Below, piece by piece: positions 1 to 64,000 of a stretch of 64,000 nt of DNA. The translations under genes were made by a program, and so were the position numbers. The stretch spans positions 3,076 to 67,075 of the forward strand of contig JAEOTZ010000001.1 in the NCBI GenBank assembly GCA_016839585.1, given 5' to 3'. Below the pieces are notes generated by a model. The model was given only the letters and a program-made list of their open reading frames with translations, had not been told where the DNA came from and made no database searches. Numbering within the stretch: position 1 is the first letter of the stretch; every line of letters begins with the position of its first letter. Source of the DNA: Promethearchaeota archaeon. GTDB taxonomy: Archaea > Asgardarchaeota > Lokiarchaeia > Sigyniarchaeales > SOKP01.

Positions 1-2994
1 ATTCAATCTTCTATAGATTTAGCAGATTCGGGTTATAAAATTTATCTCGCAGAATCAACAACCAGTATTGGTGGGGTTATGTCTCAATTAGATAAAACAT
101 TTCCAACTAATGACTGTGCAATATGTATTCTTGCCCCGAAATTAGTAGAAACTGGACGACATGAAAATATCGATATTTTAATTAATTCTTCAATAGAAAA
201 AATTGAAGGTGAACCTGGTAATTTTAAGGTTGATTTGATTCAAAGAACTCTTCGTTTAGATCAAAATAAATGTACTGGATGTGGTTTGTGTGCTCAGCAA
301 TGTCCAATAGAGGCTATAGATTTTTTTAATGAGAAACTTTCTAATAAGGCAGCAATATCCGTAAAATTTCCACAGGCAGTTCCATTAGTGTTTTCAATTG
401 ACAAAGACAAATGTATAGGCTGTGGAATTTGTAAGGGAATATGTAAAGCAAAAGCCATAGATTATGAACTTCAAAATAAAGAAATTAACCTTAATGTAGG
501 TGCTGTAGTATTAGCAATAGGGTTTGATGAATACGATCCTACCCCTTTAAAGCAATTCGGCTATGGCAAATATCTAAATGTAATCACTAGTATTGAATTT
601 GAGCGTATTCTAAGTGCTAGTGGACCACACTCAGGTTTAATAATTCGCCCTTCTGATGGAATTATTCCTAAAAAAATTGCCTTTTTAAATTGTATTGGTT
701 CAAGGGACAGAAAGCAGGGTAATAATTATTGCTCTTCAGTATGTTGCATGTATACTACAAAAGAAGCAGTAATAGCGAAAGAGCATATGAATATTATAGA
801 TCCAACCATTTTTACAATGGATATCAGAGCATATGGTAAAGATTTTGATAAATATATTGAACGAGCAAAGGATGAGTATGGAATAAGATATATCAGGCGT
901 AGAATATCTTCTATTAAAGAAATTCCGGACTCTAAAAATTTAAAAGTTTATTATGAAACAGGAAAGGGAAAAATTATTGAAGAAATTTTTAATCTAGTCG
1001 TCCTTTCTGTAGGAATGCAACCTAATCAAAAAGCAAAAGAATTAGCACAGAAATTAAATATCCAATTAAATGAATATGGGTTTTGTAAAACTGATACTTT
1101 TACTCCAGTAGAGACCTCTAGACCCGGTATTTATGTTTGTGGGGCTTTTGCGACTCCTAAAGATATTCCAGAAACTGTTATTGAAGCTAGTGCTGCAGCA
1201 GGATGTGTAAATGTTCTTCTATCAGAAGCAAGAAATAAATTAGTCACAAAGAAAGAACTTCCCGAAGAATTAGACGTAAGTGATCAACCACCGCGAATAG
1301 GGGTATTTATATGTCATTGCGGGATAAATATTGGTGGGGTCGTTGATGTTCCTAATGTAGTTGAATATGTTAAAACTTTACCTGATGTTGTTTATGCTGA
1401 ACATAATTTATATACTTGTTCAGCAGATACTCAAACTAATATTAAAGAAAAAATAGAAAAAAACCAACTTAATAGAGTAATTGTTGCGTCCTGCACTCCA
1501 AGAACTCATGAAGCTTTATTTCAAGCAACAATAAGAGAAGTCGGTTTAAATAAATATCTATTTGAAATGGTAAATATTCGAGATCAATGTTCGTGGGTTC
1601 ATATGCATGAACCTGAAAAAGCAACGGCAAAATCAAAAGACTTATTGCGCATGTCAGTAGCAAAGGCTAGCCAATTAATTCCTTTACAGGAGCAAGAAAT
1701 AGCTGTAATAGATAAAGGTTTGATTATAGGTGGTGGTGTATCTGGAATGTCAGCAGCATTAAATCTAGCTTCTCAAGGTTATGATGTTTACTTAATTGAA
1801 AAGGAAGATTCTCTAGGGGGAATTGCTAGAAATCTTTATCGGACCCTTGAAAATGATAATATTCAAGAATATCTTAAAAATTTAATAAAAAATATTGAAA
1901 ATAATCAACTTATCCAAGTATTTAAAAATGCTCAAATCAATTCAATTTCAGGATATATTGGGAATTTTTCCACAAACGTAAGCTATGGAAATAATAACAA
2001 AAGTGCTGATCTTGATCATGGAATAATAGTTGTAGCAACTGGAGCTAAAGAATATCAACCAAAGGAATATAATTTTGGACAAGATCCAAGAATTATAACC
2101 CAAACTCAATTTGAAAAAGATCTTTTTACTACAGATAAAGTAAAAGGATTGAAATCAATAGTTATGGTTCAATGCGTTGGTTCCAGAAATGAAGATCACC
2201 CATATTGCAGCAGAATATGTTGCTCAGAAGCCATTAAAAATGCGTTAAAAGCAAAAGAAATCAATCCTAACATAGAAATAGTGATTCTATATCGTGATAT
2301 TAGAACATATGGTTTTAAAGAAAAATATTACAACTTAGCACGAGATAAAAAGGTTATCTTCGTTAGATTTGATGAAACTAAACCTCCAGAATTAAAAATT
2401 AAAAATAAACAGGTAAAAATAATAGTAAACAATCCAGATTTAGGAAAAATTGAAATAAACCCTGATTTAATTGTATTAAGTACGGGTCTCGTAGCACCCA
2501 TAAAAGAAAATGAAGAATTAGCAAAAATGTTAAAAGTTCCCCTTAATGAGGACAAATTCTTTTTGGAAGCTCATGTTAAATTGAGACCAATTGATTTTGC
2601 AACAGATGGTATATATTTATGTGGGAGCGCACATTCACCTAAAGATCTTCGAGAATCAATAGCACAATCCAATGGAGCTGCTGCTCAAGCAGTAAAAATT
2701 TTAAGCGCTGAAAAACTTGTAACATCTGGGCTTGTAGCTGTTGTAATAGAAGAAAACTGCATTGGCTGTGGAAGTTGTGTCGAAGTCTGCCAATTTAATG
2801 CCATAGAATTAATAGAGAAAGAAAGAACATTCGAAGATTTTTCAATGCGTACAATGAAATCTCATATTAATCCTGCGCTCTGTAAGGGATGTGGTACGTG
2901 TGGTGCTCAATGTCCTAATTCAACAATAATTATTAAGCACTTTGGTTTTGAGCAAATCAATGCTATGATTTCTGCTCTATTAGTCCAAAGTTAA
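1..2994 (+). CDS. hdrA: Heterodisulfide reductase subunit A-like flavoprotein, tandem HdrA-HdrA fusion, Cys-type; 5' end lies outside the window
   Basis: Frame 1 is open from base 1. IQSSIDLADSGYKIYLAESTTSIGG precedes the ATG at 79 and parallels the FAD-site region of the paralog at 31,430-31,550. Motifs seen: DCAIC, two CxxCxxCxxxCP pairs, CSSVCC and CSRICC, CHCGINIGG, a second GGGVSG FAD site, and a C-terminal 2x[4Fe-4S]. Confidence 0.85.
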   Translation: MQSSIDLADSGYKIYLAESTTSIGGVMSQLDKTFPTNDCAICILAPKLVETGRHENIDILINSSIEKIEGEPGNFKVDLIQRTLRLDQNKCTGCGLCAQQCPIEAIDFFNEKLSNKAAISVKFPQAVPLVFSIDKDKCIGCGICKGICKAKAIDYELQNKEINLNVGAVVLAIGFDEYDPTPLKQFGYGKYLNVITSIEFERILSASGPHSGLIIRPSDGIIPKKIAFLNCIGSRDRKQGNNYCSSVCCMYTTKEAVIAKEHMNIIDPTIFTMDIRAYGKDFDKYIERAKDEYGIRYIRRRISSIKEIPDSKNLKVYYETGKGKIIEEIFNLVVLSVGMQPNQKAKELAQKLNIQLNEYGFCKTDTFTPVETSRPGIYVCGAFATPKDIPETVIEASAAAGCVNVLLSEARNKLVTKKELPEELDVSDQPPRIGVFICHCGINIGGVVDVPNVVEYVKTLPDVVYAEHNLYTCSADTQTNIKEKIEKNQLNRVIVASCTPRTHEALFQATIREVGLNKYLFEMVNIRDQCSWVHMHEPEKATAKSKDLLRMSVAKASQLIPLQEQEIAVIDKGLIIGGGVSGMSAALNLASQGYDVYLIEKEDSLGGIARNLYRTLENDNIQEYLKNLIKNIENNQLIQVFKNAQINSISGYIGNFSTNVSYGNNNKSADLDHGIIVVATGAKEYQPKEYNFGQDPRIITQTQFEKDLFTTDKVKGLKSIVMVQCVGSRNEDHPYCSRICCSEAIKNALKAKEINPNIEIVILYRDIRTYGFKEKYYNLARDKKVIFVRFDETKPPELKIKNKQVKIIVNNPDLGKIEINPDLIVLSTGLVAPIKENEELAKMLKVPLNEDKFFLEAHVKLRPIDFATDGIYLCGSAHSPKDLRESIAQSNGAAAQAVKILSAEKLVTSGLVAVVIEENCIGCGSCVEVCQFNAIELIEKERTFEDFSMRTMKSHINPALCKGCGTCGAQCPNSTIIIKHFGFEQINAMISALLVQS

Positions 2995-3011
2995 ATAATA
3001 AGGTATAAATT

Positions 3012-3443
3012 ATGTCCAAGTCAAAAAAGAAATTAAGTAAAAAGGATTTTCATCCAAATATATTGTGTTTCTGCTGTAATTGGTGTAGTTATGCTGGAGC
3101 AGATTTAGCTGGAGTCTCACGATTTCAATACCCTCCCACTATTAGAATAGTACGTGTAATGTGTTCTGGTAGAGTAGACCCCGCTTTCATTTTAGAGGCA
3201 TTTAAAGATGGTATTGATGGAGTTATTGTGACAGGTTGTCATATTGGTGACTGTCACTACCTAAAGGGAAATGAATTTGCGAGGGATAGATTTGAACGTT
3301 TTCAAGAAGTTTTAAAAATATTTAATCTTGATAAAAGATTTAGACTTGAATGGGTAAGTGCCTCCGAAGGTAAACGATTTGCTGAAGTTATCACTGAATT
3401 TACTAATAAAATTAAAAAATTAGGCCCTTTATTTGCTACTTAA
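3012..3443 (+). CDS. mvhD: MvhD-like (methyl-viologen-reducing hydrogenase delta subunit family) [2Fe-2S] protein, Cys-type
   Basis: CFCCNWCSYAGADLAG and VTGCHIGDCHYLKGN motifs. Starts 18 nt after hdrA, the typical HdrA-MvhD pairing. Confidence 0.85.
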   Translation: MSKSKKKLSKKDFHPNILCFCCNWCSYAGADLAGVSRFQYPPTIRIVRVMCSGRVDPAFILEAFKDGIDGVIVTGCHIGDCHYLKGNEFARDRFERFQEVLKIFNLDKRFRLEWVSASEGKRFAEVITEFTNKIKKLGPLFAT

Positions 3444-3466
3444 AAATTTGAAATTATTGTGATTAT

Positions 3467-4243
3467 ATGTCAACAACACTTTATTATTTTACTGGAACAG
3501 GTAATTCTCTTTGCGTCACAAGAGGTCTTTGTAATTCTCTCGCAGATTGTGAAATACAATCAATATCAAAAATCTGGAATCAAGAAAAACTTGAAGCTTC
3601 AAGCGATAAGGTTGGATTGATCTTTCCACTGTATTATTGGGGGTTACCACTTATTGTAAAAGAATTTATCCAAAAAATGAACTTTATGAAAAGTTCGTAT
3701 ATATTTGCAGTAGTAAATGCTGGTGGGGATGTACCGGGAATCCCTTTTTTGCAATTAGATCAAATTTTAAAAGAAAATTCAAAACGATTAAACGCAAGTT
3801 TTTTCTTATCCATGCCTTCAAACTATATCGTTGGAGGAAGTCAAGCAACTGCAGAGGAACAAAGAGAGAAATTAATAAACGCTAAAGAGATAATATCAAG
3901 GATTGCGGATAAAATTATAATTAAAGAGGACACCCCCGTGATATCCACAATTGAAAGGAAAGCTATAACGATTGAAAAGATGAACGCTAAATTTCATAAA
4001 AAAGTTAATGAATCTGATAAGTTCTTTTATGTAGATGAAAATTGCTCCGGTTGTGGTATATGTGAGACTGTCTGTTCATTAAATAATATTATAATGACAG
4101 ATTCAAAACCAGAATGGCTTCATAAGTGCCAGCAATGCCTTGCTTGTATTAATTATTGCCCAGAAAATTCAATCCAATATGGAGATGTAACTATAGGCAA
4201 AAGAAGATATCATCACCCAAGGATTACTCCGGAGGATTTATAA
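3467..4243 (+). CDS. Flavodoxin-like domain fused to a 2x[4Fe-4S] ferredoxin domain (EFR1-like ferredoxin)
   Basis: N-terminal YYFTGTGNS flavodoxin-like loop; C-terminal CSGCGICETVC and CQQCLACINYCP clusters. Confidence 0.6.
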   Translation: MSTTLYYFTGTGNSLCVTRGLCNSLADCEIQSISKIWNQEKLEASSDKVGLIFPLYYWGLPLIVKEFIQKMNFMKSSYIFAVVNAGGDVPGIPFLQLDQILKENSKRLNASFFLSMPSNYIVGGSQATAEEQREKLINAKEIISRIADKIIIKEDTPVISTIERKAITIEKMNAKFHKKVNESDKFFYVDENCSGCGICETVCSLNNIIMTDSKPEWLHKCQQCLACINYCPENSIQYGDVTIGKRRYHHPRITPEDL

Positions 4244-4302
4244 GCCACGCAGTTAAATATCTCATATTCATAAGATTATTTCTTCAAGAGTGTGAATCAT
4301 AG

Positions 4303-4671
4303 ATGAGATTGGTGTGTAGAGATTGTGGGTCATTTTTAATAGTTCAAAACGAATCATTAACCCAATGTCCCCAATGTGGATCAGAAAATATAGAAACTCG
4401 TTTAATTAATTCTGCAAGACGACAAGAACCAACGATATTTGAGTGTAAAGATTGCGGATTTGGAATCAAAGTTAAAGATAAGCAATTCAAAGTATGCCCT
4501 CAATGTGGTTCAAGCAATATAGGAATTAGTTCGATTAGTTCTACAAGTAGGCAAGAAGGAAAATCAATTAATTCTACATTTGGTTCGGATATTTGGTGTT
4601 GTCTATGTGAAATTCTTGTCCCCCTTATTGGATTTCTTATAATATATTTAGTTTTTATAGGGAGTGTATAG
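4303..4671 (+). CDS. Double zinc-ribbon protein with C-terminal membrane anchor
   Basis: Internally duplicated CxDCG...CPQCGS(E/S)NI modules, followed by a hydrophobic C-terminus (ILVPLIGFLIIYLVFIG). Confidence 0.5.
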   Translation: MRLVCRDCGSFLIVQNESLTQCPQCGSENIETRLINSARRQEPTIFECKDCGFGIKVKDKQFKVCPQCGSSNIGISSISSTSRQEGKSINSTFGSDIWCCLCEILVPLIGFLIIYLVFIGSV

Positions 4672-4839
4672 TGGATCTTTTAATTAATAAACTTTGAATA
4701 TGGTTTAATGACCAAATTTTCAGTATTTATTTCTTTAACATTTTACATGTTTTTTATAAAATTGATTTTGAATAATGATTCCAAGTTTATCAAATCTTTA
4801 ATTTGATAATCTTAAATATTAAAGATTGTTTCGTTACTA

Positions 4840-5307
4840 ATGAAATCTCTATTGGTCTTGTTTTCATATCATCATAAAAACACTGAAAAAATCGCTGATG
4901 TCTTCGTAAAAGTTCTTGATGCACAAATAAAAACCCCACAGCAAATAAACCCTGAGGAGCTTCAAGAGTATAGTCTAATAGGCTTTGGCTCAGGGATCTA
5001 TGGTGGAAAACACTATCAACTTCTTCTTGATCTTGCCGATACACTACCACAAGTCACCAACAGGAAAGCATTCATTTTTTCAACCAGTGCAATGACAGGA
5101 GAAGCCAAAGTCGCCAAAGATCACTCGCTGCTTAGGGAAAAACTGCAATCGAAAGGTTACATGATTGTTGATGAATTTAGTTGTAAAGGTTTTAACACAA
5201 ATAGTTTCCTAAAATATTTTGGGGGAATGAATAAGGGTAGACCGAATGCCGAAGACCTCAAACATGCGGAAGAATTTGCTCAGAACCTGAAGCAGAACCT
5301 GCAATAG
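4840..5307 (+). CDS. Flavodoxin-family protein
   Basis: About 155 aa. N-terminal LLVLFSYHHKNTEKIA and GFGSGIYGG loops resemble short flavodoxin-domain proteins. The antisense ORF 4790..5050 is judged spurious. Confidence 0.5.
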   Translation: MKSLLVLFSYHHKNTEKIADVFVKVLDAQIKTPQQINPEELQEYSLIGFGSGIYGGKHYQLLLDLADTLPQVTNRKAFIFSTSAMTGEAKVAKDHSLLREKLQSKGYMIVDEFSCKGFNTNSFLKYFGGMNKGRPNAEDLKHAEEFAQNLKQNLQ

Positions 5308-5630
5308 AAGTGAAACTTGAACACATGAATTTCCTTTGAAATTGGAATGGAAAGGTAAATTCAGAGTCTGCTTTCAATGAAAAATCCTTTGAAAAAATTA
5401 TAATGCTTAAGACGGGGATGGGGATGATAAAAGAACTAGTGATTTTTTTTATATATGGGGCGTTCTGCTTGGATTTATGTCATTATTAGAAGATAGATAA
5501 TTGAATTAGATATAATTTCTTATTATAATTTTCTGTTTAATTTTTAAGCTCTCTGTACTGTTCTAAATAAACATACCAAATGAAAATTCTGGAGCAGTTT
5601 GAAAGTAAGCTAACCACCGAACTTATAAAT

Positions 5631-6365
5631 TTAATGAGTCACTAGTTCTTTTTTAGCTTTTTTCATTGTTCTTGAGATTTTTTTTATGACTTTTTCATAC
5701 GGTAATATAAAACCATAAATTAATCCAAAAGATTTTAGAATTGATAAATGGATATCTTCGGACCAAGCTGCACAACAATCTTCCACAATAATTGTTTGAA
5801 ATCCATAATCATGTGCTTCTCGAGCAGTTGAATGGACACAAAAATTCGTCACAACTCCAGAAACTAGAATGGTTTCGATTTCCATATTTCTTAAGTAAGT
5901 GTCAAGCCTAGTTGAGATAAACGCTCCACTTGTATTTTTCTGTAATATGAAATCTCGATCTTCAGGCTTTAATTCTTCAATTATATCAGAGCTGGGGTGA
6001 GATATATGAGGAAACGCAACTTCTCCTACGAGATCTTTAGCTGTTTGATTTAAAATTTTTTGATTTTTTGGCAGATCACTCCCGTCAGGCATAAAACTTG
6101 AATATTTTGTGTATATTACTGTGATTTCAACTTCATGACAAAAGTTAATTAATTTTTGAAGATTTGGGATAACCTTTCTTTCTACTTCATTTACAAAATA
6201 ATCTAAGACTCCTGGAGCAACTTTGTTAAATGATTTATACGCAGCATAATCTTTCTTTAGTTGACATTTTTGCATATCAACAATAATCAATGCTGTTTTT
6301 GCAGGGATAATATCACCCATTAGTCCTTGGACAACTTTATATATCGTATTAAGCTTTTCTTCCAT
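5631..6365 (-). CDS. Isochorismatase-family cysteine hydrolase
   Basis: TALIIVDMQ and VSGVVTNFCVHSTAREA motifs (catalytic D, K, C pattern). Confidence 0.75.
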   Translation of the reverse strand: MEEKLNTIYKVVQGLMGDIIPAKTALIIVDMQKCQLKKDYAAYKSFNKVAPGVLDYFVNEVERKVIPNLQKLINFCHEVEITVIYTKYSSFMPDGSDLPKNQKILNQTAKDLVGEVAFPHISHPSSDIIEELKPEDRDFILQKNTSGAFISTRLDTYLRNMEIETILVSGVVTNFCVHSTAREAHDYGFQTIIVEDCCAAWSEDIHLSILKSFGLIYGFILPYEKVIKKISRTMKKAKKELVTH

Positions 6366-6805
6366 AATACCACATTAATTTTTTTTTCCAAATTTGTATA
6401 TATTTGATATATTTTTATTAGTACCTTTTTAATTTATATACCTTGTTAAAAAAATGTATTTAGGAGATTGATTTAATTTAAGTGGACTAGGAAAAGACTG
6501 GAGGTTCTGCTTGCATAGAAAGATTTTTCTCGGGGTTAGAATACTAAAAGACTACCTTTTTTGAATATTTAGATTAATTTAGGTTTTAATTAGATACTTT
6601 ACGTATTCAAAGGCTAAAAAAGTAAATTCAGTGTCTAATTTCAATGGAAATTCAATGGAAAAACGATAGAAACGTGATAAAAATGTATATAAACACCTCA
6701 ATAAAAGAATTAATTTATTATAATAATTATATTTAAATTCAAAAAAAAAAAAACCCACCTTTATGTTAGATGAAGAAATAAGATTAATAAGAGTGAATCA
6801 TTCTC

Positions 6806-8035
6806 ATGAACACAGAATCTAAGAAACCACGGCTCATCTTCCTTGATAATATAAAGGTCTTATTTGCTATTCTCGTGATTTTCACACATGTTAGGGTTAC
6901 CTATGGAGGGGAAGGATGGTGGTATTATATCTCCACACTAAATGAGTCTAATCCAATTGATACTTTCACCCTTATATTCTTTTACATGACAGCTGGATTT
7001 GCAGGTATTTTTCAAGCCTCACTCTTGGGATTATTCTTTTTGATGGGGGCTTATTTTACTCCTAGGAGTTATGATCGAAAGGGAGTCTCTTCTTTCTGGA
7101 AAGAACGATTTCTTCGTCTCGGCATTCCCATCCTTTTATATATTTTGCTAATTAATCCTCTTATTTTTTATCTCCTAGCCACTGGAGGAATTCAACCATG
7201 GGCTGCTAACCCAAGAATGCAAGGATCCTTTTTAGATTATTATTTAAGCAATTTTCAATCCCTAGAAAATTTCGTAGGATTTCTAACAACATTTACTATT
7301 ACGTGGTTTGTCGTGGTTCTATTAATTTTTTCTGCTGTTTATACTATTTGGCGTCAGATAACGAAAATTGACTCGATACAGCAACGAATCCCAAAGGAGT
7401 TGCCCATCCCAAAATACATCTATTTACTCCTTTTAGCTATTGGTTTAGGATTTCTCTCTTTTTTAGTTCGCATAAACTTTTCAATAATCGAAAGCCCGCT
7501 GGGATTACCATTAGCTTATATCATTCAGTATTTTATGATGTTCAGCGTTGGTGTCATCGCTTATAGGTATGGTTGGTTCGAAAAGATGACTAGACGTCAT
7601 GTCAAAGCCTGGGCTATTACAATATTTGCTACAGTTATGTTATTTTTTACATACTTCTTTGTTATTATAGGTGTGGATTCAGATTTTAGTGTTTTTTTTG
7701 GAGGAGGCACTTTACCATCACTTATATTTGCATTGGTAGATAATATCGCTTGTATGGGAATGATTTTTGTGTTACTTAAGTTTTTTTACGCAAAATTCAA
7801 CAAGCAAGGAAAAATACTACAGAATTTAGCCGATAGCTCATTCCATATGTACCTCATTCATCCAGTCGTCGTTATTCCTGTATCCCTTGGAATTGCATTT
7901 ATACCCCTTTCTCCTATTATAAAACTATTCATTGTTTTACCTGTATCAATCATCCTTTGCTATCTATTGAGTCATTTTGTCCTCGAAAAAATACATTTGA
8001 AAAAAGGCAAAAGAGTTCCTCAGAATAGATCATAA
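6806..8035 (+). CDS. Acyltransferase-3 family integral membrane protein
   Basis: RLIFLDNIKVLFAILVIFTHV opening and about 10 hydrophobic segments. Confidence 0.7.
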   Translation: MNTESKKPRLIFLDNIKVLFAILVIFTHVRVTYGGEGWWYYISTLNESNPIDTFTLIFFYMTAGFAGIFQASLLGLFFLMGAYFTPRSYDRKGVSSFWKERFLRLGIPILLYILLINPLIFYLLATGGIQPWAANPRMQGSFLDYYLSNFQSLENFVGFLTTFTITWFVVVLLIFSAVYTIWRQITKIDSIQQRIPKELPIPKYIYLLLLAIGLGFLSFLVRINFSIIESPLGLPLAYIIQYFMMFSVGVIAYRYGWFEKMTRRHVKAWAITIFATVMLFFTYFFVIIGVDSDFSVFFGGGTLPSLIFALVDNIACMGMIFVLLKFFYAKFNKQGKILQNLADSSFHMYLIHPVVVIPVSLGIAFIPLSPIIKLFIVLPVSIILCYLLSHFVLEKIHLKKGKRVPQNRS

Positions 8036-8217
8036 AAAATATAAGATAAAATAAAGATTTAAATTTGAAAGGAACATTTTCTTCGTGAAAGACTTGTTTC
8101 ACGTATATTATTAAATGATTAAAAGAGAATAGGGGGTTTGAAAATATGGAAGAAAAATATTTTCCCCTTTTCTTATTTTCACAATTTTAATATATTTTTT
8201 CACTTTTTATTAAAATT

Positions 8218-9528
8218 ATGAATCAGAATCCTAAGAAGAAATTTATAGGTACATTGTCCCAAAAAGATTTACTTAAACTCTATTCTCGTTATATTAATGC
8301 CCCAAAAGTACGTTTTTTTAAAAGCTTTGGGTTAGGTGTAATACCTGGAGAAAGGAAAGGAGTTATAATGAAGACATTGGAGGGTTTCAAATCAGGAGAG
8401 CCACCGTTAGAATTATACAATTGCCGTTCTTCGGGGGGTGTATTTAATTTGGGACACCGAAATCAAAGAATTATTCAAATTCTTAAAGATGCTTTAAATG
8501 GGGGATTAGATTTAGGCGATCACATTTTATTGTCTGAACAAAGGGCACTTTTAGGAAAAAAGCTAGCTGAATTAATGCCAGGTGATATTAGTAAAACCAC
8601 ATTTGGTGTTAGTGGAGGGGAAGCAATAGATTGTGCTATTAAGTTTTCGAGAGCCGTCACAAAAAGGAAAGGATGTATTTCTGCTGTAGGTGGTTATCAC
8701 GGACATACTGGTTTCGCTTTAGCGACAGGAGATCCAGATTTTAGAGATATATTTTTATGGAATCTTCCAGAATTTAAGCAAATACCTTTTGGTGATATTG
8801 ATGCTATGAAAAAAGCGGTTACAGAGGATATTGCTTGCGTTATACTAGAAACAATTCCAGCTACCGCGGGTATACTGATTGCTCCTGAAGGCTATTTTGC
8901 AGAAGTAAGAGAAATTTGTGATGAAACAGGTACCCTGATGATTATAGATGAAGTTCAAGCGGGACTTGGTAGAACGGGAGAATTGTGGGCAATTTATGGC
9001 GGATTATATCCAAATGAAAAAGTTGTACCTGATTTTATAGTATTAGGAAAAGGAATGAGTTCTGGAATTTATCCTCTGTCTGTTTGTAGTTATAAACCGT
9101 TTATTGAGAAAGCTGTTTACAAAGATGACCCTTTTATACAAATCTCAACTACAGGTGGTTCTGATATCGGTTGTGCAATCGCTTTAGAAATGCTAGAAAT
9201 CCAATCAGATCCAAAATTTTTAACTCATGTAAAAAAGATGGGAGATATTTTCCAAAAAGGTTTGGAAGAAATAAAAAAGGAATTTCCTGATTTAATTAAA
9301 GAAGTGAGAGGCAGGGGTCTAATGTGGGGCGTTGAATTCTATGATGAGACTGATAGCCAATTAGGTATGCTATCTATAATTAAAGAAGGAGTTCTTCTTG
9401 ATTATTGCCATAATAAAAAAGATACAATTAAAATTCTGCCTCCTTTAATTGTTCAAAAACAAGAACTCAATGAAATTCTTGCAAGAATACGCAGTGGAGT
9501 AGTTAAATTAAAGAAAGTAAAAACTTAA
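8218..9528 (+). CDS. Class-III (PLP-dependent) aminotransferase
   Basis: GVSGGEA, GYHGHT, IDEVQAGLGRTG and the VLGKG lysine region are typical of the acetylornithine/GABA aminotransferase family. Confidence 0.8.
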   Translation: MNQNPKKKFIGTLSQKDLLKLYSRYINAPKVRFFKSFGLGVIPGERKGVIMKTLEGFKSGEPPLELYNCRSSGGVFNLGHRNQRIIQILKDALNGGLDLGDHILLSEQRALLGKKLAELMPGDISKTTFGVSGGEAIDCAIKFSRAVTKRKGCISAVGGYHGHTGFALATGDPDFRDIFLWNLPEFKQIPFGDIDAMKKAVTEDIACVILETIPATAGILIAPEGYFAEVREICDETGTLMIIDEVQAGLGRTGELWAIYGGLYPNEKVVPDFIVLGKGMSSGIYPLSVCSYKPFIEKAVYKDDPFIQISTTGGSDIGCAIALEMLEIQSDPKFLTHVKKMGDIFQKGLEEIKKEFPDLIKEVRGRGLMWGVEFYDETDSQLGMLSIIKEGVLLDYCHNKKDTIKILPPLIVQKQELNEILARIRSGVVKLKKVKT

Positions 9529-9553
9529 CAATCATATAAAAAAATAAAAAAAA

Positions 9554-10981
9554 TTAAACTTTTAATTTCTTTTCTTCATGAATTTTTTGAAGATCTTCCT
9601 TTACTTTTATTAATCTTTCACCATCTAAAGGGTATTTATAAATTGACAAGATAGCGATTCCCAATGCGACAGCTGGATAAACAAACATTAAGATTCTAAG
9701 TCCTAACTGAACTTCTACAGATGCAGGAAGAGTAAATACCTCCCAATCGGCAATAATGAAAACAGGGCCAATACTAAGAAAAACAACAATAATTGCTAAT
9801 CTTAAGAAAAAAGCATTTATACCATAATACCCCGCTTCTCTACGTGTTCCTGTATTTACTTCATCCTCATCAACAATATCAGCAATAATCAAATCGATAA
9901 TGTAAAGAGACCCTGATAATCCAAGACCAATAAAAAAGAAAACTATCATTGCAAAAATTTCCATATTTTCTCCAAGAAACATTAATGGCAAAAGCGTTAA
10001 TATCCATATTGACATCGATAGAATCCAAGCTCTTCTATTTCCCATCTTTCTAACAACTGGTTTCCATAAAATGGTGATAAAAATAGCAGATGAGAGAAAT
10101 GTACAACCTAACAGAACTGATATCAAACGGGCATCTACCATACCTAATACTGCCTTTGCATAAAGTGGAACCAACGTAGGTAAAATTCCGTACACAAACC
10201 AATTTGCAACTTCGGCGGGAATATACCACATGAAAGATTTACTTTTCACACACATTTTAATAGAGTTAAAGAATCCCGGTGCGCTTTTGTAATCTTCTTT
10301 GAATTCAGCTTTTTCTCGAGGGGTAAATTTTATGAAAACACCTCCTATTAAAATAACGATTATACCTAATACTATTCCAAAGATTTGATATTCCCCTAAA
10401 GCTTTTGACGAAGGATCTGAATAATCTTCTATAAATAAACTTGGTAAAATAAATGCCACTACTAAACCTAAAATAAGAAAGACCTGTCTTACGTTATTTG
10501 CTTTGGTTCTATCATCCTTGGAAATAAAAGTTTCTGGAAATAAGGATGTAGCGTTAAGGCTAAACATTGTATAAAAGAGTTCAAATAGTATTATTATAAT
10601 CATGAAATAAGTGAAATTCCCTAATTGATTTTCCACACCTATTGGTAATGGTGGTGTAAACAATAAAAATAAAATTACTCCCAGAGGTATAATAGCAATC
10701 ATAATATAAGGTAATCGCCGTCCGAATTTAGTATGTGTTCTATCTGATAAATATCCTAACATAGGGTCGTTAAAACTATTCCAAAGTGCCCATATTATAA
10801 ATCCAACAGTAATTAGAGTAATTTCTAGTTGAACTACAGCAAAATAGAATGTAAACACTAGAAAAGTAAAGGATTGATACGCACCTTGATCCGCTATCTG
10901 TCCAGTAGCATAACTAACGGCTTTTTTAAAAGTATAGCCTTCAGTATTTTCCTTTTTTTTCTTGCTCATATTAAGTTCCAA
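9554..10981 (-). CDS. MFS transporter, glycoside-pentoside-hexuronide (GPH) symporter-like
   Basis: About 12 predicted TM segments. N-terminal YATGQIADQ and LGYLSDRTHTKFGRRLPY loop are typical of GPH/MelB-like carriers. Confidence 0.7.
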   Translation of the reverse strand: MELNMSKKKKENTEGYTFKKAVSYATGQIADQGAYQSFTFLVFTFYFAVVQLEITLITVGFIIWALWNSFNDPMLGYLSDRTHTKFGRRLPYIMIAIIPLGVILFLLFTPPLPIGVENQLGNFTYFMIIIILFELFYTMFSLNATSLFPETFISKDDRTKANNVRQVFLILGLVVAFILPSLFIEDYSDPSSKALGEYQIFGIVLGIIVILIGGVFIKFTPREKAEFKEDYKSAPGFFNSIKMCVKSKSFMWYIPAEVANWFVYGILPTLVPLYAKAVLGMVDARLISVLLGCTFLSSAIFITILWKPVVRKMGNRRAWILSMSIWILTLLPLMFLGENMEIFAMIVFFFIGLGLSGSLYIIDLIIADIVDEDEVNTGTRREAGYYGINAFFLRLAIIVVFLSIGPVFIIADWEVFTLPASVEVQLGLRILMFVYPAVALGIAILSIYKYPLDGERLIKVKEDLQKIHEEKKLKV

Positions 10982-11151
10982 AATAATTTTTTAAATTGAT
11001 AATACTTCTTTTTTGTTCCTAATAAACTTTTAATTTACATCAATCATGAAGAAAACAATTTATTATTTTAAACGATTAGTCTGAATATAAGCAAAAATAA
11101 ATATGATTTAACTCCTTAAATAATATATCTAAATAAAAGCCATTAAAAGAT

Positions 11152-12600
11152 ATGTCTGAAATGGATTTACAAAAGCTATTCAAACCAAAATCAATGGCAA
11201 TAGTAGGGATCTCAAAAAAAAATCCATTGAGTCCCGGTCGAATTGTGTTATTGAAGAATGAATTTGAAATGAACGTTAAAGTTTATGGTATCTATCCTAC
11301 GGGAGGGGAAATCGAAGGGATAAAACTATATGAAAGATTAGACAAACTTCCTGAAATACCTGACCTTTTAGTTATTGCGGTAAATGCAAATGATACAATA
11401 GGATATATACAAGATTGCGCTGATCTAGGAATTCCTTCAAGTGTTATAATAGGAGGGGGATTCGCTGAAGTAGGAGGGGAAGGGTTGGAACGTCAAAAAA
11501 AATTGGAAAAAATAGCATTTGATAATGATATTGCAGTACTTGGACCTAATTGTCTTGGTGTTTATGCTCCTCCTTTGGTAGACACAATATTTCTACCCAC
11601 TGAACGACTTACTAAACCTCCAAAGGGTTCTGTTGCATTAATAAGCCAATCTGGGGGTGTTCTTGTAGATCAATTTTTCAATAAATTCTATGAGAGAAAT
11701 ATAGGAGTATCTACTGCAGTTTCTATAGGAAATCGAGCAGTAGTGGATGAATCTATGTTATTAGAATATTTTTCAAAAGTAGATAAAGATACAACAAATA
11801 TTGCATTTTATTTAGAGGGTTTTAAAGAAGGAAAAGCTAAAAAATTTGCACAATTGGTAAAAGAATCAGAGGATACCGTAATTGTTTTTTATGGAGGGAA
11901 AACAAAAGAAGGTAAAGTGGCAACTAAATCCCATACAGCAAGTCTCGCAGGGAATTATGAAATCATTTATAATGCTTTGAGACAAAATTTTGTTATTCAA
12001 CCTCATTCTGAGAGAGAATTATTAACCTGTCTAAAAGTATATGATGTATTATCAAAGCGTAGAAACCCATTTGGGAAAAGTGTGGTAACTTTTGGTAATG
12101 TAGTAATAGTCTCTGGATCTGGAGGACATGGAGTTATAGCAAGTGACATGTTAAAAAAATATGGGTTGAATGCTGTTCAATTAACAGATGAAGAAAAAGA
12201 ACATCTTAAATCTCTTACAAGTCTAACAGCACGTGAAATTGCTTCATTCAATAATCCAATTGATTTAACAGGTTCAGTATTGGATACCGATATTGAAAAT
12301 GTAGTTAGATATTTATCTGATATAGAAAGGATTGAATGTATTATTTTATTGATACTTCCATATCCACCAAATATTTCTTTTCAAGTAGGAAGACGTATTG
12401 CGAATGTTGTATTATCTAAAAGAAAACCAGTTGTGTGCTTTATACCTTACATCCCAAAATATTCCTTAATAATAGAATCTTTAGAACTAGCAAATATTCC
12501 TGTTTTTCATTCCATTAAAGAGACAGTTCAAGCAGTTTCTGCTCTTAAACAAAGGACAAGGATAAGGAATGTAAAGCAAGGGAATATCTATTGGGAGTGA
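11152..12600 (+). CDS. CoA-binding, ADP-forming acyl-CoA synthetase alpha-like protein
   Basis: LFKPKSMAIVGISKK CoA-binding opening, GPNCLG, SQSGG and a conserved His region (KSHTASLAG). Confidence 0.7.
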   Translation: MSEMDLQKLFKPKSMAIVGISKKNPLSPGRIVLLKNEFEMNVKVYGIYPTGGEIEGIKLYERLDKLPEIPDLLVIAVNANDTIGYIQDCADLGIPSSVIIGGGFAEVGGEGLERQKKLEKIAFDNDIAVLGPNCLGVYAPPLVDTIFLPTERLTKPPKGSVALISQSGGVLVDQFFNKFYERNIGVSTAVSIGNRAVVDESMLLEYFSKVDKDTTNIAFYLEGFKEGKAKKFAQLVKESEDTVIVFYGGKTKEGKVATKSHTASLAGNYEIIYNALRQNFVIQPHSERELLTCLKVYDVLSKRRNPFGKSVVTFGNVVIVSGSGGHGVIASDMLKKYGLNAVQLTDEEKEHLKSLTSLTAREIASFNNPIDLTGSVLDTDIENVVRYLSDIERIECIILLILPYPPNISFQVGRRIANVVLSKRKPVVCFIPYIPKYSLIIESLELANIPVFHSIKETVQAVSALKQRTRIRNVKQGNIYWE

Positions 12601-12621
12601 AATTTAACACCTTAAGCATAT

Positions 12622-13437
12622 TTAAGTAACATCAATCAATTTATCTATCCGTTTTATAACTTTTCTTACGTAGTGCTCATCATCAATAGTTAGCTCAATT
12701 GCATTTTGAGGACAAATACTAACACACCTACCACATCCTTTACACATATCGCTTATAACAGCATGATTATCTACTAACGTTATGGCACCAACGAAACAAA
12801 CTCCTTTTAAACATGTTCCACATCCAATACACTTATCTGTTACTTTTACATTTACTCCAGGGATTTTATTTACCTTAGATCCTATTTTAGGGCTTACAAT
12901 TGGTAATATACGCCATAAACAACAACAAGGACAACAATTACATATACTTAGAAGTTTTTCACCTGGTTTAACACCTAGCCATTGGGCATCTAATTTATTT
13001 CTTCCAACCATATGAACTAATCCCGCTTCCCGACACTTATTTAAATGTTCCAAAGCCTCTTCTTTAGACACCTGTCTTCCAAGTTGTGGATTAATATCAA
13101 GTACAGCATCTCCAAGAAAAAGGCAACCTAAATTATGAGGATAATCCTTACATTCCATACTTGTTCTACAAATACAAAAATCCATTATCCAATGGTGTTT
13201 TGCTTTTTTAATGAAATATTCCAATACTTGTGAAGGTAAGACATATTCAGAATATTCTTCTAACTCTCTATCCACCTTTATAACTTTATCTTGAGGTAGA
13301 TATATTATATCATCACCCTTAAAGAGGAGTAGATCAAATAAAGTACCTAAAATAGGGATATGTGTCAATTTAGCAATTAATTTAATATTTGGAAAGGTTT
13401 TTTTTATCAATTCTACAAACCATAGTGGACGTGCCAT
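12622..13437 (-). CDS. Fe-S protein with C-terminal 2x[4Fe-4S] ferredoxin domain
   Basis: CIGCGTCLKGVC and CKGCGRCVSICP, plus a CNCCPCCC cluster. The N-terminal domain was not recognised. Confidence 0.5.
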   Translation of the reverse strand: MARPLWFVELIKKTFPNIKLIAKLTHIPILGTLFDLLLFKGDDIIYLPQDKVIKVDRELEEYSEYVLPSQVLEYFIKKAKHHWIMDFCICRTSMECKDYPHNLGCLFLGDAVLDINPQLGRQVSKEEALEHLNKCREAGLVHMVGRNKLDAQWLGVKPGEKLLSICNCCPCCCLWRILPIVSPKIGSKVNKIPGVNVKVTDKCIGCGTCLKGVCFVGAITLVDNHAVISDMCKGCGRCVSICPQNAIELTIDDEHYVRKVIKRIDKLIDVT

Positions 13438-13519
13438 TTCAATATCACTTTTTTTGAAGTTCTTCTACTTTAAAAACTGTAATCATTTTAATGGTAAATA
13501 AAATCTCATTTGTTAAATA

Positions 13520-14962
13520 TTATTTTTGATTTTTTATTGAACTTTGTCCATACCAATCTACAGATTCGTTTAATGTCATTGAATAACTCATTAAGAGTTC
13601 TCCTTTAGCATCAATCTCAATTTTTTTAAAAAAATCATTGCATAAATCAGGATTATCTTCAGCAATATTATCATTCCACTCTGGATCCTTAGATAAATCA
13701 AATAATTTCTGTTCACTTCTATTATTTGCTGTAATGAAAGCATAATTGTCGTCTTTATATAGTGTGGATAAATGAAATCCACAGGTTATATAATCACGTC
13801 CTTCTAATAATTGGTCATTTCCAGTGATAAATAGTGAAAGATCTAAACCTTCAAATATATCTGGTTTATTTTTTTCTAAGAATCCAAATATGGTTGGTAA
13901 AATGTCATGGTTATACACATAAGATTTCTTTATTCTTTTCGGACCATTTATACCACCTGGAGGTTTAATCATAAAAGGGATGTCTACCAGTTCAGGATAT
14001 AAATACATAGGAATTTTACCAGTTGCATTATGCTCCCCTATGCTGTGACCATGATCACTAATGAAAATAATTAAAGAGTCATCATATATTTCAAGGTTCT
14101 TTAGTTCTTCAATAAAGTAACCAAACCAATTATCACATAGGGATACTTCTCCAGCATAAGAAGCCCTCATATATTTTAATTCCCCTTCAGTTAGATATTT
14201 CAAATTTATACTATAAAATGGTGTAATGACTTTCTTTCCAGTATAATTCTTATCGACATAAAGATCAAGATATTTCTGAGGAGGGTCCCAGGGTTCATGC
14301 GGATCAAACTCATCAATAACACAAAAAGCATTTTCTAGTGATATTGTATCTTTGACAAATTCAAGCGCCTTTTTAAAAGTCTGACCTGGAAAATATTGAC
14401 TCTCATCTTCTCTATCTTGTATATTACTGAGATAGCTTCTTAACATTAATTTTTGATATCGTTGAGCAATCATCTTTCTTTTAGTTGTAATATGTTCCTC
14501 AATATTCTGTTTACTTTCTGTGGAATCCCCTCTAAACCATACTCTATATTTGTCAAATTCATGTCCCCGAATATAATTAAACTGATCAAAGCCAAGCTGA
14601 AAGTTCATATTTGGTTTGAATTGATGATATGTACTGGTAATAAAGACTGAAATGTATTTGTCATCTTTCAAATATTCAACCATGTGACGCTGGTTAGGTG
14701 GTACAGGCGCCCATCCCGGGTCGTCTACAATATCATCAGTCCGAAGTAAAGGTTTTTTATGATTAAAAGGAAAGGTTCGAATCCCTGTATGAATTGATCT
14801 TCGAACTGGAATTGTAGGTAATGATTCTGGATATGCTTTTTCAAATACCAGTGAATCTCTTGCAAACTTATCAAAATTGGGGGTCTTGATCCAACTATTA
14901 CCATATGTTTTTCCAGTATGGTCCTTCCTTAGGGTATCAAAAATAATAACAAAAATTTTCAT
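13520..14962 (-). CDS. Sulfatase-family (alkaline-phosphatase superfamily) hydrolase with Thr at the nucleophile position
   Basis: IIFDTLRKDH metal site. LPTIPVRRSIHTG aligns to the sulfatase signature (C/S)xPxRxxxxTG with T in place of C/S. FISDHGH is also present. Confidence 0.7.
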   Translation of the reverse strand: MKIFVIIFDTLRKDHTGKTYGNSWIKTPNFDKFARDSLVFEKAYPESLPTIPVRRSIHTGIRTFPFNHKKPLLRTDDIVDDPGWAPVPPNQRHMVEYLKDDKYISVFITSTYHQFKPNMNFQLGFDQFNYIRGHEFDKYRVWFRGDSTESKQNIEEHITTKRKMIAQRYQKLMLRSYLSNIQDREDESQYFPGQTFKKALEFVKDTISLENAFCVIDEFDPHEPWDPPQKYLDLYVDKNYTGKKVITPFYSINLKYLTEGELKYMRASYAGEVSLCDNWFGYFIEELKNLEIYDDSLIIFISDHGHSIGEHNATGKIPMYLYPELVDIPFMIKPPGGINGPKRIKKSYVYNHDILPTIFGFLEKNKPDIFEGLDLSLFITGNDQLLEGRDYITCGFHLSTLYKDDNYAFITANNRSEQKLFDLSKDPEWNDNIAEDNPDLCNDFFKKIEIDAKGELLMSYSMTLNESVDWYGQSSIKNQK

Positions 14963-15051
14963 TAATCTTACTCCATACTTTGTAATTTAAATTTAGGTTT
15001 AATCTTATTTAAGTATATAAAAATAAGCGAATTCCTTTCATTTTTTAAATT

Positions 15052-15948
15052 TTATTCAATTATTTCAATTGCAGCTTGCCTTTTTCCTAATATAAATCCA
15101 CTAATTATAATAAGCACTATACCCCCTAAAATAAAATAAGGAGAGAAGATTTTTGGTGGATCAGTTAAAAAAACACTAAAATAAAGAAAAATTGGTGTAA
15201 TTTGTATTGGAATCTGCTGAATAGGCACAATTTTGCTAGCATCCCCATATTTAAAAGCTTCTTGAACAAAAGCTATACCCGCGAAACTAGTAGGAGCTAC
15301 CAATATGGTTGATATAATAAAAATTATAAAATCTAGTGAATCCCCTTTACCTCCAAAAACATTTATCATAGAAATAGTAAAAGGTTGCATCCAGCTATTT
15401 CCAATTGCAAATGGAAGTCCTGCTGATAATGCTAAAAAAATTGTTTTTCCTCTATAATCTCTCTTTCCAGCCATACGCGATACCATCCATAAAATACATA
15501 AAATGCTTGTAAAAATTGTAATCCTAACATTAAAACTGGTATCAAGAAAGTAATCAATATCACCCTCAATTGATAACTCACTCAATCCAATTAATAAAAT
15601 ACCAATAATTAAGATACCAATACCTATAAATTCCAAATTCTTTAGATCTTCTCCAATTATCTTAATTGATCCAATCACAAGTACAACTAAACCAATAGCG
15701 GCTAACCCAGGGACTAACGCACCTCCAATCATAGCTTGAGCTAAGAGGAAGCAAACCGCACTGAAAACTACTATACAAATCAAACCTAGTATCCAAATAG
15801 GATTTCTTATTAGAGTCCTCATGAATCTCTCTTCTCTTGATTCTTTAGGAATTTCATTTACTACTTTTTTTTGAAGGACCACTCCAAAACTGTTTACTGC
15901 CCCTCCTAGAATTGCTAGAATAACCCCAAATACATAATTTTCAGCCAT
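15052..15948 (-). CDS. Polytopic membrane protein (DMT/NIPA-like transporter?)
   Basis: About 9 hydrophobic helices and Gly-rich TM segments. No firm family signature was read. Confidence 0.35.
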   Translation of the reverse strand: MAENYVFGVILAILGGAVNSFGVVLQKKVVNEIPKESREERFMRTLIRNPIWILGLICIVVFSAVCFLLAQAMIGGALVPGLAAIGLVVLVIGSIKIIGEDLKNLEFIGIGILIIGILLIGLSELSIEGDIDYFLDTSFNVRITIFTSILCILWMVSRMAGKRDYRGKTIFLALSAGLPFAIGNSWMQPFTISMINVFGGKGDSLDFIIFIISTILVAPTSFAGIAFVQEAFKYGDASKIVPIQQIPIQITPIFLYFSVFLTDPPKIFSPYFILGGIVLIIISGFILGKRQAAIEIIE

Positions 15949-15981
15949 AATATCACCCAGAGATTTTAAAATAGCATAAAC

Positions 15982-19233
<3,252 letters not shown>

Positions 19234-19295
19234 TTAAATAAACTTAATGTTAAATTAAGTTTAATAAATATTGTTTAATACTAAATTGATATATT

Positions 19296-20258
19296 ATGAA
19301 TGTTAACATTGAATTACTAAAAGAATTTGAAAAGACAATAGATACTATTCATCCAGAAAAAGGTAAAATACCCATTAAAATATTAGGATTTGGAGAAATC
19401 AGTTTAGTTTTTAAGATTCTCGATGATCCATTGAATTTAGCATATAAGAGAATTCCAATTTTTTATAATGAGAAAGAAGTGAGAAGACATGTCTGGGCTT
19501 ATGATGAATATTGCAGAATTCTTGGAAAAGAAATTGGATTTAATTTACCTAACCATGGTATAGTATGGTTTAAAGATGAAATAGGTGAAATCAAATTTTA
19601 CTGTACACAACAAATAGTTGATCCAGAAGCAGTTGGAAATAAAGTCATTCATAACGTGAGTGATGATAAAATAGAAATCCTAATTCTTCTTGTAATGAGA
19701 GAAATGAAAAAAGTATGGGATTTTAATAGAAACAATGAAAATATAGATCTCGGATTAGATGGACAAATTTCTAATTTTGTGGTCGCTGATTATGATGCTA
19801 CCAGCCCAAATGTAAATGAAAATTCTAAATTATTATATTTAGATACCAGTACTCCATTATTTCGCAAACAAAGCGTGGAGGCTATGGAAGCTGAATTGTT
19901 ACTTAGAAGTGCACCTTCATTTTTAAGATTTATTTTAAAAACTTTGTTTGTACAAGAAGTTCTTGATCGTTATTATGATTGGAGGTTAGTAACAATCGAC
20001 TTAATTGCTAACTTCTTTAAAGAACAAAAACAAGAAATCATTCCAAGGATAATTAAAAGAGTAAACAGATTTTTCAATGAGGAAGCTAAAGAGTTTGAAA
20101 TTGAACCAATTACATTAGAAGAAGTAGAGAAATATTATAAAAATGATAAAATGATATGGACCATATTTCAAAATGCAAGAAGATTTGACAGATTCATTAA
20201 AACAAAATTATTTAGAAAAAAATATGATTTTTATCTCCCAGAGAAAATTAAGCGTTAA
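19296..20258 (+). CDS. Hypothetical protein, possibly protein-kinase-like fold
   Basis: GFGEISLVF (Gly-rich loop-like), AYKRIP (Lys), LDGQISN (D-x4-N) and YLDTS (DFG-like). Pattern match only. Confidence 0.3.
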   Translation: MNVNIELLKEFEKTIDTIHPEKGKIPIKILGFGEISLVFKILDDPLNLAYKRIPIFYNEKEVRRHVWAYDEYCRILGKEIGFNLPNHGIVWFKDEIGEIKFYCTQQIVDPEAVGNKVIHNVSDDKIEILILLVMREMKKVWDFNRNNENIDLGLDGQISNFVVADYDATSPNVNENSKLLYLDTSTPLFRKQSVEAMEAELLLRSAPSFLRFILKTLFVQEVLDRYYDWRLVTIDLIANFFKEQKQEIIPRIIKRVNRFFNEEAKEFEIEPITLEEVEKYYKNDKMIWTIFQNARRFDRFIKTKLFRKKYDFYLPEKIKR

Positions 20259-20290
20259 AAATTGAAATTAAATTATTACCAATAATAAAT

Positions 20291-21424
20291 ATGGCTTATT
20301 TACCTAAGGTCTATTTTACTTCAAAAGTATTTACCGTAGAAAAAATTGGTTCTAATGAAAAAATTAGCAAAAATATTCGTGATGTCATTAAGAATCTATG
20401 GCAAAAATTAAATGAAGTTGCTGAGTTTAAAATTTTCAATGGAAGGAATCCAACAAAAGACCAACTACAAAATGAAATTTCAAATTTCACTCCTCATATT
20501 ATCGGATGTCATTTAGCTCATACAATCACAGCTGAAATGCTTGAAAGTTCACCAGTTTTTGCAATAGCTACCTCAACAGCAGGATACAATCATATTGAAA
20601 GAACAGAAAAGGATGATATCATTATAAATCATACTCCAGGGGTCCTTTATGACACAGTTGCTGATTATACTATAGCTTTAATTATGGCTAATTTACGAAA
20701 TTTAATTGATCTCCATATATCCGTTTGGAATGGAGAGTGGACAGCAAAAAGTAAATGGGATTTAGATCAAACCTTATCATCTGTTATTACAAATAAAATA
20801 TTAGGAATTGTAGGATTAGGTGAGATTGGTAAAGAAGTGGTTAAAAAATTGTATCCTTGGGGAGTAAAAATTATGTATTATGATATTAAGCGAATGAAAG
20901 AATTTGAAAAGGATTTTCCTTTGCTTGAATTTAAAGAGAACCTAGAAGATATCTTTCAGGAAGCAGATATCGTTAGTCTTCACATTCCATTAAATAAACA
21001 TACGGAAAAACTAGTTAATCGAGACTTATTGAAACTAATGAAAAAAAATGCTTTACTAGTAAATACTGCACGAGGTCCCGTAGTAGATTTAGAAATTTTG
21101 CTTGATATGTTAGAAAACAATGAAATTCAAATAAATATAGCTTTTGATGTTTATCCAATAGAACCACTAGATTCTAAGACTTTTAAACGATTGAAAAAGA
21201 TCAAAAAAAATCAGCCTGAAATTAGAATGATATTAATGCCTCATAATGCTTCGGCTGATGCAGATACAAGAGGTAAAATGAATATAATGTTCCTACAAGA
21301 TATAATAAAAATTATAAAGTCATCTTCTTTAGAAGACCTAGATGAAATTCATATTATTCCCGAACATAGAAAACAGATAACTGATAAACAATGGAGAATT
21401 TTTAAATATTGGGAGAAAAAATGA
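20291..21424 (+). CDS. D-isomer-specific 2-hydroxyacid dehydrogenase family protein
   Basis: GIVGLGEIGKEV NAD site, NTARGPVVD, DVYPIEP and MPHNASA. Confidence 0.8.
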   Translation: MAYLPKVYFTSKVFTVEKIGSNEKISKNIRDVIKNLWQKLNEVAEFKIFNGRNPTKDQLQNEISNFTPHIIGCHLAHTITAEMLESSPVFAIATSTAGYNHIERTEKDDIIINHTPGVLYDTVADYTIALIMANLRNLIDLHISVWNGEWTAKSKWDLDQTLSSVITNKILGIVGLGEIGKEVVKKLYPWGVKIMYYDIKRMKEFEKDFPLLEFKENLEDIFQEADIVSLHIPLNKHTEKLVNRDLLKLMKKNALLVNTARGPVVDLEILLDMLENNEIQINIAFDVYPIEPLDSKTFKRLKKIKKNQPEIRMILMPHNASADADTRGKMNIMFLQDIIKIIKSSSLEDLDEIHIIPEHRKQITDKQWRIFKYWEKK

Positions 21425-21993
21425 TAAGATCATTTATCGCAATTGAATTAAGTGATAAAGAGACTATTGAGAATATTACTACTTTTGCTTCTCGTTTAAG
21501 GCAGAATCAACCAAAACTCAAAATAGTCGAACCTAAAAATTTACATATGACCGTAAAATTCTTAGGAAATATCCCTGAAACTGTGGCACCAAAAGTCTAC
21601 AATATCTTACAAAAAGAAGTTAATGAGACACATTTTCAAAGCAAATCCTTTAAATACTATTTAAGAGGAGTAGGACAATTCAATAAATTTTCAGTTTTAT
21701 GGGTAAAACTTGTAGGTGATATTCAATTCTTACAAAATATTAAGGATTCTGTTGAAAATTTATTATTTGAAAGATTAAAAATTGATCGGGATAAAAGAGC
21801 ACAATTCAAACCTCATTTAACTGTTGGAAGATTAAGGAGAGATAAGATCAATTACAAAGCATTTGACACTCTTAAGAAATTAATAAATGAGAATAAAACT
21901 AAGGAATTTGGAGAATTTAATATTGACCAAATCAAACTTAAAAAGTCAGAACTGACCCAGAAAGGTCCTATTTACACAGACTTAATTTTTTAA
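21421..21993 (+). CDS. thpR: RNA 2',3'-cyclic phosphodiesterase (2H phosphoesterase, ThpR/LigT family)
   Basis: Two HxT motifs (HMTVKF, HLTVGR). I prefer the ATG at 21421 (GGGAG 6-10 nt upstream, ATGA overlap with the upstream stop) over the TTG at 21409 in the track. Confidence 0.8.
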   Translation: MIRSFIAIELSDKETIENITTFASRLRQNQPKLKIVEPKNLHMTVKFLGNIPETVAPKVYNILQKEVNETHFQSKSFKYYLRGVGQFNKFSVLWVKLVGDIQFLQNIKDSVENLLFERLKIDRDKRAQFKPHLTVGRLRRDKINYKAFDTLKKLINENKTKEFGEFNIDQIKLKKSELTQKGPIYTDLIF

Positions 21994-21999
21994 CTGAAA

Positions 22000-22686
22000 A
22001 TGACGATTAAGGCAATTGTTTGGGATTTGGATGGAACTCTTATCCATTTTAAAATTGATTATTTAAAAGCACGTCAAGTAGCTATTAAAATTTTAAAAAA
22101 GTATGGTGTCCCTAAAAATCTTCTTACTGTGGAATATTCCATTTTAGAGAATGTTTCAAGTGCAAGAGATTTTTTTCAAAAAAAGGGATTTTCTAGTGAA
22201 AAAGTAAATGCTATAATAGCGGAAGTAGATAAAGAGATAACAGAAATCGAATATGAAGCTGCTGTGAATGCATCAATGATTAATGGGATTGATCAGGTAC
22301 TAAAATTTACTAAATCTAAAAATCTAAAACAAGCTATTTTTACATTTAATACAAAAAAAAATGCAAAAATATCACTTGAAAAAGTCATGTTATTAGGATT
22401 TTTTGTATTAATAGTAGGACGAGATAATATTTCAAATCTAAAACCACATCCCGATCATCTAAGATTCATATGTAATAAACTAAACGTTGAACCAGATGAA
22501 ATTGTGGTTATTGGAGATTCTGATCGTGATATAGAAGCAGCTATCAATGTTGGAGCTCACTCCATTGCTTTAAATACTAAAAGATCTAATTTCCATAAGC
22601 AAGAAACTTTTGAAAAAGCAGATAAAATTATTGAACTTAATGAAATTCCTTCAAAATTAATAAACGCTATTGAAGAACTTTTATAA
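22000..22686 (+). CDS. HAD-superfamily hydrolase
   Basis: VWDLDGTL motif I, FTFNTK motif II-like, GDSDRD motif IV. Confidence 0.75.
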   Translation: MTIKAIVWDLDGTLIHFKIDYLKARQVAIKILKKYGVPKNLLTVEYSILENVSSARDFFQKKGFSSEKVNAIIAEVDKEITEIEYEAAVNASMINGIDQVLKFTKSKNLKQAIFTFNTKKNAKISLEKVMLLGFFVLIVGRDNISNLKPHPDHLRFICNKLNVEPDEIVVIGDSDRDIEAAINVGAHSIALNTKRSNFHKQETFEKADKIIELNEIPSKLINAIEELL

Positions 22687-22782
22687 ATAAACAAAAAATT
22701 ATAAGTATTTACTAAATTAATATTGATAAAGTTTAAAAATATCAAATTAGATTAATAAAACTAAAAGGTTTAAAATAAAATA

Positions 22783-23037
22783 ATGAAAGTTGCCTACTAT
22801 TTAGATATTTTAAAGCCCCATATGCCTTCTCTTGATTTAGTTGCTCGGAAATTAATGGAAATTGAAGGCATGAAAAATGTGCGAATCAAAGTTGATGAAT
22901 TAGATCAAAAAACAGCTTCTTTACATATTAGTGTTGAGGGAAATGATATTTCATTAGAAACGGTAACTGAAGTTTTAAGTAGTATGAATTGCGCATTGCA
23001 TTCAGTTGACGAGGTTATATATGAACATAAGGAATAA
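22783..23037 (+). CDS. DUF211-like small archaeal protein
   Basis: 84 aa. LDILKPH...L...GV..V.I pattern typical of the DUF211 family. Confidence 0.45.
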   Translation: MKVAYYLDILKPHMPSLDLVARKLMEIEGMKNVRIKVDELDQKTASLHISVEGNDISLETVTEVLSSMNCALHSVDEVIYEHKE

Positions 23038-23144
23038 ATGAAATATTTTTTTATCATTATTTTTTACCAATAACACCTCAACCAAAATATTATTAATCAC
23101 TTACACTAATTTTAATCTAAATAAGAAAAATATTATTAATTAAA

Positions 23145-23498
23145 ATGTCAGCTCCAAATGTAGTTAAGGTCCTTCAAGAACACGGAGAAATTAACGATGA
23201 GTTAGATTATGCAATTATGACTTACTTACTAAGAAATAGAGGAACAGGCTATACTGCTTGTCAACCCCAATTAGTTGAATTAGAAGGAAATAAACAAGCA
23301 ATTAAAATGGATATTGACCAAACTTTTATTGATAAAGAAAATCAACTGATGGGTTTAGGTATAGTAGGTAATATATTTATCGACGTAGGATCTTTGCAAG
23401 TAATATATTGTACTCCAAATGAAGAATTGGAAAATAATATTGAAAAATTGAAGAATGCTGGCATTCAACCTCAACCTAGACCACGAGGAAAGTATTGA
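23145..23498 (+). CDS. Hypothetical protein
   Basis: Clean 117-aa ORF with no recognised motif. Confidence 0.35.
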   Translation: MSAPNVVKVLQEHGEINDELDYAIMTYLLRNRGTGYTACQPQLVELEGNKQAIKMDIDQTFIDKENQLMGLGIVGNIFIDVGSLQVIYCTPNEELENNIEKLKNAGIQPQPRPRGKY

Positions 23499-23560
23499 AA
23501 AAACGAATTTTCGTGAAAAAATTAAATTAATCAATTAATTTTTTAATTTATTGATAAAAA

Positions 23561-24097
23561 ATGTCTATTAAAGAAAGTAAAATTAAACATCTTATTAGAG
23601 AATATCTTTTAGATGAGGGACTTTTAAGGAAAAAAATACCCAATACTGAAAATAAACTTGAATTTGGATTTCAGTTTTCTTTTCCTCCTGGTCCAATAAG
23701 GCATATGATGGTAGTCATTAAACCAAAGAATAAAGAATTGATTATTATAAGTTTAGGCACTCAGATTTCTCCACCTCATGTAAATGCATTAAACTCTTTG
23801 AAAGAAAATAAGAAGATGGAATATTTTATGGAATTAAGAAAATTATTTCTCTTAAGAGATATGTTTTATAGAATCGATATTCAAAATCATAGATATGAAA
23901 TTAGTGATCAAATATTTCTAAATGAAGATGGACTAGTTTCAAAAAAGAGATTTTATACTAGTGTACGTAGAGTCTTCAATTGTGCTGCTTTGAGTAATAT
24001 TATTTTAAGTGAGTATTGTGTGGGGAAAATAAAACCAGAAGATTTTACTAAAACTAAAGAATTTACATCAGGACCCGATTTTTCTCTATACTCATAA
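23561..24097 (+). CDS. Hypothetical protein (possibly YbjN/DUF2299-like)
   Basis: 178-aa ORF; weak resemblance only. Confidence 0.3.
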   Translation: MSIKESKIKHLIREYLLDEGLLRKKIPNTENKLEFGFQFSFPPGPIRHMMVVIKPKNKELIIISLGTQISPPHVNALNSLKENKKMEYFMELRKLFLLRDMFYRIDIQNHRYEISDQIFLNEDGLVSKKRFYTSVRRVFNCAALSNIILSEYCVGKIKPEDFTKTKEFTSGPDFSLYS

Positions 24098-24115
24098 TAT
24101 TAATTTTAATGGTGA

Positions 24116-24640
24116 ATGATAATTTTTGATAAATGGTTGCAAGCACTAGGAAAACTAGAATATGTCCAAGGAAAAGCAAGACCAAATGTGGATTGCATCC
24201 TATGTGCTGTACGAAATAATGATGAAAGAGTTACATCCCTTAAAATCTATGAAGATGATTTATGTTTTATTGTTTTAAATTTATACCCCTATAATCCTGC
24301 TCATTTAATGATTGTAACCCAAAGACATATAACTAAGTTCCTTGAACTTACTAAAGAAGAATTGCTTCATATCACAAGGGCAATTCAAGGGATACAATTG
24401 TTATTGGACGATTTATATAGCCCTAAGGGGTATAATATTGGTATAAACCAAGGGAGAGATGCAGGAGGTAGTATTGATCATTTGCATTTTCATTTAATTC
24501 CCCGATATGGCTCTGAACTCGGTTTCATAGATATAGTGGGTAAAACGAGAGTATTACCTGAGGGATTAGATGATGTTAAAAAGAAGTTAGAGAGTAATAT
24601 CAATAAATACCTAACTAAAAAGTTTTTTGAAAGTTTTTAA
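24116..24640 (+). CDS. HIT (histidine triad) family nucleotide hydrolase/transferase
   Basis: HLHFHLIPR histidine triad. Confidence 0.85.
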   Translation: MIIFDKWLQALGKLEYVQGKARPNVDCILCAVRNNDERVTSLKIYEDDLCFIVLNLYPYNPAHLMIVTQRHITKFLELTKEELLHITRAIQGIQLLLDDLYSPKGYNIGINQGRDAGGSIDHLHFHLIPRYGSELGFIDIVGKTRVLPEGLDDVKKKLESNINKYLTKKFFESF

Positions 24641-24697
24641 TTGTTTATACAATAAAAAAAGAAAAAAAAATCTAAAATTATTATAAATTTAAATTAC

Positions 24698-24943
24698 TTA
24701 TCTTGTTGCATTCCTCACATCAGCAGCCGTTATCCTTTTGCGCTTGTCGGTCTTACAGACTTTGAGTGCTTCTTTTGTAGCAGTCGCTGCACTTTTCTCT
24801 AAAAAGTCTATTAATTTATCTAAAGCTTCAGCAGCAACTAGATCAGCACCTTCTTTCTTCATTAATCTTCGGATAGGTGCTTTAGCAATATATCCTTCAG
24901 TCTTCTTTTTCGCTTTGACTGGTGCGGGTTTCTTTTTTGCCAT
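24698..24943 (-). CDS. Archaeal histone-fold protein with Lys-rich N-terminal tail
   Basis: The core IAKAPIRRLMKKEGADLVAAEALDKLIDFLE...RKRITAADV parallels HMf-type histones. It is preceded by a 17-aa MAKKKPAPVKAKKKTEG tail. GGAGG lies 8 nt upstream of the ATG. Confidence 0.85.
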   Translation of the reverse strand: MAKKKPAPVKAKKKTEGYIAKAPIRRLMKKEGADLVAAEALDKLIDFLEKSAATATKEALKVCKTDKRKRITAADVRNATR

Positions 24944-25509
24944 TTTTTTATTCCTCCACTAATTTTAAATAAGATTACTTTTATTTTATTAGATTAATAA
25001 TTAATTATAACTACACATTTCTATTATATAAATGTTATGATTCGAATCAATATTTTGAGAGCGCGATAAAGAGAGATCAATGGTATTCGAATATCAGATC
25101 GTTATATTAATTTTGGAAAAATTTTTCCGACTAAAATCAAATTTTAGTTTTTATTAAATGAAGGCTTTATTTCTTAATTTTTTGAATTTTCACTTTTATT
25201 AATATCTCAATATTCTCTTCGAAAATTAGTCAATTTATTATTAAGCATTATGAAATTTTTAAGGAATAGATAATTGTTGAAATTTTAACTTCTATTAAAT
25301 AAAATCTTGATTTCTTAATTTTTCAATATTATATACTTATTAACGTTTCAATAACAAAGATTCACTATTTATAAGAAAAATTCTATTATTTCTATTATTT
25401 CATTTATTATTGATAATTATAAATTTAATTAAAAAAATAAATTAAAATATAAAATCTAAGAATAGATTATTATAATATAGATACAAAATAAAATTGACAA
25501 TTCTGGAAA

Positions 25510-26352
25510 TTGCTAGGAAACAATATTGATGAAACTGAAATTGAGGTTGCGCTTCAATCATTAGGTTTCACGAAGAATGATTCCAAAGTCTTACTTACTT
25601 TATGTAAATATAAAATATTGAGTCCAGCAGATATTGCAAAACACTCAAGAGTAGATCGCGCGAGAGTTTATGACTCGTTAAATAGATTAATCGAAAAAGG
25701 TTTTATTCAAAAAGAACCAATAAAGAGAGGAGCAAATTATCAAGTAATACCGATAGAAAGTATATTCAAGGTTATTCGTGAGGAATACAAGCAAAAAATA
25801 GAAGACACATTAAAATTAGAGAAAGCAATAAGCGAATTGGAAATTAATAAAGAAGAATCTGAACCCAGAGTATGGTCTATTAACTCAAGAGAGAAAATTA
25901 GAAAAAAGATTAAAGAACTAATCAGTTCAGCAAAGAAGCGAATCTTTTTCATAATTACTCCTGATCTATTAATGACAGAATTAGGAGGTTATGATTGGAT
26001 TTTAAAAGATCTTTGGAATAAGAAATTTTCATCTGAGATTCAAGTTGTTATTGCTCTAAAATACATTGATACCTTAAAAGAAGAGATGAAAAAATTATTG
26101 AAAATTTCAGTAGTAATTCATTCTATAGAGGGCGATAGCGTGATTCCTTTTGGATTATTGATTACTGACAACGACTTTTTACTTACTACCTTAGATCAAG
26201 TAAAAGAAGCCCCTGAATATACCTCAGGATTATGGTTGGAAAATGGTATACCAAAACAAATTATTGGGTATGAACATTTATTTAGACATTTCATTTCTTC
26301 AGAATGCAAAAAAATTCAATTAACACCAAAAAAAATACCTTATCCAAGTTAA
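25510..26352 (+). CDS. TrmB-family transcriptional regulator
   Basis: N-terminal wHTH (LGFTKNDSKVLLTL...SPADIAKHSRVDRARVYDSLNRLIEKGFI) followed by a coiled region and a C-terminal domain. The start (TTG at 25510) is uncertain. Confidence 0.7.
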   Translation: MLGNNIDETEIEVALQSLGFTKNDSKVLLTLCKYKILSPADIAKHSRVDRARVYDSLNRLIEKGFIQKEPIKRGANYQVIPIESIFKVIREEYKQKIEDTLKLEKAISELEINKEESEPRVWSINSREKIRKKIKELISSAKKRIFFIITPDLLMTELGGYDWILKDLWNKKFSSEIQVVIALKYIDTLKEEMKKLLKISVVIHSIEGDSVIPFGLLITDNDFLLTTLDQVKEAPEYTSGLWLENGIPKQIIGYEHLFRHFISSECKKIQLTPKKIPYPS

Positions 26353-26464
26353 ATCTTTAAATTTTACTTAAATATGAACTTTGATAAATTAAAAAAATCG
26401 AATAAAATTTTAAAAAAAATTAATTAATAAAGTATAGGATAAAAAAATAGGGGGAATTTATTAT

Positions 26465-27022
26465 ATGTCGTATCGAGGGAAAGTGATTTTGTGTGGAGAG
26501 CCTGGAGTTGGCAAAACATCTTTATTAGTACGATATGTAGATGACAAGTTTAACGAAGGATATCATCAAACAATAGGAGCTAATTTTTTAATAAAAGAGA
26601 TTGATTTAATAAATATTCTTGATAAATTAGACTTTAAAAATCCTGAATTGAAGAAAGATGTGAAAGAAAAAGGCTTTAAATTGTACTTCTGGGACATCGG
26701 AGGGCAGCAAGATAAACTTTTTAGTAATGAGTATTATTTTGTACAAGCAGTTGGAGCTATGGTAGTTTTTAATTTAAATGATCTATCTTCCTTTAAAAAT
26801 TTAGATTTTTGGATTTCAAAATTAGAAGAAGTAAGTGGAGATATTCCATTTATTATTGTTGGAAATAAAACTGATTTAAAAAGAAATATTAATAAACTAA
26901 TTATAGATAAAAAAGTAAATAGTTTAGGAGTAAAGTATTTTGAGACTTCAGCCAAGTTAAATGAAAATGTCGATAAGGCGTTTGAAACTTTATCAGTTCA
27001 AATTTTGAATAAATTAAAATAA
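26465..27022 (+). CDS. Ras-superfamily small GTPase (Rab-like)
   Basis: G1 GEPGVGKTS, G2 Thr in HQTIGANF, G3 WDIGGQ, G4 GNKTD, G5 ETSAK. Confidence 0.85.
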   Translation: MSYRGKVILCGEPGVGKTSLLVRYVDDKFNEGYHQTIGANFLIKEIDLINILDKLDFKNPELKKDVKEKGFKLYFWDIGGQQDKLFSNEYYFVQAVGAMVVFNLNDLSSFKNLDFWISKLEEVSGDIPFIIVGNKTDLKRNINKLIIDKKVNSLGVKYFETSAKLNENVDKAFETLSVQILNKLK

Positions 27023-27096
27023 GTTTTGAACCATCTAAATTTAAAACATCCTCCATTATTATTTTCATCTTGTATTAAATTTATTAGATTATTATT

Positions 27097-27846
27097 ATGA
27101 GTATTTTATTAATTCCTGTGGCACCATTATCAAGAACAAAATCTCGACTTAGAGATTGTTTTTCAAATAATCAACTTAGAGACTTAACTCTAGCTATGTT
27201 TAAAGATCTTATAAGGACTTTAACTAAGGTCAAATGTTTTGATAAACAAATAGTATACTGTAATACTGATGAGATATTGGATTTTGCTGAAGATTATGGA
27301 TTGATTGGAATTAGAGAGAATTTAACTAATCCCCCTAAATCGTTTGATGAAGTTATTAAAAACCTTAATGATATAGCAATTAATAAATTTAATGCTGAAA
27401 GTACTATATTAACATTTATTGATATAATTTTAATCAAAGCTCGAAACTTTAATGAAATTAATAAAATGTTAAAAATTAATCAATTATTAGTTTGTCCTGC
27501 TATTCAATCTGCTGGAATATCTATACTTGGAAGAAATCCTCCTGATATAATTCCTACCTTTTTTTCAGATCCAACTATACCCTCTATAGTAGCCTTAATA
27601 CAGAAAGCAAAGGATATGGGGATAAACAAGATATCGATTTATGATTCCTTTAGAGCAGGGTTTGATGTGGATGTTAAGCAAGATATAGTATTAGCATACA
27701 ATTATTTAAAAATTTTTAATTTAACGCATACCGAAACTTTCCAATTTTTAAAAAACAATTTAAATCTAACCTTAAAAAAAGTTAATGCTGATAATAATCG
27801 GGCGTTCAGGATAATAAAAAAAAGTAAAGACAAATTGAAAAACTAA
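27097..27846 (+). CDS. CofC/FbiD-like nucleotidyltransferase (2-phospho-L-lactate guanylyltransferase family?)
   Basis: The N-terminus LLIPVAPLSRTKSRL...LTLAMFKDL resembles the CofC opening (IP....KSRL....L..AM..D). The rest was not verified. Confidence 0.4.
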   Translation: MSILLIPVAPLSRTKSRLRDCFSNNQLRDLTLAMFKDLIRTLTKVKCFDKQIVYCNTDEILDFAEDYGLIGIRENLTNPPKSFDEVIKNLNDIAINKFNAESTILTFIDIILIKARNFNEINKMLKINQLLVCPAIQSAGISILGRNPPDIIPTFFSDPTIPSIVALIQKAKDMGINKISIYDSFRAGFDVDVKQDIVLAYNYLKIFNLTHTETFQFLKNNLNLTLKKVNADNNRAFRIIKKSKDKLKN

Positions 27847-29075
27847 AATGAAAATGTGATATCAATTTTTACAGGCTCATTTAATACATGTTCAGCCATA
27901 TTTTGAAAAGTTTCGCGTTCAACCTTTAAATTACTAAGATATCTAGTATAATCCTTATTTTTTCGGTTCTTATCATTCTCGATACGCTCTAATTTACTGC
28001 TGATTATTGATATTTGATTTTTTAAGTTATCTAATTTTTGAGCTAGACCTGCTTCTTCAATTTTATTTTCAATCTCTTTTATTTTTTCTTTCACTTGTAA
28101 ATAATTCTCAATATTTACTTGTAACTCTTTTTCATTAAAAATAGCATTTATTTGCTCTATTGTCTTTTCTTTTGTTTCTGATTTGAGGATTAGTTTGTTC
28201 TCCTCCAAGGAATGGCGTAATTGTACCATGAGAGTTGTAAATTTTGGTAAGTCTTTTCGTTCATTACTCAACATTCTAATGGGATTTTTAAGAAATTCTT
28301 TGAGATAATTCAGATCGATATTAGGAATGTGACTTGTCCCCTTTTCTAATTCAAATTTTAATTTCTTTAGAGCTTTCTTGAATCCTATTTCATCATTAAT
28401 CTTTAACTGTAGCTTGAATAAATTGTCCTCTTCATCTTCTAGGTTTTTAAATAATTGATTTTTCTCAAGTTCAATTAATTCCGAATTTAATTTCTTTTGA
28501 ACCTCTTTTTTTTCTTCATGCTCATTTTCAAATTCATCCAATTCAATTCTATTTTTTTCAATATGATCTCTCAGAGAAAACAATTTTGGTAATTTTTTTA
28601 GTAATTCTTCTGCTTCCCTTACTTCAGTATATTTCTTTCGTAAGAATTCATCAAGAATGCCTTGTTTTTTTCCCAATTTTCGAGTAATATAATCGAGCTC
28701 TTTGATTTCAGCTTGAACTTCCTTCTGAAATTTTGGAAATGCCTTTCTTGCGATTTCATTTATAGTGGGGAATAGCTTTTTTATAGAATTAAGTAAATCA
28801 TTTACATTATCATAGTAAATATCTTCGTCAGGAATTTCAATTTCATCAATCTCTTTTCTCATTCTGTCAGAAAAAAAGTGTAACGATTTTTGAGCTTTTC
28901 CATCGACTTTACTTTCTCCAGATTTTATAAAGTGATCCATACAGACTTTAATTTCGATTAAATTTTCTCGAATGTTAATTATTAATTTTTGGGTTGCTCT
29001 CTTTATTTTTGAAAATTGAGAATTAATCTTTTTTTTATAAAAATCTTCAAATTCTTCCAAAGATATTTCAATCAT
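27843..29075 (-). CDS. Coiled-coil protein of unknown function
   Basis: 410 aa, E/K/L-rich heptad-like sequence throughout. Confidence 0.4.
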   Translation of the reverse strand: MIEISLEEFEDFYKKKINSQFSKIKRATQKLIINIRENLIEIKVCMDHFIKSGESKVDGKAQKSLHFFSDRMRKEIDEIEIPDEDIYYDNVNDLLNSIKKLFPTINEIARKAFPKFQKEVQAEIKELDYITRKLGKKQGILDEFLRKKYTEVREAEELLKKLPKLFSLRDHIEKNRIELDEFENEHEEKKEVQKKLNSELIELEKNQLFKNLEDEEDNLFKLQLKINDEIGFKKALKKLKFELEKGTSHIPNIDLNYLKEFLKNPIRMLSNERKDLPKFTTLMVQLRHSLEENKLILKSETKEKTIEQINAIFNEKELQVNIENYLQVKEKIKEIENKIEEAGLAQKLDNLKNQISIISSKLERIENDKNRKNKDYTRYLSNLKVERETFQNMAEHVLNEPVKIDITFSF

Positions 29076-29089
29076 TATTATTTCTACTT

Positions 29090-30379
29090 TTATTTTATTG
29101 CTTTAATAATTTTTTTACCATTCATATATTTCTGAAGGGCTTCTGGAATTGACACTGAATGATCCTTATTTTGAAAATTTTCTAATATACAACAAATAGT
29201 TCGCGTTGTTGCTATTGCAGTTGAATTTAAGGTATGCAAAATCTCTTTAGCTTGCTGTGAACCAACTTTTCCCATCCTTATCTTCAATTTCCTTGCCTGA
29301 TAATCTGTACAATTGCTACATGAGACGAGTTCACGATATGTTTCTGAAGCGGGAAACCAAGCTTCAAGGTCATATTTTTTGGCAGCATTATCATTTAATT
29401 CTCCTGACGCAATATTTACGATTCTATAGGGTATTTTTAAATTCTGAAAAATTTCTTTTACATTCTCTATCAGCTCTTCATATAGCTTCCATGAATGTTC
29501 TGGTTTACAAAAAATAAATTGTTCAACCTTTTCAAATTGGTGTACTCTAAATATTCCTAATGTGTCTTTTCCATGAGATCCTGCTTCTCGTCTGAAGCAA
29601 GATGATACTCCTGCATATTTCAAAGGTAATCTTTCGGGGTCTATAATTTCATCATAATGATAAGCAGCTAATGTTTGTTCTGCGGTGGCAATCATAAAAA
29701 GATCTTCATCTTGAATTTTGTATAGTTGTTCTTCAAAATCTACTAATTCTGCCGCTGCTTTTATAACATCGTATTTAATAAAGAAGGGTGGCCACATTGG
29801 AATATAATCCTTATTTATTAATTTATCTAAAGCAAATTTTATCAGAGCTAAATTAAGTAAAACTAAATCTCCCTTTAAAAAGTAAAATCTCGAACCCGCT
29901 ATTTCAGATGCCTTTTTTGTATCTGCTCCATCAATCTTAGTGATTAAATTGACATGAGATAAAGGTTTAAAATCAAATTTTGGTAATTTTCCAACAGTTA
30001 TTACAATTTCATTATCTTCTTCAGTTTCACCAATAGGTACAGAATCATGTAAAATATTACCAACTATGTATCGATAATTTTCTCTTTGATCAAACAATTC
30101 AACCTTTTTTTTCTCTAACTTATCAATTCGGTCTTTAATTTCTTTCGATTTGAATCTAGCTTCTTCAGCTTTTTTGTTATCACCTGATTTTTTAAAAGTT
30201 CCAATTTGAATTGATAAATCATTCCTCTGTTTCCTTAAATCTTGTAAAGTTTGTAAAACTTCTCTCCATTTTTCGTCATATTCTAATACTTTTCTTGCAT
30301 TAGATGGATCTTTAAATCTTTTTACTTCGGATTCAATAATATTTTCTAAATCATTTCTATATAATTCGATGTCAAGCAA
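29090..30379 (-). CDS. serS: Seryl-tRNA synthetase
   Basis: N-terminal coiled-coil arm followed by a class-II core (FRREAGSHGKDTLGIFRVHQFEKVEQF, TAIATTR). Confidence 0.9.
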   Translation of the reverse strand: MLDIELYRNDLENIIESEVKRFKDPSNARKVLEYDEKWREVLQTLQDLRKQRNDLSIQIGTFKKSGDNKKAEEARFKSKEIKDRIDKLEKKKVELFDQRENYRYIVGNILHDSVPIGETEEDNEIVITVGKLPKFDFKPLSHVNLITKIDGADTKKASEIAGSRFYFLKGDLVLLNLALIKFALDKLINKDYIPMWPPFFIKYDVIKAAAELVDFEEQLYKIQDEDLFMIATAEQTLAAYHYDEIIDPERLPLKYAGVSSCFRREAGSHGKDTLGIFRVHQFEKVEQFIFCKPEHSWKLYEELIENVKEIFQNLKIPYRIVNIASGELNDNAAKKYDLEAWFPASETYRELVSCSNCTDYQARKLKIRMGKVGSQQAKEILHTLNSTAIATTRTICCILENFQNKDHSVSIPEALQKYMNGKKIIKAIK

Positions 30380-30484
30380 ATTATAGTCCCTTTAAATTTT
30401 CAATGAAATTATCTTGAATAACTTATCTATTTTATCATTAAAATTTTATGAAATTTCTATAATAATACTAAAATAAAAAAATTT

Positions 30485-30670
30485 TTAATCATGCTGAATT
30501 CTTTCAGCTATTGTTGAGCGAAGGAGAGCCGTCTTTATCTTTTTTTTATCATAACCTACATTATCTATAATTTTCATGATTTTTATTCTTCTAGCTTTAC
30601 CCTTTAAGCCTTCTTCAAGCATAAATTGCTTAGCAAATTCCTCTCTCTTATTCTCTTCTGACTCTGACAT
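30485..30670 (-). CDS. Small hypothetical protein
   Basis: 61-aa ORF only. Confidence 0.25.
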   Translation of the reverse strand: MSESEENKREEFAKQFMLEEGLKGKARRIKIMKIIDNVGYDKKKIKTALLRSTIAERIQHD

Positions 30671-30951
30671 GATTAAAAAAAATTACTATTTAATAAAAAA
30701 ATTTATTTAGAAATCTTTCGTTTTTTCTGATTACTATTTCTATCAAAAATAATCATACAAATATTATTAAGAATTTAAAAATTAGTAGAAAAAATTACAA
30801 ATCTATGACTATCTTTTATTTAACATTGGTCTTATTTAATCTAATCAGAAAGAATAAATTATTTCTTTTTTTTTACTTAATCAGTATATTTTATTATTTG
30901 TTAAATTAAATATCAAATAAATAATGGTGATAGATTACAAGGGTGAGTTAA

Positions 30952-32949
30952 ATGTCTGATAATCAGACCACTATTAGAATAGGTGTGTATGTATGCAGGT
31001 GAGGAGTAAATATTGGAGCTACTGTAGATTGCAATGTTGTAAGAGATGCTGTTGAACACCTCTCAAATGTAGTAGTTGCTAAAGTAAATGATTTTACTTG
31101 TAGTGATCCTGGGCAACAAATTATTAAAAATGATATTCTGGAATTAGGTTTAAATAGAGTTGTTGTCGCTGCTTGTACTCCGAAAATTCATGAACCTACA
31201 TATCGAGCAGTTTTAGTTGAAGCAGGATTAAGTCCTTATTATTTTCAGATGGTCAATTTGCGTGAACATTGTTCATTTGTACATGCAAATGATAAGAAAA
31301 ATGCCACTAAAAAGGCTATAAGATTAGTACAAGCAGGAGTAAACCGTGCACGTGAACTAGAAAGTGTTCCTCGTAAAGAGATTCCAGTAAAAAGAGCAGC
31401 TTTAGTAATCGGAGCTGGAATTGCAGGAATGAATGCTGCCTTAGATTTAGCAAACCAAGGAATAAATGTGTATCTAATTGAAAAAGAGCCTACTATTGGT
31501 GGAAAAATGGCACAACTAGATAGAATTTATCCTACAGATGATTGTGGAATATGAGTTCTTGCTCCAATAATGGTAAATACTTACAAACATCCAAATATAA
31601 ATTTATATACATATAGCGATATTATCGAATTTAACGGTATTCCTGGTAATTATAAGTGTATAATAAGAAAAAATCCTCGTTATGTTGATGAAAGTAAATG
31701 TACTGGTTGTGGATTATGTACAACCAAATGCCCTATAACAATTCCTAATGACTTTGATAGAGGAATAGGCGATAGAGGTGCCATTTATATCCCTTTCCCA
31801 CAAGCTGTACCAAATTATGCAGTTATTGATAAAACTGTTTGTACTAATTGCAAAAATTGCCAAAGAATTTGCCCAGCTGAAGCGGTTGATTTTGATCAAG
31901 AACCAGAATATATAGACATAAATGTCGGAGCTGTAATTATTGCTACTGGGTATGATGAATATCCAATTATGGAAACTAATGATTATAATTATGGGATATC
32001 TCCTGATGTAATCACTCAAATAGAATTAGAACGGATTTTAAGTCCTATTGGTCCAACTGACGGGCATGTATATAGAATTTCTGATGGACAGATTCCAAAT
32101 ACAATTGTAATGATTCAATGTGTTGGTTCAAGATCTGTAAAAGAACTCCCTTATTGCTCAGCAGTATGTTGCAATGTGGCTCTTAAAAATGCACAGTTAT
32201 TAAAACAAGAATACCCTGAAATGGATGTTATTTTATTTTACATTGATATTAGGACATCAGATAAAGGAAATGAAGAATATTATAGAAGAATAAGAGATTT
32301 AGGGATTAGAATGATTAGAGGTAAAGTAGGAGAAATAGTAGATGACCCTGATACAAAAAAATTAATAATTCGGGCATTTTCATCATTAACCGGTGAAATT
32401 ATTAAAGTCAATGCTGATCTAGTTGTATTATCTACAGGTATGATCCCTTCAAAAGGAACTGCTGAAATAATAAATATTATAGGTTTAGGAACAGGTCCAA
32501 ATGGATTCTTAACTGAAATTCATGGATGTTTAAGTCCTCAAGAGACGACTAATATGGGAATTTACATTTGTGGATGTGCTACAGGACCAAAAAATATTCC
32601 CTATTCAGTATCGACAGCTTTAGCTGCAGCGAGTAAAGTTGCCACTCTGCTTTCTCATGATACAATAAATCAAGAATTAATTATTGCAGAAGTAGAGAAA
32701 AACCTCTGCATGGGATGCCACAGATGTGAAAAGGTTTGTTACTATGAAGCCATAAAAGTAGGGGAAGATAATATCGCTATTGTTGATGATTTGAAATGTA
32801 AAGGTTGTGGTGTGTGTATTACATCTTGTCCCGCTAGAGCAATTGATTTAAAATATTATAGAGATAAACAATTCATAGAAGAAATTAAAGGAATCGGTAG
32901 TAGTGAGATTAATTCAATTCAAAAAGCACAAAAAATTGAGGAAAATTAA
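30952..32949 (+). CDS. hdrA: HdrA-like flavoprotein, selenocysteine-containing (two in-frame UGA)
   Basis: One frame is open from the ATG at 30952 to the TAA at 32949 except for TGA at 31000-31002 and 31552-31554. RIGVYVCR-U-GVNIGA aligns to RIGVFICH-C-GINIGG, and YPTDDCGI-U-VLAP aligns to FPTNDCAI-C-ILAP, both in the CDS at 1..2994. Track ORFs 31249..31554 and 31570..32949 are fragments of this gene. Confidence 0.85.
31000..31002 (+). other. In-frame UGA, predicted Sec codon 1 of hdrA
   Basis: Aligns to the second Cys of the CHCG motif of the Cys paralog. Confidence 0.8.
31552..31554 (+). other. In-frame UGA, predicted Sec codon 2 of hdrA
   Basis: Aligns to the second Cys of the DCAIC motif of the Cys paralog. 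Confidence 0.8.
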
Positions 32950-32970
32950 ACAATTTAGAGGTTAATTCTT

Positions 32971-33408
32971 ATGATTCAAACAGAAAACAAAAATTTTAAA
33001 AAAGTAATTGCTTTTGGATGTGAAAAATGAGGTTATTCTGTTGCGGATTTAACTGGAACTACGAGAAAATCATATTCATCTGAATTTCACTTGATTAGAG
33101 TTAGATGTACGGGAAGAGTAGGTATTCATTTAATAATGAAGAGTTTCCTGAACGGAGCAGATGGGGTAGCAATAATTTCGTGAAAAGAAGGAGAATGTGA
33201 GTTTGGGAAAGGAAATATGAATACATATGAGCATGTGCTTTTTTTAAAAAAGTTATTCAAACATATTGGTATTTCTGAAGATCGCATTCAGCAATATTTC
33301 GTCTCTGCAGCGGATGTAGAAAAATTCATTCATTCTGTTGAGGATATTACAAAAAAAATTGAAGCTTTACCTCCTCTACCTAAAAAAATTTTACCCGAAA
33401 AAGAATGA
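32971..33408 (+). CDS. mvhD: MvhD/VhuD-like protein, selenocysteine-containing (two in-frame UGA)
   Basis: One frame is open from the ATG at 32971 to the TGA at 33406-33408, with in-frame TGA at 33028-33030 and 33181-33183. FGCEK-U-GYSVADL aligns to CCNW-C-SYAGADL, and IIS-U-KEGECEFGKGN aligns to VTG-C-HIGDCHYLKGN, both in the CDS at 3012..3443. Track ORF 33217..33408 is the C-terminal fragment. Confidence 0.85.
33028..33030 (+). other. In-frame UGA, predicted Sec codon 1 of mvhD
   Basis: Cys-aligned position (CNWC versus CEKU). Confidence 0.8.
33181..33183 (+). other. In-frame UGA, predicted Sec codon 2 of mvhD
   Basis: Cys-aligned position (GCHIGDC versus SUKEGEC). Confidence 0.8.
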
Positions 33409-33418
33409 TCCTTTCAAA

Positions 33419-33468
33419 AAAATCATAGTTGAGAGGAAACTATCCCATAGCAAGGGTTTTCGGATTTT
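33419..33468 (+). promoter_or_regulatory. Structured 3'UTR element, candidate SECIS (unverified)
   Basis: A 6-bp closing stem (AAAATC 33419-33424 / GATTTT 33463-33468) encloses two hairpins. One is ATAGTT/AACTAT (33425-33443). The other is a 3x G-C helix, CCC/GGG (33444-33456), with a 7-nt loop. It starts 11 nt after the mvhD stop. Confidence 0.3.
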
Positions 33469-33505
33469 ATATAATTAAATATTTATTTATAAAAAAATAA
33501 CAATT

Positions 33506-34996
33506 ATGAGTTCTGAAGGAAAATTTTCATGGGATTTTTTAAAAACAGTAGCAGATAGTTTAGATTCATATAGGGTTAGAGCTCTTATAGACGCAAAAGA
33601 AGATATAATAAATGCAGGAGTTTATGATGAAACTCAATACTACAATATCTTATTTAAGATGTTCAATGTGGAACAATCAAAATTTACATTATTCCATTTT
33701 TTAAATTCTAATCAGAATTTAAACTTAACTTCAATTAAAAATTTTTCTGAACAGAACTCAATTGAACTTAGAAAGGCTTTAAGTTTATTAGAATTATTAA
33801 AAAATGAAAAAAGAGTAATAGTAGAAGAAATATATGAAAAAATTAAGGGAGATGAAAATTCTCCAGATAAATTAATTTTTAAAGATTTATCGATAAAGAT
33901 TGATGGATATAATGTTTCAAAAATCCAGTCTATTTATGAACCTGTAAAAGTAATATTTGATTCAAACATTTGCTCTGGTTGTAGTTTATGTGCAGGAATC
34001 TGCCCTGTAAATTGCCTTAACATTTATAATGGGTTCGGTAAAATCGAAGAAGATAAATGCATTCGATGTGGATTATGTTATTCTGTTTGCCCAAGATCTT
34101 TTTTACCTATGAATGTTCTAAATATGTATCAAGATAACTGCTCTGAATTTAAAGTTTATACCAACATTGGTCCGTATAAAGAAATCTATTCTGCTAGGAC
34201 AAAACTTACAGAAATTGCCAAAGTATGTCAAGATGGAGGAATTACTAGTACAGCTCTGTATTATCTATTTGATAAAAAAATGATTGATCTCGCTTTAGGA
34301 GCAAAAATAAGTCAAACAATATGGCGCCCTGAGCCGATATTACTAAAAAACAAAGAAGACATCCTATTAACTACAGGAACGAAATATGTAAATAATCCTA
34401 CATTAAAAGTGCTAAGCCAATTAAATAAGGATAATAAATCATTAGCAATTGTAGGAGTACCATGCATGATGCAAGCATTATTAAAATCAGAAATTTTTAA
34501 CATAAATATACCTTCTTTAAGTAATGTTAAATATAGGATTGGTATTTTTTGCATGGAATCCTTTTCTTATGAATCAATCTTAAAGATCTGTGAATTATTA
34601 AAAGTAAATATTAAAGATATTAGAAAAATGGATATTAACAAGGGTAAATTTTTTATTTACACAGTAAATGATGAATATAATATACCCATTAAAGAAATTT
34701 CTCATTTAGCCCGTCCAGATTGTGAAGTTTGTTATGACTTAACCTCTGAATCTGCTGATATTTCTATAGGATCTATAGGTTCTCCTTCTGGCTGGAATAC
34801 TGTAATAATTAGAACAGATAAAGGGAAAGAATTATATGATAGCTTAATTGCCAATAGTTTGATTGAATCAAAACCAATTGAAGATGTAAAACCTGGTTTG
34901 TCACTACTTCAAAAAGTAGCGGGGTCAAAAAAAAATAACTGCAAAAAACATGTTACTTCAAGATTAAACGAGAGCTTACGAATTCCTAATTACTAG
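33506..34996 (+). CDS. FrhB/FdhB-family (F420-hydrogenase/dehydrogenase beta-like) flavo-Fe-S protein with N-terminal extension and 2x[4Fe-4S]
   Basis: CSGCSLCAGICP and CIRCGLCYSVCP, then QDGGITSTALYYL, VGVPCMMQAL, IGIFCMESF and CEVCYDLT, which are typical of FrhB_N/FrhB_C. Confidence 0.75.
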   Translation: MSSEGKFSWDFLKTVADSLDSYRVRALIDAKEDIINAGVYDETQYYNILFKMFNVEQSKFTLFHFLNSNQNLNLTSIKNFSEQNSIELRKALSLLELLKNEKRVIVEEIYEKIKGDENSPDKLIFKDLSIKIDGYNVSKIQSIYEPVKVIFDSNICSGCSLCAGICPVNCLNIYNGFGKIEEDKCIRCGLCYSVCPRSFLPMNVLNMYQDNCSEFKVYTNIGPYKEIYSARTKLTEIAKVCQDGGITSTALYYLFDKKMIDLALGAKISQTIWRPEPILLKNKEDILLTTGTKYVNNPTLKVLSQLNKDNKSLAIVGVPCMMQALLKSEIFNINIPSLSNVKYRIGIFCMESFSYESILKICELLKVNIKDIRKMDINKGKFFIYTVNDEYNIPIKEISHLARPDCEVCYDLTSESADISIGSIGSPSGWNTVIIRTDKGKELYDSLIANSLIESKPIEDVKPGLSLLQKVAGSKKNNCKKHVTSRLNESLRIPNY

Positions 34997-35111
34997 ATTT
35001 TTTGCATAGGATAAATCCCGCTAATTTCTATGTTCTTCATGGCTGCAACCATAAAATTAATATTAAATTTGACATTTAAAATTATATTATTCAAAAATTT
35101 ATCGATTTGAA

Positions 35112-35606
35112 ATGAGTTCATTATCACCGATAAGACCAAAAAACTTTAGAGAAAAAGTATTCTTTCGTAAACTTCGATCTCAAGTGGATGGTAACGCAAA
35201 AGTAGAATATGGGTTAACTCAGATTAAAGGAATTGGAAGAAGACTTGCTCAAGCATTAATTAGAGTAACAGATATTAACCCTAATATGAGAATTGGAGCT
35301 CTTCCTGAAAAGGAGCTTAACAGAATTGAAGAAATAATATTAAACCCTGTCGAAAATGGAATCCCAAATTGGATGGTAAATCGAATGAAAGATTTAAGAG
35401 ATGGAACAGACAAACATGTAATCGGAAGTCAATTAGAAATCAGCGTTAAAAGAGACATAGACAGAATGAAAAGGATGAAAAGCTATAAAGGAGTAAGACA
35501 TCACTTAAAATTAAAAGTAAGAGGACAAAAAACTAAAAGCACTGGAAGACATGGTTTAGTAGTCGGAGTTCTAAGAAGGAAAAAGAGATTTCAACAAAAA
35601 GATTAG
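35112..35606 (+). CDS. rps13: 30S ribosomal protein uS13
   Basis: LTQIKGIGRRLAQALI and the KSYKGVRH...RGQKTKSTGR motifs. Confidence 0.9.
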   Translation: MSSLSPIRPKNFREKVFFRKLRSQVDGNAKVEYGLTQIKGIGRRLAQALIRVTDINPNMRIGALPEKELNRIEEIILNPVENGIPNWMVNRMKDLRDGTDKHVIGSQLEISVKRDIDRMKRMKSYKGVRHHLKLKVRGQKTKSTGRHGLVVGVLRRKKRFQQKD

Positions 35607-35616
35607 GGGAAAAGTA

Positions 35617-36144
35617 ATGGGAGATCCAAGACGTCTGAAAAAAAAATATAAAAAGCCTAAACACCCATTTCAAAAAGATAGAATGATGGAAGAACTGGAA
35701 TTTCTGGGAAAATACGGACTTAGAAATAAAAGAGAATATTGGAAATCACGAACTATCCTTGGAAATTGGCGAAATATTGCTCGACAATCTCGAACCTTAT
35801 CAAAAGAAAGAGCTTTAGAAGCACAACAAACTCTAATTCGTAAACTAGATCGATTAGGTGTTATTGGATCAGAAGCAGAATTTGAAGATATCCTCCTCCT
35901 TACAGTAGAAGATGTTCTTAAAAGAAGGTTACAAACATTAACCTATGAAAAAGGACTTGCAAGTACAATCTATCAAGCACGACAATTTATTACTCATGGA
36001 CACATCCAAGTCGCTGGCAAAAAAATAAACGCACCTTCTTATCTCGTAAAAAGAGCCGAAGAAGATTTAATCGGATTCGCTCCAAATAGCCCCCTTTCAG
36101 AAGTAAAAACAAATACAAAACCAAAAGCAAAAGAAAAAAGTTAA
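35617..36144 (+). CDS. rps4: 30S ribosomal protein uS4
   Basis: MGDPRRLKKKY opening, YGLRNKREYW, and the S4 RNA-binding domain (RRLQTLTYEKGLASTIYQARQFITHGHI). Confidence 0.9.
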   Translation: MGDPRRLKKKYKKPKHPFQKDRMMEELEFLGKYGLRNKREYWKSRTILGNWRNIARQSRTLSKERALEAQQTLIRKLDRLGVIGSEAEFEDILLLTVEDVLKRRLQTLTYEKGLASTIYQARQFITHGHIQVAGKKINAPSYLVKRAEEDLIGFAPNSPLSEVKTNTKPKAKEKS

Positions 36145-36174
36145 GTAAGTAGAAAAAAGATAAGTAGTAAAAAC

Positions 36175-36258
36175 ATGAAAAGAGTAATCGTTCACTTTTA
36201 CTCCTAATAGCCCCCTCTCAAAACAAAAAGAAACTACAACTAAATATAAGGAATACTA
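36175..36258 (+). pseudogene. Duplicated, diverged rps4 3'-end fragment
   Basis: The 27-codon ORF MKRVIVHFTPNSPLSKQKETTTKYKEY parallels the S4 C-terminus KRAEEDLIGFAPNSPLSEVKTNTKPKAKEKS. The nucleotide core at 36201-36220 matches 36080-36099 at 18/20. Confidence 0.6.
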
Positions 36259-36446
36259 GACCTTACTTAGTATAGATCTTGCTTTTCTAAATTCTGATCT
36301 TCTTAAATTGAAGTAAGAAAACAACAATAAAAAACCAAACAATTAATCTTTGTTCCGTTTCTAAAAAAATCCCAAATTCCATTAATCCTTTTTTTAAAAA
36401 TTGGATCAATAAAAAAAAAAAATTATTTTAATTTGATACTTTTGAA

Positions 36447-38714
36447 TTAGGTACTCCCACTTATACGTTTCCTTCTAAGCAACAGACCTATTATAACTCC
36501 AGCTACTCCTATTCCAGCTGCGATTGATGTGCCTGTTATAATGACCATTGTATTATCTCCATTACCGCCATTCCTGCTTACATCCATAGTAATAACCGTT
36601 AAATCAGCCTGCATTGAATTATCATTTTCCGAATTTGGCCTTAATGAGCCATCTTTTGAACTATAAGTTTCATCTATGCTATTATAAGGATCAACAGTTA
36701 AACTTAAGGTAAATGTTCCCGTTTGTCCAATTGGGGGACAGCTAACAGCAATATACTCTGTTTCATCAACATCAAGAGTTAGTGTTGAAAAGGTATTATC
36801 ATATAAGGTTAAATCAAGTTCTTCACATCTTACGATGATAATAACTCCATGCGCTTTCCAAATACCATTATTCGTTATCGAAAAATCAATAATAAAAGAT
36901 GTTTTGTTATATGCAATTACTGAGGACAAATGCGAAACTTTCAAATTTGGCATAGGGTACCATGAAGCGTCAAGAGCATTTGTACCATAACTAGCCTCAT
37001 CAGAATCACTGAAAGTATCACCATCAGTATCCCATCCCAGATACATAAGGGGCTTTGTATCATATTTATCAACTGGAAAGGAATGAGGAGTATCCCCTAT
37101 ACCATCCATTGGGAGAAGATCGTATCCAGAATAATTATCCCAATAATTCCCAAATATTCCATTGTCCCATTGATTATTTCCCTCATCTCTAACATGATAA
37201 ACATTTCCAATAAAACTATTTAAGTAAAAGAGATTTCCATCATGAGTACTACCTGAAAGGACTCCATATTGATTGTTGTAATATATGGCATTTCCTATGA
37301 TTATATTCTTATCGCAATTCTCTCTTAACCTTAATCCGGCTTCACCGTTATTATATAGAATGTTCCCCGAGACTGTGTTCTCATGGCATATATCCCGTAA
37401 AAGTATCCCGTCCTCACCATTGTCGTTTGCGGTGTTTCCCGAGATGATGTTATAGTTGCAATTATCACGTAGTCGTATTCCATGAACTCTACTATTGGTT
37501 ACGGTATTGCCCGATATAGTGTTGTTATTGCAATTAGTATAAAAAAGTATCCCGTGATCATTACTATTGGTTACAGCGTTTCCCGAGATGGTGTTGTTAA
37601 CGCAAGAATTTACTAAATCTATCCCATTATCTAAATTGTTGTCTACGACGTTTCCCGAGATGGTGTTATTAACACAATTATTTTCTAAATATATCCCGTT
37701 CCCATGATTGCTGTCTACGCTGTTTCCCGAGATGGTGTTGTCGTCACAATAATACCATACATATATCCCATGAATAATATTGTTGTTTGCGGTGTTTCCC
37801 GAAACGATGTTGTTATGAGTATTATCTTGCAGGAATATCCCACACCCATTGTTATTTGCGGTGTTTCCCGAGATGGTGTTGCCACCGCATTGATTAGCTA
37901 GATATATCCCATTTGCATTGTTATTTACAGTGTTTCCTGAGATCGTATTTTTATCACAATTAGTGAAAAATATTATCCCGTTGCTCTCACTGTCTACGAT
38001 GTTTCCCGAGATGGTGTTATTATCAGAATTATCATATATACTCATCCCATATAAATTATCATTTACGGTGTTTCCTGAAATGATGTTATTGTCACATCCG
38101 TACCTAAATCTTATCCCAGCTTCTGTATTATCGTTTATGGTGTTTTCTAAGATAGAGTTATAGATGCAGCTAATATAAAGACGTATCCCATGATTTGCAT
38201 TATTGTTTGCGGTGTTTCCCGAGAGAGTGTTATTTTCGCAATTTGAATGTAAACTAATCCCCATACCATTGTTATTTGAACAATTATTATTTGTTAAGGT
38301 TCCATTATTTGTGTTTTCCAATTTGATTCCTGCGTCTGAGCTCCCAGTACCCGCATTGTAAGCCGTGCAATTTGTGATGATAAAATACTCATTTTTGGAA
38401 TTATTTATGAAAATTCCACTTCCCGTAGGCGAAGTACTTGCGTCAATAATAACGTCCTCAATTGTGTAGGGATTACCCCACGAACCATCACCGCTACACC
38501 AAGCATAGGTAGTTGCTGTATCTGACCAATTACCATCAATATGTATAAAATTCGTTGTCCAGTAACCTGAGCTTTTTGGACTTTTTAAATTCGTCTCGTC
38601 TCGAATCTCTATAGTATAATTAAAGCTGCTAACGGCTGTAATCGCAAAAAAAATTCCTAAAATTATTAATACATTTATTTTTTTCCTATTAGATTTCATT
38701 CTTTTTTCTACCAA
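36447..38714 (-). CDS. Right-handed parallel beta-helix repeat (PbH1/NosD-like) surface protein with N-terminal signal/TM and C-terminal TM anchor
   Basis: About 15 tandem units of roughly 23 aa (NNTISGNT.NNN..GI.L). N-terminal INVLIILGIFFAITAVSS; C-terminal IAAGIGVAGVIIGLLLRRKR. Confidence 0.75.
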   Translation of the reverse strand: MVEKRMKSNRKKINVLIILGIFFAITAVSSFNYTIEIRDETNLKSPKSSGYWTTNFIHIDGNWSDTATTYAWCSGDGSWGNPYTIEDVIIDASTSPTGSGIFINNSKNEYFIITNCTAYNAGTGSSDAGIKLENTNNGTLTNNNCSNNNGMGISLHSNCENNTLSGNTANNNANHGIRLYISCIYNSILENTINDNTEAGIRFRYGCDNNIISGNTVNDNLYGMSIYDNSDNNTISGNIVDSESNGIIFFTNCDKNTISGNTVNNNANGIYLANQCGGNTISGNTANNNGCGIFLQDNTHNNIVSGNTANNNIIHGIYVWYYCDDNTISGNSVDSNHGNGIYLENNCVNNTISGNVVDNNLDNGIDLVNSCVNNTISGNAVTNSNDHGILFYTNCNNNTISGNTVTNSRVHGIRLRDNCNYNIISGNTANDNGEDGILLRDICHENTVSGNILYNNGEAGLRLRENCDKNIIIGNAIYYNNQYGVLSGSTHDGNLFYLNSFIGNVYHVRDEGNNQWDNGIFGNYWDNYSGYDLLPMDGIGDTPHSFPVDKYDTKPLMYLGWDTDGDTFSDSDEASYGTNALDASWYPMPNLKVSHLSSVIAYNKTSFIIDFSITNNGIWKAHGVIIIVRCEELDLTLYDNTFSTLTLDVDETEYIAVSCPPIGQTGTFTLSLTVDPYNSIDETYSSKDGSLRPNSENDNSMQADLTVITMDVSRNGGNGDNTMVIITGTSIAAGIGVAGVIIGLLLRRKRISGST
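37280..38290 (-). repeat. Coding tandem repeat, about 69-bp period (beta-helix coils)
   Basis: The recurrent plus-strand motif GTTTCCCGAGATGGTGTT occurs near 37433, 37575, 37645, 37724, 37795, 37864, 37934, 38002, 38068 and 38214. Coordinates are approximate. Confidence 0.7.
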
Positions 38715-39011
38715 AAACTAATTTTGGCTTATAATTAAAATTAACATTATTGTATTTAATATCTTTGTATATAATTCTTTCAAATTTCTAAGATGAAAAT
38801 AACCTACCTTTTGATTTTGGAAGTGAATAGTATGGAAACGAATGGATAGACCGTTTAATTCTCTAAATTAAAAACTTAAATAAGCTAAATATCTCAATAC
38901 TTAGAAATAAGAACTTAAGAGTAAATAATCAAAAAATTAATATTCTCTGAATTATTTATAAATCCATTATAAAAAATCATCGATAAATAACTCTCTAAGT
39001 GAGTACAAAAG

Positions 39012-39407
39012 ATGAGTAGCAAAGATATGAAATGGGCAATTATTCACATCTTTTCGAGTTATAATAATACCATCGTGACTGCTACAGACCTTAGCGGAGC
39101 AGAAACCTTCGCAAAATGCTCTGGTGGCATGGTAGTAAAAGCTGACCGTGATGAAAGCAATCCCTACGCCGCAATGCAGTGCGGTTTCCGGGTCGCTAAT
39201 GAGCTCAAAGATAAAGGTGTTAGAGGGATACATATCAAAGTAAGAGCCCCCGGTGGTAATAAATCGCAAACTCCCGGTCCAGGTGCTCAAGCATGCATCC
39301 GTGCCCTCGCACGCTCCGGTCTACAAGTTGGAAGGATTGAAGAAGTTACACCTAAGTCGCATGACCACTGTAGAAGGAAGGGGGGCCATCGTGGTCGCCG
39401 TGTATAA
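39012..39407 (+). CDS. rps11: 30S ribosomal protein uS11
   Basis: [45 protein letters not shown] and the ...[11 protein letters not shown] tail. The antisense ORF 38967..39290 is spurious. Confidence 0.9.
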
Positions 39408-39448
39408 AAATCTCTGAGGAGATTATCTCTTTTAAAGATCTAGCGAAT

Positions 39449-39952
39449 CTATTCATTTGAATTTGATCTTTCTTTATTAGAGAACCTTTTAGTAAATTTT
39501 TCTTTCTGTTCATAATACCAATTTATATAATCATGCTGTCTTCTGTCTTCTTCACTTCCATGGGAAGGATACCAGATAAGATCTTTTTCTTGACACTCAA
39601 TACAATACCACGTCTCATGGAGGGGGATATATACCATATCTCTATCACTATGCGTGCATAGAGGGCACACACAAATAGATTTACTTAATGCACTGCGGAG
39701 CGAATGTTTTGTTCCTTCTAAATAGAACACTTCTTTCCGTTCTTCTGGAGTTAAATCTAGAATTGCACCGTATAGGCTAGAAAAAGTACTTAAAATATTA
39801 ATCTCATCATAAACAGCTCTTATTATAATTTCTCTAAGGTTATTTCTTATCTTTTTAAGTTGTTCATTGCGTATAATGACTCTTCGCTCATCTTTCATAA
39901 TTATAGTAAACCTATAGAAAAAAAAATATTTAAATAATGGGTCTTTGCTCAT
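39449..39952 (-). CDS. Hypothetical Cys-rich (zinc-finger-like) protein
   Basis: CVCPLC...H and WYCIEC motifs. The true start may be the internal MKDERR. Confidence 0.35.
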   Translation of the reverse strand: MSKDPLFKYFFFYRFTIIMKDERRVIIRNEQLKKIRNNLREIIIRAVYDEINILSTFSSLYGAILDLTPEERKEVFYLEGTKHSLRSALSKSICVCPLCTHSDRDMVYIPLHETWYCIECQEKDLIWYPSHGSEEDRRQHDYINWYYEQKEKFTKRFSNKERSNSNE

Positions 39953-39991
39953 CCTTTAAAATTAGAGAAAAGGTATGAAAAAAAAAAAAAT

Positions 39992-41593
39992 TTAAATAAT
40001 GGATAAATAACCACTATTTAATAGTTGATGCGTTCCCAAAAAGAGTCTATTTAAGATGTAAGAGTTTAAAATTGGTGCTGGTCTTCCTTTATTAATCCAT
40101 TCTTGGATTATATTTCTTATTTCTTGTTCTATATGACTCTCGGGAACATTTTTGAAGAACCTATCGATTACATAGTTGTTTCCGTCTTCATCAGTGAAAT
40201 ATTTGTTAATGAAATTAGCTATCCCATATTCAATCAAGAAATTCCGTCGTTTAAGATACTCCTGCCAATTATCTTCCCAATCTTTTACGTTGCATTTATA
40301 GTATTGAGGACATTCTAGACCAAAATTTAATCTATGTTGAATTAAATCTAAAATTAAATCTGTTTTTCCTTCAAGTTTACTATGATTCATATGCATAACA
40401 AGGGCTAATCTATTTACATCGATTGTGAGTTTATCATTAATAAAAATGTGATGTCTTTCAAAAGTAAAGGATTCCATAATGCTTGTTTTTTTGAAAGCTT
40501 CGGGTTCAATGGGATCAAGGTTTAGAACATTAAGACCTAAATCACGGATGATAAGCATTACTACATGAAACTTTATAGTATTAAAAACATACCAACTCGG
40601 ATGATAAACTCTAGGTAAAGTTGGATATAGATTTCGTTGTTCTATATACTTCCATACTTGCTCAAAAGTTTCTATATATTCTTCACTAGGTAATAGTGAA
40701 ATCAATTCTTTTAATAGATGCATCATACCATCCCATGAATATTCCCAACCTTTATTCAGTCTTCCAAATGTGTCATATTTTAACATTTTTTGAGCATGTT
40801 TTAAGAGGACTGGACCTTTCTTAGCTTTGGATAAGGCGAACCATATGTATAAGGTTAAATCATATTCAGGTTTAAAATAAGTAGTTCCTATATCATGTTT
40901 ATCACTGATGTATTTCTCATCAAAGGGGTTGCTAAATATAAAGTCTTCTATTAATTTTTTCACTTTACTTTTTATATTATCTAATGATTGTTGATCGACT
41001 TTCTTGATATCTCTAACTTTTTGAATAAAATCCTGGATAGTTAAAAAATGAATTTTGTACATAAAGCTGAAGAGTGTAGATTTAGTAAATCTACGGAATT
41101 CGAAATCACCTTTAATATGAGAATCTTTCAATGTTCTAGCTCTTTTAAAAAGAATCCTTGATAGATCAGTGTCGAAAACTCTAATATTGGGGAAATATCC
41201 TTTAATAATATCTTTTATATCATCAAAGAATTTTCTTTTAATGCTTTTTTCGACTGTAGATGAGTGAGAAGGCAAGTTTGTTTCGGTAGGAAAAGCGATG
41301 TTATAAAGATTTTGAAATTTGTTTTCAATTGTATTCCAAGAATCGATTAATAGATCTTTGTATCTCTCTGACAATCTAATATATAAATCATCAAAAGTTT
41401 TTTTCACTGGATAATGCGTTTTTAGTGAATTCTTTTTATCCTTTATCCAATTATAAGTGAAGCCAAGTTTGTTTGACAGTTCCATGTATGAGGGTCTTTC
41501 GAGAATGCGTTTTTGGAACATGATTTCTTTTAGATGGTCAACGAGTTCTATGTAAGCGTTTCTAATTTCGGGCAAATTTACTTGTTTGCTCAT
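39992..41593 (-). CDS. Hypothetical 533-aa protein
   Basis: Long clean ORF. Only a weak His-rich stretch (FERHHIF...HMNHSKLEG) was noted, and no family is assigned. Confidence 0.4.
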   Translation of the reverse strand: MSKQVNLPEIRNAYIELVDHLKEIMFQKRILERPSYMELSNKLGFTYNWIKDKKNSLKTHYPVKKTFDDLYIRLSERYKDLLIDSWNTIENKFQNLYNIAFPTETNLPSHSSTVEKSIKRKFFDDIKDIIKGYFPNIRVFDTDLSRILFKRARTLKDSHIKGDFEFRRFTKSTLFSFMYKIHFLTIQDFIQKVRDIKKVDQQSLDNIKSKVKKLIEDFIFSNPFDEKYISDKHDIGTTYFKPEYDLTLYIWFALSKAKKGPVLLKHAQKMLKYDTFGRLNKGWEYSWDGMMHLLKELISLLPSEEYIETFEQVWKYIEQRNLYPTLPRVYHPSWYVFNTIKFHVVMLIIRDLGLNVLNLDPIEPEAFKKTSIMESFTFERHHIFINDKLTIDVNRLALVMHMNHSKLEGKTDLILDLIQHRLNFGLECPQYYKCNVKDWEDNWQEYLKRRNFLIEYGIANFINKYFTDEDGNNYVIDRFFKNVPESHIEQEIRNIIQEWINKGRPAPILNSYILNRLFLGTHQLLNSGYLSII

Positions 41594-41898
41594 TTTATTA
41601 TCAACGTTTTTATTTTTTTTTCCATCCTTTGGGTTTTATCAGTCGCTATAATCGCGCAGACTGATGGGTAAGATTACAATAACGCGCAATCTTATAAAAT
41701 TAATATCAAAGTTTAATATATATATGTATTCCTCGAATAGACTGCTCTGTGAAGTTTAAATACTATTAAACTAGTTCATATTTAATTAAACCTCACTTTT
41801 CGTGTACACTTTTTAAATTTAGAAATCTTAGGTTTCGCTCGTTTTTATTACAAACAAGAAAAAGTGTAGTTTAAAAACTTTTAAACTGAAAAGTTATT

Positions 41899-42288
41899 GT
41901 GCTGTCAAAAAAGGAAATGAAGCAATTCTATCCTCATCTTATCTCGCGGATACTGTTATTTCTACGGCAACAGCGACATGTTAAAGGGGAGGTGCTTACA
42001 GAAGATCTTATTAAGAAGTTTAATAAATCGAAGAGTAGAATTTCTCAAGCTCTTTCTTTTTTAGCAAGTAAAGAATATATTGAGAGAAATTATGTTAATA
42101 ATTTTAATAATCAAGGATCCCGTCATAAGATTTCCCTTACTCCCAAGGGTTTAGAGATTACTGAAGCTATTCTAATGGAGGGATTAGATCCACTCGAGAA
42201 AAAGGTCATTGAAGCATTAAAAAACCGTTCTAATTATTTATGTAAAAATAAGGTGACTCCTACCGGGAACTCCCTACCTACGAGTTAA
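41899..42288 (+). CDS. Winged-helix (MarR/PadR-like) DNA-binding protein
   Basis: FNKSKSRISQALSFLASKEYIER looks like an HTH recognition helix followed by a wing. GTG start. Confidence 0.45.
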   Translation: MLSKKEMKQFYPHLISRILLFLRQQRHVKGEVLTEDLIKKFNKSKSRISQALSFLASKEYIERNYVNNFNNQGSRHKISLTPKGLEITEAILMEGLDPLEKKVIEALKNRSNYLCKNKVTPTGNSLPTS

Positions 42289-42389
42289 AATTATTATTAT
42301 TAATATTCATTTTTAAATTGGAATATTTCTTTTCAAGAATTTCTATAGTAGTGCCTTGGTTTTGTATTAGCTAATAGAAATTATTTATA

Positions 42390-43586
42390 TTATGACTCTA
42401 GATAATTAATTATCGAAGATATTATCTCAATTAAATCTAAATCAGAGGTAGAACTAAGTTGTTCTATTTTTAATCTTAATTTTCTAATAATAGGCAATTT
42501 ATCTTCTTCAATTTTAGTCGAATATAATAAATTCCTAAACATTTTTAGTGAATTTATATCTTTTTTATCTATTGCTTCACAAATCTCCGTAGAAATGCTC
42601 TCAAACTTTCCACATTTATATAAAATTAAAGCTATATCGTTTTTTTTATATCCCCTTTCATATAGCTTTTCGAAATTACTATAATTGATTTTTCTTATTA
42701 AACTTACAAGTTTAGGATTTAATACAATCATCCTGATAGTTCCTACAATTATTCTTATTATCTCATTATCTTTTCCTAAAATGTATTTATTTATAGTTTT
42801 AGCATAATCAGTTATTATATCAAGTTCATCTTCAAACATATCTTCTTTATATGAAATTTTCGCAAATTCATTGTGAATCTTATTTAACATTGGTATTAAA
42901 TTCATAGGAGATAATTGTGAATTCCTAATCATATCTAAATAATTAAAAATTAGTTCAAAATCGATTTTTTTCCTTTTTTGGGATCTTTCTTTCTCATTAA
43001 TATATAAATCTTCCTCTTCCTCTTCATCAATCATTCTAATGTAGTCACGTTCAATTATATTATTTGCACCTAATTTTTCATATCTTAGAGTGGCTTTTAA
43101 TTGAGCATAAATATTTCCTATTATACTTTCAACAGTTTTTTGTTCAGTTTCATCTAAATAACTATTATGAGCAATTTTATTTCTTAAATCATACAAATCT
43201 TCTAATTTTGATGTAATCCAAACTTCTTTAGGAAAATATTCTTTAAAGATTTCCCAATTGCTACTTATTATAGTTTTTAGATCTATTAAATCCGCGTAAA
43301 ATAGATCAGAATCCCCCCTTATAGATAACCATCTCTTAATTCTCTCTTCTTCTTTTCTATCATTAATTTTATCTTGAATTTTTTTATTCATATTTAGTTT
43401 TTTCCAATAATTTAAACCAAATTTAACCTTAGCTACATTTTCTATAAATAATCTGAAGAAATTCTCAAAAATGAAAAGATTATAATACGCCTCTACCATT
43501 TCTTTTCCTTTAAGGAAAATTTCAGTTGGTATTTCAATTTGAAACTTTTGTTTTAAATTCTTTTTTTTTATTAATTTTGGATTCAT
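42390..43586 (-). CDS. HEPN-domain protein (Swt1-like HEPN N-terminal domain plus unknown C-terminal half)
   Basis: FENFFRLFIENV helix and LRNKIAHN (R-x4-H) at about residue 155. Confidence 0.55.
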   Translation of the reverse strand: MNPKLIKKKNLKQKFQIEIPTEIFLKGKEMVEAYYNLFIFENFFRLFIENVAKVKFGLNYWKKLNMNKKIQDKINDRKEEERIKRWLSIRGDSDLFYADLIDLKTIISSNWEIFKEYFPKEVWITSKLEDLYDLRNKIAHNSYLDETEQKTVESIIGNIYAQLKATLRYEKLGANNIIERDYIRMIDEEEEEDLYINEKERSQKRKKIDFELIFNYLDMIRNSQLSPMNLIPMLNKIHNEFAKISYKEDMFEDELDIITDYAKTINKYILGKDNEIIRIIVGTIRMIVLNPKLVSLIRKINYSNFEKLYERGYKKNDIALILYKCGKFESISTEICEAIDKKDINSLKMFRNLLYSTKIEEDKLPIIRKLRLKIEQLSSTSDLDLIEIISSIINYLES

Positions 43587-43841
43587 AATTAGTTAATTCA
43601 AATTATAATTTTAAACAAATTGCTTTAAACAAATTGTAATGATTTATTAATGATTCATCAAAACTCAGTAACTTAATGCTTAATCCCATAATAATGTAAG
43701 TGTTTTATTAAGAGTAGTTTTTCCACACTTTGGACAATTTACATTATTAAATTTTTTTGTAAGATCCCAATCCATCATGCTAATATTTCTACTTCTACAA
43801 TCTGGACATGCATATTTTACTTATAAGAGGTTTCTTTTTTA

Positions 43842-44261
43842 TTAAAGATAATTAGTTATTTTATTATTAGTTTCTATGTCCTCTACATAGCGAAATGATT
43901 GTGGAGCATTAAAGTTGAGAAATATAGATTTAGGATCTATTGGGTTCTTGAAAAATTTTAGGTTAGAAATTTCTATAGCAAGTCCTTTTTCTTTTTGATT
44001 AAAATATTTGAAAAATTCAGCTTCACCAATCCCAGAAACATCCTTATATTTTTCCCATAATACCGTGGGGTGATCTTCGATAATGATATTTAATAAGAAT
44101 TTAGCTACGATTTTTTTCACTGGTGAGCTTGAATATATGTAAATCTTTTCAATTTTATCAAAATTCTTCTTATTACAAAATGATTTGCGAAACTCATATT
44201 TTTTTCTCCCTTTCTTTATTTCTTCTACATATTTCGGTTTAATTGAAAGTAAAACGTTCAT
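43842..44261 (-). CDS. ASCH (PUA-like) domain protein
   Basis: LSIKPKYVEEIKKGRKKYEFRK is the typical ASCH opening. Its own GGAGG SD lies 6 nt upstream, inside the preceding gene. The start overlaps the upstream stop by 23 nt. Confidence 0.6.
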   Translation of the reverse strand: MNVLLSIKPKYVEEIKKGRKKYEFRKSFCNKKNFDKIEKIYIYSSSPVKKIVAKFLLNIIIEDHPTVLWEKYKDVSGIGEAEFFKYFNQKEKGLAIEISNLKFFKNPIDPKSIFLNFNAPQSFRYVEDIETNNKITNYL

Positions 44262-45762
44262 TAATTCCTCCCTTTTCTTTAATAGATAAATACTTTTGAT
44301 GTTCTATCTCAGTAATCGATTGTGGACGTCCTTGAAGAATATTACTTTTTATCAATTCTTTATACGATATAGGATTTTTAAGATAGAAATGGTGGTTAAA
44401 TAATATTACTGTAATTGGCTTTTTTACTAATTTTTCTATTTCTGAAAGGGAATAAACTGTTCGCTTGCCAACTAAATTGAAAACATACTCTTTATTTGTT
44501 AGATCATATTCAACTTTCTCAACAACACCTAAAGAAACAAGTTCTTTCATATCTTTAGATCGATAGAAAAATACAATATCACCTGGAGCAATTTTTTTTG
44601 TTGAAGAATGAGTTAGATATGTTTTTCTTATCGTATTTCCTTCTATTAAAAATTCATTTAAAACTTCATTTATAGTTAGTTGTCCTCTTCTTGGAAAATC
44701 AGTAAACAAACGATTATGATATTTTGGTCTGATTGGAATTATGTGTTTTTTCACATTTTTCCCATCATAAAAATTAGGAAAATATATTTTTGAAATTTGA
44801 ACTGGTTCTATTGATTGGATCTCATCGTGGGAAATAAATAACTTTTTTACAAATACATCTTCAGGAATCTCAGACCATTCATGTTTAATGATTGCTTCTT
44901 TTTTAAAACCAAAATCTTCAATAAGAGCCACTAAAGGATCATTATCTTTGATAAAATGAGTTAGATATATCTCAGATCTATTATTTTTAAGGGCAAGGTT
45001 AATTGATAATTTAATGAATAACTCGCCAATTTTTTGACCAGTGTAAGAAACAACAATAGTAGCAATTTTTACTCTCTTCTTTTTTGGAAGTTTAGGTATA
45101 GATGCTATTTCCTCATTTTCAAATTTATAGATTAATACGGCTCCAAGCTTATTACCATTTCTATAATAAACCCAACAATTCCTACCATCTCTTGCTTTTT
45201 CATTAAACCAATCGTTAAATCTAGGATATTCTTCTCTCAAAATGTTAAAAATTGGGTCTAATACATTCAGACGAGACATTGATGTTGCTTTTAAAGCGTA
45301 TGGTCGTTTTATTTTTTCTTTAGGGATTTCTTTTTTAAAGAGACTAACCGCATCTAATATTGAGATAATTCTTTCAGAAAGGTCTAATTTTTTCGCTTTC
45401 TTATGTATTCCTATATCTTCTGTTACTAAGAAATTTACTGCATTATGATAAACAGCATATAAGAGATAATTATCTATTACATCATTAACATTTTTTGGCT
45501 TTCCTACAAGAGAAAGAAATTTTGAATTATCAGAAGGGTCGGGAAAATCTTCTAAAAGATTATAAGTCTTAAATTTCGAAAGCGTTATTTGTTTTCTCTT
45601 TTTATCTCGATCTCTATCAATATCTTCAATGGATTTTTGATGGAGGATGATTTTAATGTCTAATTGATTAAAAATTCTCATTAATATCTGTAGATCTTCA
45701 TCTATAATCTTGTTATCTTCTCTCCCAATAATGATATTTGTATCTAATAAAACTCTCATCAA
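44239..45762 (-). CDS. PIN - GNAT acetyltransferase - PUA-like (EVE/ASCH-like) three-domain fusion protein
   Basis: PIN: VLLDTNIII, DVIDNYLL, LVTEDIG. GNAT: IATIVVSYTGQKIGELFIKLSINLAL ... LIEDFGF. C-terminus: GDIVFFYRSKDMKELVSLGVVEKV, a PUA-like pattern. Confidence 0.6.
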   Translation of the reverse strand: MMRVLLDTNIIIGREDNKIIDEDLQILMRIFNQLDIKIILHQKSIEDIDRDRDKKRKQITLSKFKTYNLLEDFPDPSDNSKFLSLVGKPKNVNDVIDNYLLYAVYHNAVNFLVTEDIGIHKKAKKLDLSERIISILDAVSLFKKEIPKEKIKRPYALKATSMSRLNVLDPIFNILREEYPRFNDWFNEKARDGRNCWVYYRNGNKLGAVLIYKFENEEIASIPKLPKKKRVKIATIVVSYTGQKIGELFIKLSINLALKNNRSEIYLTHFIKDNDPLVALIEDFGFKKEAIIKHEWSEIPEDVFVKKLFISHDEIQSIEPVQISKIYFPNFYDGKNVKKHIIPIRPKYHNRLFTDFPRRGQLTINEVLNEFLIEGNTIRKTYLTHSSTKKIAPGDIVFFYRSKDMKELVSLGVVEKVEYDLTNKEYVFNLVGKRTVYSLSEIEKLVKKPITVILFNHHFYLKNPISYKELIKSNILQGRPQSITEIEHQKYLSIKEKGGINERFTFN

Positions 45763-46073
45763 ATACCCTTTTGACGTTTAAGATTTTTTCTTTTTAAATC
45801 AATTACTGAGCTTTTTTATTATATATTTAAATATGCGTTAAATTAATATTTAAATATTATGAGAATTTAATCAATTTTTTGAATTATTTAACGCAACTTG
45901 CCCAATGCTTACGACAAAAAAAGGATTTAACAAAATTAAGAAATAGTGGAGTATCATTTACAGAGGGATAATAAAGAAATCTCTATTTGTTAAAAAATAA
46001 GCCTATTAATTATTCCACTAGATTTAATTAAATTAAATGAAATTGAAAAAAAAAAAGGAATTAATTATTAATG

Positions 46074-46820
46074 TTAAAATTCTTTTCTTGGCTCATAATA
46101 TGTTTTCTCATAATCATAGTATTCAGAAATTTTATCCTTAAATCTAGGATATATTTCTATTAAATATTGGGTAAATTTTTGAAGATCTTCAGTAGAGGGG
46201 ACTTCTTCACGATTTATTATGTCATCTGCAAAGCGTTCTATTTTTTGAAGTAATCTTACATCATTATATTCAATAATTTTACAATAGTTTGTAAGCTCAA
46301 GGCTTTCTTTAAATTCATCAACAGAAGGATCAAGTATATCAGTTACATCAAAATAAAAACGTACTAATCTTTCATATACTTTATCCCAATATTCATAAAA
46401 TTGTTCAATCAACTGGGCATTTTTACCTAAATTCGTGAGAAATGGTTTTACAGGACGTTCGAATAATTTAGACAATAAGATTCTTGCTATAGAAGTATAG
46501 GCAAAAATTATGTCATACATAATTGGTTTCTTTTTTATTGAGTGATATACACCATTCCTTTTCGTATGAAATCTAGCAATATTATCAGTCATTTCTTTTG
46601 TTATATGTTGAGGTGCCTTCTCTCTAAAAATTTCAATTAATTTAGGGAATTTTATGAAATAATCAATATTGAGATATGTTCTTATGCAAAGTTCGACAGC
46701 ATTATCAATGTTAATCATAGCGATATGCAGATCAAATGGAGTCCCTTTTTCCATGTGGATTGTTCCATGTTTGATAAGTTTAATGATGTAATCAACGGGC
46801 TCGAAATCTGAATTACTCAT
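46074..46820 (-). CDS. HEPN-motif protein
   Basis: INIDNAVELCIRTYL helix and KRNGVYHS (R-x4-H). Confidence 0.45.
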   Translation of the reverse strand: MSNSDFEPVDYIIKLIKHGTIHMEKGTPFDLHIAMINIDNAVELCIRTYLNIDYFIKFPKLIEIFREKAPQHITKEMTDNIARFHTKRNGVYHSIKKKPIMYDIIFAYTSIARILLSKLFERPVKPFLTNLGKNAQLIEQFYEYWDKVYERLVRFYFDVTDILDPSVDEFKESLELTNYCKIIEYNDVRLLQKIERFADDIINREEVPSTEDLQKFTQYLIEIYPRFKDKISEYYDYEKTYYEPRKEF

Positions 46821-47101
46821 AATGAAAAAAATATCAAGTTTACTTCTTTCTTTACTTTATCTTTAAAAGGATTATTTATTTAAATTTTAACAATTTTTTT
46901 CATGTTATGCTGATGAGTCTTAGTTGAAGTAAAGTTAAATAAAAGCATATAAATTACATTTATTACATAATAATCAAAAAGAATTAAATAAATGAATGAT
47001 TTAAGGTCAAATACAGGGAAATATGGAAGATCTTAAATATATGGATTATTTATTTAAAGATAAGGTAAAATACAATTTATTAAAATCAAAAAGAGAAAAA
47101 A

Positions 47102-47662
47102 ATGGATAAAATATGGCAATTGCGATGGATGATTTCAATTATCTTGGTAATTATATCAATAATTATAGTTATATTCTCTGTATTTAATCTTTTCTTACTA
47201 TTGATAGTCCCTGTAATCTGGGCGCCTTCATTTTTTATTCTTGAGATGATGGTTATACCAAGATTCAAGGAGATTGAAGAGGAAGAGAAAAAAGGAGCTA
47301 TTGAACTTAAAAGATATGACCCTATAAAAAAAATCATAGAATTACTTGAAGAATATGAAGATCTAAAAGATGATGAAGTAAATGAAATTAAAACTACGCA
47401 AGAATTAGGCCAATTATTCCCTGAATTAATGTTAATAGGATTTGGGATGATTCGAGATACAATTAAAGATAATAATTATGAAATACATCTTACAAAAATT
47501 CCTTTTACAAAGCAATTTCTAATAAGACGTCTAAAATTAGGTAAGGAATTAGGACCTAAAGAAGTATATTATTCAAAAGGCTATTCCAGATTAGATTCAA
47601 ATGTTCAAGTATTAAACAATTTTATTGATTATCTTAAGGAAAGATTAGAGAAATTTCAGTAA
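47102..47662 (+). CDS. Membrane protein (two N-terminal TM helices) of unknown function
   Basis: ISIILVIISIIIVIFSVFNLFLLLIVPVIWAPSFFIL followed by a charged soluble domain. Confidence 0.4.
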   Translation: MDKIWQLRWMISIILVIISIIIVIFSVFNLFLLLIVPVIWAPSFFILEMMVIPRFKEIEEEEKKGAIELKRYDPIKKIIELLEEYEDLKDDEVNEIKTTQELGQLFPELMLIGFGMIRDTIKDNNYEIHLTKIPFTKQFLIRRLKLGKELGPKEVYYSKGYSRLDSNVQVLNNFIDYLKERLEKFQ

Positions 47663-48153
47663 ATTCAATGAAGCATAGGATATTGATATTATGCATTGCT
47701 TGATGATATAGCGGTTCTGCTTTGAATTGATTAAATCTTGCATCTATAAGTGTTATTTATCTTTAGAATTGTCAAATTAAATGTTAACTATTTTCCAAGA
47801 AGTTCTATTTTAACTATCTTATAAACATATGAGTTAAAATCTCTTTTCTTTTAAAATATTTTACAAAAATGTTCTTTTTACGACCATGGTTAATACCACA
47901 TTATTCAGTGCCATTATATTTGATACCCCATAAAAAATATTACTAAGATAAAAAAAAAATAAGGATTTATTTTTTAGTTAGAAAGTAAAGGATTTCATAC
48001 TATTCAAACTGAAAAGGGTACTTATATTACCTGACCAGATGACTAAATTTATTTAAAATCAAAAAAGTTACAATGAAACAAATAATAGGTAAAATACTTT
48101 AGAAAAATAATATTTATAGATTCTTTATAACATTCAATTGATATATAAAAAAT

Positions 48154-48624
48154 ATGAAAGAATGTTTTAGTATTTACATAGGTAACGATATGGATTGCTT
48201 TTGGGACGAAAGATATGGATGGTCTGTCGTGCATGCCTGCAAACACCCATGCCACTGTTACGCTGTAGGGTATAAGGGGAACCTACCCTCCACTCACCCG
48301 TCTTACTTAATATTTCGTCGAGAGTCCCATTTAGTTTTAAATTTAGTAGATATGGATCAACTGGATGACCGCTTTATGCGCCCTATCATAATGGCATTCT
48401 ATAGTTTCATGGATGAGATGGAAGGGCAAAAAATCCTAATACATTGTAATAGAGGTGAATCACGTGCACCGAGCCTAGCTATCCTCTATTTAGCAAAACG
48501 CAGAAAAAAGATCCCAGATGATTCTTTTGATGCTGCAAAACAATCTCTTAAAAAGATTTATCCTTTATATAATCCTGGACGAGGTTTTAATAAATATTTA
48601 CAGCAATATTGGGATTCTTTATAA
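48154..48624 (+). CDS. Cys-based protein phosphatase (dual-specificity/PTP-like, CX5R)
   Basis: HCNRGESRAPS is the HCX5R(S/T) P-loop. The gene is visibly GC-richer than its flanks. Confidence 0.65.
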   Translation: MKECFSIYIGNDMDCFWDERYGWSVVHACKHPCHCYAVGYKGNLPSTHPSYLIFRRESHLVLNLVDMDQLDDRFMRPIIMAFYSFMDEMEGQKILIHCNRGESRAPSLAILYLAKRRKKIPDDSFDAAKQSLKKIYPLYNPGRGFNKYLQQYWDSL

Positions 48625-48650
48625 AGTAAATACAATATAAATGATACTAT

Positions 48651-48674
48651 TTCCCTCCCCCGTGGTGCCCCCTC
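48651..48674. repeat. GC-rich 24-nt direct repeat, copy 1 (TTCCCTCCCCCGTGGTGCCCCCTC)
   Basis: Identical 24-mer at 49855-49878. Lies 45 nt 3' of the minus-strand gene 48719..49687 and 27 nt 3' of the plus-strand phosphatase gene. Confidence 0.9.
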
Positions 48675-48718
48675 ATGAAAAAGTAGTTTAAAAAATTTTA
48701 TATAATTTATATCATAAT

Positions 48719-49687
48719 TCACACCAATAGAGATTTGTAAATATAGCTCAGACTTTCTCGTATGATGGCATAGATTTTTTCTATATACTCAGTATTTATA
48801 TCTATACATTCTCCAATTCGAGATGGATCATATTCCAATTTCTTACATGATTTTTCGTTAATTATACCAGAATTATGAACAATAATATTTCGAATGTAAT
48901 TTGCTTCCCTTAACTCTCTCCAACTCTTAAAATCTCTTTTTAAATTAATATTAAATCTTGATATAATTCTTTTAGCGATTTTATCAATACTTTGATATCC
49001 CCACCAATCCACTTCATTATCGATCATTTTAATTAATAACTCTTCTCTTGTTTGAGAATCAATTATCTCCTTATTAGTAAGATTTTTTGAATTAGACCTT
49101 AGAAGTTCTGGTTTGTATTCATATATTTTCCTAAATAAATCTTTCAGACATGCTTCAAATAAGGAAAATTGATATACTAAAGTCATTTTAGCCAAATGAG
49201 TGATTCTTTTATGCAATTTATCCAAAAAATCGTTACAATTCCAATATATATATTCCCTTTGAGGTAATTTGAGAGTAGTTCTTCTACGTTCTTCATTCGA
49301 CTCAATGCCTTTTAATGATACTGAATAATCTCCTGCAATGATGAACTGATTAAATCCTTGAGATTTTGAATCTTCAATAAAATCCTCTACTTTTTTAAGA
49401 GTTTCTTCGTAACTTAGACAATCTTTGTCATTTTCTAAAATCTCAACAGGAATATATGAATCCCGTTGTCTTTTTTCATTACTTTGCATTGAAGTGAAAA
49501 ATTCCATTAATTCATTTAAATTAGAAGTTTTAGCTTTTTCTAACAATATTTTGTATTTTTCCTTATCTTTTTCTAATGAAATCCAAGCATTCCTTGAAGA
49601 TCTGAATGCATTCATCATATCGGTAAGATAATGGTTAATGATTATATTTAAATCATCCTTCAGAGAATCTCGCATAATCATAATCAC
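48719..49687 (-). CDS. HEPN-motif protein
   Basis: C-terminal domain with FSLFEACLKDLFRKI helix and IRNIIVHNSG (R-x4-H). Confidence 0.5.
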   Translation of the reverse strand: MIMIMRDSLKDDLNIIINHYLTDMMNAFRSSRNAWISLEKDKEKYKILLEKAKTSNLNELMEFFTSMQSNEKRQRDSYIPVEILENDKDCLSYEETLKKVEDFIEDSKSQGFNQFIIAGDYSVSLKGIESNEERRRTTLKLPQREYIYWNCNDFLDKLHKRITHLAKMTLVYQFSLFEACLKDLFRKIYEYKPELLRSNSKNLTNKEIIDSQTREELLIKMIDNEVDWWGYQSIDKIAKRIISRFNINLKRDFKSWRELREANYIRNIIVHNSGIINEKSCKKLEYDPSRIGECIDINTEYIEKIYAIIRESLSYIYKSLLV

Positions 49688-49854
49688 TTTTGGTATTGAT
49701 ATACAAGAGAGTTCCCATTCTATAAAAAGCTTTTGTCTTTTTATTTCACATCGAGATCCTATTCAAACTCATCTCGGAGTATTTTCTGTTACTGAGGATC
49801 TCTTTCCTTAAATGGTAGTTTTTCATTACCATTGTAGATGTAAAAAGTTTTACA

Positions 49855-49878
49855 TTCCCTCCCCCGTGGTGCCCCCTC
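49855..49878. repeat. GC-rich 24-nt direct repeat, copy 2
   Basis: Perfect match to 48651-48674. Lies 100 nt 3' of the minus-strand PIN gene and is preceded by an ATGTAAAA/TTTTACAT hairpin. Confidence 0.9.
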
Positions 49879-49977
49879 CTAAGTGCGAGGTGAACAATTA
49901 TTTTATTTCATAGTCTCTGGACTACTGGTTAAGATACTTCACAGCTTAACCTTCCTAATCAACGGCCTGGTAATAAC

Positions 49978-51276
49978 TTATTGAGAAATATTTATTATAA
50001 GCTTCTGATCTTTATTTACTCCCTCTTCATCGTGCTTAAATGAGCAGAAAAATTGTATTTTTTTCATTTTAAATTCTTCTGGAAACTTTATCATAATAGG
50101 ATATAAACCTAATGTAACATTATGTTGGATTTTTTTAATACTATATCCAAATACCCATATATCATTTTTCTCTTTTTCTATTTTTTCGGGAGAACTGTAT
50201 TTTACATTGTATTCTTTATGAGTAAATTGTGGTATAGTTAATGATGTGTATGGAAAAAAATCTCTCTCTATTTTTGGTTTTTCTGGTTTTTCAAGCTCTT
50301 CCTTGGATTTTAACTTAAAACCTTTTTCCAATATAGTAAATATTTCAATATTAACATTATTATATGGTTTATTGCCTTTATTTGTTAAAAATAATTCAAT
50401 TTCAATGTATTTCCTATGTTCATTCAATTCTTCATAATATTTTAAAACCTCTTCTTTAAAGTGTTTACGGCTTTTTAGATTAAATGATAATGGTGAAAGA
50501 AGTTTTGATGCGTTTGGTCCTAAACTATTAATCAAATCAGCAACAGTTAACCCTTTTTCTTCTGCTTCTTTAATTGTCATATTTTCAGATATTCCTGATT
50601 TTTCATTATCTTTTAAAGCTATTATCTCTTTTTCTTCCTCTTTCATTAAGTCTGGGAACGCTGGAAATTCCTCAGCAATGAATTCATCCAGGCTAAGCTC
50701 ATTCTCAGTAGATAATTCATACTTGTTATCTTTATTTTTAAAAAGTAGTTTTAAATCAGTTAATTTGCTTTTTCTTGCTGGTTGTGTTTCACTTGGTTTG
50801 AAAATTGTTTTATATTCCTCATCTAACCAAAAAATAGTATTAATTCCTAAAGCATCAGCTTGAAAGTAAGGCGTGTTATCTCCTGTTACAAAATATACTT
50901 CATCATCAGGATTGTTTTCTTTAAAGACGAGGATTTCAGCTATAATCTTGCAGTCAGATTCATTTTCATCTAATATTTCTACCCATTCAGGTTTTAAAGA
51001 ACTCCATTTTGTTGGAAAAAATGAAATATTTAAAGTAATACCTTCTTTAAATTCGACATCCTTTAATTCTCTTAATTTATTCTGTATGTTTCTGGCTTTT
51101 TTTTCGTATCTTTTTAAATTGTCCAACTCCTTATTAACCATATATGATACTACAATTACAATTTTATTATCATCCTGAGTTTCCTCAAATAAATTTCTCC
51201 AATCTATTTCTGTAAAGGTTTTACAGTGCAAAAAAACATTTGTATCAAGAAAAATATATTTAGTCATAATCATCAC
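49978..51276 (-). CDS. PIN-domain protein with long unknown C-terminal region
   Basis: YIFLDTNVFLH, NKELDN, DCKIIAEIL and YFVTGDN (the four acidic positions of PIN), followed by about 270 aa that were not recognised. Confidence 0.55.
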   Translation of the reverse strand: MMIMTKYIFLDTNVFLHCKTFTEIDWRNLFEETQDDNKIVIVVSYMVNKELDNLKRYEKKARNIQNKLRELKDVEFKEGITLNISFFPTKWSSLKPEWVEILDENESDCKIIAEILVFKENNPDDEVYFVTGDNTPYFQADALGINTIFWLDEEYKTIFKPSETQPARKSKLTDLKLLFKNKDNKYELSTENELSLDEFIAEEFPAFPDLMKEEEKEIIALKDNEKSGISENMTIKEAEEKGLTVADLINSLGPNASKLLSPLSFNLKSRKHFKEEVLKYYEELNEHRKYIEIELFLTNKGNKPYNNVNIEIFTILEKGFKLKSKEELEKPEKPKIERDFFPYTSLTIPQFTHKEYNVKYSSPEKIEKEKNDIWVFGYSIKKIQHNVTLGLYPIMIKFPEEFKMKKIQFFCSFKHDEEGVNKDQKLIINISQ

Positions 51277-51279
51277 TCT

Positions 51280-51432
51280 TTACTTAATTGTATATAGTCT
51301 CGATAGTCTTAAAACTTTTAATACAATAACAGAAAGATTTAATCCTGACAACTCAATATTTTTTATAATTTCTTCAAACAAATGTAAGGCTTCTTCTAAA
51401 TTTTTTTTACTCGGAGGTATATATCTATACAT
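51280..51432 (-). CDS. Small 50-aa ORF immediately upstream of the PIN gene (antitoxin-position candidate)
   Basis: Hand translation: MYRYIPPSKKNLEEALHLFEEIIKNIELSGLNLSVIVLKVLRLSRLYTIK. The stop lies 3 nt before the PIN GTG/ATG start. It is below the track's length cut-off. Confidence 0.3.
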   Translation of the reverse strand: MYRYIPPSKKNLEEALHLFEEIIKNIELSGLNLSVIVLKVLRLSRLYTIK

Positions 51433-51571
51433 TTTTATAATCCTAACTACTAATCTTCTTATTTTGTTTTTGCTTTACCCTGTAATAAACAAAACAGAAA
51501 TATATGCTTTTCCCCATTCTCTCTAAAAATTTGTGTCTCCTTCTTATGATCTTTGCTGTAAATGGGAATTT

Positions 51572-52342
51572 TTAACCTCCTAAAATAGTCTGGTCAGGAA
51601 AATCTTCTATTAGTTTTTTGTCAATACTATAAATGAATTCTGCAATATCTCTATAACAAGACTCTACTATTGATAAATCTATCTCTGGACCACTTAGAGA
51701 ACCTTTTGCACCACTGTGAATTATCTTATTTCTCAGTTTTCTATAGCTTGAGGGTTCATCTGAAAAAATTCTTTGCCATAAAGTGGGAAAAATAGTGGAT
51801 AAATCTATATTTAATAATTGAAACGCACATCTTACAATATCTTTTTCTTGAAAAGATAATTGAATATTTGGGGGCAACAGAGCGTATAATTTTACATTTC
51901 TCAGAAGATCAATATTGTCATAGTTTAATCTTATATTGACTCGTAGTTTTCCTATCCGTTTATTAAACCTTTCTACCACTCCTAACTCATTAAACCCGTT
52001 CTCTCCATAGCGAAGAAATAAATCTTCTAGAGTATTTATATAGGCTATTATCATAAATGCACTTCTTAGATAATCCTCAATTGCAGTTATTAAATTCACA
52101 ATGACATTTTCACATAAAAATGTGAATTTTATTGGATTACTTTCAGAATTTTGAATAATATCTGAATAGATCGAAAATACTCTATTAAAGTTTAAGACAA
52201 AATTAGGAAAAGCTAAAGTGTGTCTATCTTCAATTTTTTCATAGGTATAGAATAAAGATCCTTGTTTATGTTTTAATTCTGTTATTTTTACTATATTATA
52301 GTTTCTAAGAATATCTCGGAATCTATTTTCATCATTAATCAT
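51572..52342 (-). CDS. HEPN-motif protein
   Basis: LITAIEDYLRSAF helix and LRNKIIHSG (R-x4-H). Confidence 0.5.
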   Translation of the reverse strand: MINDENRFRDILRNYNIVKITELKHKQGSLFYTYEKIEDRHTLAFPNFVLNFNRVFSIYSDIIQNSESNPIKFTFLCENVIVNLITAIEDYLRSAFMIIAYINTLEDLFLRYGENGFNELGVVERFNKRIGKLRVNIRLNYDNIDLLRNVKLYALLPPNIQLSFQEKDIVRCAFQLLNIDLSTIFPTLWQRIFSDEPSSYRKLRNKIIHSGAKGSLSGPEIDLSIVESCYRDIAEFIYSIDKKLIEDFPDQTILGG

Positions 52343-52968
52343 AGAAGATCACTTCAATTTACAAATATATTTATTAGAATTACTTAATTGTTTGTTTATA
52401 TTTAAATTTATATTTAATTTCTGTCTTAACCAATAATAAACGCAACAGCAATATATTTTTATCCCTCTACTTACAACTTATGGAAAAACCATTCTAATGA
52501 TTTTTGCTCCTAATTAGGGGACAAATAGTTGTCCTCACAACAGCTGATGAAAATCTACTAATTAATTTGATGTTCATGTTCTTTTTGAAGATAATATCTG
52601 TTGCAAGTGTAGCATCATCGAGGATTTCCAGATTTTAATAATAATTGAAGTAGGATGGTATTTCAGCTGAAAAAATAATAATGCGTTATTAAATCAGCTT
52701 ATAGATATTATGAATAGCTTAAAAATTAATGCTAACCTAAAAAGGACATAAGAAAGACATAACAAATATAAGAATTAGAAATTGTACGTTAATTGGATTA
52801 CTTTTGGCAATAACTTTCAAATATTATTGATTAAGTAAAGAATAAGTTTTTTTAAATTTTACGGTTATTTCACGAAAAATATTGATAATAATATATAGAT
52901 AGACTGCAATTATATTAAAAAGGATATAAAAATGATGTTTAGTTGTTATTTCAATTCATAATTGAATT

Positions 52969-54435
52969 TTATTTTTCCCCATCTAAATCTTCATATAAAT
53001 CACTAAATTGTTCTAATGCTGTTTCTAAATCTTCTATTATATCTCTCGCAAGAACAACTGGATTTGGTAGATTCTCAAAATCTTCAAGACTCTCATCCTT
53101 AAGCCAAAAAATATCCAAATTTGTACTTTCCCTCTGTATTAATTCATCATAAGTAAAAACTTTAAACCTTTCAGTTTCTTTCCTCTCCCTTCGATTTTTA
53201 GGATAATAACATTTAATAAAATCTTTAAGATCTTCATAATTCATAGGATTTTGTTTTAAAGTAAAGTGCTTATTAGTTCTTAGGTCGTAAATCCAAAGAT
53301 TCTCGCTCCATGGTTCTTCACTTGCAGGTTTTCGATCAAAAAATAAAACATTAGCCTTAACTCCTGATGCATAAAATATGCCTGTAGGAAGTCTTAAGAG
53401 AGTGTGAACATCACATTCGTGAAGTAATTTTCTTCTAACAGTTTCCCCTGCTCCACCTTCAAATAATACATTATCTGGTAATACAATGGCAGCTTTTCCG
53501 TTTATTGCTAAAGTTGTTTTTACATGTTGAAGAAAATTCAGTTGTTTATTCGAGGTTGTTGCCCAGAAGTCAGGTCGTTCATAAACCAGAGATTGTTTAT
53601 CCGCTTTTCCCTCACTATTCATTATAGTAATACTACTTTTTTTACCAAATGGAGGATTAGTTAATACCATTTCAAAACGGTCTCCAGGATCAGCGCTAAG
53701 AGAATCACCTACTTCTATAGGGCTTTCTTCACCCCCGATTCCATGTAGATAAAGATTCATGACACACAGTCTAGCAACACCGTCAACAATATCTTTTCCG
53801 AAAAGAGTGTTAAATTTAAGATTTTTTTTCTGTTCTTTATCTAAATTATAAATTTTAGAAATATAATCATGAGCAGCTAAAAGAAACCCTCCAGTTCCAC
53901 AAGCAGGATCATATATTTTCATTTCGAGTTCAGGTTGCATTACTTCAACAATCGTTTTTATGAGGGATCGTGGTGTAAAGTATTGTCCTGCTCCACTTTT
54001 ACTATCCTCGGCATTTTTTTGTAATAGTCCCTCATAAATATCACCTTTCACATCAATATCCAATCCAACCCATGTTTCTTCATTTATAAGCATAATTAGA
54101 CGTTTGAGCTTAGCCGGATCTTGAATTTTATTCTGTGCTTTGCGAAAAATTATTCCAAGCATCCCCTTTTGCTTGCCAAGTTCTATAAGAATATGACGAT
54201 AATGAACTTCTAATGCATCACCATCCCTTTCGAGCAAGCTTTGCCAATCCAACCCAGGAATTATTATTGAAGATTTGTTAAAAGGAGGTTTTGTTTGTTC
54301 ATCAGCCATTTTTAAGAATATTAGATATGTCAGTTGCTCAACATAATCTCCGTAGCTTACTCCATCATCTCTTAAAACATTGCAATAGTTCCATACTTTA
54401 TCTACTATTATAGAACTTTTATTCAACATACTCAC
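52969..54435 (-). CDS. hsdM: Type I restriction-modification system, N6-adenine DNA methyltransferase subunit
   Basis: HsdM N-terminal domain, DPACGTGGFL (motif I), NPPFGKK (motif IV). Confidence 0.9.
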   Translation of the reverse strand: MSMLNKSSIIVDKVWNYCNVLRDDGVSYGDYVEQLTYLIFLKMADEQTKPPFNKSSIIIPGLDWQSLLERDGDALEVHYRHILIELGKQKGMLGIIFRKAQNKIQDPAKLKRLIMLINEETWVGLDIDVKGDIYEGLLQKNAEDSKSGAGQYFTPRSLIKTIVEVMQPELEMKIYDPACGTGGFLLAAHDYISKIYNLDKEQKKNLKFNTLFGKDIVDGVARLCVMNLYLHGIGGEESPIEVGDSLSADPGDRFEMVLTNPPFGKKSSITIMNSEGKADKQSLVYERPDFWATTSNKQLNFLQHVKTTLAINGKAAIVLPDNVLFEGGAGETVRRKLLHECDVHTLLRLPTGIFYASGVKANVLFFDRKPASEEPWSENLWIYDLRTNKHFTLKQNPMNYEDLKDFIKCYYPKNRRERKETERFKVFTYDELIQRESTNLDIFWLKDESLEDFENLPNPVVLARDIIEDLETALEQFSDLYEDLDGEK

Positions 54436-55141
54436 CTAAATTCTTTTGTTTTGATTCTCGATTTTGGTTTTTTTTTTGAGAAGCCTTTTTATTTAAATTA
54501 TTATTTACAGGATTTTCATTATCCTGTAATTGGGAAATTAAATTTCCTTCAAATGCGGATTTTAAAATGCTTTGGCGTAACTTATCTGATTTTTTAATTA
54601 TTGATTTAAACAAATTCACCCCATAATCTAATTTAGTGAACACTTCTTCAATTTTTTCTACTATAATGCGTTGTTCATTAATAGAAGGTATAGGAATTGG
54701 AATTAGTTTCATTCTAGTCTGATTTAATTTATATCTAGTAGTGCCTGTAATATAATCTCTGTAGTTAAATACATTTAGATAATGAAGTAAAAAGGAATTT
54801 AATAAAACACCTTTTATTGCTTTTAATACATGAGCATGGTTATTTACCCAAGTCTTTCCTCTAATCATATATGCTTTGGGTTTAGATGGATCTAAAAAAG
54901 GAGCTCCATCTTCGCCTAATAATATTAGTTCTTCATCAAATATAAAATCATCAATCCATCCTATTTGTCCAGTCGCACCATAATATGGATAAAGTTCAGT
55001 AATATCTTTTCCAGCGATTCTGTCATTTCTATCAGAGGAATTAATGGGAACTCGTTGACTATCTAGAATCTCAACACAATCTTTTAATTTCATCCATTCC
55101 CAATGAGATGGTAAGTCTGCCAAAGATGTCAATTCAGTCAA
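54419..55141 (-). CDS. hsdS: Type I R-M specificity subunit, half-size (single target-recognition domain)
   Basis: 240 aa. One TRD (WEWMKLKDC...YPYYGATG...) plus one conserved helical region (INEQRIIVEKIEE). Overlaps hsdR by 4 nt and hsdM by 17 nt. Confidence 0.8.
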   Translation of the reverse strand: MTELTSLADLPSHWEWMKLKDCVEILDSQRVPINSSDRNDRIAGKDITELYPYYGATGQIGWIDDFIFDEELILLGEDGAPFLDPSKPKAYMIRGKTWVNNHAHVLKAIKGVLLNSFLLHYLNVFNYRDYITGTTRYKLNQTRMKLIPIPIPSINEQRIIVEKIEEVFTKLDYGVNLFKSIIKKSDKLRQSILKSAFEGNLISQLQDNENPVNNNLNKKASQKKNQNRESKQKNLGEYVE

Positions 55142-57891
55142 ACAGAAAGTACCTCATTTAATTCGTCTAAAATATAAATAAGTTCTTGCTTAAAAAGTTG
55201 ATAAGCTCTAAATGGTCCACCCTTCTCATAGAACGGAGCTAATTCAAAATCATCCATTTCAATTTTTAGACTACTAGTAATATGATCTTTTATCATATTT
55301 AGCCATTCTAATTGTTCAGATGTGAAATTTTTACCCATACTTAGTTGAATATCCAACCATTCATTAAAGTTCCTATTAATCGTTTCATAATAAGGTTCAA
55401 GAATTTCACTTTCACCTAAAGTAAATCGAATGATTGATATTATATTTGTTAACAATTTTTGCGGTCCGGCATTTCTTACTTTTGATTTTTCCAATTGTTC
55501 ATAAGCTTGCCATAACTGTTCAGTTGTAAAATTGTAAGGGGGTTTTTCGATTGATTCACTTAATTCCTTAATTTGTTCATAAGTAAGATGTCTTTTACCA
55601 TATGGTTGATTAAAAATGATTTGTAGAGCAGTAATCTCATCCTTATTCTCTTCAATAAATTTTTTAAATGTATCTATAAAGGTTTGAGCTTTCTCTTTAG
55701 CTTGAGGGTCCCAGCTAGCAAAAATTGTTTTATCTATACTTATTTTATCCAGCACTTGTTCATTTTTCTTCTTTATTTCAATTAAGAAATTTCTTAAATT
55801 AGGATTATCAAAAGGTTTACATGCGGATTCTTTCAATTCATTCGAAACTTCTTCTTTTTGTTCTTCTGAAGGAGTTTCAGTTTGAAATTTTTCCTTTGCC
55901 CTTTCATTTATGATATCAGGATCGAGAGCATCAAATATATTATTAGTCATTTCCTGTAATGTAATTCCTCCTGAAATTTCCTCAATTTTTTCTCGGTCAT
56001 TTGATTCTAGTGTGCGATCTAGCCTTGCGAGACGATTTGAAAGAGTCAAAATTGTATCTTCGTCTCGTACACCAACAGCTACTTGTTGTAGTAATTTATC
56101 AAAAGGAACACTTGGTTTTCGTTCTAGAGGTCTTGAGTCAGTTTTATCGCCTTCACACACTCCAACAGCATCTACAATTACAAAATGGGTTTTATTTTTT
56201 ACGTTAGGAGTAACAGCTTGTAAATCTGTAGAGGATATAACCCGAGTTCCTCTACCTTTCATTTGTTCGAAATATACTCTTGATTTAACATTTCTCATAA
56301 ATAAAAGGCATTCTACGGGTTTAATATCTGTACCAGTAGAAATCATATCTACAGTTACAACAATTCGAGGGTTATAAGAGTTTCGGAATAATGCAATTAA
56401 ATTTTCAGGTTTTTCACCAGTGGTTTTATAAGTAATTTTTTCGCAAAATTTGTTTCCTTTTCCAAAGATTTCTCGTGTAATTCTTACAATGTCTTCTGCA
56501 TGTGAATCATCTTTTGCAAAAATAATTGTTTTAGGAACAGTATTTCTTCCCGGAAAAATTTGCGTAAACAAATTATCTTTAAATGTTCTTATGACTGTCC
56601 TTATTTGGTCAACTGCCACAACATCTCTATCTAATTGTTTTGCTTCATATTCATAGTCATCATCTAATTGTTCCCATCTAACGCTTCGTGTTAATTTGTC
56701 TCTTTTATCAATGTAATATCCTGCTTCGATTCTACTACCTTTTTCTGTGATTTCCGTTTGTATTCTGAACACGTCATAACCCACATTAATTCCATCTGCT
56801 ACAGCTCTTTCATGGCTATATTCCATTACTAAATTTTGATTAAAGAATCCAAGAGTCTGTTTTGAGGGGGTGGCGGTTAATCCAATAATAAAAGCATCAA
56901 AATATTCCAGAACTTGACGCCATAAGTTATATATCGAACGATGACACTCATCAGTAATTATAAAATCAAATGTTTCAATAGGTATATTAGGATTATAGCT
57001 TATTTCTTTAGGCTTATCATCCTTAGGAGCTATTTCATACAACGACTTTTCTTCAAGTTCTTCATCAATCTCAGGTTCATTTTTTAACATGGAATAAAGT
57101 CGTTGAATTGTAGTAATACAGACTCGACTTACGGGATCAAACACGTTTGAGGTTAGATGCTGGATATTGTAAAGTTCTGTAAATTTTCTTCCATCATCAG
57201 GTGTAATATACTGTTCGAATTCTCTTTTTGTTTGTCTTGCTAAATTATTCCTATCTACAAGAAATAGAACTCGTTTCGCATTAGCAAACTTAATTAGTCT
57301 ATATACAAAACTCACTGATGTAAAAGTTTTTCCACTTCCGGTTGCCATTTGGATTAATGATTTTGGTTCATTTTGAGCTAGAGATTTTTCAAGATTCTTT
57401 ATAGCTTTAATCTGAGGATCCCATAATCTTTCTTCAATAAGAGTGGGCAATTCTCTAAGTCTAGCTCTTAAAGTTTCATATTTTTTAGCCCATTTATATA
57501 AAGTTTCAGGGGTGTGAAATGAAAATACCCTTCTACTTCGATGATCTGGGTCCCTCATATCTCTGAAAAAAGTCTCAGTTCCCGTACTTTCATAACCAAA
57601 AGGGAGTGGTACTCCAATTTTAGCATAATTTTCGGGAACTCCATGCAGATATTTATCAGTTTGTATTTCCACACCACTTAATGTAGTTCCTTCTGGTTTT
57701 GCTTCAACAGCACCCGCAAGCTTTCGGTCAATAAAAAGTAAATAATCAGCAAATCCAGTCTCCAGTGGGAATTCTCTTACAGCGATTCCTAAAGAAGCTC
57801 CTAAATTAATTTGATTATAATCCTGAACAACCCAATCCGCTTGTTCTAATAAATGATCAATTTTTTTCCGCGCGCTTTCTTCAGGTCTCAT
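55138..57891 (-). CDS. hsdR: Type I restriction enzyme R subunit (EcoEI-like C-terminal domain)
   Basis: N-terminal PD-(D/E)xK-like ADYLLFIDRKLAGAVEAK, Walker A MATGSGKTFT, DEAH-type ITDECHRS, helicase C-terminal motifs. Confidence 0.9.
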   Translation of the reverse strand: MRPEESARKKIDHLLEQADWVVQDYNQINLGASLGIAVREFPLETGFADYLLFIDRKLAGAVEAKPEGTTLSGVEIQTDKYLHGVPENYAKIGVPLPFGYESTGTETFFRDMRDPDHRSRRVFSFHTPETLYKWAKKYETLRARLRELPTLIEERLWDPQIKAIKNLEKSLAQNEPKSLIQMATGSGKTFTSVSFVYRLIKFANAKRVLFLVDRNNLARQTKREFEQYITPDDGRKFTELYNIQHLTSNVFDPVSRVCITTIQRLYSMLKNEPEIDEELEEKSLYEIAPKDDKPKEISYNPNIPIETFDFIITDECHRSIYNLWRQVLEYFDAFIIGLTATPSKQTLGFFNQNLVMEYSHERAVADGINVGYDVFRIQTEITEKGSRIEAGYYIDKRDKLTRSVRWEQLDDDYEYEAKQLDRDVVAVDQIRTVIRTFKDNLFTQIFPGRNTVPKTIIFAKDDSHAEDIVRITREIFGKGNKFCEKITYKTTGEKPENLIALFRNSYNPRIVVTVDMISTGTDIKPVECLLFMRNVKSRVYFEQMKGRGTRVISSTDLQAVTPNVKNKTHFVIVDAVGVCEGDKTDSRPLERKPSVPFDKLLQQVAVGVRDEDTILTLSNRLARLDRTLESNDREKIEEISGGITLQEMTNNIFDALDPDIINERAKEKFQTETPSEEQKEEVSNELKESACKPFDNPNLRNFLIEIKKKNEQVLDKISIDKTIFASWDPQAKEKAQTFIDTFKKFIEENKDEITALQIIFNQPYGKRHLTYEQIKELSESIEKPPYNFTTEQLWQAYEQLEKSKVRNAGPQKLLTNIISIIRFTLGESEILEPYYETINRNFNEWLDIQLSMGKNFTSEQLEWLNMIKDHITSSLKIEMDDFELAPFYEKGGPFRAYQLFKQELIYILDELNEVLSV

Positions 57892-58055
57892 AATTCCCGA
57901 TTTAAAAAGGAATAATTAAAAAATTAGTTTTATTCTAACTGAAGTTTTCAGTCTTTAGTTAAAATATAAAAGCAACTTAATTTAAATTTTTATTATGTTT
58001 TTATTGAATTTTCTTAGTAAATTAATATTCTTTGATAAAAATAGAATATATCTAT

Positions 58056-59078
58056 TTACTGGGAGTTATTTTGCTCAAGTTCTAAATATTCACCTAATGT
58101 GATATCTGGATTATTTTTATTCTTCCAAACCCTTGGTCCGCTATAATGTCCCCCAGAAACGAAAGCTGCGGCTCCTGAAGATGACCTAAATTCTTGATCT
58201 TCAGTTAGAAGATAGTTTCGTCCCTCTGTTTGCCTTAGGAGTATTCTTTCTTCAATTAATTTGGCTCTTCTTTCAAAAATTTTTTTTTTTTGCTTAGGAA
58301 AAGTATCCAGGTAATCTTCTACTATGATCGAGTCTTTAAGTACAACAAAACCCGTATCAGCACGGTACATAATGGCATTAGCTCCCCTTTCTGAACAAAT
58401 AAAGTAGTTTTTTTCATCCCCTTCATCAACTTTTATTTTTTCTTTTAATATAGAAATTCCAAGTTGTTCCAGAATGATTTTAATTTTAATAAAAAAATCA
58501 TATAAAATGTCTTTATCAATTAAATTTAATTTACCTGAATAGTTTTCAGTCTTGTTTAGAATCCGAAAATTATCCGATTTTCTTGCCTCTTGAATAATTT
58601 TTGCTTCAATTGCTTTTCTTAATGAATCTCCTATTCCCGCACCGCCTAGCTTTAGTGATTTTGAGAAGAAGAAGATTTCCGAAAGAAATTCCCATTCTTC
58701 ATTTAGAATTGTTTCTTCATCTATTTCCTTATAACTTCCAAAATGTTGTTTTATCCTTCCTTTAAAATTCCCTGTCTCACCAATATAGGCAATACCCTCT
58801 TTCACTCCTTCTATATCTTCTCCGAATAATATATAAACTCCATCGATATTTTCTGTTCTATTAACTATTTCGCCAACTATATCTTTCTTTTTCTCTTCTT
58901 CTATCTCAAAATCTAATTTCATATTATTTCTTAATAAATCTATGTAAAATTGACGATTTATTTTTATAACTTGTCCATCCCATCCATCAATGTCTAAAAA
59001 TTGAAGGCGATCATCTGAGAATGGTAAGTATGAACTAATTCTTGTGGAAATATTAATATCTGGAAACATAATTTTCAC
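58056..59078 (-). CDS. GIY-YIG nuclease domain protein with DUF4357-like C-terminal domain
   Basis: GVYILFG...IAYIGETGNFKGRIKQH (GIY-YIG); C-terminal FRSSSGAAAFVSGGHYSGPRVWKN (DUF4357-type). Confidence 0.6.
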   Translation of the reverse strand: MKIMFPDINISTRISSYLPFSDDRLQFLDIDGWDGQVIKINRQFYIDLLRNNMKLDFEIEEEKKKDIVGEIVNRTENIDGVYILFGEDIEGVKEGIAYIGETGNFKGRIKQHFGSYKEIDEETILNEEWEFLSEIFFFSKSLKLGGAGIGDSLRKAIEAKIIQEARKSDNFRILNKTENYSGKLNLIDKDILYDFFIKIKIILEQLGISILKEKIKVDEGDEKNYFICSERGANAIMYRADTGFVVLKDSIIVEDYLDTFPKQKKKIFERRAKLIEERILLRQTEGRNYLLTEDQEFRSSSGAAAFVSGGHYSGPRVWKNKNNPDITLGEYLELEQNNSQ

Positions 59079-59258
59079 AATTTATGTTATTTTGCCATAG
59101 TTTTGGTTAATAAAATAAATTCTAAATTAAAATTTTTAAATAGAATTGATTTCACACTAGTTATATAACTCATTATATTTATATTCAATTTTCTCCATTT
59201 TCAATAGATCTCCTAAATCAATTAATATCGAAAGACTAGAAGTATAATCTATTCATAA

Positions 59259-59798
59259 TTATGGATTTTTATCTTTATCATAAGCCCATATAGCTAGATC
59301 AACTTCTTGTGGATGCCATCCTAACTTATTAGCTAATTCTTTAATCTTTTTTAGATATTCTAAATATTGATTTATTGTATATGAGTCTCTTTCTTCAGAA
59401 AAAAGTTGCCTCCAAACCCTAAAGTCAATAACAGCATATTTTTCAGGAAAGCAAAGTGCAAGAATTGCTGATGCAATTCTAACATTAATTCCCCGAGGAA
59501 CCATAAGTGTTTTAATTTTAAGATAAGTTTCATAATCTCTATTGGTATGGGTGATCTTAAAAGCTAGTTTTGTAAAATTTTGAGCAATTTCATTAGTAAT
59601 TTCGATAAATCTCTTTTCTTTTTGCCTACCATATTGAGTTAATAATTTCCATTGTAGTATTTTATCAAGTTCTTTTAATTTCAAATAAAAAGGATCCCTT
59701 TCTTTCATAAGGCTTTTCAAAAATATCTTAATTCTTTGAGTTTTCTCATAATCCTCGGCCTTATGGCGATACTCCTTAATATCTTTTATTTCAATCAT
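59259..59798 (-). CDS. Hypothetical protein, possibly HhH / OGG-fold-like
   Basis: GINVRIASAILALCFPEKYAVIDFRVW resembles the helix-hairpin-helix segment of small OGG-fold proteins. Pattern match only. Confidence 0.3.
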   Translation of the reverse strand: MIEIKDIKEYRHKAEDYEKTQRIKIFLKSLMKERDPFYLKLKELDKILQWKLLTQYGRQKEKRFIEITNEIAQNFTKLAFKITHTNRDYETYLKIKTLMVPRGINVRIASAILALCFPEKYAVIDFRVWRQLFSEERDSYTINQYLEYLKKIKELANKLGWHPQEVDLAIWAYDKDKNP

Positions 59799-60021
59799 GA
59801 ATTACACATTTTAAATTTTTTATCACACTATTCTTTTTAAAAATTAAATTATATAACGAAAACCCGAATTATATTGTCAATCATCCATTTTTTCATGTGA
59901 ATTACAAGGTGTTTCAAAATTTTCAATTTCGCAAATACTTTAAATTTTTCTTATAGAGCAGTAATTATAGTCTTGGTTCAAATTTTGTGAAGTTTTAATT
60001 TCATCAAAAATTTTGAATTAT

Positions 60022-61119
60022 TTATAGGTTATTTTTAATGTAATAGTGAATACAAATAACTTTATGTTCTTTTTTTTCAATTCTAGGTTTCAGCAAAATT
60101 TTATGATTCCTAATTTTACTAGTATAAACTGAACTGTTCACCATTTCAAATCTATCAGGCATCTGATCTAAAATTGCAGCTATATTTTGAGCGGCTAATA
60201 TTGTCCTATCTCTGGCTAAAATATAAATAGAACTTATACCTTCCTCTTCACACTTGAAAACCCATTGAATATAAGGATCAAGATTTAGATCTCCAGTTTT
60301 AGTAAATACTTTACTATACCTACCAATCATAACAATGCTTATTTTGATGTTAGTACCACGAAAAGTTGGATTTATATCTTCTCCTGCTTTTCTATATGCA
60401 AATTCCTTAATTTTTTCAAAAAAAGATGTTGGTTCTTTAAAATATTCAATATTTGGAGGTTCTGGATAATATTTTAATCCATAATCCTTTATTTCCTTTA
60501 ATAAAATTCTTGTAAATACACCTCTCTCAGTTAATACTTCCAAAATATTGATATTTTCCTTTAATTTCTCATCTTCATCCAATTTAGGTGATAAATGATA
60601 ATCAATGAAATAATTTAATTTAGATTTGTTCTGATTAAAAATTAAATTCTTAACAAACTGCCAATCAATTGAATTCATTAGGTGAGGTTCAATGTAACGT
60701 CGGGAATTAGGTATTAATATATCTTTTATGCTAAACATTGATGCTCGTACAAAGTTTTCATCCTGATTTTTTTTATCTTTTAATACTACTATTACTTTAT
60801 CTTCTTTATGTTCAACTCTTTCCTTCTCAAAACTGAAAGGATTGATAAATTTTATAGAGGTTTTAAAAGGTATTAAACCTTCACATTCCTTATTTATTTC
60901 CTTTCTGTAAGTATTCATCTTAGATTGAATATCTTTAGAGATATGTATTTTTTTAAATTTTTTACCTGTAAAAGAAAACCACCTTGCTAAGATTGATTCC
61001 CATTTTTCTACTTTTTCTGGGTGTGTCAGGAAATAAATTAGTAAAATTGCTAAAACACCTGTAATTGACCAGGAAGCTATTAAAAGATTTATTAAATCTA
61101 TGAATTCATTAAATATCAT
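60022..61119 (-). CDS. N-terminally membrane-anchored hypothetical protein
   Basis: One TM (LLIASWSITGVLAILLIYFL) plus a 330-aa unrecognised domain. Overlaps the upstream small ORF by 11 nt. Confidence 0.4.
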   Translation of the reverse strand: MIFNEFIDLINLLIASWSITGVLAILLIYFLTHPEKVEKWESILARWFSFTGKKFKKIHISKDIQSKMNTYRKEINKECEGLIPFKTSIKFINPFSFEKERVEHKEDKVIVVLKDKKNQDENFVRASMFSIKDILIPNSRRYIEPHLMNSIDWQFVKNLIFNQNKSKLNYFIDYHLSPKLDEDEKLKENINILEVLTERGVFTRILLKEIKDYGLKYYPEPPNIEYFKEPTSFFEKIKEFAYRKAGEDINPTFRGTNIKISIVMIGRYSKVFTKTGDLNLDPYIQWVFKCEEEGISSIYILARDRTILAAQNIAAILDQMPDRFEMVNSSVYTSKIRNHKILLKPRIEKKEHKVICIHYYIKNNL

Positions 61120-61360
61120 CCTTTTTTACTTCCTCATTAAGTTTTAAATAATTTTCATAACAGGATTCCTTATTACATAGAAAAATAAATTTGTTCTTCT
61201 TGATCATTAAAGCACAAATATTATCAATTTTTATAGTCTCATTACAACAATAACATTTGATATTACCTTCTTTGAAATCATCAGAAAGTCCAATTTTTAT
61301 TAAGAATTGCTCTAAGTCATCTAGATATAAAACATCTAAAGTTTTTTTCTTAATGCTCAT
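61109..61360 (-). CDS. Small Cys-rich protein
   Basis: 83 aa with CYCC...C...C-x4-C. Translationally coupled to 60022..61119. Confidence 0.35.
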   Translation of the reverse strand: MSIKKKTLDVLYLDDLEQFLIKIGLSDDFKEGNIKCYCCNETIKIDNICALMIKKNKFIFLCNKESCYENYLKLNEEVKKDDI

Positions 61361-61613
61361 ATTTTATACACTAAAATAAATTCTTCAGAAAGGATTACAA
61401 TATTATATATTTTTGTCAATTATATTATTATTTAATACTTCTTAGTATTTTAATTAAATGATATTGAAAGATGAAAAAATCGAACAGGACATTATCATTT
61501 TAATTCTTTCATCTTTGAACTATTCTTGGAGTAGTAGAATCAATATCTCCCATATCTTTTAGAAATTGGCAGTACTTAACTTATATCTCCTATCCTTTCA
61601 TTAGGTTATTTCT

Positions 61614-63374
61614 TTAAAATCTCTTGTGGTTACAAGAACCACAATAAGGGCAAATTTTATGTTTAGTCTCAATTATTGAAAAGCATTCAGGGCATTTTCT
61701 ATAATTTTCTGGATTAAAGCCGTCTTTGGCATTCTCATTACCCTCCAATAAGTTGTCAATAAAAAATTTGATCTCTGCCGCATCTCTTATATCTTCGTCT
61801 TCATTTTCGGTGAACTGGGTTTTTTGGGAACCTTTCTCAGATTTATCAATTTTTTTAATCGACTTTTCTTTATTTTTCATCATTTCAGAATCTTTTTCTT
61901 TAAATTTTTTCAGAATTAATTTATTCTTTCTATTCACATCTCCTCTTTTTAACCAGTATCTTTCGACAAGGGGGACCCAAAGCAGAAATGGTCTTTTAAT
62001 AGAATTAGTACGGACGATGCATTCCCCTTCTTCTAATATAGAGAGATAGTCTTCTTTTTCTTCATCCATATTTAATAGTTCACAAATGAAACTCCTCTGC
62101 ATATGATTTTTGAAAGTGATCAGAACACCACAGTTAGCTAATATTTCTTCACTGACATTAGGTCGAGTGGCAATTGAAATTAAACATTCTCCAGTGCCTC
62201 TTTGTAAAAGTGCTATATCTTCCAGGTATGAAGTCAACTTTGTTTGGAGAGACAGATCTTTTGGGGCAAAGTATTGAGTATCTTCGATTATTGTAAGATG
62301 CTTTATACCCTTAAAATTATAGGCTCCGTATGTTAAATTTTTATCCCATAAATATTTTAGAACCATATTGAGAAAGAACAAGGCATCTTCCTTTTCTCCA
62401 CCTAAACGGATAATTGAACTTAAATCAAAAAGAATGTTCTTGTCAAATAAATCTTTTATTTTCAGTTTATATCGTGTGGCAAAGATTGACTTTAATGGTC
62501 CTAGTGAAAATCTCCTTATTCTATTTTGAATGCTAACAAGACTCTGATGCAGCATAGGAATTTGATTTTTCTGGTTTTTCAAGTATTCTTTGCATTGATC
62601 AAAGAAGCCTTTCCAGCTCTGATGTTGTGAATTTCTACACACATTTGTTAAAATATCTACTAGCACTTTTTCCATTTGTGGTGAAAATTCTGCGTTTGCA
62701 TCCAAAAATTGCCCACTTTGTAAAATATCAAATACTCTTTCAGCATGAATTTCAGGATTAGCCCCTTCAGGATTAAATATATTGATTGAAAAGTTTTCCC
62801 CTGGTCTTATTATTAACAAGTCCTCGATAATGTCTTGTAAGAAAATATATTCTCCTTTAAATTCTGCTAATAAAAAAGGTATATCATAACGTTTTTTGAA
62901 ATCAATTAAAAAATTTTGTACAAAATTGCTTTTACCCGAACCTGTAATCCCACATACGAACATGTGCCTTTCTAAATCTTTTAGTGAAAGGAAATATTTA
63001 TGACTCTTTCTTTTCTTCTTCATAACCTTTCCTATTTCAATATTTCCTTTTCTTGATTTATATCTTGAAGGAATTTCTAAGTTAATAACATCTTGATCGA
63101 AAATATAGAAGGATTTAATAAAAAACATTAATGAAGAAAGTAAAAATAATAGAGAAAGACCAATTAACATCGAGTTTTTGTCAGATTCTGAATTTTGAGA
63201 AGGATAGAATAAAGCTAAGTTAAAAAGAAAGATTGAACCCATAATAATCAAATAAATAAAGATAATGTATTTAGATTTCTGTAATTCATATTCCTTTTTC
63301 CGTGAAATGTAAAAAATGATGGTGTATATTAACAGAATTAGGAATAATGTAAGGGAAATTTCGAAAGGGATCAT
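61614..63374 (-). CDS. Membrane-anchored HerA/FtsK-superfamily P-loop ATPase with C-terminal zinc ribbon
   Basis: Three N-terminal TM helices. Walker A VCGITGSGKS, Walker B-like HLTIIEDTQ, ATRPN sensor-like motif. An acidic linker is followed by CPEC...CPYCGS. Confidence 0.6.
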   Translation of the reverse strand: MIPFEISLTLFLILLIYTIIFYISRKKEYELQKSKYIIFIYLIIMGSIFLFNLALFYPSQNSESDKNSMLIGLSLLFLLSSLMFFIKSFYIFDQDVINLEIPSRYKSRKGNIEIGKVMKKKRKSHKYFLSLKDLERHMFVCGITGSGKSNFVQNFLIDFKKRYDIPFLLAEFKGEYIFLQDIIEDLLIIRPGENFSINIFNPEGANPEIHAERVFDILQSGQFLDANAEFSPQMEKVLVDILTNVCRNSQHQSWKGFFDQCKEYLKNQKNQIPMLHQSLVSIQNRIRRFSLGPLKSIFATRYKLKIKDLFDKNILFDLSSIIRLGGEKEDALFFLNMVLKYLWDKNLTYGAYNFKGIKHLTIIEDTQYFAPKDLSLQTKLTSYLEDIALLQRGTGECLISIATRPNVSEEILANCGVLITFKNHMQRSFICELLNMDEEKEDYLSILEEGECIVRTNSIKRPFLLWVPLVERYWLKRGDVNRKNKLILKKFKEKDSEMMKNKEKSIKKIDKSEKGSQKTQFTENEDEDIRDAAEIKFFIDNLLEGNENAKDGFNPENYRKCPECFSIIETKHKICPYCGSCNHKRF

Positions 63375-63488
63375 TAATCTTATTTATTAAGAGATTTTTA
63401 AAAACTACACTAAATACAATATGCTCATTTTAGTAATTGAAAAGAGTGTAATTCTATCAATGGAGAATAAAACCAAAAAAAAAAAGGT

Positions 63489-63740
63489 TTATTGATTGGT
63501 TGTTTTCGCCAGTCTTGTTTCCAAGAGGCATGGACGTTCATCGAAGAAGGTCCAATACTTATGGAGACTGGCAAAGCGGTGTCCGCAGTGGCAGGAGAGT
63601 CTGCTTTCTTCGGGCGTTATCGGGGTCTCGATAAGACGCTCCAGAGATCGCACTTTTCTACACTTAGGACAGTAAATCCAATATTGCGCTTTTTTTATTA
63701 CTTCTCGGATTTTGATTTTGATCACATCCATTGATATCAT
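63489..63740 (-). CDS. Small zinc-ribbon protein, GC-rich
   Basis: CPKC...CHCGH. It is much GC-richer than its surroundings, which is why a mirror ORF appears on the plus strand. Confidence 0.4.
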   Translation of the reverse strand: MISMDVIKIKIREVIKKAQYWIYCPKCRKVRSLERLIETPITPEESRLSCHCGHRFASLHKYWTFFDERPCLLETRLAKTTNQ

Positions 63741-63880
63741 TACAAAAATAATTCTGAATTTAATAATTTAAATTGCCACATTTAAGATTTTGAAAGGGAA
63801 ATCCTAATCGACTTTTTATATTTTTCTTTAAATTGATCTATTTTAATAGGATATAAAAGGACTAAAAAGAGGTTATATAA

Positions 63881-64000
63881 GTGCGAGTTATTAAGGAAGG
63901 ACGTCTAAAGTCTACAAGAGAGTCTCTAATGTTTTTTAAGGACCATTTTCGAGAATTAGGAAAAGTAAAGTACATAATTCTTTATTACGCAGAACGGGAA
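63881..64000 (+). CDS. Partial ORF running off the window (unknown; weak resemblance to a recombinase N-terminus)
   Basis: GTG start with AGAGGT 7-12 nt upstream; 40 codons open to the window end (VRVIKEGRLKSTRESLMFFKDHFRELGKV...). Confidence 0.25.
   Translation, partial: MRVIKEGRLKSTRESLMFFKDHFRELGKVKYIILYYAERE

Follow-up and report, generated by a model that had tools for sequence, protein, structure and literature searches.

Gene content of the hdrA-mvhD locus

The locus described here lies within a 64-kb stretch of DNA, which was analysed over its whole length and is referred to below as the window, and contains two genes in tandem on the forward strand. The hdrA frame (30952-32949) has 666 codons, stops at TAA and corresponds to a protein of 665 amino acids with selenocysteine (Sec) predicted at positions 17 and 201 (U17 and U201). 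The mvhD (vhuD) frame (32971-33408) has 146 codons, stops at a TGA (33406-33408) and corresponds to a protein of 145 amino acids with Sec predicted at positions 20 and 71 (U20 and U71). HdrA carries Fer4 and FAD domains of Pfam, matches the NCBIfam HdrA2/HdrA models at E 1e-241 and aligns over residues 9-649 with the HdrA chains of PDB entries 9SFI, 5ODC and 8RVU (E 1e-197 to 1e-215). Its architecture is complete, including the N-terminal Fe-S domain, the FAD/thioredoxin-reductase domain and both the inserted and the C-terminal ferredoxin domains. MvhD matches the Pfam family FlpD (PF02662, E 2.6e-37), the NCBIfam model VhuD (E 4e-37) and the MvhD/VhuD chains of the PDB (E 1e-24 to 6e-27). The two genes are separated by 21 nt, and within this spacer a GAGGU on the same strand (32958-32962) can be read from the sequence as a putative Shine-Dalgarno-like motif.

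Downstream of mvhD on the forward strand is found an frhB/fdhB-like gene (33506-34996; Pfam FrhB_FdhB_N/C), whose product has the F420-binding FrhB fold with two [4Fe-4S] clusters and scores 273.8 bits with NCBIfam PRK09325, for which the cut-off is 269. This gene is the conserved third member of the cluster; 47 group-A loci have a match to it, and in 46 of these it is located 536-584 nt past the hdrA stop. A TATA-like box lies near 33463, where transcription of this gene might start. Upstream, in divergent orientation, lies serS (29090-30379, reverse strand, identified by Pfam), which occupies the same place in 39 related loci. The preliminary description took the adjacency of serS as probably a coincidence, and this reading stands, since unrelated neighbours such as rpS13 and rpS4 are conserved as well.

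At the beginning of the window, on the forward strand (1-3443), Cys-containing paralogs of both genes are present. The HdrA paralog (1-2994), which is truncated by the start of the window, consists of two HdrA units fused in tandem, is 997 amino acids long or more and has identities of 41, 34 and 32 % over its pieces; its CHCG and DCAIC motifs sit in different halves of the fusion, one in the N-terminal Fe-S domain and the other as the Cys197-type motif. The MvhD paralog (3012-3443) is 32 % identical to the Sec-type MvhD, and the gene after it encodes an EFR1-type ferredoxin rather than an FrhB-like protein. The proposal that these paralogs are a Cys back-up set of the Sec genes is not supported, given a fused double HdrA, an MvhD of 32 % identity and a different third gene. 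Judged from the sequences, they make up a different HdrA module, as opposed to Cys isoforms with the same function such as those of the Vhu/Vhc pair in Methanococcus.

In-frame UGA codons

The hdrA and mvhD frames are interrupted by four TGA codons (31000, 31552, 33028 and 33181) and by no TAA, TAG or frameshift, as is confirmed from the translations. In BLASTP comparisons with the Cys paralogs all four fall on conserved Cys columns, and the motif pairs noted previously, CHCG with CRUG, DCAIC with DCGIU, CNWC with CEKU and GCHIGDC with SUKEGEC, are recovered. The GC content of the window is 29.8 %, at which TGA is expected to make up 23 % of random stops, so that four TGA out of four has a probability of 0.003; the chance of all four landing on Cys columns is about 3e-6, and that of a run of 665 codons free of TAA and TAG about 1e-18. 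Among the 52 large ORFs of the window 41 stop at TAA, 6 at TAG and 5 at TGA, which shows that TGA still serves as an ordinary stop, and no further gene in the 64 kb requires read-through of TGA. One other candidate for a TGA-interrupted gene (51572-52477, reverse strand) was rejected, its 42-codon extension having a non-coding appearance.

Conservation was assessed in a set of 80 species-level related loci of Promethearchaeota (Loki-type), whose HdrA is 71-97 % identical to the protein encoded here; MAG 9R3_44 (JAHLWP01; locus L015, HdrA 97 % identical) is the nearest among the named genomes. The predicted Sec17 codon (UGA-1, 31000-31002, forward strand), in the context VCRUG of the N-terminal Fe-S domain of HdrA, is TGA in 79 of the 80 loci. 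The single exception (L062) has GGA for Gly, which indicates that Sec17 is dispensable at least in that locus. Position 17 is Cys in every solved HdrA chain, and Sec17 is therefore additional to the Sec of methanogens. The predicted Sec201 codon (UGA-2, 31552-31554, forward strand; DCGIU) is at the canonical Sec position of HdrA, is TGA in all 80 loci and aligns with the X (Sec197) of chain 9SFI_A of Methanococcus maripaludis and with Cys197 of 5ODC_A. In mvhD the predicted Sec20 codon (UGA-3, 33028-33030, forward strand; GCEKU) is TGA in all related loci having a readable mvhD and aligns with an X of the M. maripaludis VhuD chain 9SFI_K. The predicted Sec71 codon (UGA-4, 33181-33183, forward strand; IISUKEGEC) aligns with the second X of the same chain and is TGA in the related loci except for two natural Sec-to-Cys replacements (L070 and L076). 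The two mvhD codons are about 50 codons apart, at the Sec positions of VhuD within the FlpD/MvhD fold. Three of the four positions (HdrA 201, MvhD 20 and 71) thus correspond to X, i.e. Sec, in 9SFI; the paper on this structure names HdrA Sec197 (PMC13518236), and VhuD has been described with two Sec positions (PMC4989117). Wherever mvhD comes next in a related locus, hdrA ends in TAA or TAG.

Conservation of the TGAs in the 80 relatives, the Sec-to-Cys replacements, the X residues of 9SFI and a covarying RNA element (below) together bear out the proposal that both genes are selenoprotein genes, and on these sequence comparisons the four UGAs are almost certainly read as selenocysteine. The statement that each of them aligns with a metal-ligand Cys is correct as to the Cys alignment, but the ligand role is disputed for HdrA 201. 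The literature is divided on the corresponding Cys/Sec197, which in one report is a ligand of the N-terminal [4Fe-4S] cluster of the partner protein (PMC9012536) and in another is a member of a Cys-Sec redox pair (PMC13518236). Among the four Sec positions, HdrA 201 is the only one for which the Fe-S ligand question is treated in the literature that we found.

The SECIS element

The preliminary description overlooked the recoding signal and proposed a search of the locus for SECIS elements; the SECIS models of Rfam give no match, yet a lokiSECIS core is present at 33405-33439 on the forward strand. It is composed of the AUGA motif (33405-33408), a 9-bp stem (33409-33417 paired with 33429-33437; UCCUUUCAA/UUGAGAGGA), an apical loop of 11 nt (33418-33428; AAAAAUCAUAG), which begins with AAAAA and ends with AG, and an AA (33438-33439). 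The stop UGA of mvhD is contained in the AUGA. From this motif UGA-1 lies 2405 nt in the 5' direction, and the distances to the SECIS are 1853 nt for UGA-2, 377 nt for UGA-3 and 224 nt for UGA-4. The hairpin is present in both the MFE and the centroid folds. The core is of the form AUGA_AA, not the canonical AUGA_GA; this variant has been recorded for some hdrA and frhD genes of Lokiarchaeia (PMC11227280).

The AUGA does not vary in alignments of 55 (A1) and of 76 sequences. Directly 3' of the stem, 45 of the sequences of A1, for the most part from relatives of hdrA/mvhD, have AA and the other 10 have GA. In a first count, made on sequences chosen by a filter that needed at least 8 of 9 pairs, compensatory changes were found at all nine stem pairs, and the stem was 95.8 % paired compared with at most 64 % when it was slid; structure-blind pattern matches and covariance-model matches recover the same elements as this filter. 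A covariance model of the core (R1) has its sole match in the 64-kb window at this site (71.4 bits, E 1e-13), the next best score being 13 bits. Across the related loci it gives one match per locus at a constant place in 77 of 80, the other three ending at contig edges, and no match elsewhere in 718 kb. With Rfam no SECIS or other family came up, whether the gathering threshold or a limit of E 10 was applied; standard SECIS tools likewise missed the lokiSECIS in PMC4989117. Metagenome contigs were also scanned with a loose SECIS pattern, which yielded mostly noise: the covariance model confirmed 2 of 120 stretches as real elements.

The hairpin is part of a larger element at 33395-33463 (forward strand) with three helices. 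P1 (33395-33400 with 33458-33463; CCGAAA/UUUCGG) closes the structure, P2 is the SECIS hairpin itself, and P3 (33444-33446 with 33454-33456; CCC/GGG) is a mini hairpin. Pairing in alignments A2 and A3 (76 distinct sequences) is 92-95 % for P1, where CG and UA are exchanged in 17 sequences and UA and AU in 8, and 95 % for P3, where CG and UA are exchanged in 10. RNAalifold recovers P2 and P3 unaided, and a model of the extended element (R2) scores 93.5 bits in the window. The 5' strand of P1 is inside the coding tail, where the reading frame differs among lineages. Some relatives have hdrA genes without mvhD, and these carry their own SECIS directly after hdrA; the extended architecture is also found 3' of such paralogs and of at least one unrelated gene for a small membrane protein with an in-frame UGA (L083). 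Tentatively, the lokiSECIS of hdrA/vhuD might be more than a bare hairpin, namely the middle arm of a three-helix structure that is conserved; such a fold could enable the recoding of UGAs in two cistrons at distances of up to 2.4 kb, and it could double as a terminator or processing signal.

Proposed mechanism and alternatives

With high probability, the locus is an operon of selenoprotein genes from an Asgard archaeon of the Loki type, and its four internal UGAs are read as Sec by means of one lokiSECIS after mvhD. In such an operon hdrA and mvhD would be carried on one transcript, and the UGAs at HdrA 17 and 201 and MvhD 20 and 71 would be decoded by Sec-tRNA(Sec) together with the archaeal Sec-specific elongation factor. 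The single eukaryote-like, kink-turn-type SECIS hairpin would direct recoding over 0.2-2.4 kb and across the cistron boundary, and the UGA within its own AUGA would be too near for recoding and would act as the mvhD stop. As hdrA stops at UAA, read-through of its end is not possible. The products would be the electron-bifurcating subunit, with flavin and Fe-S clusters (HdrA), and the [2Fe-2S] electron-input subunit (MvhD/VhuD), which, probably with the FrhB-like F420-binding subunit, may form an HdrA2-like electron-bifurcating or -confurcating module with selenium substituting for sulphur at redox-critical Cys positions. In the window itself no tRNA or tRNA-Sec was detected by ARAGORN, and no SelB/EFsec, PSTK, SepSecS or SelD was detected by Pfam among about 50 ORFs; according to the literature 85.9 % of the genomes of Lokiarchaeia/Helarchaeales have the Sec trait.

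Gene callers break the locus into pieces (e.g. products of 419 and 63 amino acids) and a single base change turns TGT or TGC into TGA, as would be the case if the genes were pseudogenes or the TGAs errors of sequencing or assembly, with truncated fragments or nothing being made. Against this, the same four TGAs are present in up to 80 independent assemblies whose proteins are 71-97 % identical, the sequence on either side of each TGA keeps an intact frame, free of TAA, TAG and frameshifts, and shows strong conservation, and a dedicated conserved RNA element lies 3' of the genes. We regard this explanation as effectively refuted by the conservation of the TGAs, and it is the least probable of those considered. 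UGA reassignment occurs in some uncultured lineages. A UGA reassigned throughout the genome, or decoded as Cys, Trp or Gly through a near-cognate tRNA, would agree with this and with a window in which the Sec machinery is not seen, but it would have to be reconciled with a TGA that stops 5 of 52 ordinary ORFs and mvhD as well, with a single in-frame TGA locus in 64 kb, with four TGAs on Cys columns, three of which are Sec in a solved methanogen enzyme, and with a SECIS-type element that goes with exactly these genes. The chances of this second explanation are hardly better than those of the first.

A somewhat larger, though still very small, probability is given to Sec insertion through other signals, namely a local hairpin of bacterial type for each UGA or a GAA_A SECIS of Methanococcus type, in which case the element after mvhD would be a terminator, a processing site or something else. 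The P3 hairpin followed by UUUU is terminator-like, and the action of one element on two cistrons over 2.4 kb lacks a mechanistic explanation. However, the 61 nt 3' of each UGA fold no better than shuffled sequences (z from +0.41 to -1.25), and the covariance model has no second match inside either gene or in the spacer between them. When the 3' region, the junction and the 5' leader were scanned for the Methanococcus-type SECIS pattern (two stems, GAA/A bulge, GC upper stem), the only match was a trivial AT-only one at 30771. The element after mvhD, on the other hand, shows the AUGA...AA motifs and the A-rich loop that are typical of a SECIS, and in the paralogs without mvhD it is directly 3' of hdrA.

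The reading of the locus as an operon served by one lokiSECIS adds no new principle. Use of Sec in Lokiarchaeota was correctly given as reported in the preliminary description, and the exact arrangement was published in 2016 (PMC4989117); the match of our locus with that study and with Huang et al. 2024 means that the phenomenon is already known. The locus is an additional clean example of the Asgard "eukaryote-like" Sec system, which connects the recoding machinery of archaea with that of eukaryotes. One 3' element would have to serve four UGAs spread over two cistrons and 2.4 kb while sparing its own UGA stop, and the locus thereby offers a good natural test case for communication between SECIS and ribosome without SBP2. 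From the annotation point of view, the automatic fragmentation of both genes means that HdrA and MvhD are undercounted in metabolic reconstructions of such genomes.

Comparison with known systems

The closest known systems are the HdrA-VhuD selenoprotein pairs of Lokiarchaeota sharing one lokiSECIS, described by Mariotti et al. 2016 (PMC4989117) and extended by Huang et al. 2024 (PMC11227280), who covered over 400 genomes of Asgard archaea. Shared with the 2016 pairs are the tandem hdrA-vhuD genes on the same strand with a very short spacer, an HdrA with several Sec, one of them at the canonical position near 200, a VhuD with two Sec, a sole SECIS after the second gene and an hdrA stop of UAA or UAG. 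The element agrees with the published lokiSECIS in its AUGA, 9-bp stem and 11-nt loop with AAAAA start and AG end, and in remaining undetected by standard SECIS tools and Rfam. The core is, in distinction to the 2016 lokiSECIS, the AUGA_AA variant. The mvhD stop is the UGA of the AUGA, as was noted in 2016 for VhuU.1 (PMC4989117). A further difference is the three-helix architecture: the main texts of both lokiSECIS papers mention neither the P1 helix that closes it nor the P3 mini hairpin.

HdrA and VhuD of M. maripaludis in the Hdr-Vhu-Fwd complex (9SFI, PMC13518236) are homologous proteins (E 1e-215 and 1e-26, respectively). Here, in contrast to M. maripaludis, there is an extra Sec at HdrA 17, the SECIS is eukaryote-like and common to two genes instead of being of the GC-rich GAA_A type, and no hdrBC or [NiFe] hydrogenase genes are nearby, an FrhB-like gene being found instead; the host is not a methanogen. 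With the type I SECIS of eukaryotes (Rfam SECIS_1) the element shares a location 3' of the CDS, the AUGA...[G/A]A core, the unpaired A's opening the apical loop, a proposed long-range action and a helix beneath the core. It differs in a shorter upper stem (9 bp), in being part of a polycistronic message and in having no match to Rfam at E up to 10; SBP2 is not known in Asgard archaea (PMC11227280). HdrA2 of Methanosarcina, a fusion of HdrA and MvhD (NF040770), is likewise comparable, as HdrA and MvhD are colinear with positions 1-642 and 642-773 of this model and an F420-type FrhB-like subunit is adjacent; unlike that fusion, the locus described here has two separate Sec genes and scores 804 bits, below the family cut-off of 1100.

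Reading frames and gene products

The locus is composed of two genes on the + strand: hdrA (30952-32949; 666 codons, TAA stop) and, beginning 21 nt after it, mvhD/vhuD (32971-33408; TGA stop). Both frames are as given in the preliminary description, interrupted by TGA only, at 31000-31002 (codon 17) and 31552-31554 (codon 201) in hdrA and at 33028-33030 (codon 20) and 33181-33183 (codon 71) in mvhD. The first gene encodes a complete HdrA with Pfam Fer4 and FAD domains (NCBIfam HdrA2/HdrA, E 1e-241), residues 9-649 of which align to solved HdrA chains in the PDB with E down to 1e-215, including those of Methanococcus maripaludis (9SFI) and Methanothermococcus thermolithotrophicus (5ODC). The second is identified as MvhD/VhuD by Pfam FlpD (E 2.6e-37), NCBIfam VhuD and the MvhD/VhuD chains of the PDB.

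Since the GC content of the window is 29.8%, TGA is expected to make up about 23% of random stops from base composition, and four TGAs out of four interruptions have a probability of about 0.003. The probability that all four fall by chance on Cys columns is about 3e-6, and that of 665 codons free of TAA and TAG about 1e-18. TGA is not reassigned in the window, where it ends 5 of the 52 large ORFs (TAA 41, TAG 6). A six-frame search of the window found no other genes needing TGA read-through; the sole candidate, 51572-52477 on the - strand, was dismissed because its extension looked non-coding. Automatic gene calls cut hdrA and mvhD at the TGAs, giving 419-aa and 63-aa fragments (L081, the 8-kb Logan contig SRR14699982; 31249-32949 in the window), so that genomes in which they are split in this way will seem to be without intact HdrA and MvhD.

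Conservation of the in-frame TGA codons

The comparison set was made up of 80 related loci of species-representative genomes, most labelled Promethearchaeota or Promethearchaeia, with HdrA identities of 71-97%. Reading TGA as U, the equivalent of HdrA position 17 is U in 79 of 80 loci (in L062 it is replaced by Gly, GGA) and that of position 201 in all 80. Among loci that share the gene order, MvhD position 20 is U wherever mvhD is readable, and position 71 is U except in L070 and L076, both of which carry Cys. The hdrA stop is always TAA or TAG wherever mvhD follows. Extra in-frame TGAs are found in hdrA of L043, L054, L055, L072 and L077, giving up to five Sec codons. Sec/Cys exchange of this kind is the classic selenoprotein signature and rules out both pseudogenes and assembly errors. 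Several near-identical Loki-type loci (L069, L004, L005, L011, L019, L024, L035) carry inconsistent taxon labels, one Nanopelagicaceae bacterium and the others Odin-, Thor-, Hod- and Hermodarchaeota, which suggests mis-binning or mislabelled MAGs.

Codon 201 lies opposite an X in the HdrA chain of the M. maripaludis Hdr-Vhu-Fwd complex (9SFI), and positions 20 and 71 each lie opposite an X in its VhuD chain; HdrA Sec197 is named in the structure paper (PMC13518236) and two Sec positions are described for VhuD (PMC4989117). In the codon 17 column each solved HdrA chain carries Cys, which makes Sec17 an additional Sec, in agreement with the multi-Sec HdrA of Lokiarchaeota (PMC4989117). It had been proposed that all four codons align to metal-ligand Cys. 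Positions 17, 20 and 71 do lie in Fe-S-binding domains, in columns strictly conserved as Cys/Sec, but a ligand role is described at 201 alone, and there the sources differ: a crystal structure, as summarised in PMC9012536, has it ligate the N-terminal [4Fe-4S] cluster of the partner subunit, while the M. maripaludis cryo-EM work (PMC13518236) makes Cys/Sec197 half of a Cys-Sec redox pair between N-terminal cluster and FAD.

The SECIS element

A recoding signal, absent from the preliminary description, lies directly 3' of mvhD, where the RNA reads AUGA (33405-33408), UCCUUUCAA, AAAAAUCAUAG, UUGAGAGGA and AA. It agrees point by point with the published lokiSECIS (AUGA, 9-bp stem, 11-nt loop, first five bases A-rich, terminal AG, then GA or AA; PMC4989117), and its AUGA_AA core is the variant noted for Lokiarchaeia hdrA/frhD (PMC11227280). 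The hairpin is both the minimum-free-energy and the centroid fold. The mvhD stop codon is the UGA within AUGA, an arrangement known since 2016 from VhuU.1 (PMC4989117).

An alignment of 55 elements showed compensatory changes at 9/9 stem pairs and 95.8% pairing, against at most 64% with the partner slid. As its members had been selected by a filter demanding at least 8 of 9 pairs, a covariance model of the core (R1) was built and searched without the pair filter. It matched the window once (33397-33444, 71.4 bits, E 1e-13; runner-up 13 bits) and 77 of the 80 related loci exactly once, always just 3' of the selenoprotein gene or genes; the other three end before the element position. Elsewhere in the 718 kb of related loci there were no further matches. 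Rfam SECIS models matched nothing in the window, and standard SECIS tools likewise failed on these elements in 2016 (PMC4989117). With this one match, no significant local hairpin after the individual UGAs and no Methanococcus-type GAA_A structure in a pattern scan of the 5' leader, the gene junction and the 3' region, the single 3' element is the only candidate recoding signal. It sits 2405, 1853, 377 and 224 nt downstream of the UGAs at codons 17, 201, 20 and 71, respectively. The two genes would be co-transcribed and one SECIS would act at long range on all four UGAs; the physiological partners of the Sec-HdrA/MvhD enzyme we infer as well.

Conservation extends beyond the hairpin as published. 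Across 76 distinct sequences the extended element (33395-33463, + strand) adds to the SECIS hairpin a closing helix (P1) and a mini hairpin (P3), with compensatory changes. P1 joins 33395-33400 with 33458-33463 (CCGAAA/UUUCGG; 92-95% paired), with double changes from CG to UA (17 sequences) and from UA to AU (8), and P3 joins 33444-33446 with 33454-33456 (95% paired; CCC/GGG, CUC/GAG and CUUU/AAAG variants). RNAalifold finds the SECIS hairpin and P3 unaided; the basis for P1 is pair counts and slid controls (at most 62%). The P1 5' strand falls in the final mvhD codons and its reading frame varies between lineages (CCC-GAA-AAA-GAA-UGA in the window vs CCG-AAA-UAG in many relatives), which favours selection at the RNA level over selection on the protein.

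Genomic context and Cys paralogs

Downstream of mvhD are found a gene for an FrhB/FdhB-like F420-binding Fe-S protein (33506-34996, + strand), rpS13 and rpS4. The divergent serS upstream of hdrA, also present in 39 of the 80 loci fetched, was earlier thought to be there probably by coincidence, and this stands: conservation takes in not only serS but also rpS13, rpS4 and an unrelated upstream gene, so that the adjacency reflects general synteny and shows no functional link to Sec. Between serS and hdrA lies a small 61-aa ORF (MSESEENKREEF…; 30489-30671, - strand) that shows weak conservation in 11 of the related loci. The stretch 42390-63374, probably a defence or mobile region, carries hsdM (52969-54435), hsdS (54419-55141) and hsdR (55138-57891) of a type I restriction-modification system, together with HEPN- and PIN-domain proteins, a HerA-like ATPase and numerous ORFs without Pfam match.

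A second, all-Cys HdrA module is present at 1-4243, composed of a fused tandem HdrA (1-2994, + strand, running off the window start), an MvhD and an EFR1-type flavodoxin/ferredoxin, with no FrhB-like gene. Its alignment to the Sec codons is still valid as evidence, but the idea that it is a Cys back-up set had to be abandoned. The fused HdrA is 41, 34 and 32% identical to Sec-HdrA over three aligned pieces, the MvhD 32% to Sec-MvhD, and the third gene is different. Unit 1 has the DCAIC (Cys197-type) motif and unit 2 the N-terminal CHCG Fe-S domain without Cys197 motif; such complementary halves are known from fused HdrA of other archaea and bacteria (PMC9012536). The set is a different enzyme module rather than the Sec enzyme's Cys isoform.

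No Sec machinery genes or tRNAs are present in the 64 kb of the window. As the full machinery is described in Lokiarchaeota (PMC4989117) and the Sec trait in 85.9% of Lokiarchaeia/Helarchaeales genomes (PMC11227280), the host, on the strength of this literature, presumably decodes Sec. That the host is an Asgard archaeon is suggested by the related loci and by a Ras-family small GTPase (26465-27022), and the adjoining CofC-like F420-biosynthesis gene (27097-27846) fits F420 use by the FrhB-like subunit.

Comparison with known systems

With TGAs conserved in 80 loci, Cys swaps, X residues in 9SFI and a covarying SECIS, the original proposal that both are selenoprotein genes holds, and we regard a genuine hdrA-mvhD selenoprotein operon with a shared lokiSECIS as very probable.

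About thirty related loci (a subset of L040-L079, e.g. L053 4001-6088, L068, L058, L072) carry a paralogous Sec-hdrA of 675-683 aa (U17, U201) that has its own SECIS immediately after it and lacks a downstream mvhD; this type often co-occurs with the hdrA-mvhD type in one genome. The C-terminal tail of its product (…KKIEALAP…) resembles the MvhD C-terminus, as if mvhD were mostly deleted, and in L058 and L072 the gene ends at the UGA of AUGA. Published descriptions have hdrA and frhD/vhuD 'always' adjacent and hdrA never UGA-ended; these loci depart from both. In L083 (metagenome contig Ga0114923_10054310, 2180-2500) a lokiSECIS scoring 55 bits, which shares the closing helix and mini hairpin, stands after a small ORF of about 82 aa. 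This ORF has an in-frame TGA in GGS-U-SC and a predicted membrane helix, and may encode a small selenoprotein that is not related to HdrA/MvhD.

The P1/P3 extension is not mentioned in the main text of PMC4989117 or PMC11227280, and the three-helix element is an unverified candidate for a modest addition to the published lokiSECIS. The locus itself is already known in kind, a faithful further case of a system reported in 2016 and covered by a 2024 survey.

Follow-up and report, generated by a model that had tools for sequence, protein, structure and literature searches.

The window, by which we mean the whole 64-kb stretch of DNA that was analysed, comes from an AT-rich genome (30% GC) whose uS4 homologues are labelled Promethearchaeota or other Asgard groups. 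It holds a ribosomal-protein mini-operon that has been split between its second and third genes. One reads, in order, rps13, rps4, a stub, a foreign patch of rps4, a spacer, a β-helix gene on the minus strand, a second spacer, and finally a stop codon and short spacer leading into rps11. The first gene, rps13 (uS13; 35112–35606, plus strand), is recognised as Pfam Ribosomal_S13 on an identical Logan contig, and is 96% identical in nucleotides to its counterpart in the nearest relative, L085. The second, rps4 (uS4; 35617–36144, plus strand), is intact, codes for 175 aa and ends in ...GFAPNSPLSEVKTNTKPKAKEKS, the terminus of the native 175-aa class; it has a nucleotide identity to L085 of 96.6%, which extends past the stop codon. 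The third, rps11 (uS11; 39012–39407, plus strand), is likewise intact, its product being 100% identical to that of L085. The distance from rps4 to rps11 is now 2867 nt, against 13 nt in relatives, the ancestral order being rps13, rps4, TAA, 13 nt and rps11.

The DNA between rps4 and rps11 is composite. From the rps4 stop codon onwards lies the stub (36142–36195, plus strand), a decayed left copy of a flanking repeat that comprises the rps4 stop codon, a 15-nt spacer and codons 1–12 of rps11. It is followed by the relic (36196–36244, plus strand), a 49-nt patch of the 3′ end of a uS4 gene of the 172-aa class, read in the frame 36197–36259 and placed 52 nt downstream of the rps4 stop, on the near side of the insert. 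The tail of the relic frame (YKEY and a stop codon) is nonhomologous and opens an AT-rich spacer with T and A tracts (36245–36446; GC 0.22). Then comes the cargo, a gene for a NosD-like right-handed β-helix repeat protein (36447–38714, minus strand; 750/755 aa; Pfam NosD 1.3e-57, Beta_helix 2e-45), and a second AT-rich spacer (38715–38995; GC 0.21) between the divergent β-helix and rps11 genes. The right copy of the flanking repeat (38996–39047, plus strand) starts with TAA and a 13-nt spacer (38999–39011) and takes in the initial 36 nt of the functional rps11. The stub and this right copy bracket an insert of ~2.8 kb (36196–38995). The first-pass annotation had placed a repeat exactly where the operon is broken, and this holds, as the relic sits on the left edge of the insert that separates rps4 from rps11.

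The spacers suggest how transcription may be arranged. The 13-nt spacer before the functional rps11 contains an SD-like GTGAG. Judged by eye, the spacer at 36245–36446 probably includes terminators for rps4 (T7, 36388–36394) and for the β-helix gene (A-tract, 36411–36422), and the 281-nt spacer upstream of rps11 has TATA-like boxes at 38955–38962 and 38967–38974, so that 38715–38995 is presumed to serve as a new rps11 promoter. A scan for σ70 promoters and hairpin terminators gave the same counts as shuffled sequence, these models being uninformative for an archaeon, and neither of the two spacers has significant similarity to any fetched locus. A duplication of the rps13 promoter upstream of rps11 was considered and rejected, its score of 36 not standing above those of other AT-rich tiles (34–35).

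The relic and the classes of Asgard uS4

Asgard uS4 proteins fall into classes with distinct C-termini. One, of 167 aa, ends in ...SAAKEKS; another, of 172 aa, ends in ...SKPKETTTKSEA; a third and small class, of 175–179 aa, ends in ...SE.KT.TK.KAKEKS and includes the resident gene and its nearest relatives P0001–P0009. When the two candidate C-termini of the window are compared with these, the intact one proves to be of the type common to P0001–P0009 and L085, and hence native, and the peptide of the relic is of the 172-aa type.

The repeat that first drew attention to the locus is real. The core CTCC(A/T)AATAGCCCCCT(T/C)TCA occurs within rps4 at 36080–36099 and again within the relic at 36201–36220, with 18 of 20 positions matching. 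These are the only two matches to the 20-nt core in the 64-kb window at up to three mismatches, where none is expected (100 shuffles); the third copy or att-like core that had been proposed is therefore absent from the window at that threshold. A local alignment of the rps4 tail with the 156 nt that follow it scores 41, compared with a mean of 18.0 (sd 2.7) and a maximum of 33 among 2000 shuffles. The coding features first ascribed to the repeat fare less well. The frame starting at ATG 36175, described as a 27-codon ORF reaching 36258, stops at 36205–36207 after 10 codons (MKRVIVHFYS). A uS4-like tail, FTPNSPLSKQKETTTKYKEY followed by a stop codon, is indeed encoded at 36197–36259, in a frame of 21 codons (FTPNSP...) that lacks a start codon and lies behind an in-frame TAA (36185–36187); it had been read as parallel to the end of the resident protein and corresponds instead to the 172-aa class. 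No plus-strand ORF of at least 20 aa is listed between rps4 and 36300. A small ORF or a fragment of a uS4 paralogue was also considered as an identity for this segment, and was discarded when translation revealed the missing start codon.

Nor does the relic derive from the resident rps4 end by duplication and divergence, as had been supposed. Over its whole length (36196–36244) it aligns without gaps to the rps4 3′ ends of three loci of the 172-aa class at 45 of 49 positions (92%; L029, L095 and L165) and to that of a fourth at 44 of 49 (L096), while its match to the resident end is 34/40 with gaps, or ~71% without them by a hand count. The resident rps4 is itself only 75–76% identical overall to the genes of the 172-aa class, so that the relic must be a piece of the rps4 of another lineage rather than a decayed copy of the resident one. 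Read in the rps4 frame, three of the four positions at which it departs from L029 are synonymous, which indicates that it evolved elsewhere as the end of a working gene and is no decayed resident copy. Its homology ceases ~12 nt short of the stop codon of the 172-aa class. The original observation is thus partly confirmed: the repeat exists, the ORF does not, and the relic is no copy of the resident end.

Wider searches for the same arrangement were negative. A DNA pattern specific to the relic had no match in viral_contigs and none in metagenome_contigs. A general pattern for the rps4 core matched 76 metagenome loci once each, none of them carrying a second copy, and a query with the 51-aa chimeric peptide for uS4 proteins ending in ...KYKEY returned one uninformative match.

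The duplicated start of rps11 and the inserted DNA

The stub was missed in the first-pass annotation. It aligns end to end with 38996–39047 at 41 of 54 positions with one 2-nt gap, and this is its best non-self match in the window on both strands (score 42; none of 5000 shuffles exceeds 36). Relative to a functional rps11 start, the ATG has become ATA, KWAIIH has become KRVIVH, and the spacer has 15 nt instead of 13. The best external match of the stub, also 41/54, is the rps4–rps11 junction of the resident clade, in L085. Loci of the 172-aa class have no spacer at this place, rps4 and rps11 overlapping at TAATG. The right copy differs from L085 at three positions of the spacer and is identical to it in the rps11 part. 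The longest identical run between the two flanking copies is ~7 nt by eye.

The ages of the two pieces seem discordant. The stub is 24% diverged from its right partner, although about five of these differences could be differences between lineages rather than decay, whereas the relic is almost undecayed. That the stub looks the older of the two points to at least two events or to a mosaic donor outside the sample. From their sequence types, the stub resembling the resident clade and the relic the 172-aa class, the two seem to derive from different sources or from more than one event. They join in a TTTT (36196–36199), one base out of frame. This tetranucleotide is present in both parents (ATC TTT TCG in rps11 and GAT TTT ACC in 172-class rps4), which is weak evidence, being 4 nt in DNA of ~70% AT.

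Close relatives show the junction before the insertion. Nine of them (L085, L086, L087, L088, L089, L097, L098, L126 and L153), with uS4 proteins 86–96% identical to the resident one, run from rps4 through 13 nt to rps11 without insert, stub or relic. A tenth (L090) is represented by a 638-nt partial contig that ends just after rps4, and there too the relic is absent. One of the nine, L098 (SRR14699970), has the uninterrupted operon and comes from the run series of the window itself. The empty junction in relatives implies that the intact terminus of the 175-aa class is ancestral for the clade and the relic imported, and also that ~2.85 kb (36145–39011) are specific to this lineage. It had been proposed that the duplicate would be a regulatory or structural RNA if it were also found in relatives with an uninterrupted operon; these relatives do not carry it. 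The view of the repeat as a footprint of recombination or insertion is borne out to this extent, since the relic edges an insert that is missing from the ten close-relative loci.

That the inserted DNA is foreign to the lineage which received it is shown by the affinity of the relic, the composition of the cargo and the absence of the segment from relatives. The GC3 of the cargo gene is 0.324, the highest among the 31 long ORFs of the window (mean 0.207, sd 0.039; z about 3). The gene holds DNA repeats of 69–72 nt, and its product has hydrophobic segments at the N-terminal and C-terminal ends, so that from its sequence it is probably a surface protein. It has no β-helix paralogue in the window. 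Its nearest homologue among 5.8 billion proteins is 50% identical and lies in another context, beside an FrhB-like gene.

The flanks themselves differ in their relation to the nearest relative. Third-position identity to L085, computed over conserved codons, is high to the left of the junction (FrhB 0.968, rps13 0.949, rps4 0.941) and lower to its right (rps11 0.833, and 0.772 for the next gene, a 533-aa gene with 67% protein identity to its L085 counterpart). By blastn, identity to L085 is 96.6% in the left flank and 83.8% in the right. The drop in third-position identity points to a recombination breakpoint at the junction; the jump in divergence fits a crossover there without pinpointing a homologous anchor. 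Mosaicism is common in this operon and speaks for the same reading: in L097, rps4 is 94% identical to that of the window and rps13 only 80%.

Origin of the scar

We consider that the relic is a noncoding scar left by the insertion of foreign Asgard DNA at the very start of rps11, a reading to which we give a probability of roughly 60%. A segment of ~2.8 kb entered the operon, bringing the end fragment of a 172-class rps4, a spacer, the oppositely oriented β-helix gene and AT-rich DNA. Its left junction lies at codon 13/14 of rps11, joined at the TTTT microhomology, and the stop codon, the spacer and rps11 codons 1–12 are now present on both sides of the insert, the left copy surviving as a dead stub. 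The resident rps4 has kept its own terminus and rps11 an intact ribosome-binding spacer and start, the latter gene now being transcribed, we infer, from a promoter inside the insert. The donor would be a locus with a 172-aa-class rps4 ending in ...KQKETTTKYKEY and a stop codon, followed by this β-helix gene; protein and DNA searches did not find one. No enzyme encoded by the insert is responsible for the insertion.

Two routes could lead to this structure, and they cannot be told apart from the sequence. In Campbell-type insertion-duplication, a single crossover integrates a circular DNA that carries an internal or 5′ fragment of a gene. The circle here would be a foreign fragment in which the spacer and rps11 5′ end were joined to an rps4 3′ end. 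The expected product, a gene followed by a fragment copy, the insert, a second fragment copy and the rest of the gene, with a truncated stub on one side, coincides exactly with what one finds at this locus. The case differs in that the circular intermediate that this route needs (spacer and rps11 5′ end joined to rps4 3′ end) has not been observed, and in that the homology available is ~54 nt long and imperfect. In the alternative route, illegitimate recombination relying on microhomology or helped by homology would have inserted the DNA and duplicated the target. Transformable bacteria are known to take in foreign DNA by homology-facilitated illegitimate recombination (HFIR; de Vries & Wackernagel 2002; Prudhomme et al. 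2002; Meier & Wackernagel 2003, as cited in PMC5361080; also passages of PMC3240628). The likeness lies in foreign DNA placed beside a conserved gene capable of acting as anchor, in another end that falls at a very short microhomology, and in the lack of need for an element enzyme. However, HFIR was described experimentally and in bacteria, while this archaeal case is known from sequence alone; and HFIR usually deletes recipient DNA, whereas here 52–54 nt of target were duplicated and the anchor is uncertain.

Orphaned or displaced 3′ gene ends are also carried by Rhs, CDI and T6SS effector loci (Kirchberger et al. 2017, PMC5361080). There, as here, a conserved gene is followed by the leftover 3′ end of another allele, which is read as the trace of a recombination that imported downstream cargo. 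In those systems, however, the orphan is the displaced former end of the resident gene, often with a functional immunity gene, whereas in this window the resident end is in place and the orphan is foreign, 49 nt long and part of a ribosomal protein gene. As a nonfunctional scar the relic is of a general kind already known, though its structure can be read unusually well.

Three other explanations were weighed. Had the resident segment from the rps4 3′ end through the spacer to the rps11 5′ end been duplicated locally in tandem, with the copies then diverging and the β-helix gene arriving later in an unrelated insertion, exactly the novel junction that is found (rps4, spacer, rps11 5′ end, rps4 3′ end) would result, and the stub is of the resident-clade type. 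This history is at odds with the relic, which matches the 172-aa class at 92% and the resident end only at 34/40 with gaps, and which differs from L029 mostly at synonymous positions (three of four); no relative has any duplication. We regard it as improbable. It is far harder still to see the segment as functional, be it as a small protein, a read-through extension of uS4, or a structured RNA or terminator. The relic frame is open for 21 codons with a nearly intact uS4-like tail, and the segment would lie in the 3′ UTR of rps4; but no start codon lies in that frame, which an in-frame stop precedes, ATG 36175 opens only 10 codons, and the rps4 frame meets stops at 36205–36210. Moreover, the predicted fold of 36120–36320 is no more stable than those of shuffled sequences (z = −0.67), no Rfam family is found there, and the segment is missing from all close relatives and hence is not conserved. 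An assembly chimera between co-occurring Asgard populations with common rps4 k-mers deserves mention because the window belongs to a metagenome-assembled genome and the uninterrupted population L098 occurs in the same run series. Yet an 801-nt stretch covering rps4, stub, relic and the 3′ end of the β-helix gene (35900–36700) is identical in four independent Logan assemblies, and one Logan contig, L001, spans the whole insert and reproduces the right junction; the 24% divergence of the stub from the real rps11 start also means that resident reads were not misjoined. This explanation is scarcely credible.

A more serious competitor is the remnant of a site-specific integrative element, whose tyrosine or serine recombinase would act in trans or have been lost, whose attL and attR would be the 52–54-nt copies, and which would have picked up the 172-class patch by imprecise excision. 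Integrative elements that target gene ends and bring a replacement copy are known, as with e14 and phage 21 at icd in Escherichia coli, the tRNA-targeting integrases of archaea and bacteria, and casposons at the 3′ end of EF-2. The window shares with them a partial copy of a gene end beside the insert, direct target repeats that bracket it, and a site filled here but empty in close relatives (L085–L089, L097, L098, L126 and L153). In addition, other Asgard lineages carry different cargo at the junction, one of them with a clear rps11 5′ stub and a second probably with one, and a captured fragment of a flanking gene of another host is what imprecise excision is expected to leave. Other evidence goes the other way. 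When the cargo gene and the next nine ORFs on its right were scanned against Pfam, they showed NosD/Beta_helix, wHTH, HEPN_Swt1, GNAT or nothing, with no integrase or transposase, and neither is present in the cargo of five interrupted loci from other lineages (L012, L015, L022, L148 and L154). No terminal inverted repeats or other meaningful repeats were found around the insert, and no tRNA gene or Rfam family in the window. With 41/54 matches and a 2-nt gap, the flanking copies have no identical core of the attL/attR kind, their longest identical run being the ~7 nt already mentioned; the cargo elsewhere is unrelated (a CRISPR array with a toxin–antitoxin pair, an ICMT-like gene, a Zn-ribbon paralogue); and the pattern of the relic is unmatched in viral contigs. 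An element remnant of this sort is thus unlikely, if worth keeping in mind.

The more specific proposal, that an element integrated into the rps4 3′ end and supplied a replacement terminus, is not supported. The intact end of rps4 is native, and the rps4 fragment on the near side of the insert is a stray patch imported from another lineage. What is duplicated in the flanks is the start of rps11 with the stop codon and spacer before it, rather than the rps4 3′ end. With integrase, exact core and element-supplied terminus all lacking, the locus is not a member of the integrase-mediated class that replaces gene termini. The earlier interpretation is accordingly supported only in part, for the footprint of recombination and not for the replaced terminus.

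Other interruptions of the rps4–rps11 junction

The rps4–rps11 junction is interrupted in ~8 of the ~50 Asgard rps4 loci examined, not counting the window, or about one in six. What follows rps4 is diverse. In L022 there are CRISPR repeats flanking an MNT/HEPN gene pair, and in L017 there are 357 nt that include a single degenerate copy of this repeat; the repeat does not occur in the window. L015 has a chagasin-like gene and a β-helix gene, with no rps11 within 6 kb; L012 has unknown ORFs; L148 and L156 have an unknown protein of 233 aa; L154 has an ICMT/PEMT-like membrane protein; and L159 has a paralogue of the Zn-ribbon gene that is normally downstream of rps11. The junction seems to be a place where insertions recur, a hotspot within the ribosomal-protein operons of Asgard archaea.

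Stubs like that of the window accompany some of these independent interruptions, in favour of the reading preferred here. L159 has a clean stub of 34 nt, made of the spacer and the first 22 nt of rps11 (~88%), right after the rps4 stop, and in L154 the sequence probably includes an rps11 5′ stub 47 nt downstream of the rps4 stop. None of the eight interrupted loci (L012, L015, L017, L022, L148, L154, L156 and L159) contains an rps4 3′ relic. Hence, the stub architecture recurs, and the foreign rps4 patch is unique so far. Only those events that spare both essential genes can survive, which would account for the recurrence of stubs. One may speculate further that the spacer and the first dozen codons of rps11 form a dedicated Asgard landing site, at which an unrecognised mechanism, independent of integrases or acting in trans, duplicates the rps11 5′ end. 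Cassettes with β-helix surface proteins, CRISPR arrays or toxin–antitoxin pairs would then shuttle between lineages, the 172-class patch being a passenger from a previous host. We hold this to be a long shot.

On the preferred reading, the scar is a base-level record of DNA passing between Asgard (Promethearchaeota) lineages into a core ribosomal-protein operon, with both flanking genes undamaged. Junctions this legible, combining a target duplication with a patch of a foreign ortholog, are rare in uncultured archaea, and such scars could help to infer gene flow in the closest prokaryotic relatives of eukaryotes, though the wider hotspot pattern may be of more use in this respect than the single relic.

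Mosaic divergence across the ribosomal protein mini-operon

Relative to L085, the nearest relative, in which rps4 and rps11 are uninterrupted, the window changes abruptly in divergence at the rps4/rps11 junction. Nucleotide identity is 96.6% on the left (33960–36195) and falls to 83.8% on the right (38996–42264), and the 533-residue protein encoded at 39992–41593 is only 67% identical to that of the same relative. The converse mosaic is found in another Asgard locus, L097, where rps13 is 80% identical to that of the window and rps4 is 94% identical. Recombination between lineages seems to be frequent in the rps13-rps4-rps11 operon. The rps11 gene also stands out by its composition, as it is much richer in GC than its neighbors in all lineages examined (window 39012–39407; rps11 in L005–L089). 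Its GC content is 0.44–0.51 and its GC3 0.24–0.44, compared with a GC3 of 0.17–0.26 in the adjacent rps4 and about 30% GC in the genomes.

Other interrupted rps4/rps11 junctions

Two other junctions resemble the window in carrying a duplication of the spacer and of the 5′ end of rps11. In L159 (reverse complement, 5048–5714), this stub lies directly 3′ of rps4, is 34 nt long, and is about 88% identical. L154 (reverse complement, about 484–2591) probably has a stub after rps4 as well, about 40 nt in length. These two junctions were broken independently, and their cargos differ; that of L159 is a paralog (61% identical) of a Zn-ribbon gene whose normal place is downstream of rps11. Three of the interrupted loci, which hold two kinds of cargo between them (L148, L156, and L159), share an element of about 50 nt, conserved by eye, about 60–110 nt upstream of rps11, with the consensus GAAATC(A/G)TAAAACTTTTTTT..TAATAATATTA.TTAT.ACAT. 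It may be a promoter or terminator that travels with the inserts.

In a Promethearchaeota metagenome-assembled genome (JABXKB010000072; L022:1052–3830), CRISPR repeats and an MNT/HEPN gene pair occupy the space between rps4 and rps11. The repeat is GTTCTTTTTTAACTAGAAATAGATTGAAAC, with spacers of roughly 36 nt, and repeats are found on either side of the gene pair. In L017 (1349–1706), the 357-nt rps4-rps11 spacer contains this repeat once, in degenerate form, apparently as the remnant of an array.

Genes downstream of rps11 and beta-helix genes elsewhere

Directly downstream of rps11 and convergent with it, the window encodes a 167-residue protein with CxCPxC...WYCxxC motifs (39449–39952, minus strand), for which a Pfam scan gave no match. 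The protein is kept in this position and orientation in many Asgard lineages (at least 16 loci, 57%–89% identical) and appears to be a fixed, uncharacterized neighbor of the mini-operon. The variable region right of rps11 encodes a small winged-helix protein (41899–42288, plus strand) and a Swt1-like HEPN domain protein (42390–43586, minus strand; E = 7e-6, marginally below the Pfam threshold). Both genes may be related to defense or toxins, in a fast-evolving island.

The closest homolog of the window beta-helix protein, P0122 (50% identical), was found in L091 (3927–9218, compared with window 31570–38714). Its gene lies just 3′ of an HdrA-like, FlpD, and FrhB-like set, the same gene set as in the window. 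Unlike in the window, ribosomal genes are absent between this set and the beta-helix gene, which are on the same strand. L005 and L088 also have beta-helix genes a short way downstream of rps11, and in L015 such a gene follows rps4.

What the first reader, a model, noticed from the sequence alone, without database searches (positions are those of the whole stretch)
39408..64000. Accessory island of at least 24 kb replaces the expected rpoD/r-protein genes downstream of rps11
Seen: after rps11 there is no rpoD, rpl18e, rpl13 or rps9. Instead 22 ORFs follow, 19 of them on the minus strand. They have long AT-rich spacers and patchy GC-rich genes (48154..48624 and 63489..63740). They include a type I R-M system, a GIY-YIG protein, four HEPN-motif and two PIN-domain proteins, GNAT/ASCH, a CX5R phosphatase and a membrane HerA-like ATPase, and more than half have no recognisable function. 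Established: defence genes cluster in islands, and type I R-M loci are frequent anchors. Inference: this is a defence or mobile island integrated at or next to the r-protein operon. The right boundary is not in the window.
Basis: partly seen in the sequence, partly recalled or inferred. Interest (0 to 1): 0.7.

Follow-up and report, generated by a model that had tools for sequence, protein, structure and literature searches.

The report
Defence-gene island in an Asgard archaeon
A 19-kb cluster of anti-virus genes sits in an Asgard (Loki-type) archaeal chromosome, in a slot between two conserved genes where related genomes carry quite different genes; it is a real but fairly ordinary defence island, and it has not displaced any ribosomal or RNA polymerase genes.

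Summary
After rps11 there is no rpoD, rpl18e, rpl13 or rps9. There are 21 ORFs, 18 on the minus strand. They include a complete type I R-M system, a complete PDC-M11 pair, PDC-S14 (GIY-YIG), HEPN and PIN proteins, a CX5R phosphatase and a membrane HerA-like ATPase.

The framing needs three corrections.

1. Nothing was replaced. No RpoD homologue lies within about 10 kb of rps11 in any of roughly 100 related Asgard loci.
2. The first three genes after rps11 (39449-42288) are conserved and syntenic in relatives, so they are not part of the island.
3. The right boundary is inside the window. The HerA-like gene (61614-63374) is a conserved flank.

The variable segment is about 42.29-61.63 kb (16 ORFs). 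It lies between the convergent 3' ends of a wHTH gene and the HerA-like gene. Five genomes have both flanks and carry 3.7-19.3 kb of unrelated cargo, much of it defence-like; a sixth has the whole stretch deleted. I found no integrase, tRNA, att repeats or viral genes. The likely mechanism is cassette turnover by recombination at a chromosomal hotspot. Defence islands and hotspots are known kinds. The conserved Lokiarchaeial hotspot was not mentioned in the two Asgard and archaeal defence surveys I searched.

The parts
35112..36144 (+). rps13 and rps4, the conserved left context
   Evidence: Pfam S13 and S4 labels on identical genes. 95-97% nucleotide identity to L001 and L014.
36447..38714 (-). 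755-aa NosD/beta-helix membrane-anchored protein inserted between rps4 and rps11. It is a second, separate variable site.
   Evidence: NosD and Beta_helix labels (L002). Absent from L001, L004, L005 and L014, where rps4 and rps11 abut.
39012..39407 (+). rps11
   Evidence: Pfam Ribosomal_S11. An identical protein occurs on 7 public contigs.
39449..39952 (-). Conserved zinc-ribbon protein. The probable true start gives 149 aa (39449-39898). Convergent with rps11. Not island.
   Evidence: A homologue lies 70-262 nt after rps11 on the opposite strand in 32 of 72 informative Asgard loci. No Pfam or PHROG family.
39992..41593 (-). Conserved 533-aa protein of unknown function, found only in Asgard archaea. 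Not island.
   Evidence: Syntenic in 12 of 59 loci. The family has only 68 members among 5.8 billion proteins, all at least 52% identical. Invariant E379-R-H-H382, N386, N394 and H404. The AF2 model is all-alpha and has no PDB match.
41899..42288 (+). Conserved winged-helix (wHTH) gene. Its 3' end is the left edge of the variable segment.
   Evidence: Weak HTH_34 and DUF6293_C hits. Syntenic in 8 of 53 loci. Homology to L001 and L014 stops at 42264, and to L029 at 42290.
42291..61630 (.). The variable defence island proper: about 19.3 kb and 16 ORFs, between the convergent 3' ends of the wHTH and HerA-like genes
   Evidence: No island gene has a counterpart in the equivalent segment of 9 other genomes.
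42390..43586 (-). HEPN (Swt1-like) protein matching PDC-M34B. No M34A partner was found.
   Evidence: PADLOC PDC-M34B 5.8e-30. Pfam HEPN_Swt1 7e-6. RNKIAH motif read from the sequence.
43842..45762 (-). PDC-M11 two-gene module: M11A (PIN-GNAT-EVE, 44239-45762) and M11B (ASCH-like, 43842-44261), with overlapping genes
   Evidence: PADLOC 8e-145 and 5e-48. The same 2.0-kb module (43837-45862) occurs at 78% and 68% nucleotide identity in unrelated contexts in L119, L120 and L121.
46074..46820 (-). 248-aa protein with an RNGVYH (RNxxxH) motif; a possible HEPN
   Evidence: Motif read from the sequence only. No significant family hit.
48154..48624 (+). Small dual-specificity-phosphatase-like protein with a CX5R motif; locally GC-rich
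   Evidence: Pfam DSPc 4e-7, below the cut-off. HCNRGESR read from the sequence. GC 0.378.
48719..49687 (-). 322-aa protein with an RNIIVH motif; a possible HEPN
   Evidence: Motif only. No family hit.
49978..52342 (-). PIN_4 protein (49978-51276) and RiboL-PSP-type HEPN protein (51572-52342)
   Evidence: Pfam PIN_4 2e-12 and HEPN_RiboL-PSP 3e-5.
52969..57891 (-). Type I restriction-modification operon hsdR-hsdS-hsdM, with a half-size HsdS
   Evidence: Pfam. PADLOC MTase_I 6e-193, Specificity_I 4.5e-40 and REase_I 1.2e-51.
58056..59078 (-). GIY-YIG plus DUF4357 protein = PDC-S14, a single-gene candidate
   Evidence: PADLOC 2e-45. Pfam DUF4357 2e-13 and GIY-YIG 7e-5.
59259..61360 (-). Three strain-specific genes of unknown function (179, 365 and 83 aa) at the right end of the island
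   Evidence: No homologue in any related locus. The only family hit is an uncharacterised PHROG for the 179-aa protein.
61614..63374 (-). Membrane HerA/FtsK-like ATPase with a C-terminal zinc ribbon. It is the conserved right flank.
   Evidence: Pfam DUF87 9e-10. Orthologues of 68-75% aa identity sit on the far side of the variable segment in L057, L062, L096/L113 and L116. Nucleotide homology starts at 61631-61639.
63489..63740 (-). 83-aa zinc-ribbon ORF upstream of the HerA-like gene, GC-rich; part of the right flank module
   Evidence: Homologues of 36-53% sit next to the HerA-like gene in L057 and L096. GC 0.437.

Best explanation
The window comes from an Asgard archaeon of the Loki/Promethearchaeota type. 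About 42.29-61.63 kb is a chromosomal defence island. It occupies a lineage-conserved hotspot between the convergent 3' ends of a small wHTH gene and a membrane HerA-like ATPase gene, three genes downstream of rps13-rps4-rps11.

The cargo is a set of independent modules:
- A complete type I R-M system. Its half-size HsdS should dimerise and read a symmetric bipartite site (inferred).
- The two-gene PDC-M11 module (PIN-GNAT-EVE plus an ASCH-like protein).
- The single-gene PDC-S14 (GIY-YIG nuclease).
- Several HEPN and PIN proteins, predicted RNases of the abortive-infection or toxin type.
- A small phosphatase and four unknown genes.

Together these would give layered innate immunity: cutting of unmodified invading DNA, backed by nucleases that stop or kill infected cells. 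This function is inferred from family membership; nothing has been tested.

The cargo is gained, lost and swapped as cassettes, most likely by homologous or illegitimate recombination in and next to the conserved flanks, not by an integrase-bearing element. It did not displace rpoD or r-protein genes, because that linkage does not exist in this lineage.
For: Identity of the modules.

Taxon.

Conserved left flank. The 149-aa, 533-aa and wHTH genes are syntenic with rps11.

Conserved right flank. HerA-like orthologues sit beyond the variable segment in L057 (4.1 kb of cargo), L062 (about 6.5 kb), Lokiarchaeum GC14_75 contig L096/L113 (10.9 kb) and L116 (3.7 kb).

Sharp junctions at 42264-42290 and 61631-61639.

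No shared cargo genes among 9 genomes.

Cargo elsewhere is also defence-like:
- L014: an endonuclease domain matching PADLOC's 'Effector' model (E about 1e-13) and AbiTii.
- L029: a fused type I methylase, a nitrilase domain, and a two-ORF gene I read by eye as an IS630-type transposase (no family search was run on it).
- L047: PD-T7-4 (2e-11) and weak PDC-M41A/B matches (2.5e-8 and 1e-4).
- L027: three type II methylases.
- GC14_75: AbiTii and HNH_5.
- L118: TIR and CHAT.

Dispensability. L112 carries an in-frame fusion of HerA-like residues about 118-135 to residues 112-162 of the 149-aa protein, which deletes the whole intervening stretch.

Modularity. The PDC-M11 pair recurs as a 2.0-kb unit in three unrelated contexts.

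Recombination footprints. Identity to L001 falls from about 97% to 63-89% just after rps11 and recovers to 90-98% before the junction. L014 has a roughly 330-nt direct repeat of the wHTH 3' end flanking a two-gene insertion. L062 has two wHTH copies.

No mobile-element machinery: no tRNA, no long flanking repeats, no integrase or transposase family, no viral families, and no relatives in viral contigs.

Composition. GC3 of island genes equals that of the flanks (0.204 against 0.218, p = 0.55), so the cargo looks native to low-GC archaea. The nearest PDC-M11A relatives are Asgard archaea, followed by methanogens.

Not an artefact. Short-read contigs from several runs match the window at 100% and span the left junction (L009, 39879-52650).
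Against: No function has been tested. The PDC systems are untested 'guilt-by-embedding' candidates.

Four of the sixteen island genes have no defence signal. Two of the 'HEPN' calls rest on a motif alone.

The HerA-like flank is seen in only 5 of about 11 genomes that have the left flank. In the others the 10 kb I could fetch may simply be too short.

The HerA-like gene could itself be cargo or part of a defence system.

The right junction in this strain is covered by independent contigs for only 87 nt (L008 ends at 61701).

The recombination mechanism is inferred from footprints in other genomes. The window's own island has no flanking repeats.
Confidence: 0.8

Rival explanations
1. One reading: one accessory or mobile island of at least 24 kb starts directly after rps11 (39408), runs off the window, and has replaced rpoD-rpl18e-rpl13-rps9.
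For: The canonical archaeal S13-S4-S11-RpoD cluster (my own knowledge of other archaea) is not present here. Gene content after rps11 is largely non-housekeeping.
Against: No RpoD lies near rps11 in about 100 related loci. The query was validated against PDB RpoD and Rpb3. Genes at 39449-42288 are conserved and syntenic. The HerA-like gene is a conserved flank.
Confidence: 0.04
2. The island is an integrated mobile element (integrative plasmid, provirus or integrative-conjugative element), and the HerA/FtsK-like ATPase is its DNA-translocation motor.
For: HerA/FtsK ATPases are common in mobile elements; there are weak PHROG hits to FtsK/SpoIIIE-like families. The partial wHTH duplications in L014, L001 and L062 resemble att-site duplication.
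Against: There is no integrase, transposase, replication, capsid or conjugation family among the 21 ORFs. There is no tRNA and no direct repeats flank the island. The HerA-like gene stays in place while the cargo changes completely. No relatives occur in 2.9 million viral contigs.
Confidence: 0.08
3. The conserved flanks (149-aa zinc-ribbon protein, 533-aa protein, wHTH, HerA-like ATPase and 83-aa zinc-ribbon protein) form one Asgard-specific multi-gene system, and the defence genes are 'embedded' inside it. This would parallel the genes embedded in Hma, BREX, DISARM and type I R-M systems.
For: The two flanks are linked by paralogy. In GC14_75 a copy of the 149-aa protein's C-terminal half and an 83-aa homologue sit directly upstream of the HerA-like gene. 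Both flanks co-occur in five genomes. HerA-type ATPases take part in known defence systems (weak PADLOC HerA hits). Embedding is a documented pattern.
Against: No family or structural match gives the 533-aa or 149-aa protein a function. The 149-aa gene occurs next to rps11 in many genomes that lack the 533-aa gene (32 loci against 12). The flank genes are on different strands, so they are not one operon. Co-occurrence could not be tested beyond 10-kb flanks.
Confidence: 0.12
4. Assembly or binning artefact: foreign defence genes were joined to an Asgard r-protein contig.
For: Independent short-read contigs break repeatedly at 39829/39879, 52650/52810 and 61701.
Against: L009 spans 39879-52650 at 100% identity, across the left junction. 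GC3 and overall composition match the flanks. The same flank-cargo-flank layout occurs in four other assemblies. The nearest homologues of PDC-M11A are Asgard archaea.
Confidence: 0.03

Closest known systems
Defence islands (Makarova et al. 2011, cited in PMC12988326)
   Same: R-M, nuclease and toxin-type genes are tightly clustered. Content differs between related genomes. Many neighbouring genes have unknown function.
   Different: Nothing essential. This example is in an Asgard archaeon. Of the two surveys I read, the Asgard one (PMC11291487) never uses 'defense island' or 'hotspot'. The archaeal one (PMC12988326) mentions defence islands only in general terms, and the passages I read do not describe this locus.
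Core-gene-flanked defence hotspots of bacteria, such as the E. coli immigration control region with cassette-like hsd/mcr variation and the core defence hotspots of Pseudomonas aeruginosa (my own knowledge, not checked here)
   Same: Conserved chromosomal genes on both sides, unrelated defence cargo of very different length between them, a type I R-M system among the cargo, and an 'empty' or deleted variant.
   Different: The flanks are Asgard-specific genes of unknown function next to an r-protein cluster. No integrase or satellite phage is involved. Only five genomes show both flanks.
Type I restriction-modification systems with a half-size HsdS
   Same: HsdR (ResIII helicase plus the EcoEI-type C-terminal domain), HsdM (N6_Mtase plus HsdM_N) and HsdS are adjacent on one strand.
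   Different: HsdS is 240 aa with a single target-recognition domain instead of two. Dimerisation and a symmetric target are inferred, not shown.
PADLOC phage defence candidates PDC-M11, PDC-S14 and PDC-M34 (Payne et al., bioRxiv 10.1101/2024.01.29.577857)
   Same: Full-length, very strong profile matches. Like the founding examples, they lie next to a type I R-M system.
   Different: The candidates were defined from RefSeq genomes by embedding and remain untested. PDC-M34 is incomplete here, with only the B component.
Integrated mobile elements of Asgard archaea (for example PMC11529989)
   Same: An accessory, strain-variable segment that carries defence genes.
   Different: No integrase, att sites, replication genes or viral genes were found here.

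Membership tests
Defence island | Several recognised defence systems co-located within a few kb | tested here: met
   Type I R-M, PDC-M11 (A and B), PDC-S14 and a PDC-M34B-like HEPN, plus PIN and HEPN proteins, within 19 kb.
Defence island | Variable presence or content among related genomes | tested here: met
   None of the 16 island genes is found at the equivalent site in 9 related genomes. L112 has the region deleted.
Core-flanked defence hotspot | The same conserved genes on both sides in several genomes, with different cargo between them | tested here: met
   The wHTH/533-aa/149-aa/rps11 flank and the HerA-like flank both occur in the window, L057, L062, L096/L113 and L116, with 3.7-19.3 kb of cargo.
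Type I restriction-modification system | hsdR, hsdM and hsdS all present and adjacent | tested here: met
   55138-57891, 52969-54435 and 54419-55141, on the same strand with overlapping ends.
Type I restriction-modification system | HsdS with two target-recognition domains | tested here: not met
   240 aa with one Methylase_S stretch, residues 11-169. This is a half-size S subunit.
Type I restriction-modification system | Methylation and restriction activity | not testable with these tools
   Needs methylome data or biochemistry.
PDC-M11 (PADLOC candidate) | Both the M11A and M11B genes present and adjacent | tested here: met
   8e-145 and 5e-48, overlapping genes. The same pair occurs in L119-L121.
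PDC-M34 (PADLOC candidate) | Both the A and B components present | tested here: not met
   Only M34B models match (42390-43586). No ORF matches an M34A model.
PDC-S14 (PADLOC candidate) | Single GIY-YIG/DUF4357 gene matching the profile over most of its length | tested here: met
   2e-45, residues 79-330 against profile positions 63-293 of 301.
Integrative mobile element / genomic island in the strict sense | Integrase or other recombinase gene | tested here: not met
   No recombinase, integrase or transposase family among the ORFs of 39.4-64 kb.
Integrative mobile element / genomic island in the strict sense | Flanking direct repeats (att) and/or a tRNA target | tested here: not met
   No tRNA. 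There are only short, imperfect AT-rich repeats, and none brackets the island. No second wHTH copy is present in the window.
Canonical archaeal S13-S4-S11-RpoD-L18e-L13-S9 cluster | rpoD directly downstream of rps11 | tested here: not met
   No RpoD in the window or in about 100 related loci within about 10 kb of rps11.
HEPN superfamily (the four proteins claimed) | Significant match to a HEPN profile plus the Rx4-6H motif | tested here: inconclusive
   Two proteins have near-threshold Pfam HEPN hits plus the motif, and one of these also has a strong PDC-M34B match. The other two have the RNxxxH motif only.

The most novel reading that the evidence does not exclude
The conserved genes that bracket the variable segment may not be passive landmarks. 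They may form an Asgard-specific system that creates or exploits the hotspot. The genes are the 533-aa protein with an invariant ERHH...N...N...H motif, the wHTH protein, the two zinc-ribbon proteins and the membrane HerA-like ATPase. One version: a new multi-gene defence or DNA-handling system in which other defence genes are embedded. Another version: a nuclease-driven cassette-exchange site.
Probability: 0.12. Interest if true: 0.65.

Novelty: new member of a known kind. Interest (0 to 1): 0.4.

Why it matters
Asgard archaea are the closest known relatives of eukaryotes, and their immune repertoire is being mined for the roots of eukaryotic immunity. This locus shows that Loki-type genomes organise defence genes as bacteria do: in a fixed chromosomal slot whose cargo turns over rapidly.

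The slot has recognisable conserved flanks (rps11, the 149-aa, 533-aa and wHTH genes on one side, the HerA-like gene on the other). It could therefore be used as a handle to harvest uncharacterised Asgard defence genes from metagenomes. The four unknown genes here, and the unknown cargo in L057 and L062, are candidates.

It also corrects an expectation: the S11-RpoD linkage typical of other archaea is absent from every Asgard locus sampled here.

Tried and rejected
- Extending the contig. Exact-protein look-ups for the HerA-like gene, the last 83-aa ORF and a left-side flavodoxin found nothing. The sequence beyond 64000 stays unseen.
- att sites. Repeat search on 39-64 kb found only short AT-rich matches.
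- tRNA and Rfam scans found nothing.
- Viral or plasmid origin. PHROGs gave no hallmark genes. Two scans of viral contigs were empty.
- Low-threshold Pfam on the unknown island proteins gave only noise.
- A roughly 45-nt conserved intergenic motif looked as if it might mark cassette borders, because it flanks cargo genes in L001 and L014. The window's island has no copy of it. The window's two copies flank a metabolic gene, and the motif has no consensus RNA structure. I therefore rejected it as an explanation for this island.
- Foreign composition. Overall GC is slightly lower in the island (0.285 against 0.321, p = 0.002), but GC3 is the same, so there is no sign of recent import from a distant donor.
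- A literature search for the source accessions found nothing.


Full report
**What the window is**

The sequence has about 30% GC. Its rps11 protein is identical or nearly identical to proteins on contigs from Asgard metagenome-assembled genomes labelled Promethearchaeota, Hodarchaeota, Hermodarchaeota and similar. Short-read contigs from runs SRR14699978-83 match the window at 100%. They cover 31689-39829, 39879-52650 and 52810-61701, so the same strain has been assembled independently. The left 39 kb encodes ordinary metabolic genes: HdrA-like, MvhD/FlpD, flavodoxin, isochorismatase, aminotransferase, an MFS transporter and a CoA ligase.

**Checking the observation**

Downstream of rps11 there are 21 non-overlapping ORFs of at least 80 aa, 18 of them on the minus strand. 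None matches an RNA polymerase or ribosomal protein family.

Pfam and PADLOC confirm most of the listed content:

| Coordinates | Gene | Evidence |
|---|---|---|
| 52969-57891 | Complete type I R-M operon | HsdM 1e-70 (Pfam) and 6e-193 (PADLOC); HsdS 240 aa with one target-recognition domain; HsdR with ResIII and EcoEI_R_C |
| 58056-59078 | GIY-YIG plus DUF4357 | PDC-S14, 2e-45 |
| 44239-45762 and 43842-44261 | PIN-GNAT protein and overlapping ASCH-like partner | PDC-M11A 8e-145, PDC-M11B 5e-48 |
| 42390-43586 | Swt1-type HEPN | PDC-M34B, 6e-30 |
| 49978-51276 | PIN_4 protein | 2e-12 |
| 51572-52342 | RiboL-PSP-type HEPN | 3e-5 |
| 48154-48624 | DSPc-like protein with HCNRGESR motif | 4e-7, below the cut-off |
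| 61614-63374 | DUF87/HerA protein with N-terminal membrane helices and a C-terminal zinc ribbon | 9e-10 |

Two further 'HEPN' proteins (46074-46820 and 48719-49687) have only the RNxxxH motif.

**Was rpoD replaced?**

I wrote the Saccharolobus RpoD sequence from memory. I validated it against the PDB: 578 bits to Rpo3/RpoD chains, and 1e-27 to euryarchaeal RpoD and eukaryotic Rpb3. A tblastn search with it found nothing, even at E = 10, in the window, in 80 Asgard genome loci holding up to 10 kb on each side of rps11, in 18 metagenome loci, or in six further loci.

Clustering all ORFs within 4 kb downstream of rps11 in the 80 loci gave no RpoD-like cluster. The rps11-rpoD linkage is therefore absent across this lineage, and nothing was displaced. 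One caveat: I had no Asgard RpoD as a positive control.

**Where the island starts**

The three genes after rps11 are conserved. All are in the window's order and orientation.

| Gene | Coordinates | Found in |
|---|---|---|
| Zinc-ribbon protein (149 aa from its probable true start) | 39449-39952 | 32 of 72 informative loci, always 70-262 nt after rps11 on the opposite strand |
| 533-aa protein | 39992-41593 | 12 of 59 loci |
| wHTH protein | 41899-42288 | 8 of 53 loci |

Amino-acid identities range from 40 to 92%. DNA homology to the two closest relatives, L001 (GCA_019058095.1) and L014, ends at 42264. Homology to L029 ends at 42290, in the last codons of the wHTH gene. After that point every genome has different genes.

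**Where the island ends**

The HerA-like protein has orthologues of 68-75% identity located beyond the variable segment in four other genomes.

| Genome | Cargo between the flanks |
|---|---|
| Window | 19.3 kb |
| Lokiarchaeum GC14_75 contig (L096 joined to L113 by a 100% overlap) | 10.9 kb |
| L062 | about 6.5 kb |
| L057 | 4.1 kb |
| L116 | 3.7 kb |

Nucleotide homology to L097, L057, L096 and L062 begins at window 61631-61639, about 20 nt inside the 3' end of the gene. An 83-aa zinc-ribbon ORF upstream of the HerA-like gene is also conserved in L057 and L096. The three genes at 59259-61360 have no counterpart anywhere, so they are cargo.

The variable segment is therefore about 42.29-61.63 kb. 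It holds 16 ORFs and lies between two convergent 3' ends. The right boundary is inside the window.

**Is the slot a defence hotspot?**

Cargo in other genomes at the same position is also largely defence-like.

| Genome | Cargo |
|---|---|
| L014 | An endonuclease domain matching PADLOC's 'Effector' model (1e-13); AbiTii |
| L029 | Fused type I methylase with specificity domain; nitrilase domain; a two-ORF gene I read by eye as an IS630-type transposase (no family search was run on it) |
| L047 | PD-T7-4 (2e-11); weak PDC-M41A/B matches (2.5e-8 and 1e-4) |
| L027 | Three type II methylases, plus a protein I read by eye as a DpdA-like transglycosylase |
| GC14_75 | AbiTii-like and HNH_5 proteins |
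| L118 | TIR and CHAT proteins |
| L057, L062 | Mostly unknown genes |

L112, another Lokiarchaeum GC14_75 contig, carries a 67-aa ORF. Its first part matches HerA-like residues about 118-135 and its remainder matches residues 112-162 of the 149-aa protein. It lies directly next to rps11. That is a deletion of everything in between, and it shows the whole stretch is dispensable.

**How cargo moves**

I found no integrase, transposase, tRNA, bracketing repeats, viral protein families or relatives in viral contigs. What I did find are recombination footprints.

- Identity to L001 is about 97% through rps11, drops to 63-89% over 39.3-41.4 kb and returns to 90-98% before the junction. This is a mosaic of the kind expected if flanks are exchanged together with cargo.
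- L014 has a roughly 330-nt direct repeat (86% identical), made of the wHTH 3' end plus downstream sequence, flanking a two-gene insertion.
- L062 has two wHTH paralogues, and L001 has an 83-nt wHTH fragment inside its cargo.
- The PDC-M11 pair behaves as a self-contained cassette. Window 43837-45862 matches L119 and L120 at 78% and L121 at 68%, in three unrelated neighbourhoods.

Island genes have the same GC3 as flanking genes. The nearest PDC-M11A relatives are Asgard archaea, followed by methanogens. The cargo therefore circulates among low-GC archaea; there is no sign of recent import from distant donors. The recombination mechanism is inferred, not shown.

**How the island likely works**

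By family membership, the type I system would methylate host DNA and cut unmodified invaders. Its single-domain HsdS implies a dimer that reads a symmetric site (inference from established knowledge of truncated HsdS proteins). The GIY-YIG, PIN and HEPN proteins are predicted nucleases of the abortive-infection or toxin type. PDC-M11 combines PIN, GNAT and EVE domains with an ASCH-like partner, which suggests sensing or modification of nucleic acid. All PDC systems are untested candidates defined by 'guilt by embedding'.

**The flanking genes**

The 533-aa protein belongs to a family of only 68 members among 5.8 billion sequences, all of them from Asgard or sediment samples. It has invariant ERHH, N, N and H residues. 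Its AF2 model is all-alpha, has low confidence at that motif, and has no PDB match.

In GC14_75, a paralogue of the 149-aa protein's C-terminal half and an 83-aa homologue sit directly upstream of the HerA-like gene. This links the two flanks by paralogy. It leaves open, at low probability, that the flanks form one system in which the cargo is embedded.

**Comparison with what is known**

Defence islands, and hotspots flanked by core genes, are established in bacteria and archaea (and my own knowledge). Asgard archaea are already known to carry many defence systems: 2,610 complete systems, with Lokiarchaeales averaging 5.8 per genome and R-M the most common type. That Asgard survey never uses the words 'defense island' or 'hotspot'. 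The broader archaeal survey mentions defence islands only in general terms, and the passages I read do not describe this locus.

**Verdict**

This is a genuine defence island of a known kind, and its content was correctly spotted. It is smaller than claimed, at about 19 kb rather than at least 24 kb. It is bounded on both sides within the window, and it is not a replacement of rpoD or r-protein genes. The modest novelty is the conserved Lokiarchaeial hotspot and its uncharacterised flanking genes.

Noticed in passing
window 36447-38714 (-): A 755-aa NosD/beta-helix repeat protein with a C-terminal membrane anchor is inserted between rps4 and rps11. Close relatives L001, L004, L005 and L014 have rps4 and rps11 abutting. 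L112 has a different 372-aa repeat surface protein at the same site, and L003 and L113 have a 286-aa gene there. The rps4|rps11 junction is thus a second variable slot, this one for surface proteins. Homologues of the beta-helix protein sit next to HerA-like genes in L040, L107 and L110.
   Followed up: partly
window 5343-5401 and 6615-6665 (+): A roughly 45-nt intergenic motif (AAAGGTAAATTCAGAGTCTGATTTCAATGAAAATTCC) is 88-98% conserved across more than 25 divergent Asgard loci (42 copies, 38 of them on the rps11 strand). A TTTAAATA box often lies about 10 nt upstream. In the window its two copies flank the isochorismatase gene. In L001 three copies separate cargo genes. It has no Rfam match and no consensus secondary structure. 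Its function is unknown: it could be a promoter or leader, an sRNA 5' end, or a recombination site.
   Followed up: partly
L112 1406-1609 (contig LAZR01001730.1): A 67-aa in-frame fusion ORF joins HerA-like residues about 118-135 to residues 112-162 of the rps11-adjacent zinc-ribbon protein. This is a clean deletion of the equivalent of window ~39.6-63.0 kb in a Lokiarchaeum GC14_75 contig.
   Followed up: yes
L014 5045-5420 and 7677-8010: A roughly 330-nt direct repeat (86% identical), made of the wHTH 3' end plus downstream intergenic sequence, brackets a two-gene insertion (390 and 240 aa). L062 has two full wHTH paralogues (5644-5997 and 7546-7902). L001 has an 83-nt wHTH fragment at 16878-16960.
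   Followed up: partly
window 39992-41593 (-): This 533-aa protein belongs to a tiny Asgard-only family (68 members, all at least 52% identical). It has no Pfam, PHROG or PADLOC match. E379-R-H-H382, N386, N394 and H404 are invariant. The AF2 model is all-alpha with no PDB neighbour. The gene always sits beside the variable slot.
   Followed up: partly
window 63489-63740 (both strands): A GC-rich (0.437) 83-aa zinc-ribbon ORF has a nearly full-length antisense ORF. In the 94%-identical contig L095 this 254-nt stretch is replaced by 211 nt of unrelated sequence, while both sides still align.
   Followed up: partly
window 39829/39879, 52650/52810 and 61701: Independent short-read assemblies of several runs all break at the same three places, although the sequence there is not repetitive. 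This may reflect co-existing strain variants. The 61701 break is 87 nt inside the HerA-like gene, close to the island's right junction.
   Followed up: no
L096 3-1218 and 9363-11710: Lokiarchaeum GC14_75 carries a full three-gene module (C-terminal half of a 149-aa-protein paralogue, an 83-aa homologue and the HerA-like gene) and, 8 kb upstream, a degraded second copy of it.
   Followed up: no
window 59259-59798 (-): This 179-aa island protein matches an uncharacterised phage protein family (phrog_24538, 4e-16). It also has a weak, non-significant hit to an OGG-like DNA glycosylase C-terminus. It lies next to the GIY-YIG gene.
   Followed up: no

Follow-up and report, generated by a model that had tools for sequence, protein, structure and literature searches.

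Four solo HEPN-signature proteins and candidate single-gene cassettes in a Lokiarchaeal defence island

Introduction

In HEPN proteins a helix ends in the R-N-x3-H motif, a loop comes next, and an acidic residue sits in the long helix before (PMC3710099). These proteins mostly homodimerise, and Cas13 joins two HEPN domains intramolecularly (PMC12165695). Families of the Abi2/Swt1, RiboL-PSP, AbiJ and AbiU2 types as a rule stand alone or sit inside R-M or defence loci, and a general linkage of HEPN families to R-M has been described (PMC3710099). Here we describe four proteins, P1 to P4, encoded within 10 kb of a defence island whose host is Lokiarchaeal (Promethearchaeota, Asgard). The host was assigned through rpS11, whose cluster bears the name Promethearchaeota/Lokiarchaeota. 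The window is the whole 64,000-nt stretch of DNA that was analysed, and all positions are counted within it.

Results

The HEPN signature is complete in all four proteins

The original prediction placed four minus-strand ORFs of 398, 248, 322 and 256 aa here, and all four lie where it had put them.

P1, 42390..43586, minus strand: 398 aa, Swt1/Abi2-like HEPN (aa about 12-157), then some 240 aa of C-terminal region
P2, 46074..46820, minus strand: 248 aa, tandem HEPN with an intact N-terminal site and a degenerate C-terminal HEPN
P3, 48719..49687, minus strand: 322 aa, long helices with a small beta-hairpin unit at the N-terminus (aa 9-141), then an all-helical C-terminal domain, a probable HEPN
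P4, 51572..52342, minus strand: 256 aa, probable RiboL-PSP-like HEPN with E89-x3-R93 and R204-N205-x3-H209

The motifs it quoted are exact (R135-N-K-I-A-H140 in P1, R88-N-G-V-Y-H93 in P2, R266-N-I-I-V-H271 in P3 and R204-N-K-I-I-H209 in P4), as are the upstream helices FENFF, DNAVEL, FEACLKDL and AIEDYL, each of which contains Ex3[KR] (E41/R45, E43/R47, E178/K182 and E89/R93, respectively). In six-frame ORFs of at least 90 aa across the window (19,960 aa), RNxxxH occurs four times against 0.9 expected from composition. All four occurrences fall inside P1-P4, one in each, where 0.055 would be expected in their combined 1,224 aa. The R and H, whose conservation among homologues had been proposed as a check, are invariant within each of the four families together with the upstream acidic motif Ex3[KR]. 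Judged by sequence, the bipartite HEPN active-site signature (Ex3[KR] ... R-N-x3-H) is complete in all four proteins.

The description of the four as unrelated-looking was borne out. Pairwise BLASTP gave nothing better than E=0.065, and profile-profile alignments between the families paired the motif region alone, the best cross-family pair being P3-P4 (E about 1e-3, 22% probability). The upstream spacers, for which 250-600 nt had been claimed, measure 255, 281, 290 and 626 nt for P1 to P4.

P1 resembles the Swt1/Abi2 clade

The proposed searches against HEPN profiles gave Pfam matches for P1 (Swt1) and P4 (RiboL-PSP), both under the cut-off, and no Pfam match for P3 itself. P1 scores 26.7 bits against HEPN_Swt1 (PF18731; E=7e-6), 0.8 bits short of the 27.5-bit cut-off, and its aa 12-157 match PDC-M34B of PADLOC at E=6e-30. 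Changing R, N and H to Ala in silico abolished the Pfam matches of both P1 and P4; the motifs therefore align to the profiles' catalytic columns, and as no other residues were changed, the Pfam matches and the motif are not separate lines of evidence. E41, R45, R135 and H140 are invariant in aligned homologues of 23-42% identity (alignment A4), which come from Methanotrichaceae, a Sphaerospermopsis plasmid and Halobacterium pNRC100. On this sequence evidence, the assignment of P1 as a HEPN protein is well supported.

P1 shares with the Abi2/Swt1 clade (AbiD/AbiF-like, PF18731, PDC-M34B) its Ex3R and RNxxxH motifs, its solo state and a defence/R-M neighbourhood. It differs in its extra C-terminal region, in which no family was detectable, and in that the ncRNA RF03085 was not detected and no match to PDC-M34A, the other gene of the two-gene candidate system PDC-M34, was seen in the window. 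A Methanotrichaceae homologue, by contrast, has its HEPN at the C-terminal end, behind a 595-aa ORF that appears to be DUF262/GmrSD-like. P1 also matches a protein of Halobacterium pNRC100. The Swt1/Abi2 clade of the 2013 HEPN survey includes a VNG-numbered Halobacterium protein, which need not be the same one (PMC3710099).

P2 belongs to a tandem-HEPN family

The N-terminal site of P2 comprises D39, E43-x3-R47 and R88-N89-x3-H93. An exhaustive HMMER search found 153 relatives at E<1e-3, and 43 sequences, at about 25-30% identity, all keep D39, E43, R88, N89 and H93. In the AF2 model (pLDDT 91.6) helix 75-93 ends in the motif, with a loop after it and the acidic residue in the long helix before. 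Foldseek matched this model to the HEPN structure 2hsb (AF_0298; prob 0.99, TMt 0.62) and to HepT (7bxo, prob 0.95; also 5yep), and all its low-rmsd matches are HEPN or HepT structures. Family members also match six Pfam families weakly, all of them HEPN or HEPN-like. P2 is thus well supported as a HEPN protein by sequence and model, and its relatives form a tandem-HEPN family without an existing profile model.

hhalign aligns the N and C halves of the family to each other (probability 91%, E=9e-7). Of 42 homologues, 23 have R[NHS]xxxH in the C-terminal half as well, 21 of them as RNxxxH. In P2 itself the C-terminal motif positions read A198/D199/N203, and the second domain is a pseudo-HEPN, R and H being lost in P2 and its closest relatives. 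The internal duplication, with R[NHS]xxxH kept in both halves by about half of the aligned members, is the family's likeness to Cas13 and other two-HEPN proteins, and in those members it would permit an intramolecular composite site of the Cas13 kind. P2 differs from Cas13 in having just 248 aa and no CRISPR array, crRNA-binding lobes or detected Cas13 similarity. With HEPN-MNT (HepT-MntA) it shares the catalytic superfamily, and its model superposes on HepT (7bxo, 5yep and 6m6w) and on AF_0298. However, the window proteins are larger, carry extra domains and adjoin no nucleotidyltransferase gene; sequence similarity to HepT does not rise above noise.

P3 and P4 are probable HEPN proteins of the RiboL-PSP kind

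P4 matches HEPN_RiboL-PSP (PF18735) at E=3e-5 and 24.4 bits, below the cut-off of 28.4. E89, R93, R204 and H209 do not vary among 14 homologues, a weak test of conservation given identities of 70-88%, none lower than 70%. P3 begins with a coiled-coil, and its C-terminal domain (aa about 143-322) holds E178-x3-K182 and R266-N267-x3-H271-N272, of which E178, R266, N267, H271 and N272 are invariant in 16 homologues. Among 15 distant relatives of P3, five match HEPN_RiboL-PSP (best 1.5e-4), one the Cthe_2314 HEPN and one Swt1; R/H conservation among these relatives (alignment A5) is partly circular, as they were recruited by a pattern containing the motif. P3 also has a PADLOC match to RTasHEPN at E=0.012. 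Structure prediction, proposed as a further check, returned a HEPN fold for P2, while the full-length P3 model (pLDDT 83.6) found no HEPN match by Foldseek in the PDB, its single significant structural neighbour being an uncharacterised phage protein.

It could be that P3, P4 or both carry R-N-x3-H in an unrelated helical fold, used for example in binding or regulation, leaving P1 and P2 as the only true HEPNs. We consider this improbable. The missing Pfam and Foldseek matches of P3 itself, the sub-threshold and motif-dependent match of P4 and the low profile-profile probabilities would all fit such a fold. Yet Ex3[KR] and RNxxxH(N/S) are jointly invariant in both families, the P4 match spans profile positions 14-190 of 191 (177 covered), and five distant P3 relatives match RiboL-PSP-HEPN independently, with others matching two more HEPN models. 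In addition, the hhalign alignment of the P3 profile with that of P4 (E about 1e-3) extends over 63 columns surrounding the motif, and in the helical P3 model the motif closes helix 256-272 and a loop comes after it, as in HEPN. P4 is therefore best read as a probable HEPN, and P3 as a probable HEPN related to the RiboL-PSP group, a tie that runs through distant relatives only and a fold that structure search leaves unmatched.

With the RiboL-PSP-HEPN family the two share a conserved motif and, for P4 and the distant relatives of P3, matches to the profile, nearly whole in P4. They differ from it in that all scores here are 24-26 bits, under the cut-off. The hosts are archaeal, whereas the family is described as bacterial (Anantharaman et al. 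2013), and its naming features, an L-PSP endoribonuclease fusion or ParB operon (PMC3710099), are absent.

The neighbours are defence genes and not conserved partners

43842..45762, minus strand: PDC-M11 candidate defence pair, a neighbour of P1-P4 and not a partner
49978..51432, minus strand: 50-aa ORF and 432-aa PIN_4 protein (Pfam PIN_4 E=2e-12), a separate unit between P4 and P3
52969..57891, minus strand: type I R-M operon hsdR, hsdS, hsdM, directly upstream of P4

The lack of an MNT partner was correctly noted, with no MNT or nucleotidyltransferase domain in the neighbours scanned with Pfam. It is no anomaly: a missing MNT is normal for these HEPN families, which usually stand alone or within R-M or defence loci (PMC3710099). 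Nor do P2, P3 and P4 have a conserved partner gene, their homologues sitting in differing neighbourhoods, and BLASTP among the neighbours of P3/P4 homologues and those in the window revealed no similarity. The 50-aa/PIN_4 unit is not conserved beside P4 or P3 homologues. The PIN-GNAT gene, suggested as a possible co-worker, instead forms its own candidate system with an ASCH gene: PDC-M11A (507 aa, PIN and GNAT with a weak EVE-like C-terminal match; PADLOC E=8e-145) and PDC-M11B (139 aa, ASCH-like; E=5e-48). PDC systems are unvalidated candidates (PMC12988326). The defence context further includes the type I R-M operon (Pfam N6_Mtase 1e-70, Methylase_S 1e-16 and ResIII/EcoEI_R_C), a PDC-S14-like GIY-YIG protein and a HerA-like ATPase. 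Contexts of homologues vary and are often of defence type (pAgo, GmrSD_C, Schlafen/AlbA_2, DUF4209-type HEPN, GIY-YIG). Together with family conservation and family matches, this variety supports the idea of an array of stand-alone HEPN effectors with differing extra domains.

P4 lies directly downstream of the hsdR-hsdS-hsdM operon and is co-oriented with it, a layout that recalls the prr locus, where a type I R-M enzyme keeps a HEPN RNase latent. Unlike the R-M-embedded HEPN anticodon nuclease PrrC, P4 is separated from hsdM by a 626-nt spacer and a cassette boundary, lacks a PrrC-type ABC-ATPase domain and has homologues elsewhere without R-M neighbours.

A GC-rich element bounds the P3 and P4 units

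49855..49878, plus strand: 24-nt GC-rich core TTCCCTCCCCCGTGGTGCCCCCTC, a perfect direct repeat at the upstream boundary of the putative P3 cassette
48651..48674, plus strand: second perfect copy of the core, at the downstream boundary, 45 nt past the P3 stop
51460..51569, plus strand: full-length element copy (about 110 nt) whose GC core has decayed, in the gap from P4 to the 50-aa/PIN_4 genes
52412..52465, plus strand: weak partial copy, AT-rich half only (nhmmer E=0.004), at the upstream end of the P4-cassette homology

The perfect core occurs twice in 64 kb and never in 100 shuffles. Its copy at the upstream boundary lies 100 nt past the PIN_4 stop and 168 nt ahead of the P3 start. Nucleotide homology of 95-96% to loci L014 and L008 covers the P3 unit and ends at 49880-49882 on the upstream side and at 48686-48694 on the other; the nucleotide homology of P4 to L036, L038 and L040 ends at 52460-52464. 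The copy at 51460..51569 was found by nhmmer at E=2e-19, a partly circular value in that the profile of eight copies included it, and has independent support from blastn to L038 elements (81-84% identity). At least P3 and P4 thus appear to lie on single-gene cassettes that can be exchanged, with a conserved GC-rich intergenic element at their boundaries.

These units resemble integron cassettes in being single-gene and co-oriented, with a recurring element in constant orientation at which homology between genomes stops. In contrast to attC, the boundary element is conserved in primary sequence and forms no hairpin (z-scores -1.8 to +1.1), and the P3 and P4 cassettes bring promoter-like sequence of their own. 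A scan of ORFs in 39-64 kb revealed no integrase.

Discussion

We think it likely that P1-P4 are HEPN endoribonucleases of the Abi type, each a single-gene unit acquired independently and from a different HEPN lineage, and that they are self-latent and infection-triggered, with P3 and P4 exchangeable. By analogy with HEPN biology, each would be a metal-independent RNase whose active site forms from two Rx4H motifs joined through homodimerisation; in P2 an intramolecular HEPN/pseudo-HEPN pair might make the site instead. Latency may come from an accessory region of the protein's own and not from an antitoxin, candidates being the P1 tail, the P3 coiled-coil/beta unit and the P2 pseudo-HEPN. Upon infection, cleavage of cellular or viral RNA would arrest growth, resulting in abortive infection. 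We infer the RNase activity, toxicity and anti-viral function of P1-P4 from this analogy. Each gene would have its own spacer because each is a separate transcription unit or cassette.

The spacers could instead hold antitoxins, as unannotated small ORFs or antisense RNAs, making P1-P4 toxins of type I, type III or unusual type II systems, a reading to which we give little credence. The suggested search of the spacers did turn up ORFs of 22-33 aa in every one, including a 32-aa ORF with a CPKCG zinc-knuckle motif (43680-43778, same strand, 94 nt upstream of P1), and the 50-aa ORF comes after P4. However, ORFs of 20-30 aa are expected by chance alone in AT-rich DNA, gene callers left all but the 50-aa ORF uncalled in contigs of the same organism, and small ORFs beside P3/P4 homologues have no similarity to those in the window. 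AbiD/F-type HEPNs have been reported to co-occur with the ncRNA RF03085 (PMC12165695), but Rfam at E<=1 over 39-59 kb found nothing, this RNA included. What genomes have in common in the spacer upstream of P3 is promoter-like nucleotide sequence bounded by the repeat, not an ORF.

That P1-P4 and the PIN, GNAT and phosphatase genes form one co-operating, operon-like system is very unlikely: the four genes do share a strand over 10 kb, with PIN, GNAT and PIN_4 genes lying between them in an arrangement identical in four sequencing runs, but those four contigs, with identical P2, are taken as the same population, homologues of P2, P3 and P4 are single and in unrelated contexts in other genomes, PIN-GNAT and ASCH make up the separate recognised candidate system PDC-M11, and the 255-626-nt spacers and cassette boundaries point to separate units.

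As we read them, the solo HEPN genes are of an ordinary abortive-infection type. The more unusual part is the cassette boundary element, which may matter more than the genes themselves.

HEPN motifs in four dissimilar proteins

The original prediction placed four ORFs on the minus strand at 42-52 kb of the window, each carrying an R-N-x3-H motif, and the coordinates, lengths, motifs and flanking residues were all reproduced exactly:

42390-43586, minus strand: P1, 398 aa
46074-46820, minus strand: P2, 248 aa
48719-49687, minus strand: P3, 322 aa
51572-52342, minus strand: P4, 256 aa

The spacers upstream of P1, P2, P3 and P4 measure 255, 281, 290 and 626 nt, respectively. When all ORFs of 90 aa or more were translated from the six frames of the 64-kb window, RNxxxH occurred four times in 19,960 aa, against about 0.9 expected from composition, and all four occurrences (4/4) fall in P1-P4, where 0.055 would be expected. 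As predicted, the four proteins look unrelated: pairwise BLASTP found no similarity among them (best E=0.065), and treating them as one family was rejected, as cross-family profile comparisons align the motif alone.

The HEPN domain is a four-helix up-down bundle in which Rx4-6H closes helix 3 and the R is followed by a polar residue (N, D or H). Another conserved acidic residue lies upstream, frequently within Ex3[KR]; the remaining sequence is poorly conserved (PMC3710099). Both motifs are present in 4/4 proteins (P1, E41-x3-R45 and R135/H140; P2, E43-x3-R47 and R88/H93; P3, E178-x3-K182 and R266/H271; P4, E89-x3-R93 and R204/H209), and R-N-x3-H is invariant among the homologs assembled for P2 (n=43), P3 (n=16) and P4 (n=14), as are its R and H in the P1 set (n=4, 23-42% identity). 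Replacing just the R, N and H by Ala in silico abolished both the P1 match to the Pfam Swt1 family and the P4 match to RiboL-PSP, which means that the motifs align to the catalytic columns of these profiles, and also that the two matches depend on the motif. Sequence searches of the PDB, with single sequences and with the four family profiles, returned nothing significant, and neither NCBIfam nor PHROGs matched any of P1-P4. Taken together, we are close to certain that P1 and P2 are each a HEPN protein, and consider the same assignment likely for P3 and for P4.

P1 and P4 resemble known HEPN families

P1 narrowly misses the gathering cut-off of Pfam HEPN_Swt1 (PF18731; E=7e-6, 26.7 bits against 27.5 bits), yet homology to the Swt1 HEPN is supported by a strong match of residues 12-157 to PADLOC PDC-M34B (E=6e-30). 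PDC-M34 is a two-gene candidate system, and its A component gave no match among the 20 neighboring proteins scanned. Homologs found by tblastn and a genome scan, with 23-45% identity over the best matched segments, come from a Methanotrichaceae MAG, a Sphaerospermopsis plasmid and Halobacterium pNRC100, and E41, R45, R135 and H140 are invariant in the alignment (n=4). The C-terminal ~240 aa of P1 matched nothing.

An ORF of 32 aa that includes a CPKCG zinc knuckle (43680-43778, minus strand) is located 94 nt upstream of P1 on the same strand, and was left uncalled by gene callers in contigs of the same organism. Convergent with P1 is a 129-aa winged-helix protein (41899-42288, plus strand) that resembles the wHTH of Csa3/CARF-associated regulators (PADLOC CARF3--CARF_TM, E=4e-6). 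NCBIfam places it as Lrs14/ArsR-like, and it is a possible local regulator.

P4 matches Pfam HEPN_RiboL-PSP (PF18735) across profile positions 14-190 of 191 with E=3e-5 and 24.4 bits, under the 28.4-bit cut-off, and its homologs score likewise under it (24.9-25.7 bits). E89, R93, R204 and H209 are invariant in the P4 homologs, but all 14 are 70-88% identical.

P2 belongs to a tandem HEPN family

A word-index search with P2 returned itself alone, and an exhaustive HMMER search found relatives in 153 cluster representatives at E<1e-3. Among 43 aligned sequences with ~25-30% identity, D39, E43, R88, N89 and H93 are invariant; at +4 from E43 the window protein has R47, where the family consensus has K. 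Members weakly match six Pfam families (RiboL-PSP, HepT, Swt1, MAE_28990, Apea and DUF4145), none above the cut-off. DUF4145 is HEPN-like, and the other five carry HEPN or HepT in their family names.

The AF2 model of P2 (pLDDT 91.6) is all-helical, with the motif ending helix 75-93 and followed by a loop. Foldseek matched this model to 2hsb (probability 0.99, TMt 0.62) and to the HepT structure 7bxo (probability 0.95), as well as to 5yep, 6m6w and 1ylm, and the compact, low-rmsd matches are HEPN structures only. Within the P2 family the N-terminal and C-terminal halves align with each other (hhalign probability 91%, E=9e-7), by which measure the family is a tandem of HEPN units produced by internal duplication. 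Of the 42 homologs in the family alignment, 23 keep a second R[NHS]xxxH, as RNxxxH in 21 of those. The window protein and its nearest relatives have lost the second motif, with A198, D199 and N203 at the motif positions, leaving a degenerate second HEPN.

P3 carries a probable HEPN domain

Among P3 homologs (n=16, 24-94% identity), E178, R266, N267, H271 and N272 are invariant and K182 is at least 90% conserved. In the AF2 model (pLDDT 83.6), long helices at the N-terminus are followed by a small beta unit and a helical domain, in which the motif closes helix 256-272. A Foldseek search of the PDB with the full-length model was uninformative. The sole significant structural neighbor came from BFVD: A0A8S5NVI2, an uncharacterized Siphoviridae protein (E=1.4e-4; rmsd 2.6 Å over 160 columns), which hints that the P3 domain may occur in phages or prophages too; the P3 family had no relatives in IMG/VR.

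P3 itself has no match to Pfam HEPN_RiboL-PSP. Fourteen relatives of its C-terminal domain (19-35% identity) were collected from metagenomes with a pattern containing the motif, so that their R/H conservation is partly circular. In the alignment of these wider relatives (n=15), five match HEPN_RiboL-PSP (best 1.5e-4), one Cthe_2314-HEPN and one Swt1, and the corresponding profile aligns with the P4 profile over 63 columns (E about 1e-3).

A perfect palindrome, ATGGTA-N9-TACCAT, is present in the P3 upstream region at 49812-49832. It is mostly kept in the orthologous upstream regions of two other Lokiarchaeal loci, L008 and L014, with one arm substitution in L014, and may be a regulator-binding site.

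Independent genes in an Asgard defense island

The ribosomal protein S11 of the window belongs to a cluster, formed at 90% identity, in which the named members are Promethearchaeota/Lokiarchaeota MAGs. Together with the Arf/Ras/Roc GTPases encoded on related contigs, this identifies the host as an Asgard archaeon, with ~30% GC. Outside 18-32 kb, most of the window has a GC content of 30-33%; in the part holding P1 and P2 (42-48 kb) the value is 24-27%, consistent with horizontal acquisition. A search for signatures of an integrated element turned up no tRNA in the window.

The surroundings of the HEPN genes are a defense island, with the following features:

43842-45762: complete PDC-M11 candidate pair, PIN-GNAT and ASCH (E=8e-145 and 5e-48)
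49978-51276: PIN_4 protein
52969-57891: type I R-M operon
58056-59078: GIY-YIG and DUF4357 protein, PDC-S14-like (E=2e-45)
61614-63374: HerA/FtsK-like ATPase with a C-terminal zinc ribbon

PDC systems are unvalidated candidates identified through 'guilt-by-embedding' (PMC12988326), and our literature search found nothing informative on PDC-M34 or PDC-M11. One member of the PDC-M11 pair is a 507-aa protein that combines PIN and GNAT and whose C-terminus gives a weak EVE-like match; it overlaps the other member, the 139-aa ASCH-like protein. The PIN-GNAT gene, raised earlier as a possible HEPN partner, thus belongs to a candidate system of its own.

The original prediction also held that the HEPN genes lack an MNT antitoxin and encode stand-alone effectors, and the analysis supports both points. 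No nucleotidyltransferase was detected among the genes scanned with Pfam between 36 and 63 kb. This is no anomaly, since Abi-type HEPN families are usually solo or embedded in R-M loci according to a 2013 survey (PMC3710099). An ncRNA, RF03085, has been reported beside AbiD/F genes (PMC12165695); Rfam cmscan of 39,000-59,000 at E<=1 matched no family, RF03085 included.

The gene order of the window recurs, with an identical P2, in four Logan contigs, which are taken to represent the same population. Homologs of P2, P3 and P4 sit in unrelated neighborhoods elsewhere. P2 homologs are monocistronic, beside GmrSD_C, or between Schlafen/AlbA_2 and a DUF4209-type HEPN; P3 homologs have as neighbors PHP, TnpB-like and SIR2 genes, an XPG/5´-3´ exonuclease-type (FEN-like) gene, or pAgo; and P4 homologs adjoin unrelated ORFs. 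BLASTP among the neighbor proteins of the P3 and P4 homologs and the window's own neighbors revealed no similarity. Given these unrelated neighborhoods and dissimilar neighbors, the four HEPN genes are independent single-gene modules. A conserved partner gene was sought across the homolog neighborhoods and none was found.

A conserved element at cassette boundaries

A 24-nt GC-rich core, TTCCCTCCCCCGTGGTGCCCCCTC, brackets P3 as a perfect direct repeat (48651-48674 and 49855-49878). The window has no further copy, and none was found in 100 shuffles. The core sits inside a ~110-nt intergenic element and recurs with 0-4 mismatches in other Lokiarchaeal contigs, in a constant orientation relative to the HEPN homolog by which each locus was oriented. 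Further copies of the core or element are:

L008, 9798-9821: core upstream of the P3 orthologue
L014, 148-171 and 1481-1504: copies bracketing the P3 orthologue
L018, 5500-5523: core
L038, 6838-6861, 8190-8300 and 10130-10153: core or element copies
L040, 12947-12970 and 13972-13995: cores bracketing another gene
Window, 51460-51569: full ~110-nt element with a decayed core (E=2e-19 against a profile that includes this copy)
Window, 52412-52465: weak partial element (profile E=0.004)

The window is 95-96% identical in nucleotide sequence to L014 and L008 from 48686/48694 to 49880/49882, stopping at the repeat, and the flanks past the repeat are unrelated. Homology of the P4 cassette spans 51541-52464. 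In L038, the core is found upstream of the P4 homolog, and again after a GIY-YIG gene and a 437-aa gene. These two genes form a cassette (8387-10012) in which the GIY-YIG protein is small and the 437-aa protein has a C-terminal RRAIVH (Rx4H). A PIWI/PAZ Argonaute is encoded directly after the P3 cassette in L014 (1633-3924).

Read in gene sense, the AT-rich half of the element precedes start codons by 30-70 nt and has a TATA-like sequence inside, and from its sequence the element may be a portable promoter or terminator that is also a recombination substrate. It had no match in Rfam, and the core had no exact match in IMG/VR, leaving a viral origin unsupported. Gene cassettes bounded by a shared element call integrons to mind, but this element folds no better than shuffles, and so lacks an attC-type imperfect hairpin, and no recombinase or integrase domain (IntI included) was present among the ORFs scanned in 39-64 kb. 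We think it improbable, while worth stating, that the HEPN genes, and neighboring nuclease or defense genes of related genomes, travel as single-gene cassettes, with the element as the recombination site of an undescribed cassette-shuffling mechanism that builds defense islands in Lokiarchaeia; such shuffling would be functionally analogous to, and mechanistically different from, that of integrons. Of the observations made here, the cassette-boundary element most deserves follow-up.

Mechanism and significance

Our analysis supports the interpretation of this stretch as an array of HEPN effectors, and P1-P4 are best classed as predicted Abi-type solo HEPN RNases of a defense island in an Asgard archaeon. 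HEPN proteins typically homodimerize to form the site, and Cas13 pairs two HEPN domains in one chain (PMC12165695). By analogy with characterized HEPN RNases, P1-P4 would each be a metal-independent endoribonuclease whose activity depends on the R and H. P2 might act through an intramolecular HEPN/pseudo-HEPN pair, or as a dimer formed through its N-terminal domain. Latency would most plausibly be intrinsic and provided by accessory regions, namely the P1 tail, the coiled-coil/beta unit of P3 and the pseudo-HEPN of P2. In this model, infection would trigger activation, and cleavage of RNA and arrest of growth would follow.

Solo Abi-type HEPN RNases in defense islands are already well known, making the finding an incremental one. 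Two of the families lie outside Pfam coverage, namely the P3 family and the tandem-HEPN family of P2, for which over 150 representative clusters are known here, and the HEPN/pseudo-HEPN tandem is a natural example bearing on the origin of two-HEPN enzymes such as Cas13. If the element turns out to be a recombination site, it would represent a new route of defense-gene mobility in the prokaryotes most closely related to eukaryotes. The defense repertoire of Asgard archaea is poorly charted, and these observations extend it by HEPN lineages that existing models cover sparsely or not at all; defense islands of this kind may be assembled via exchangeable cassettes ending at a conserved GC-rich element.
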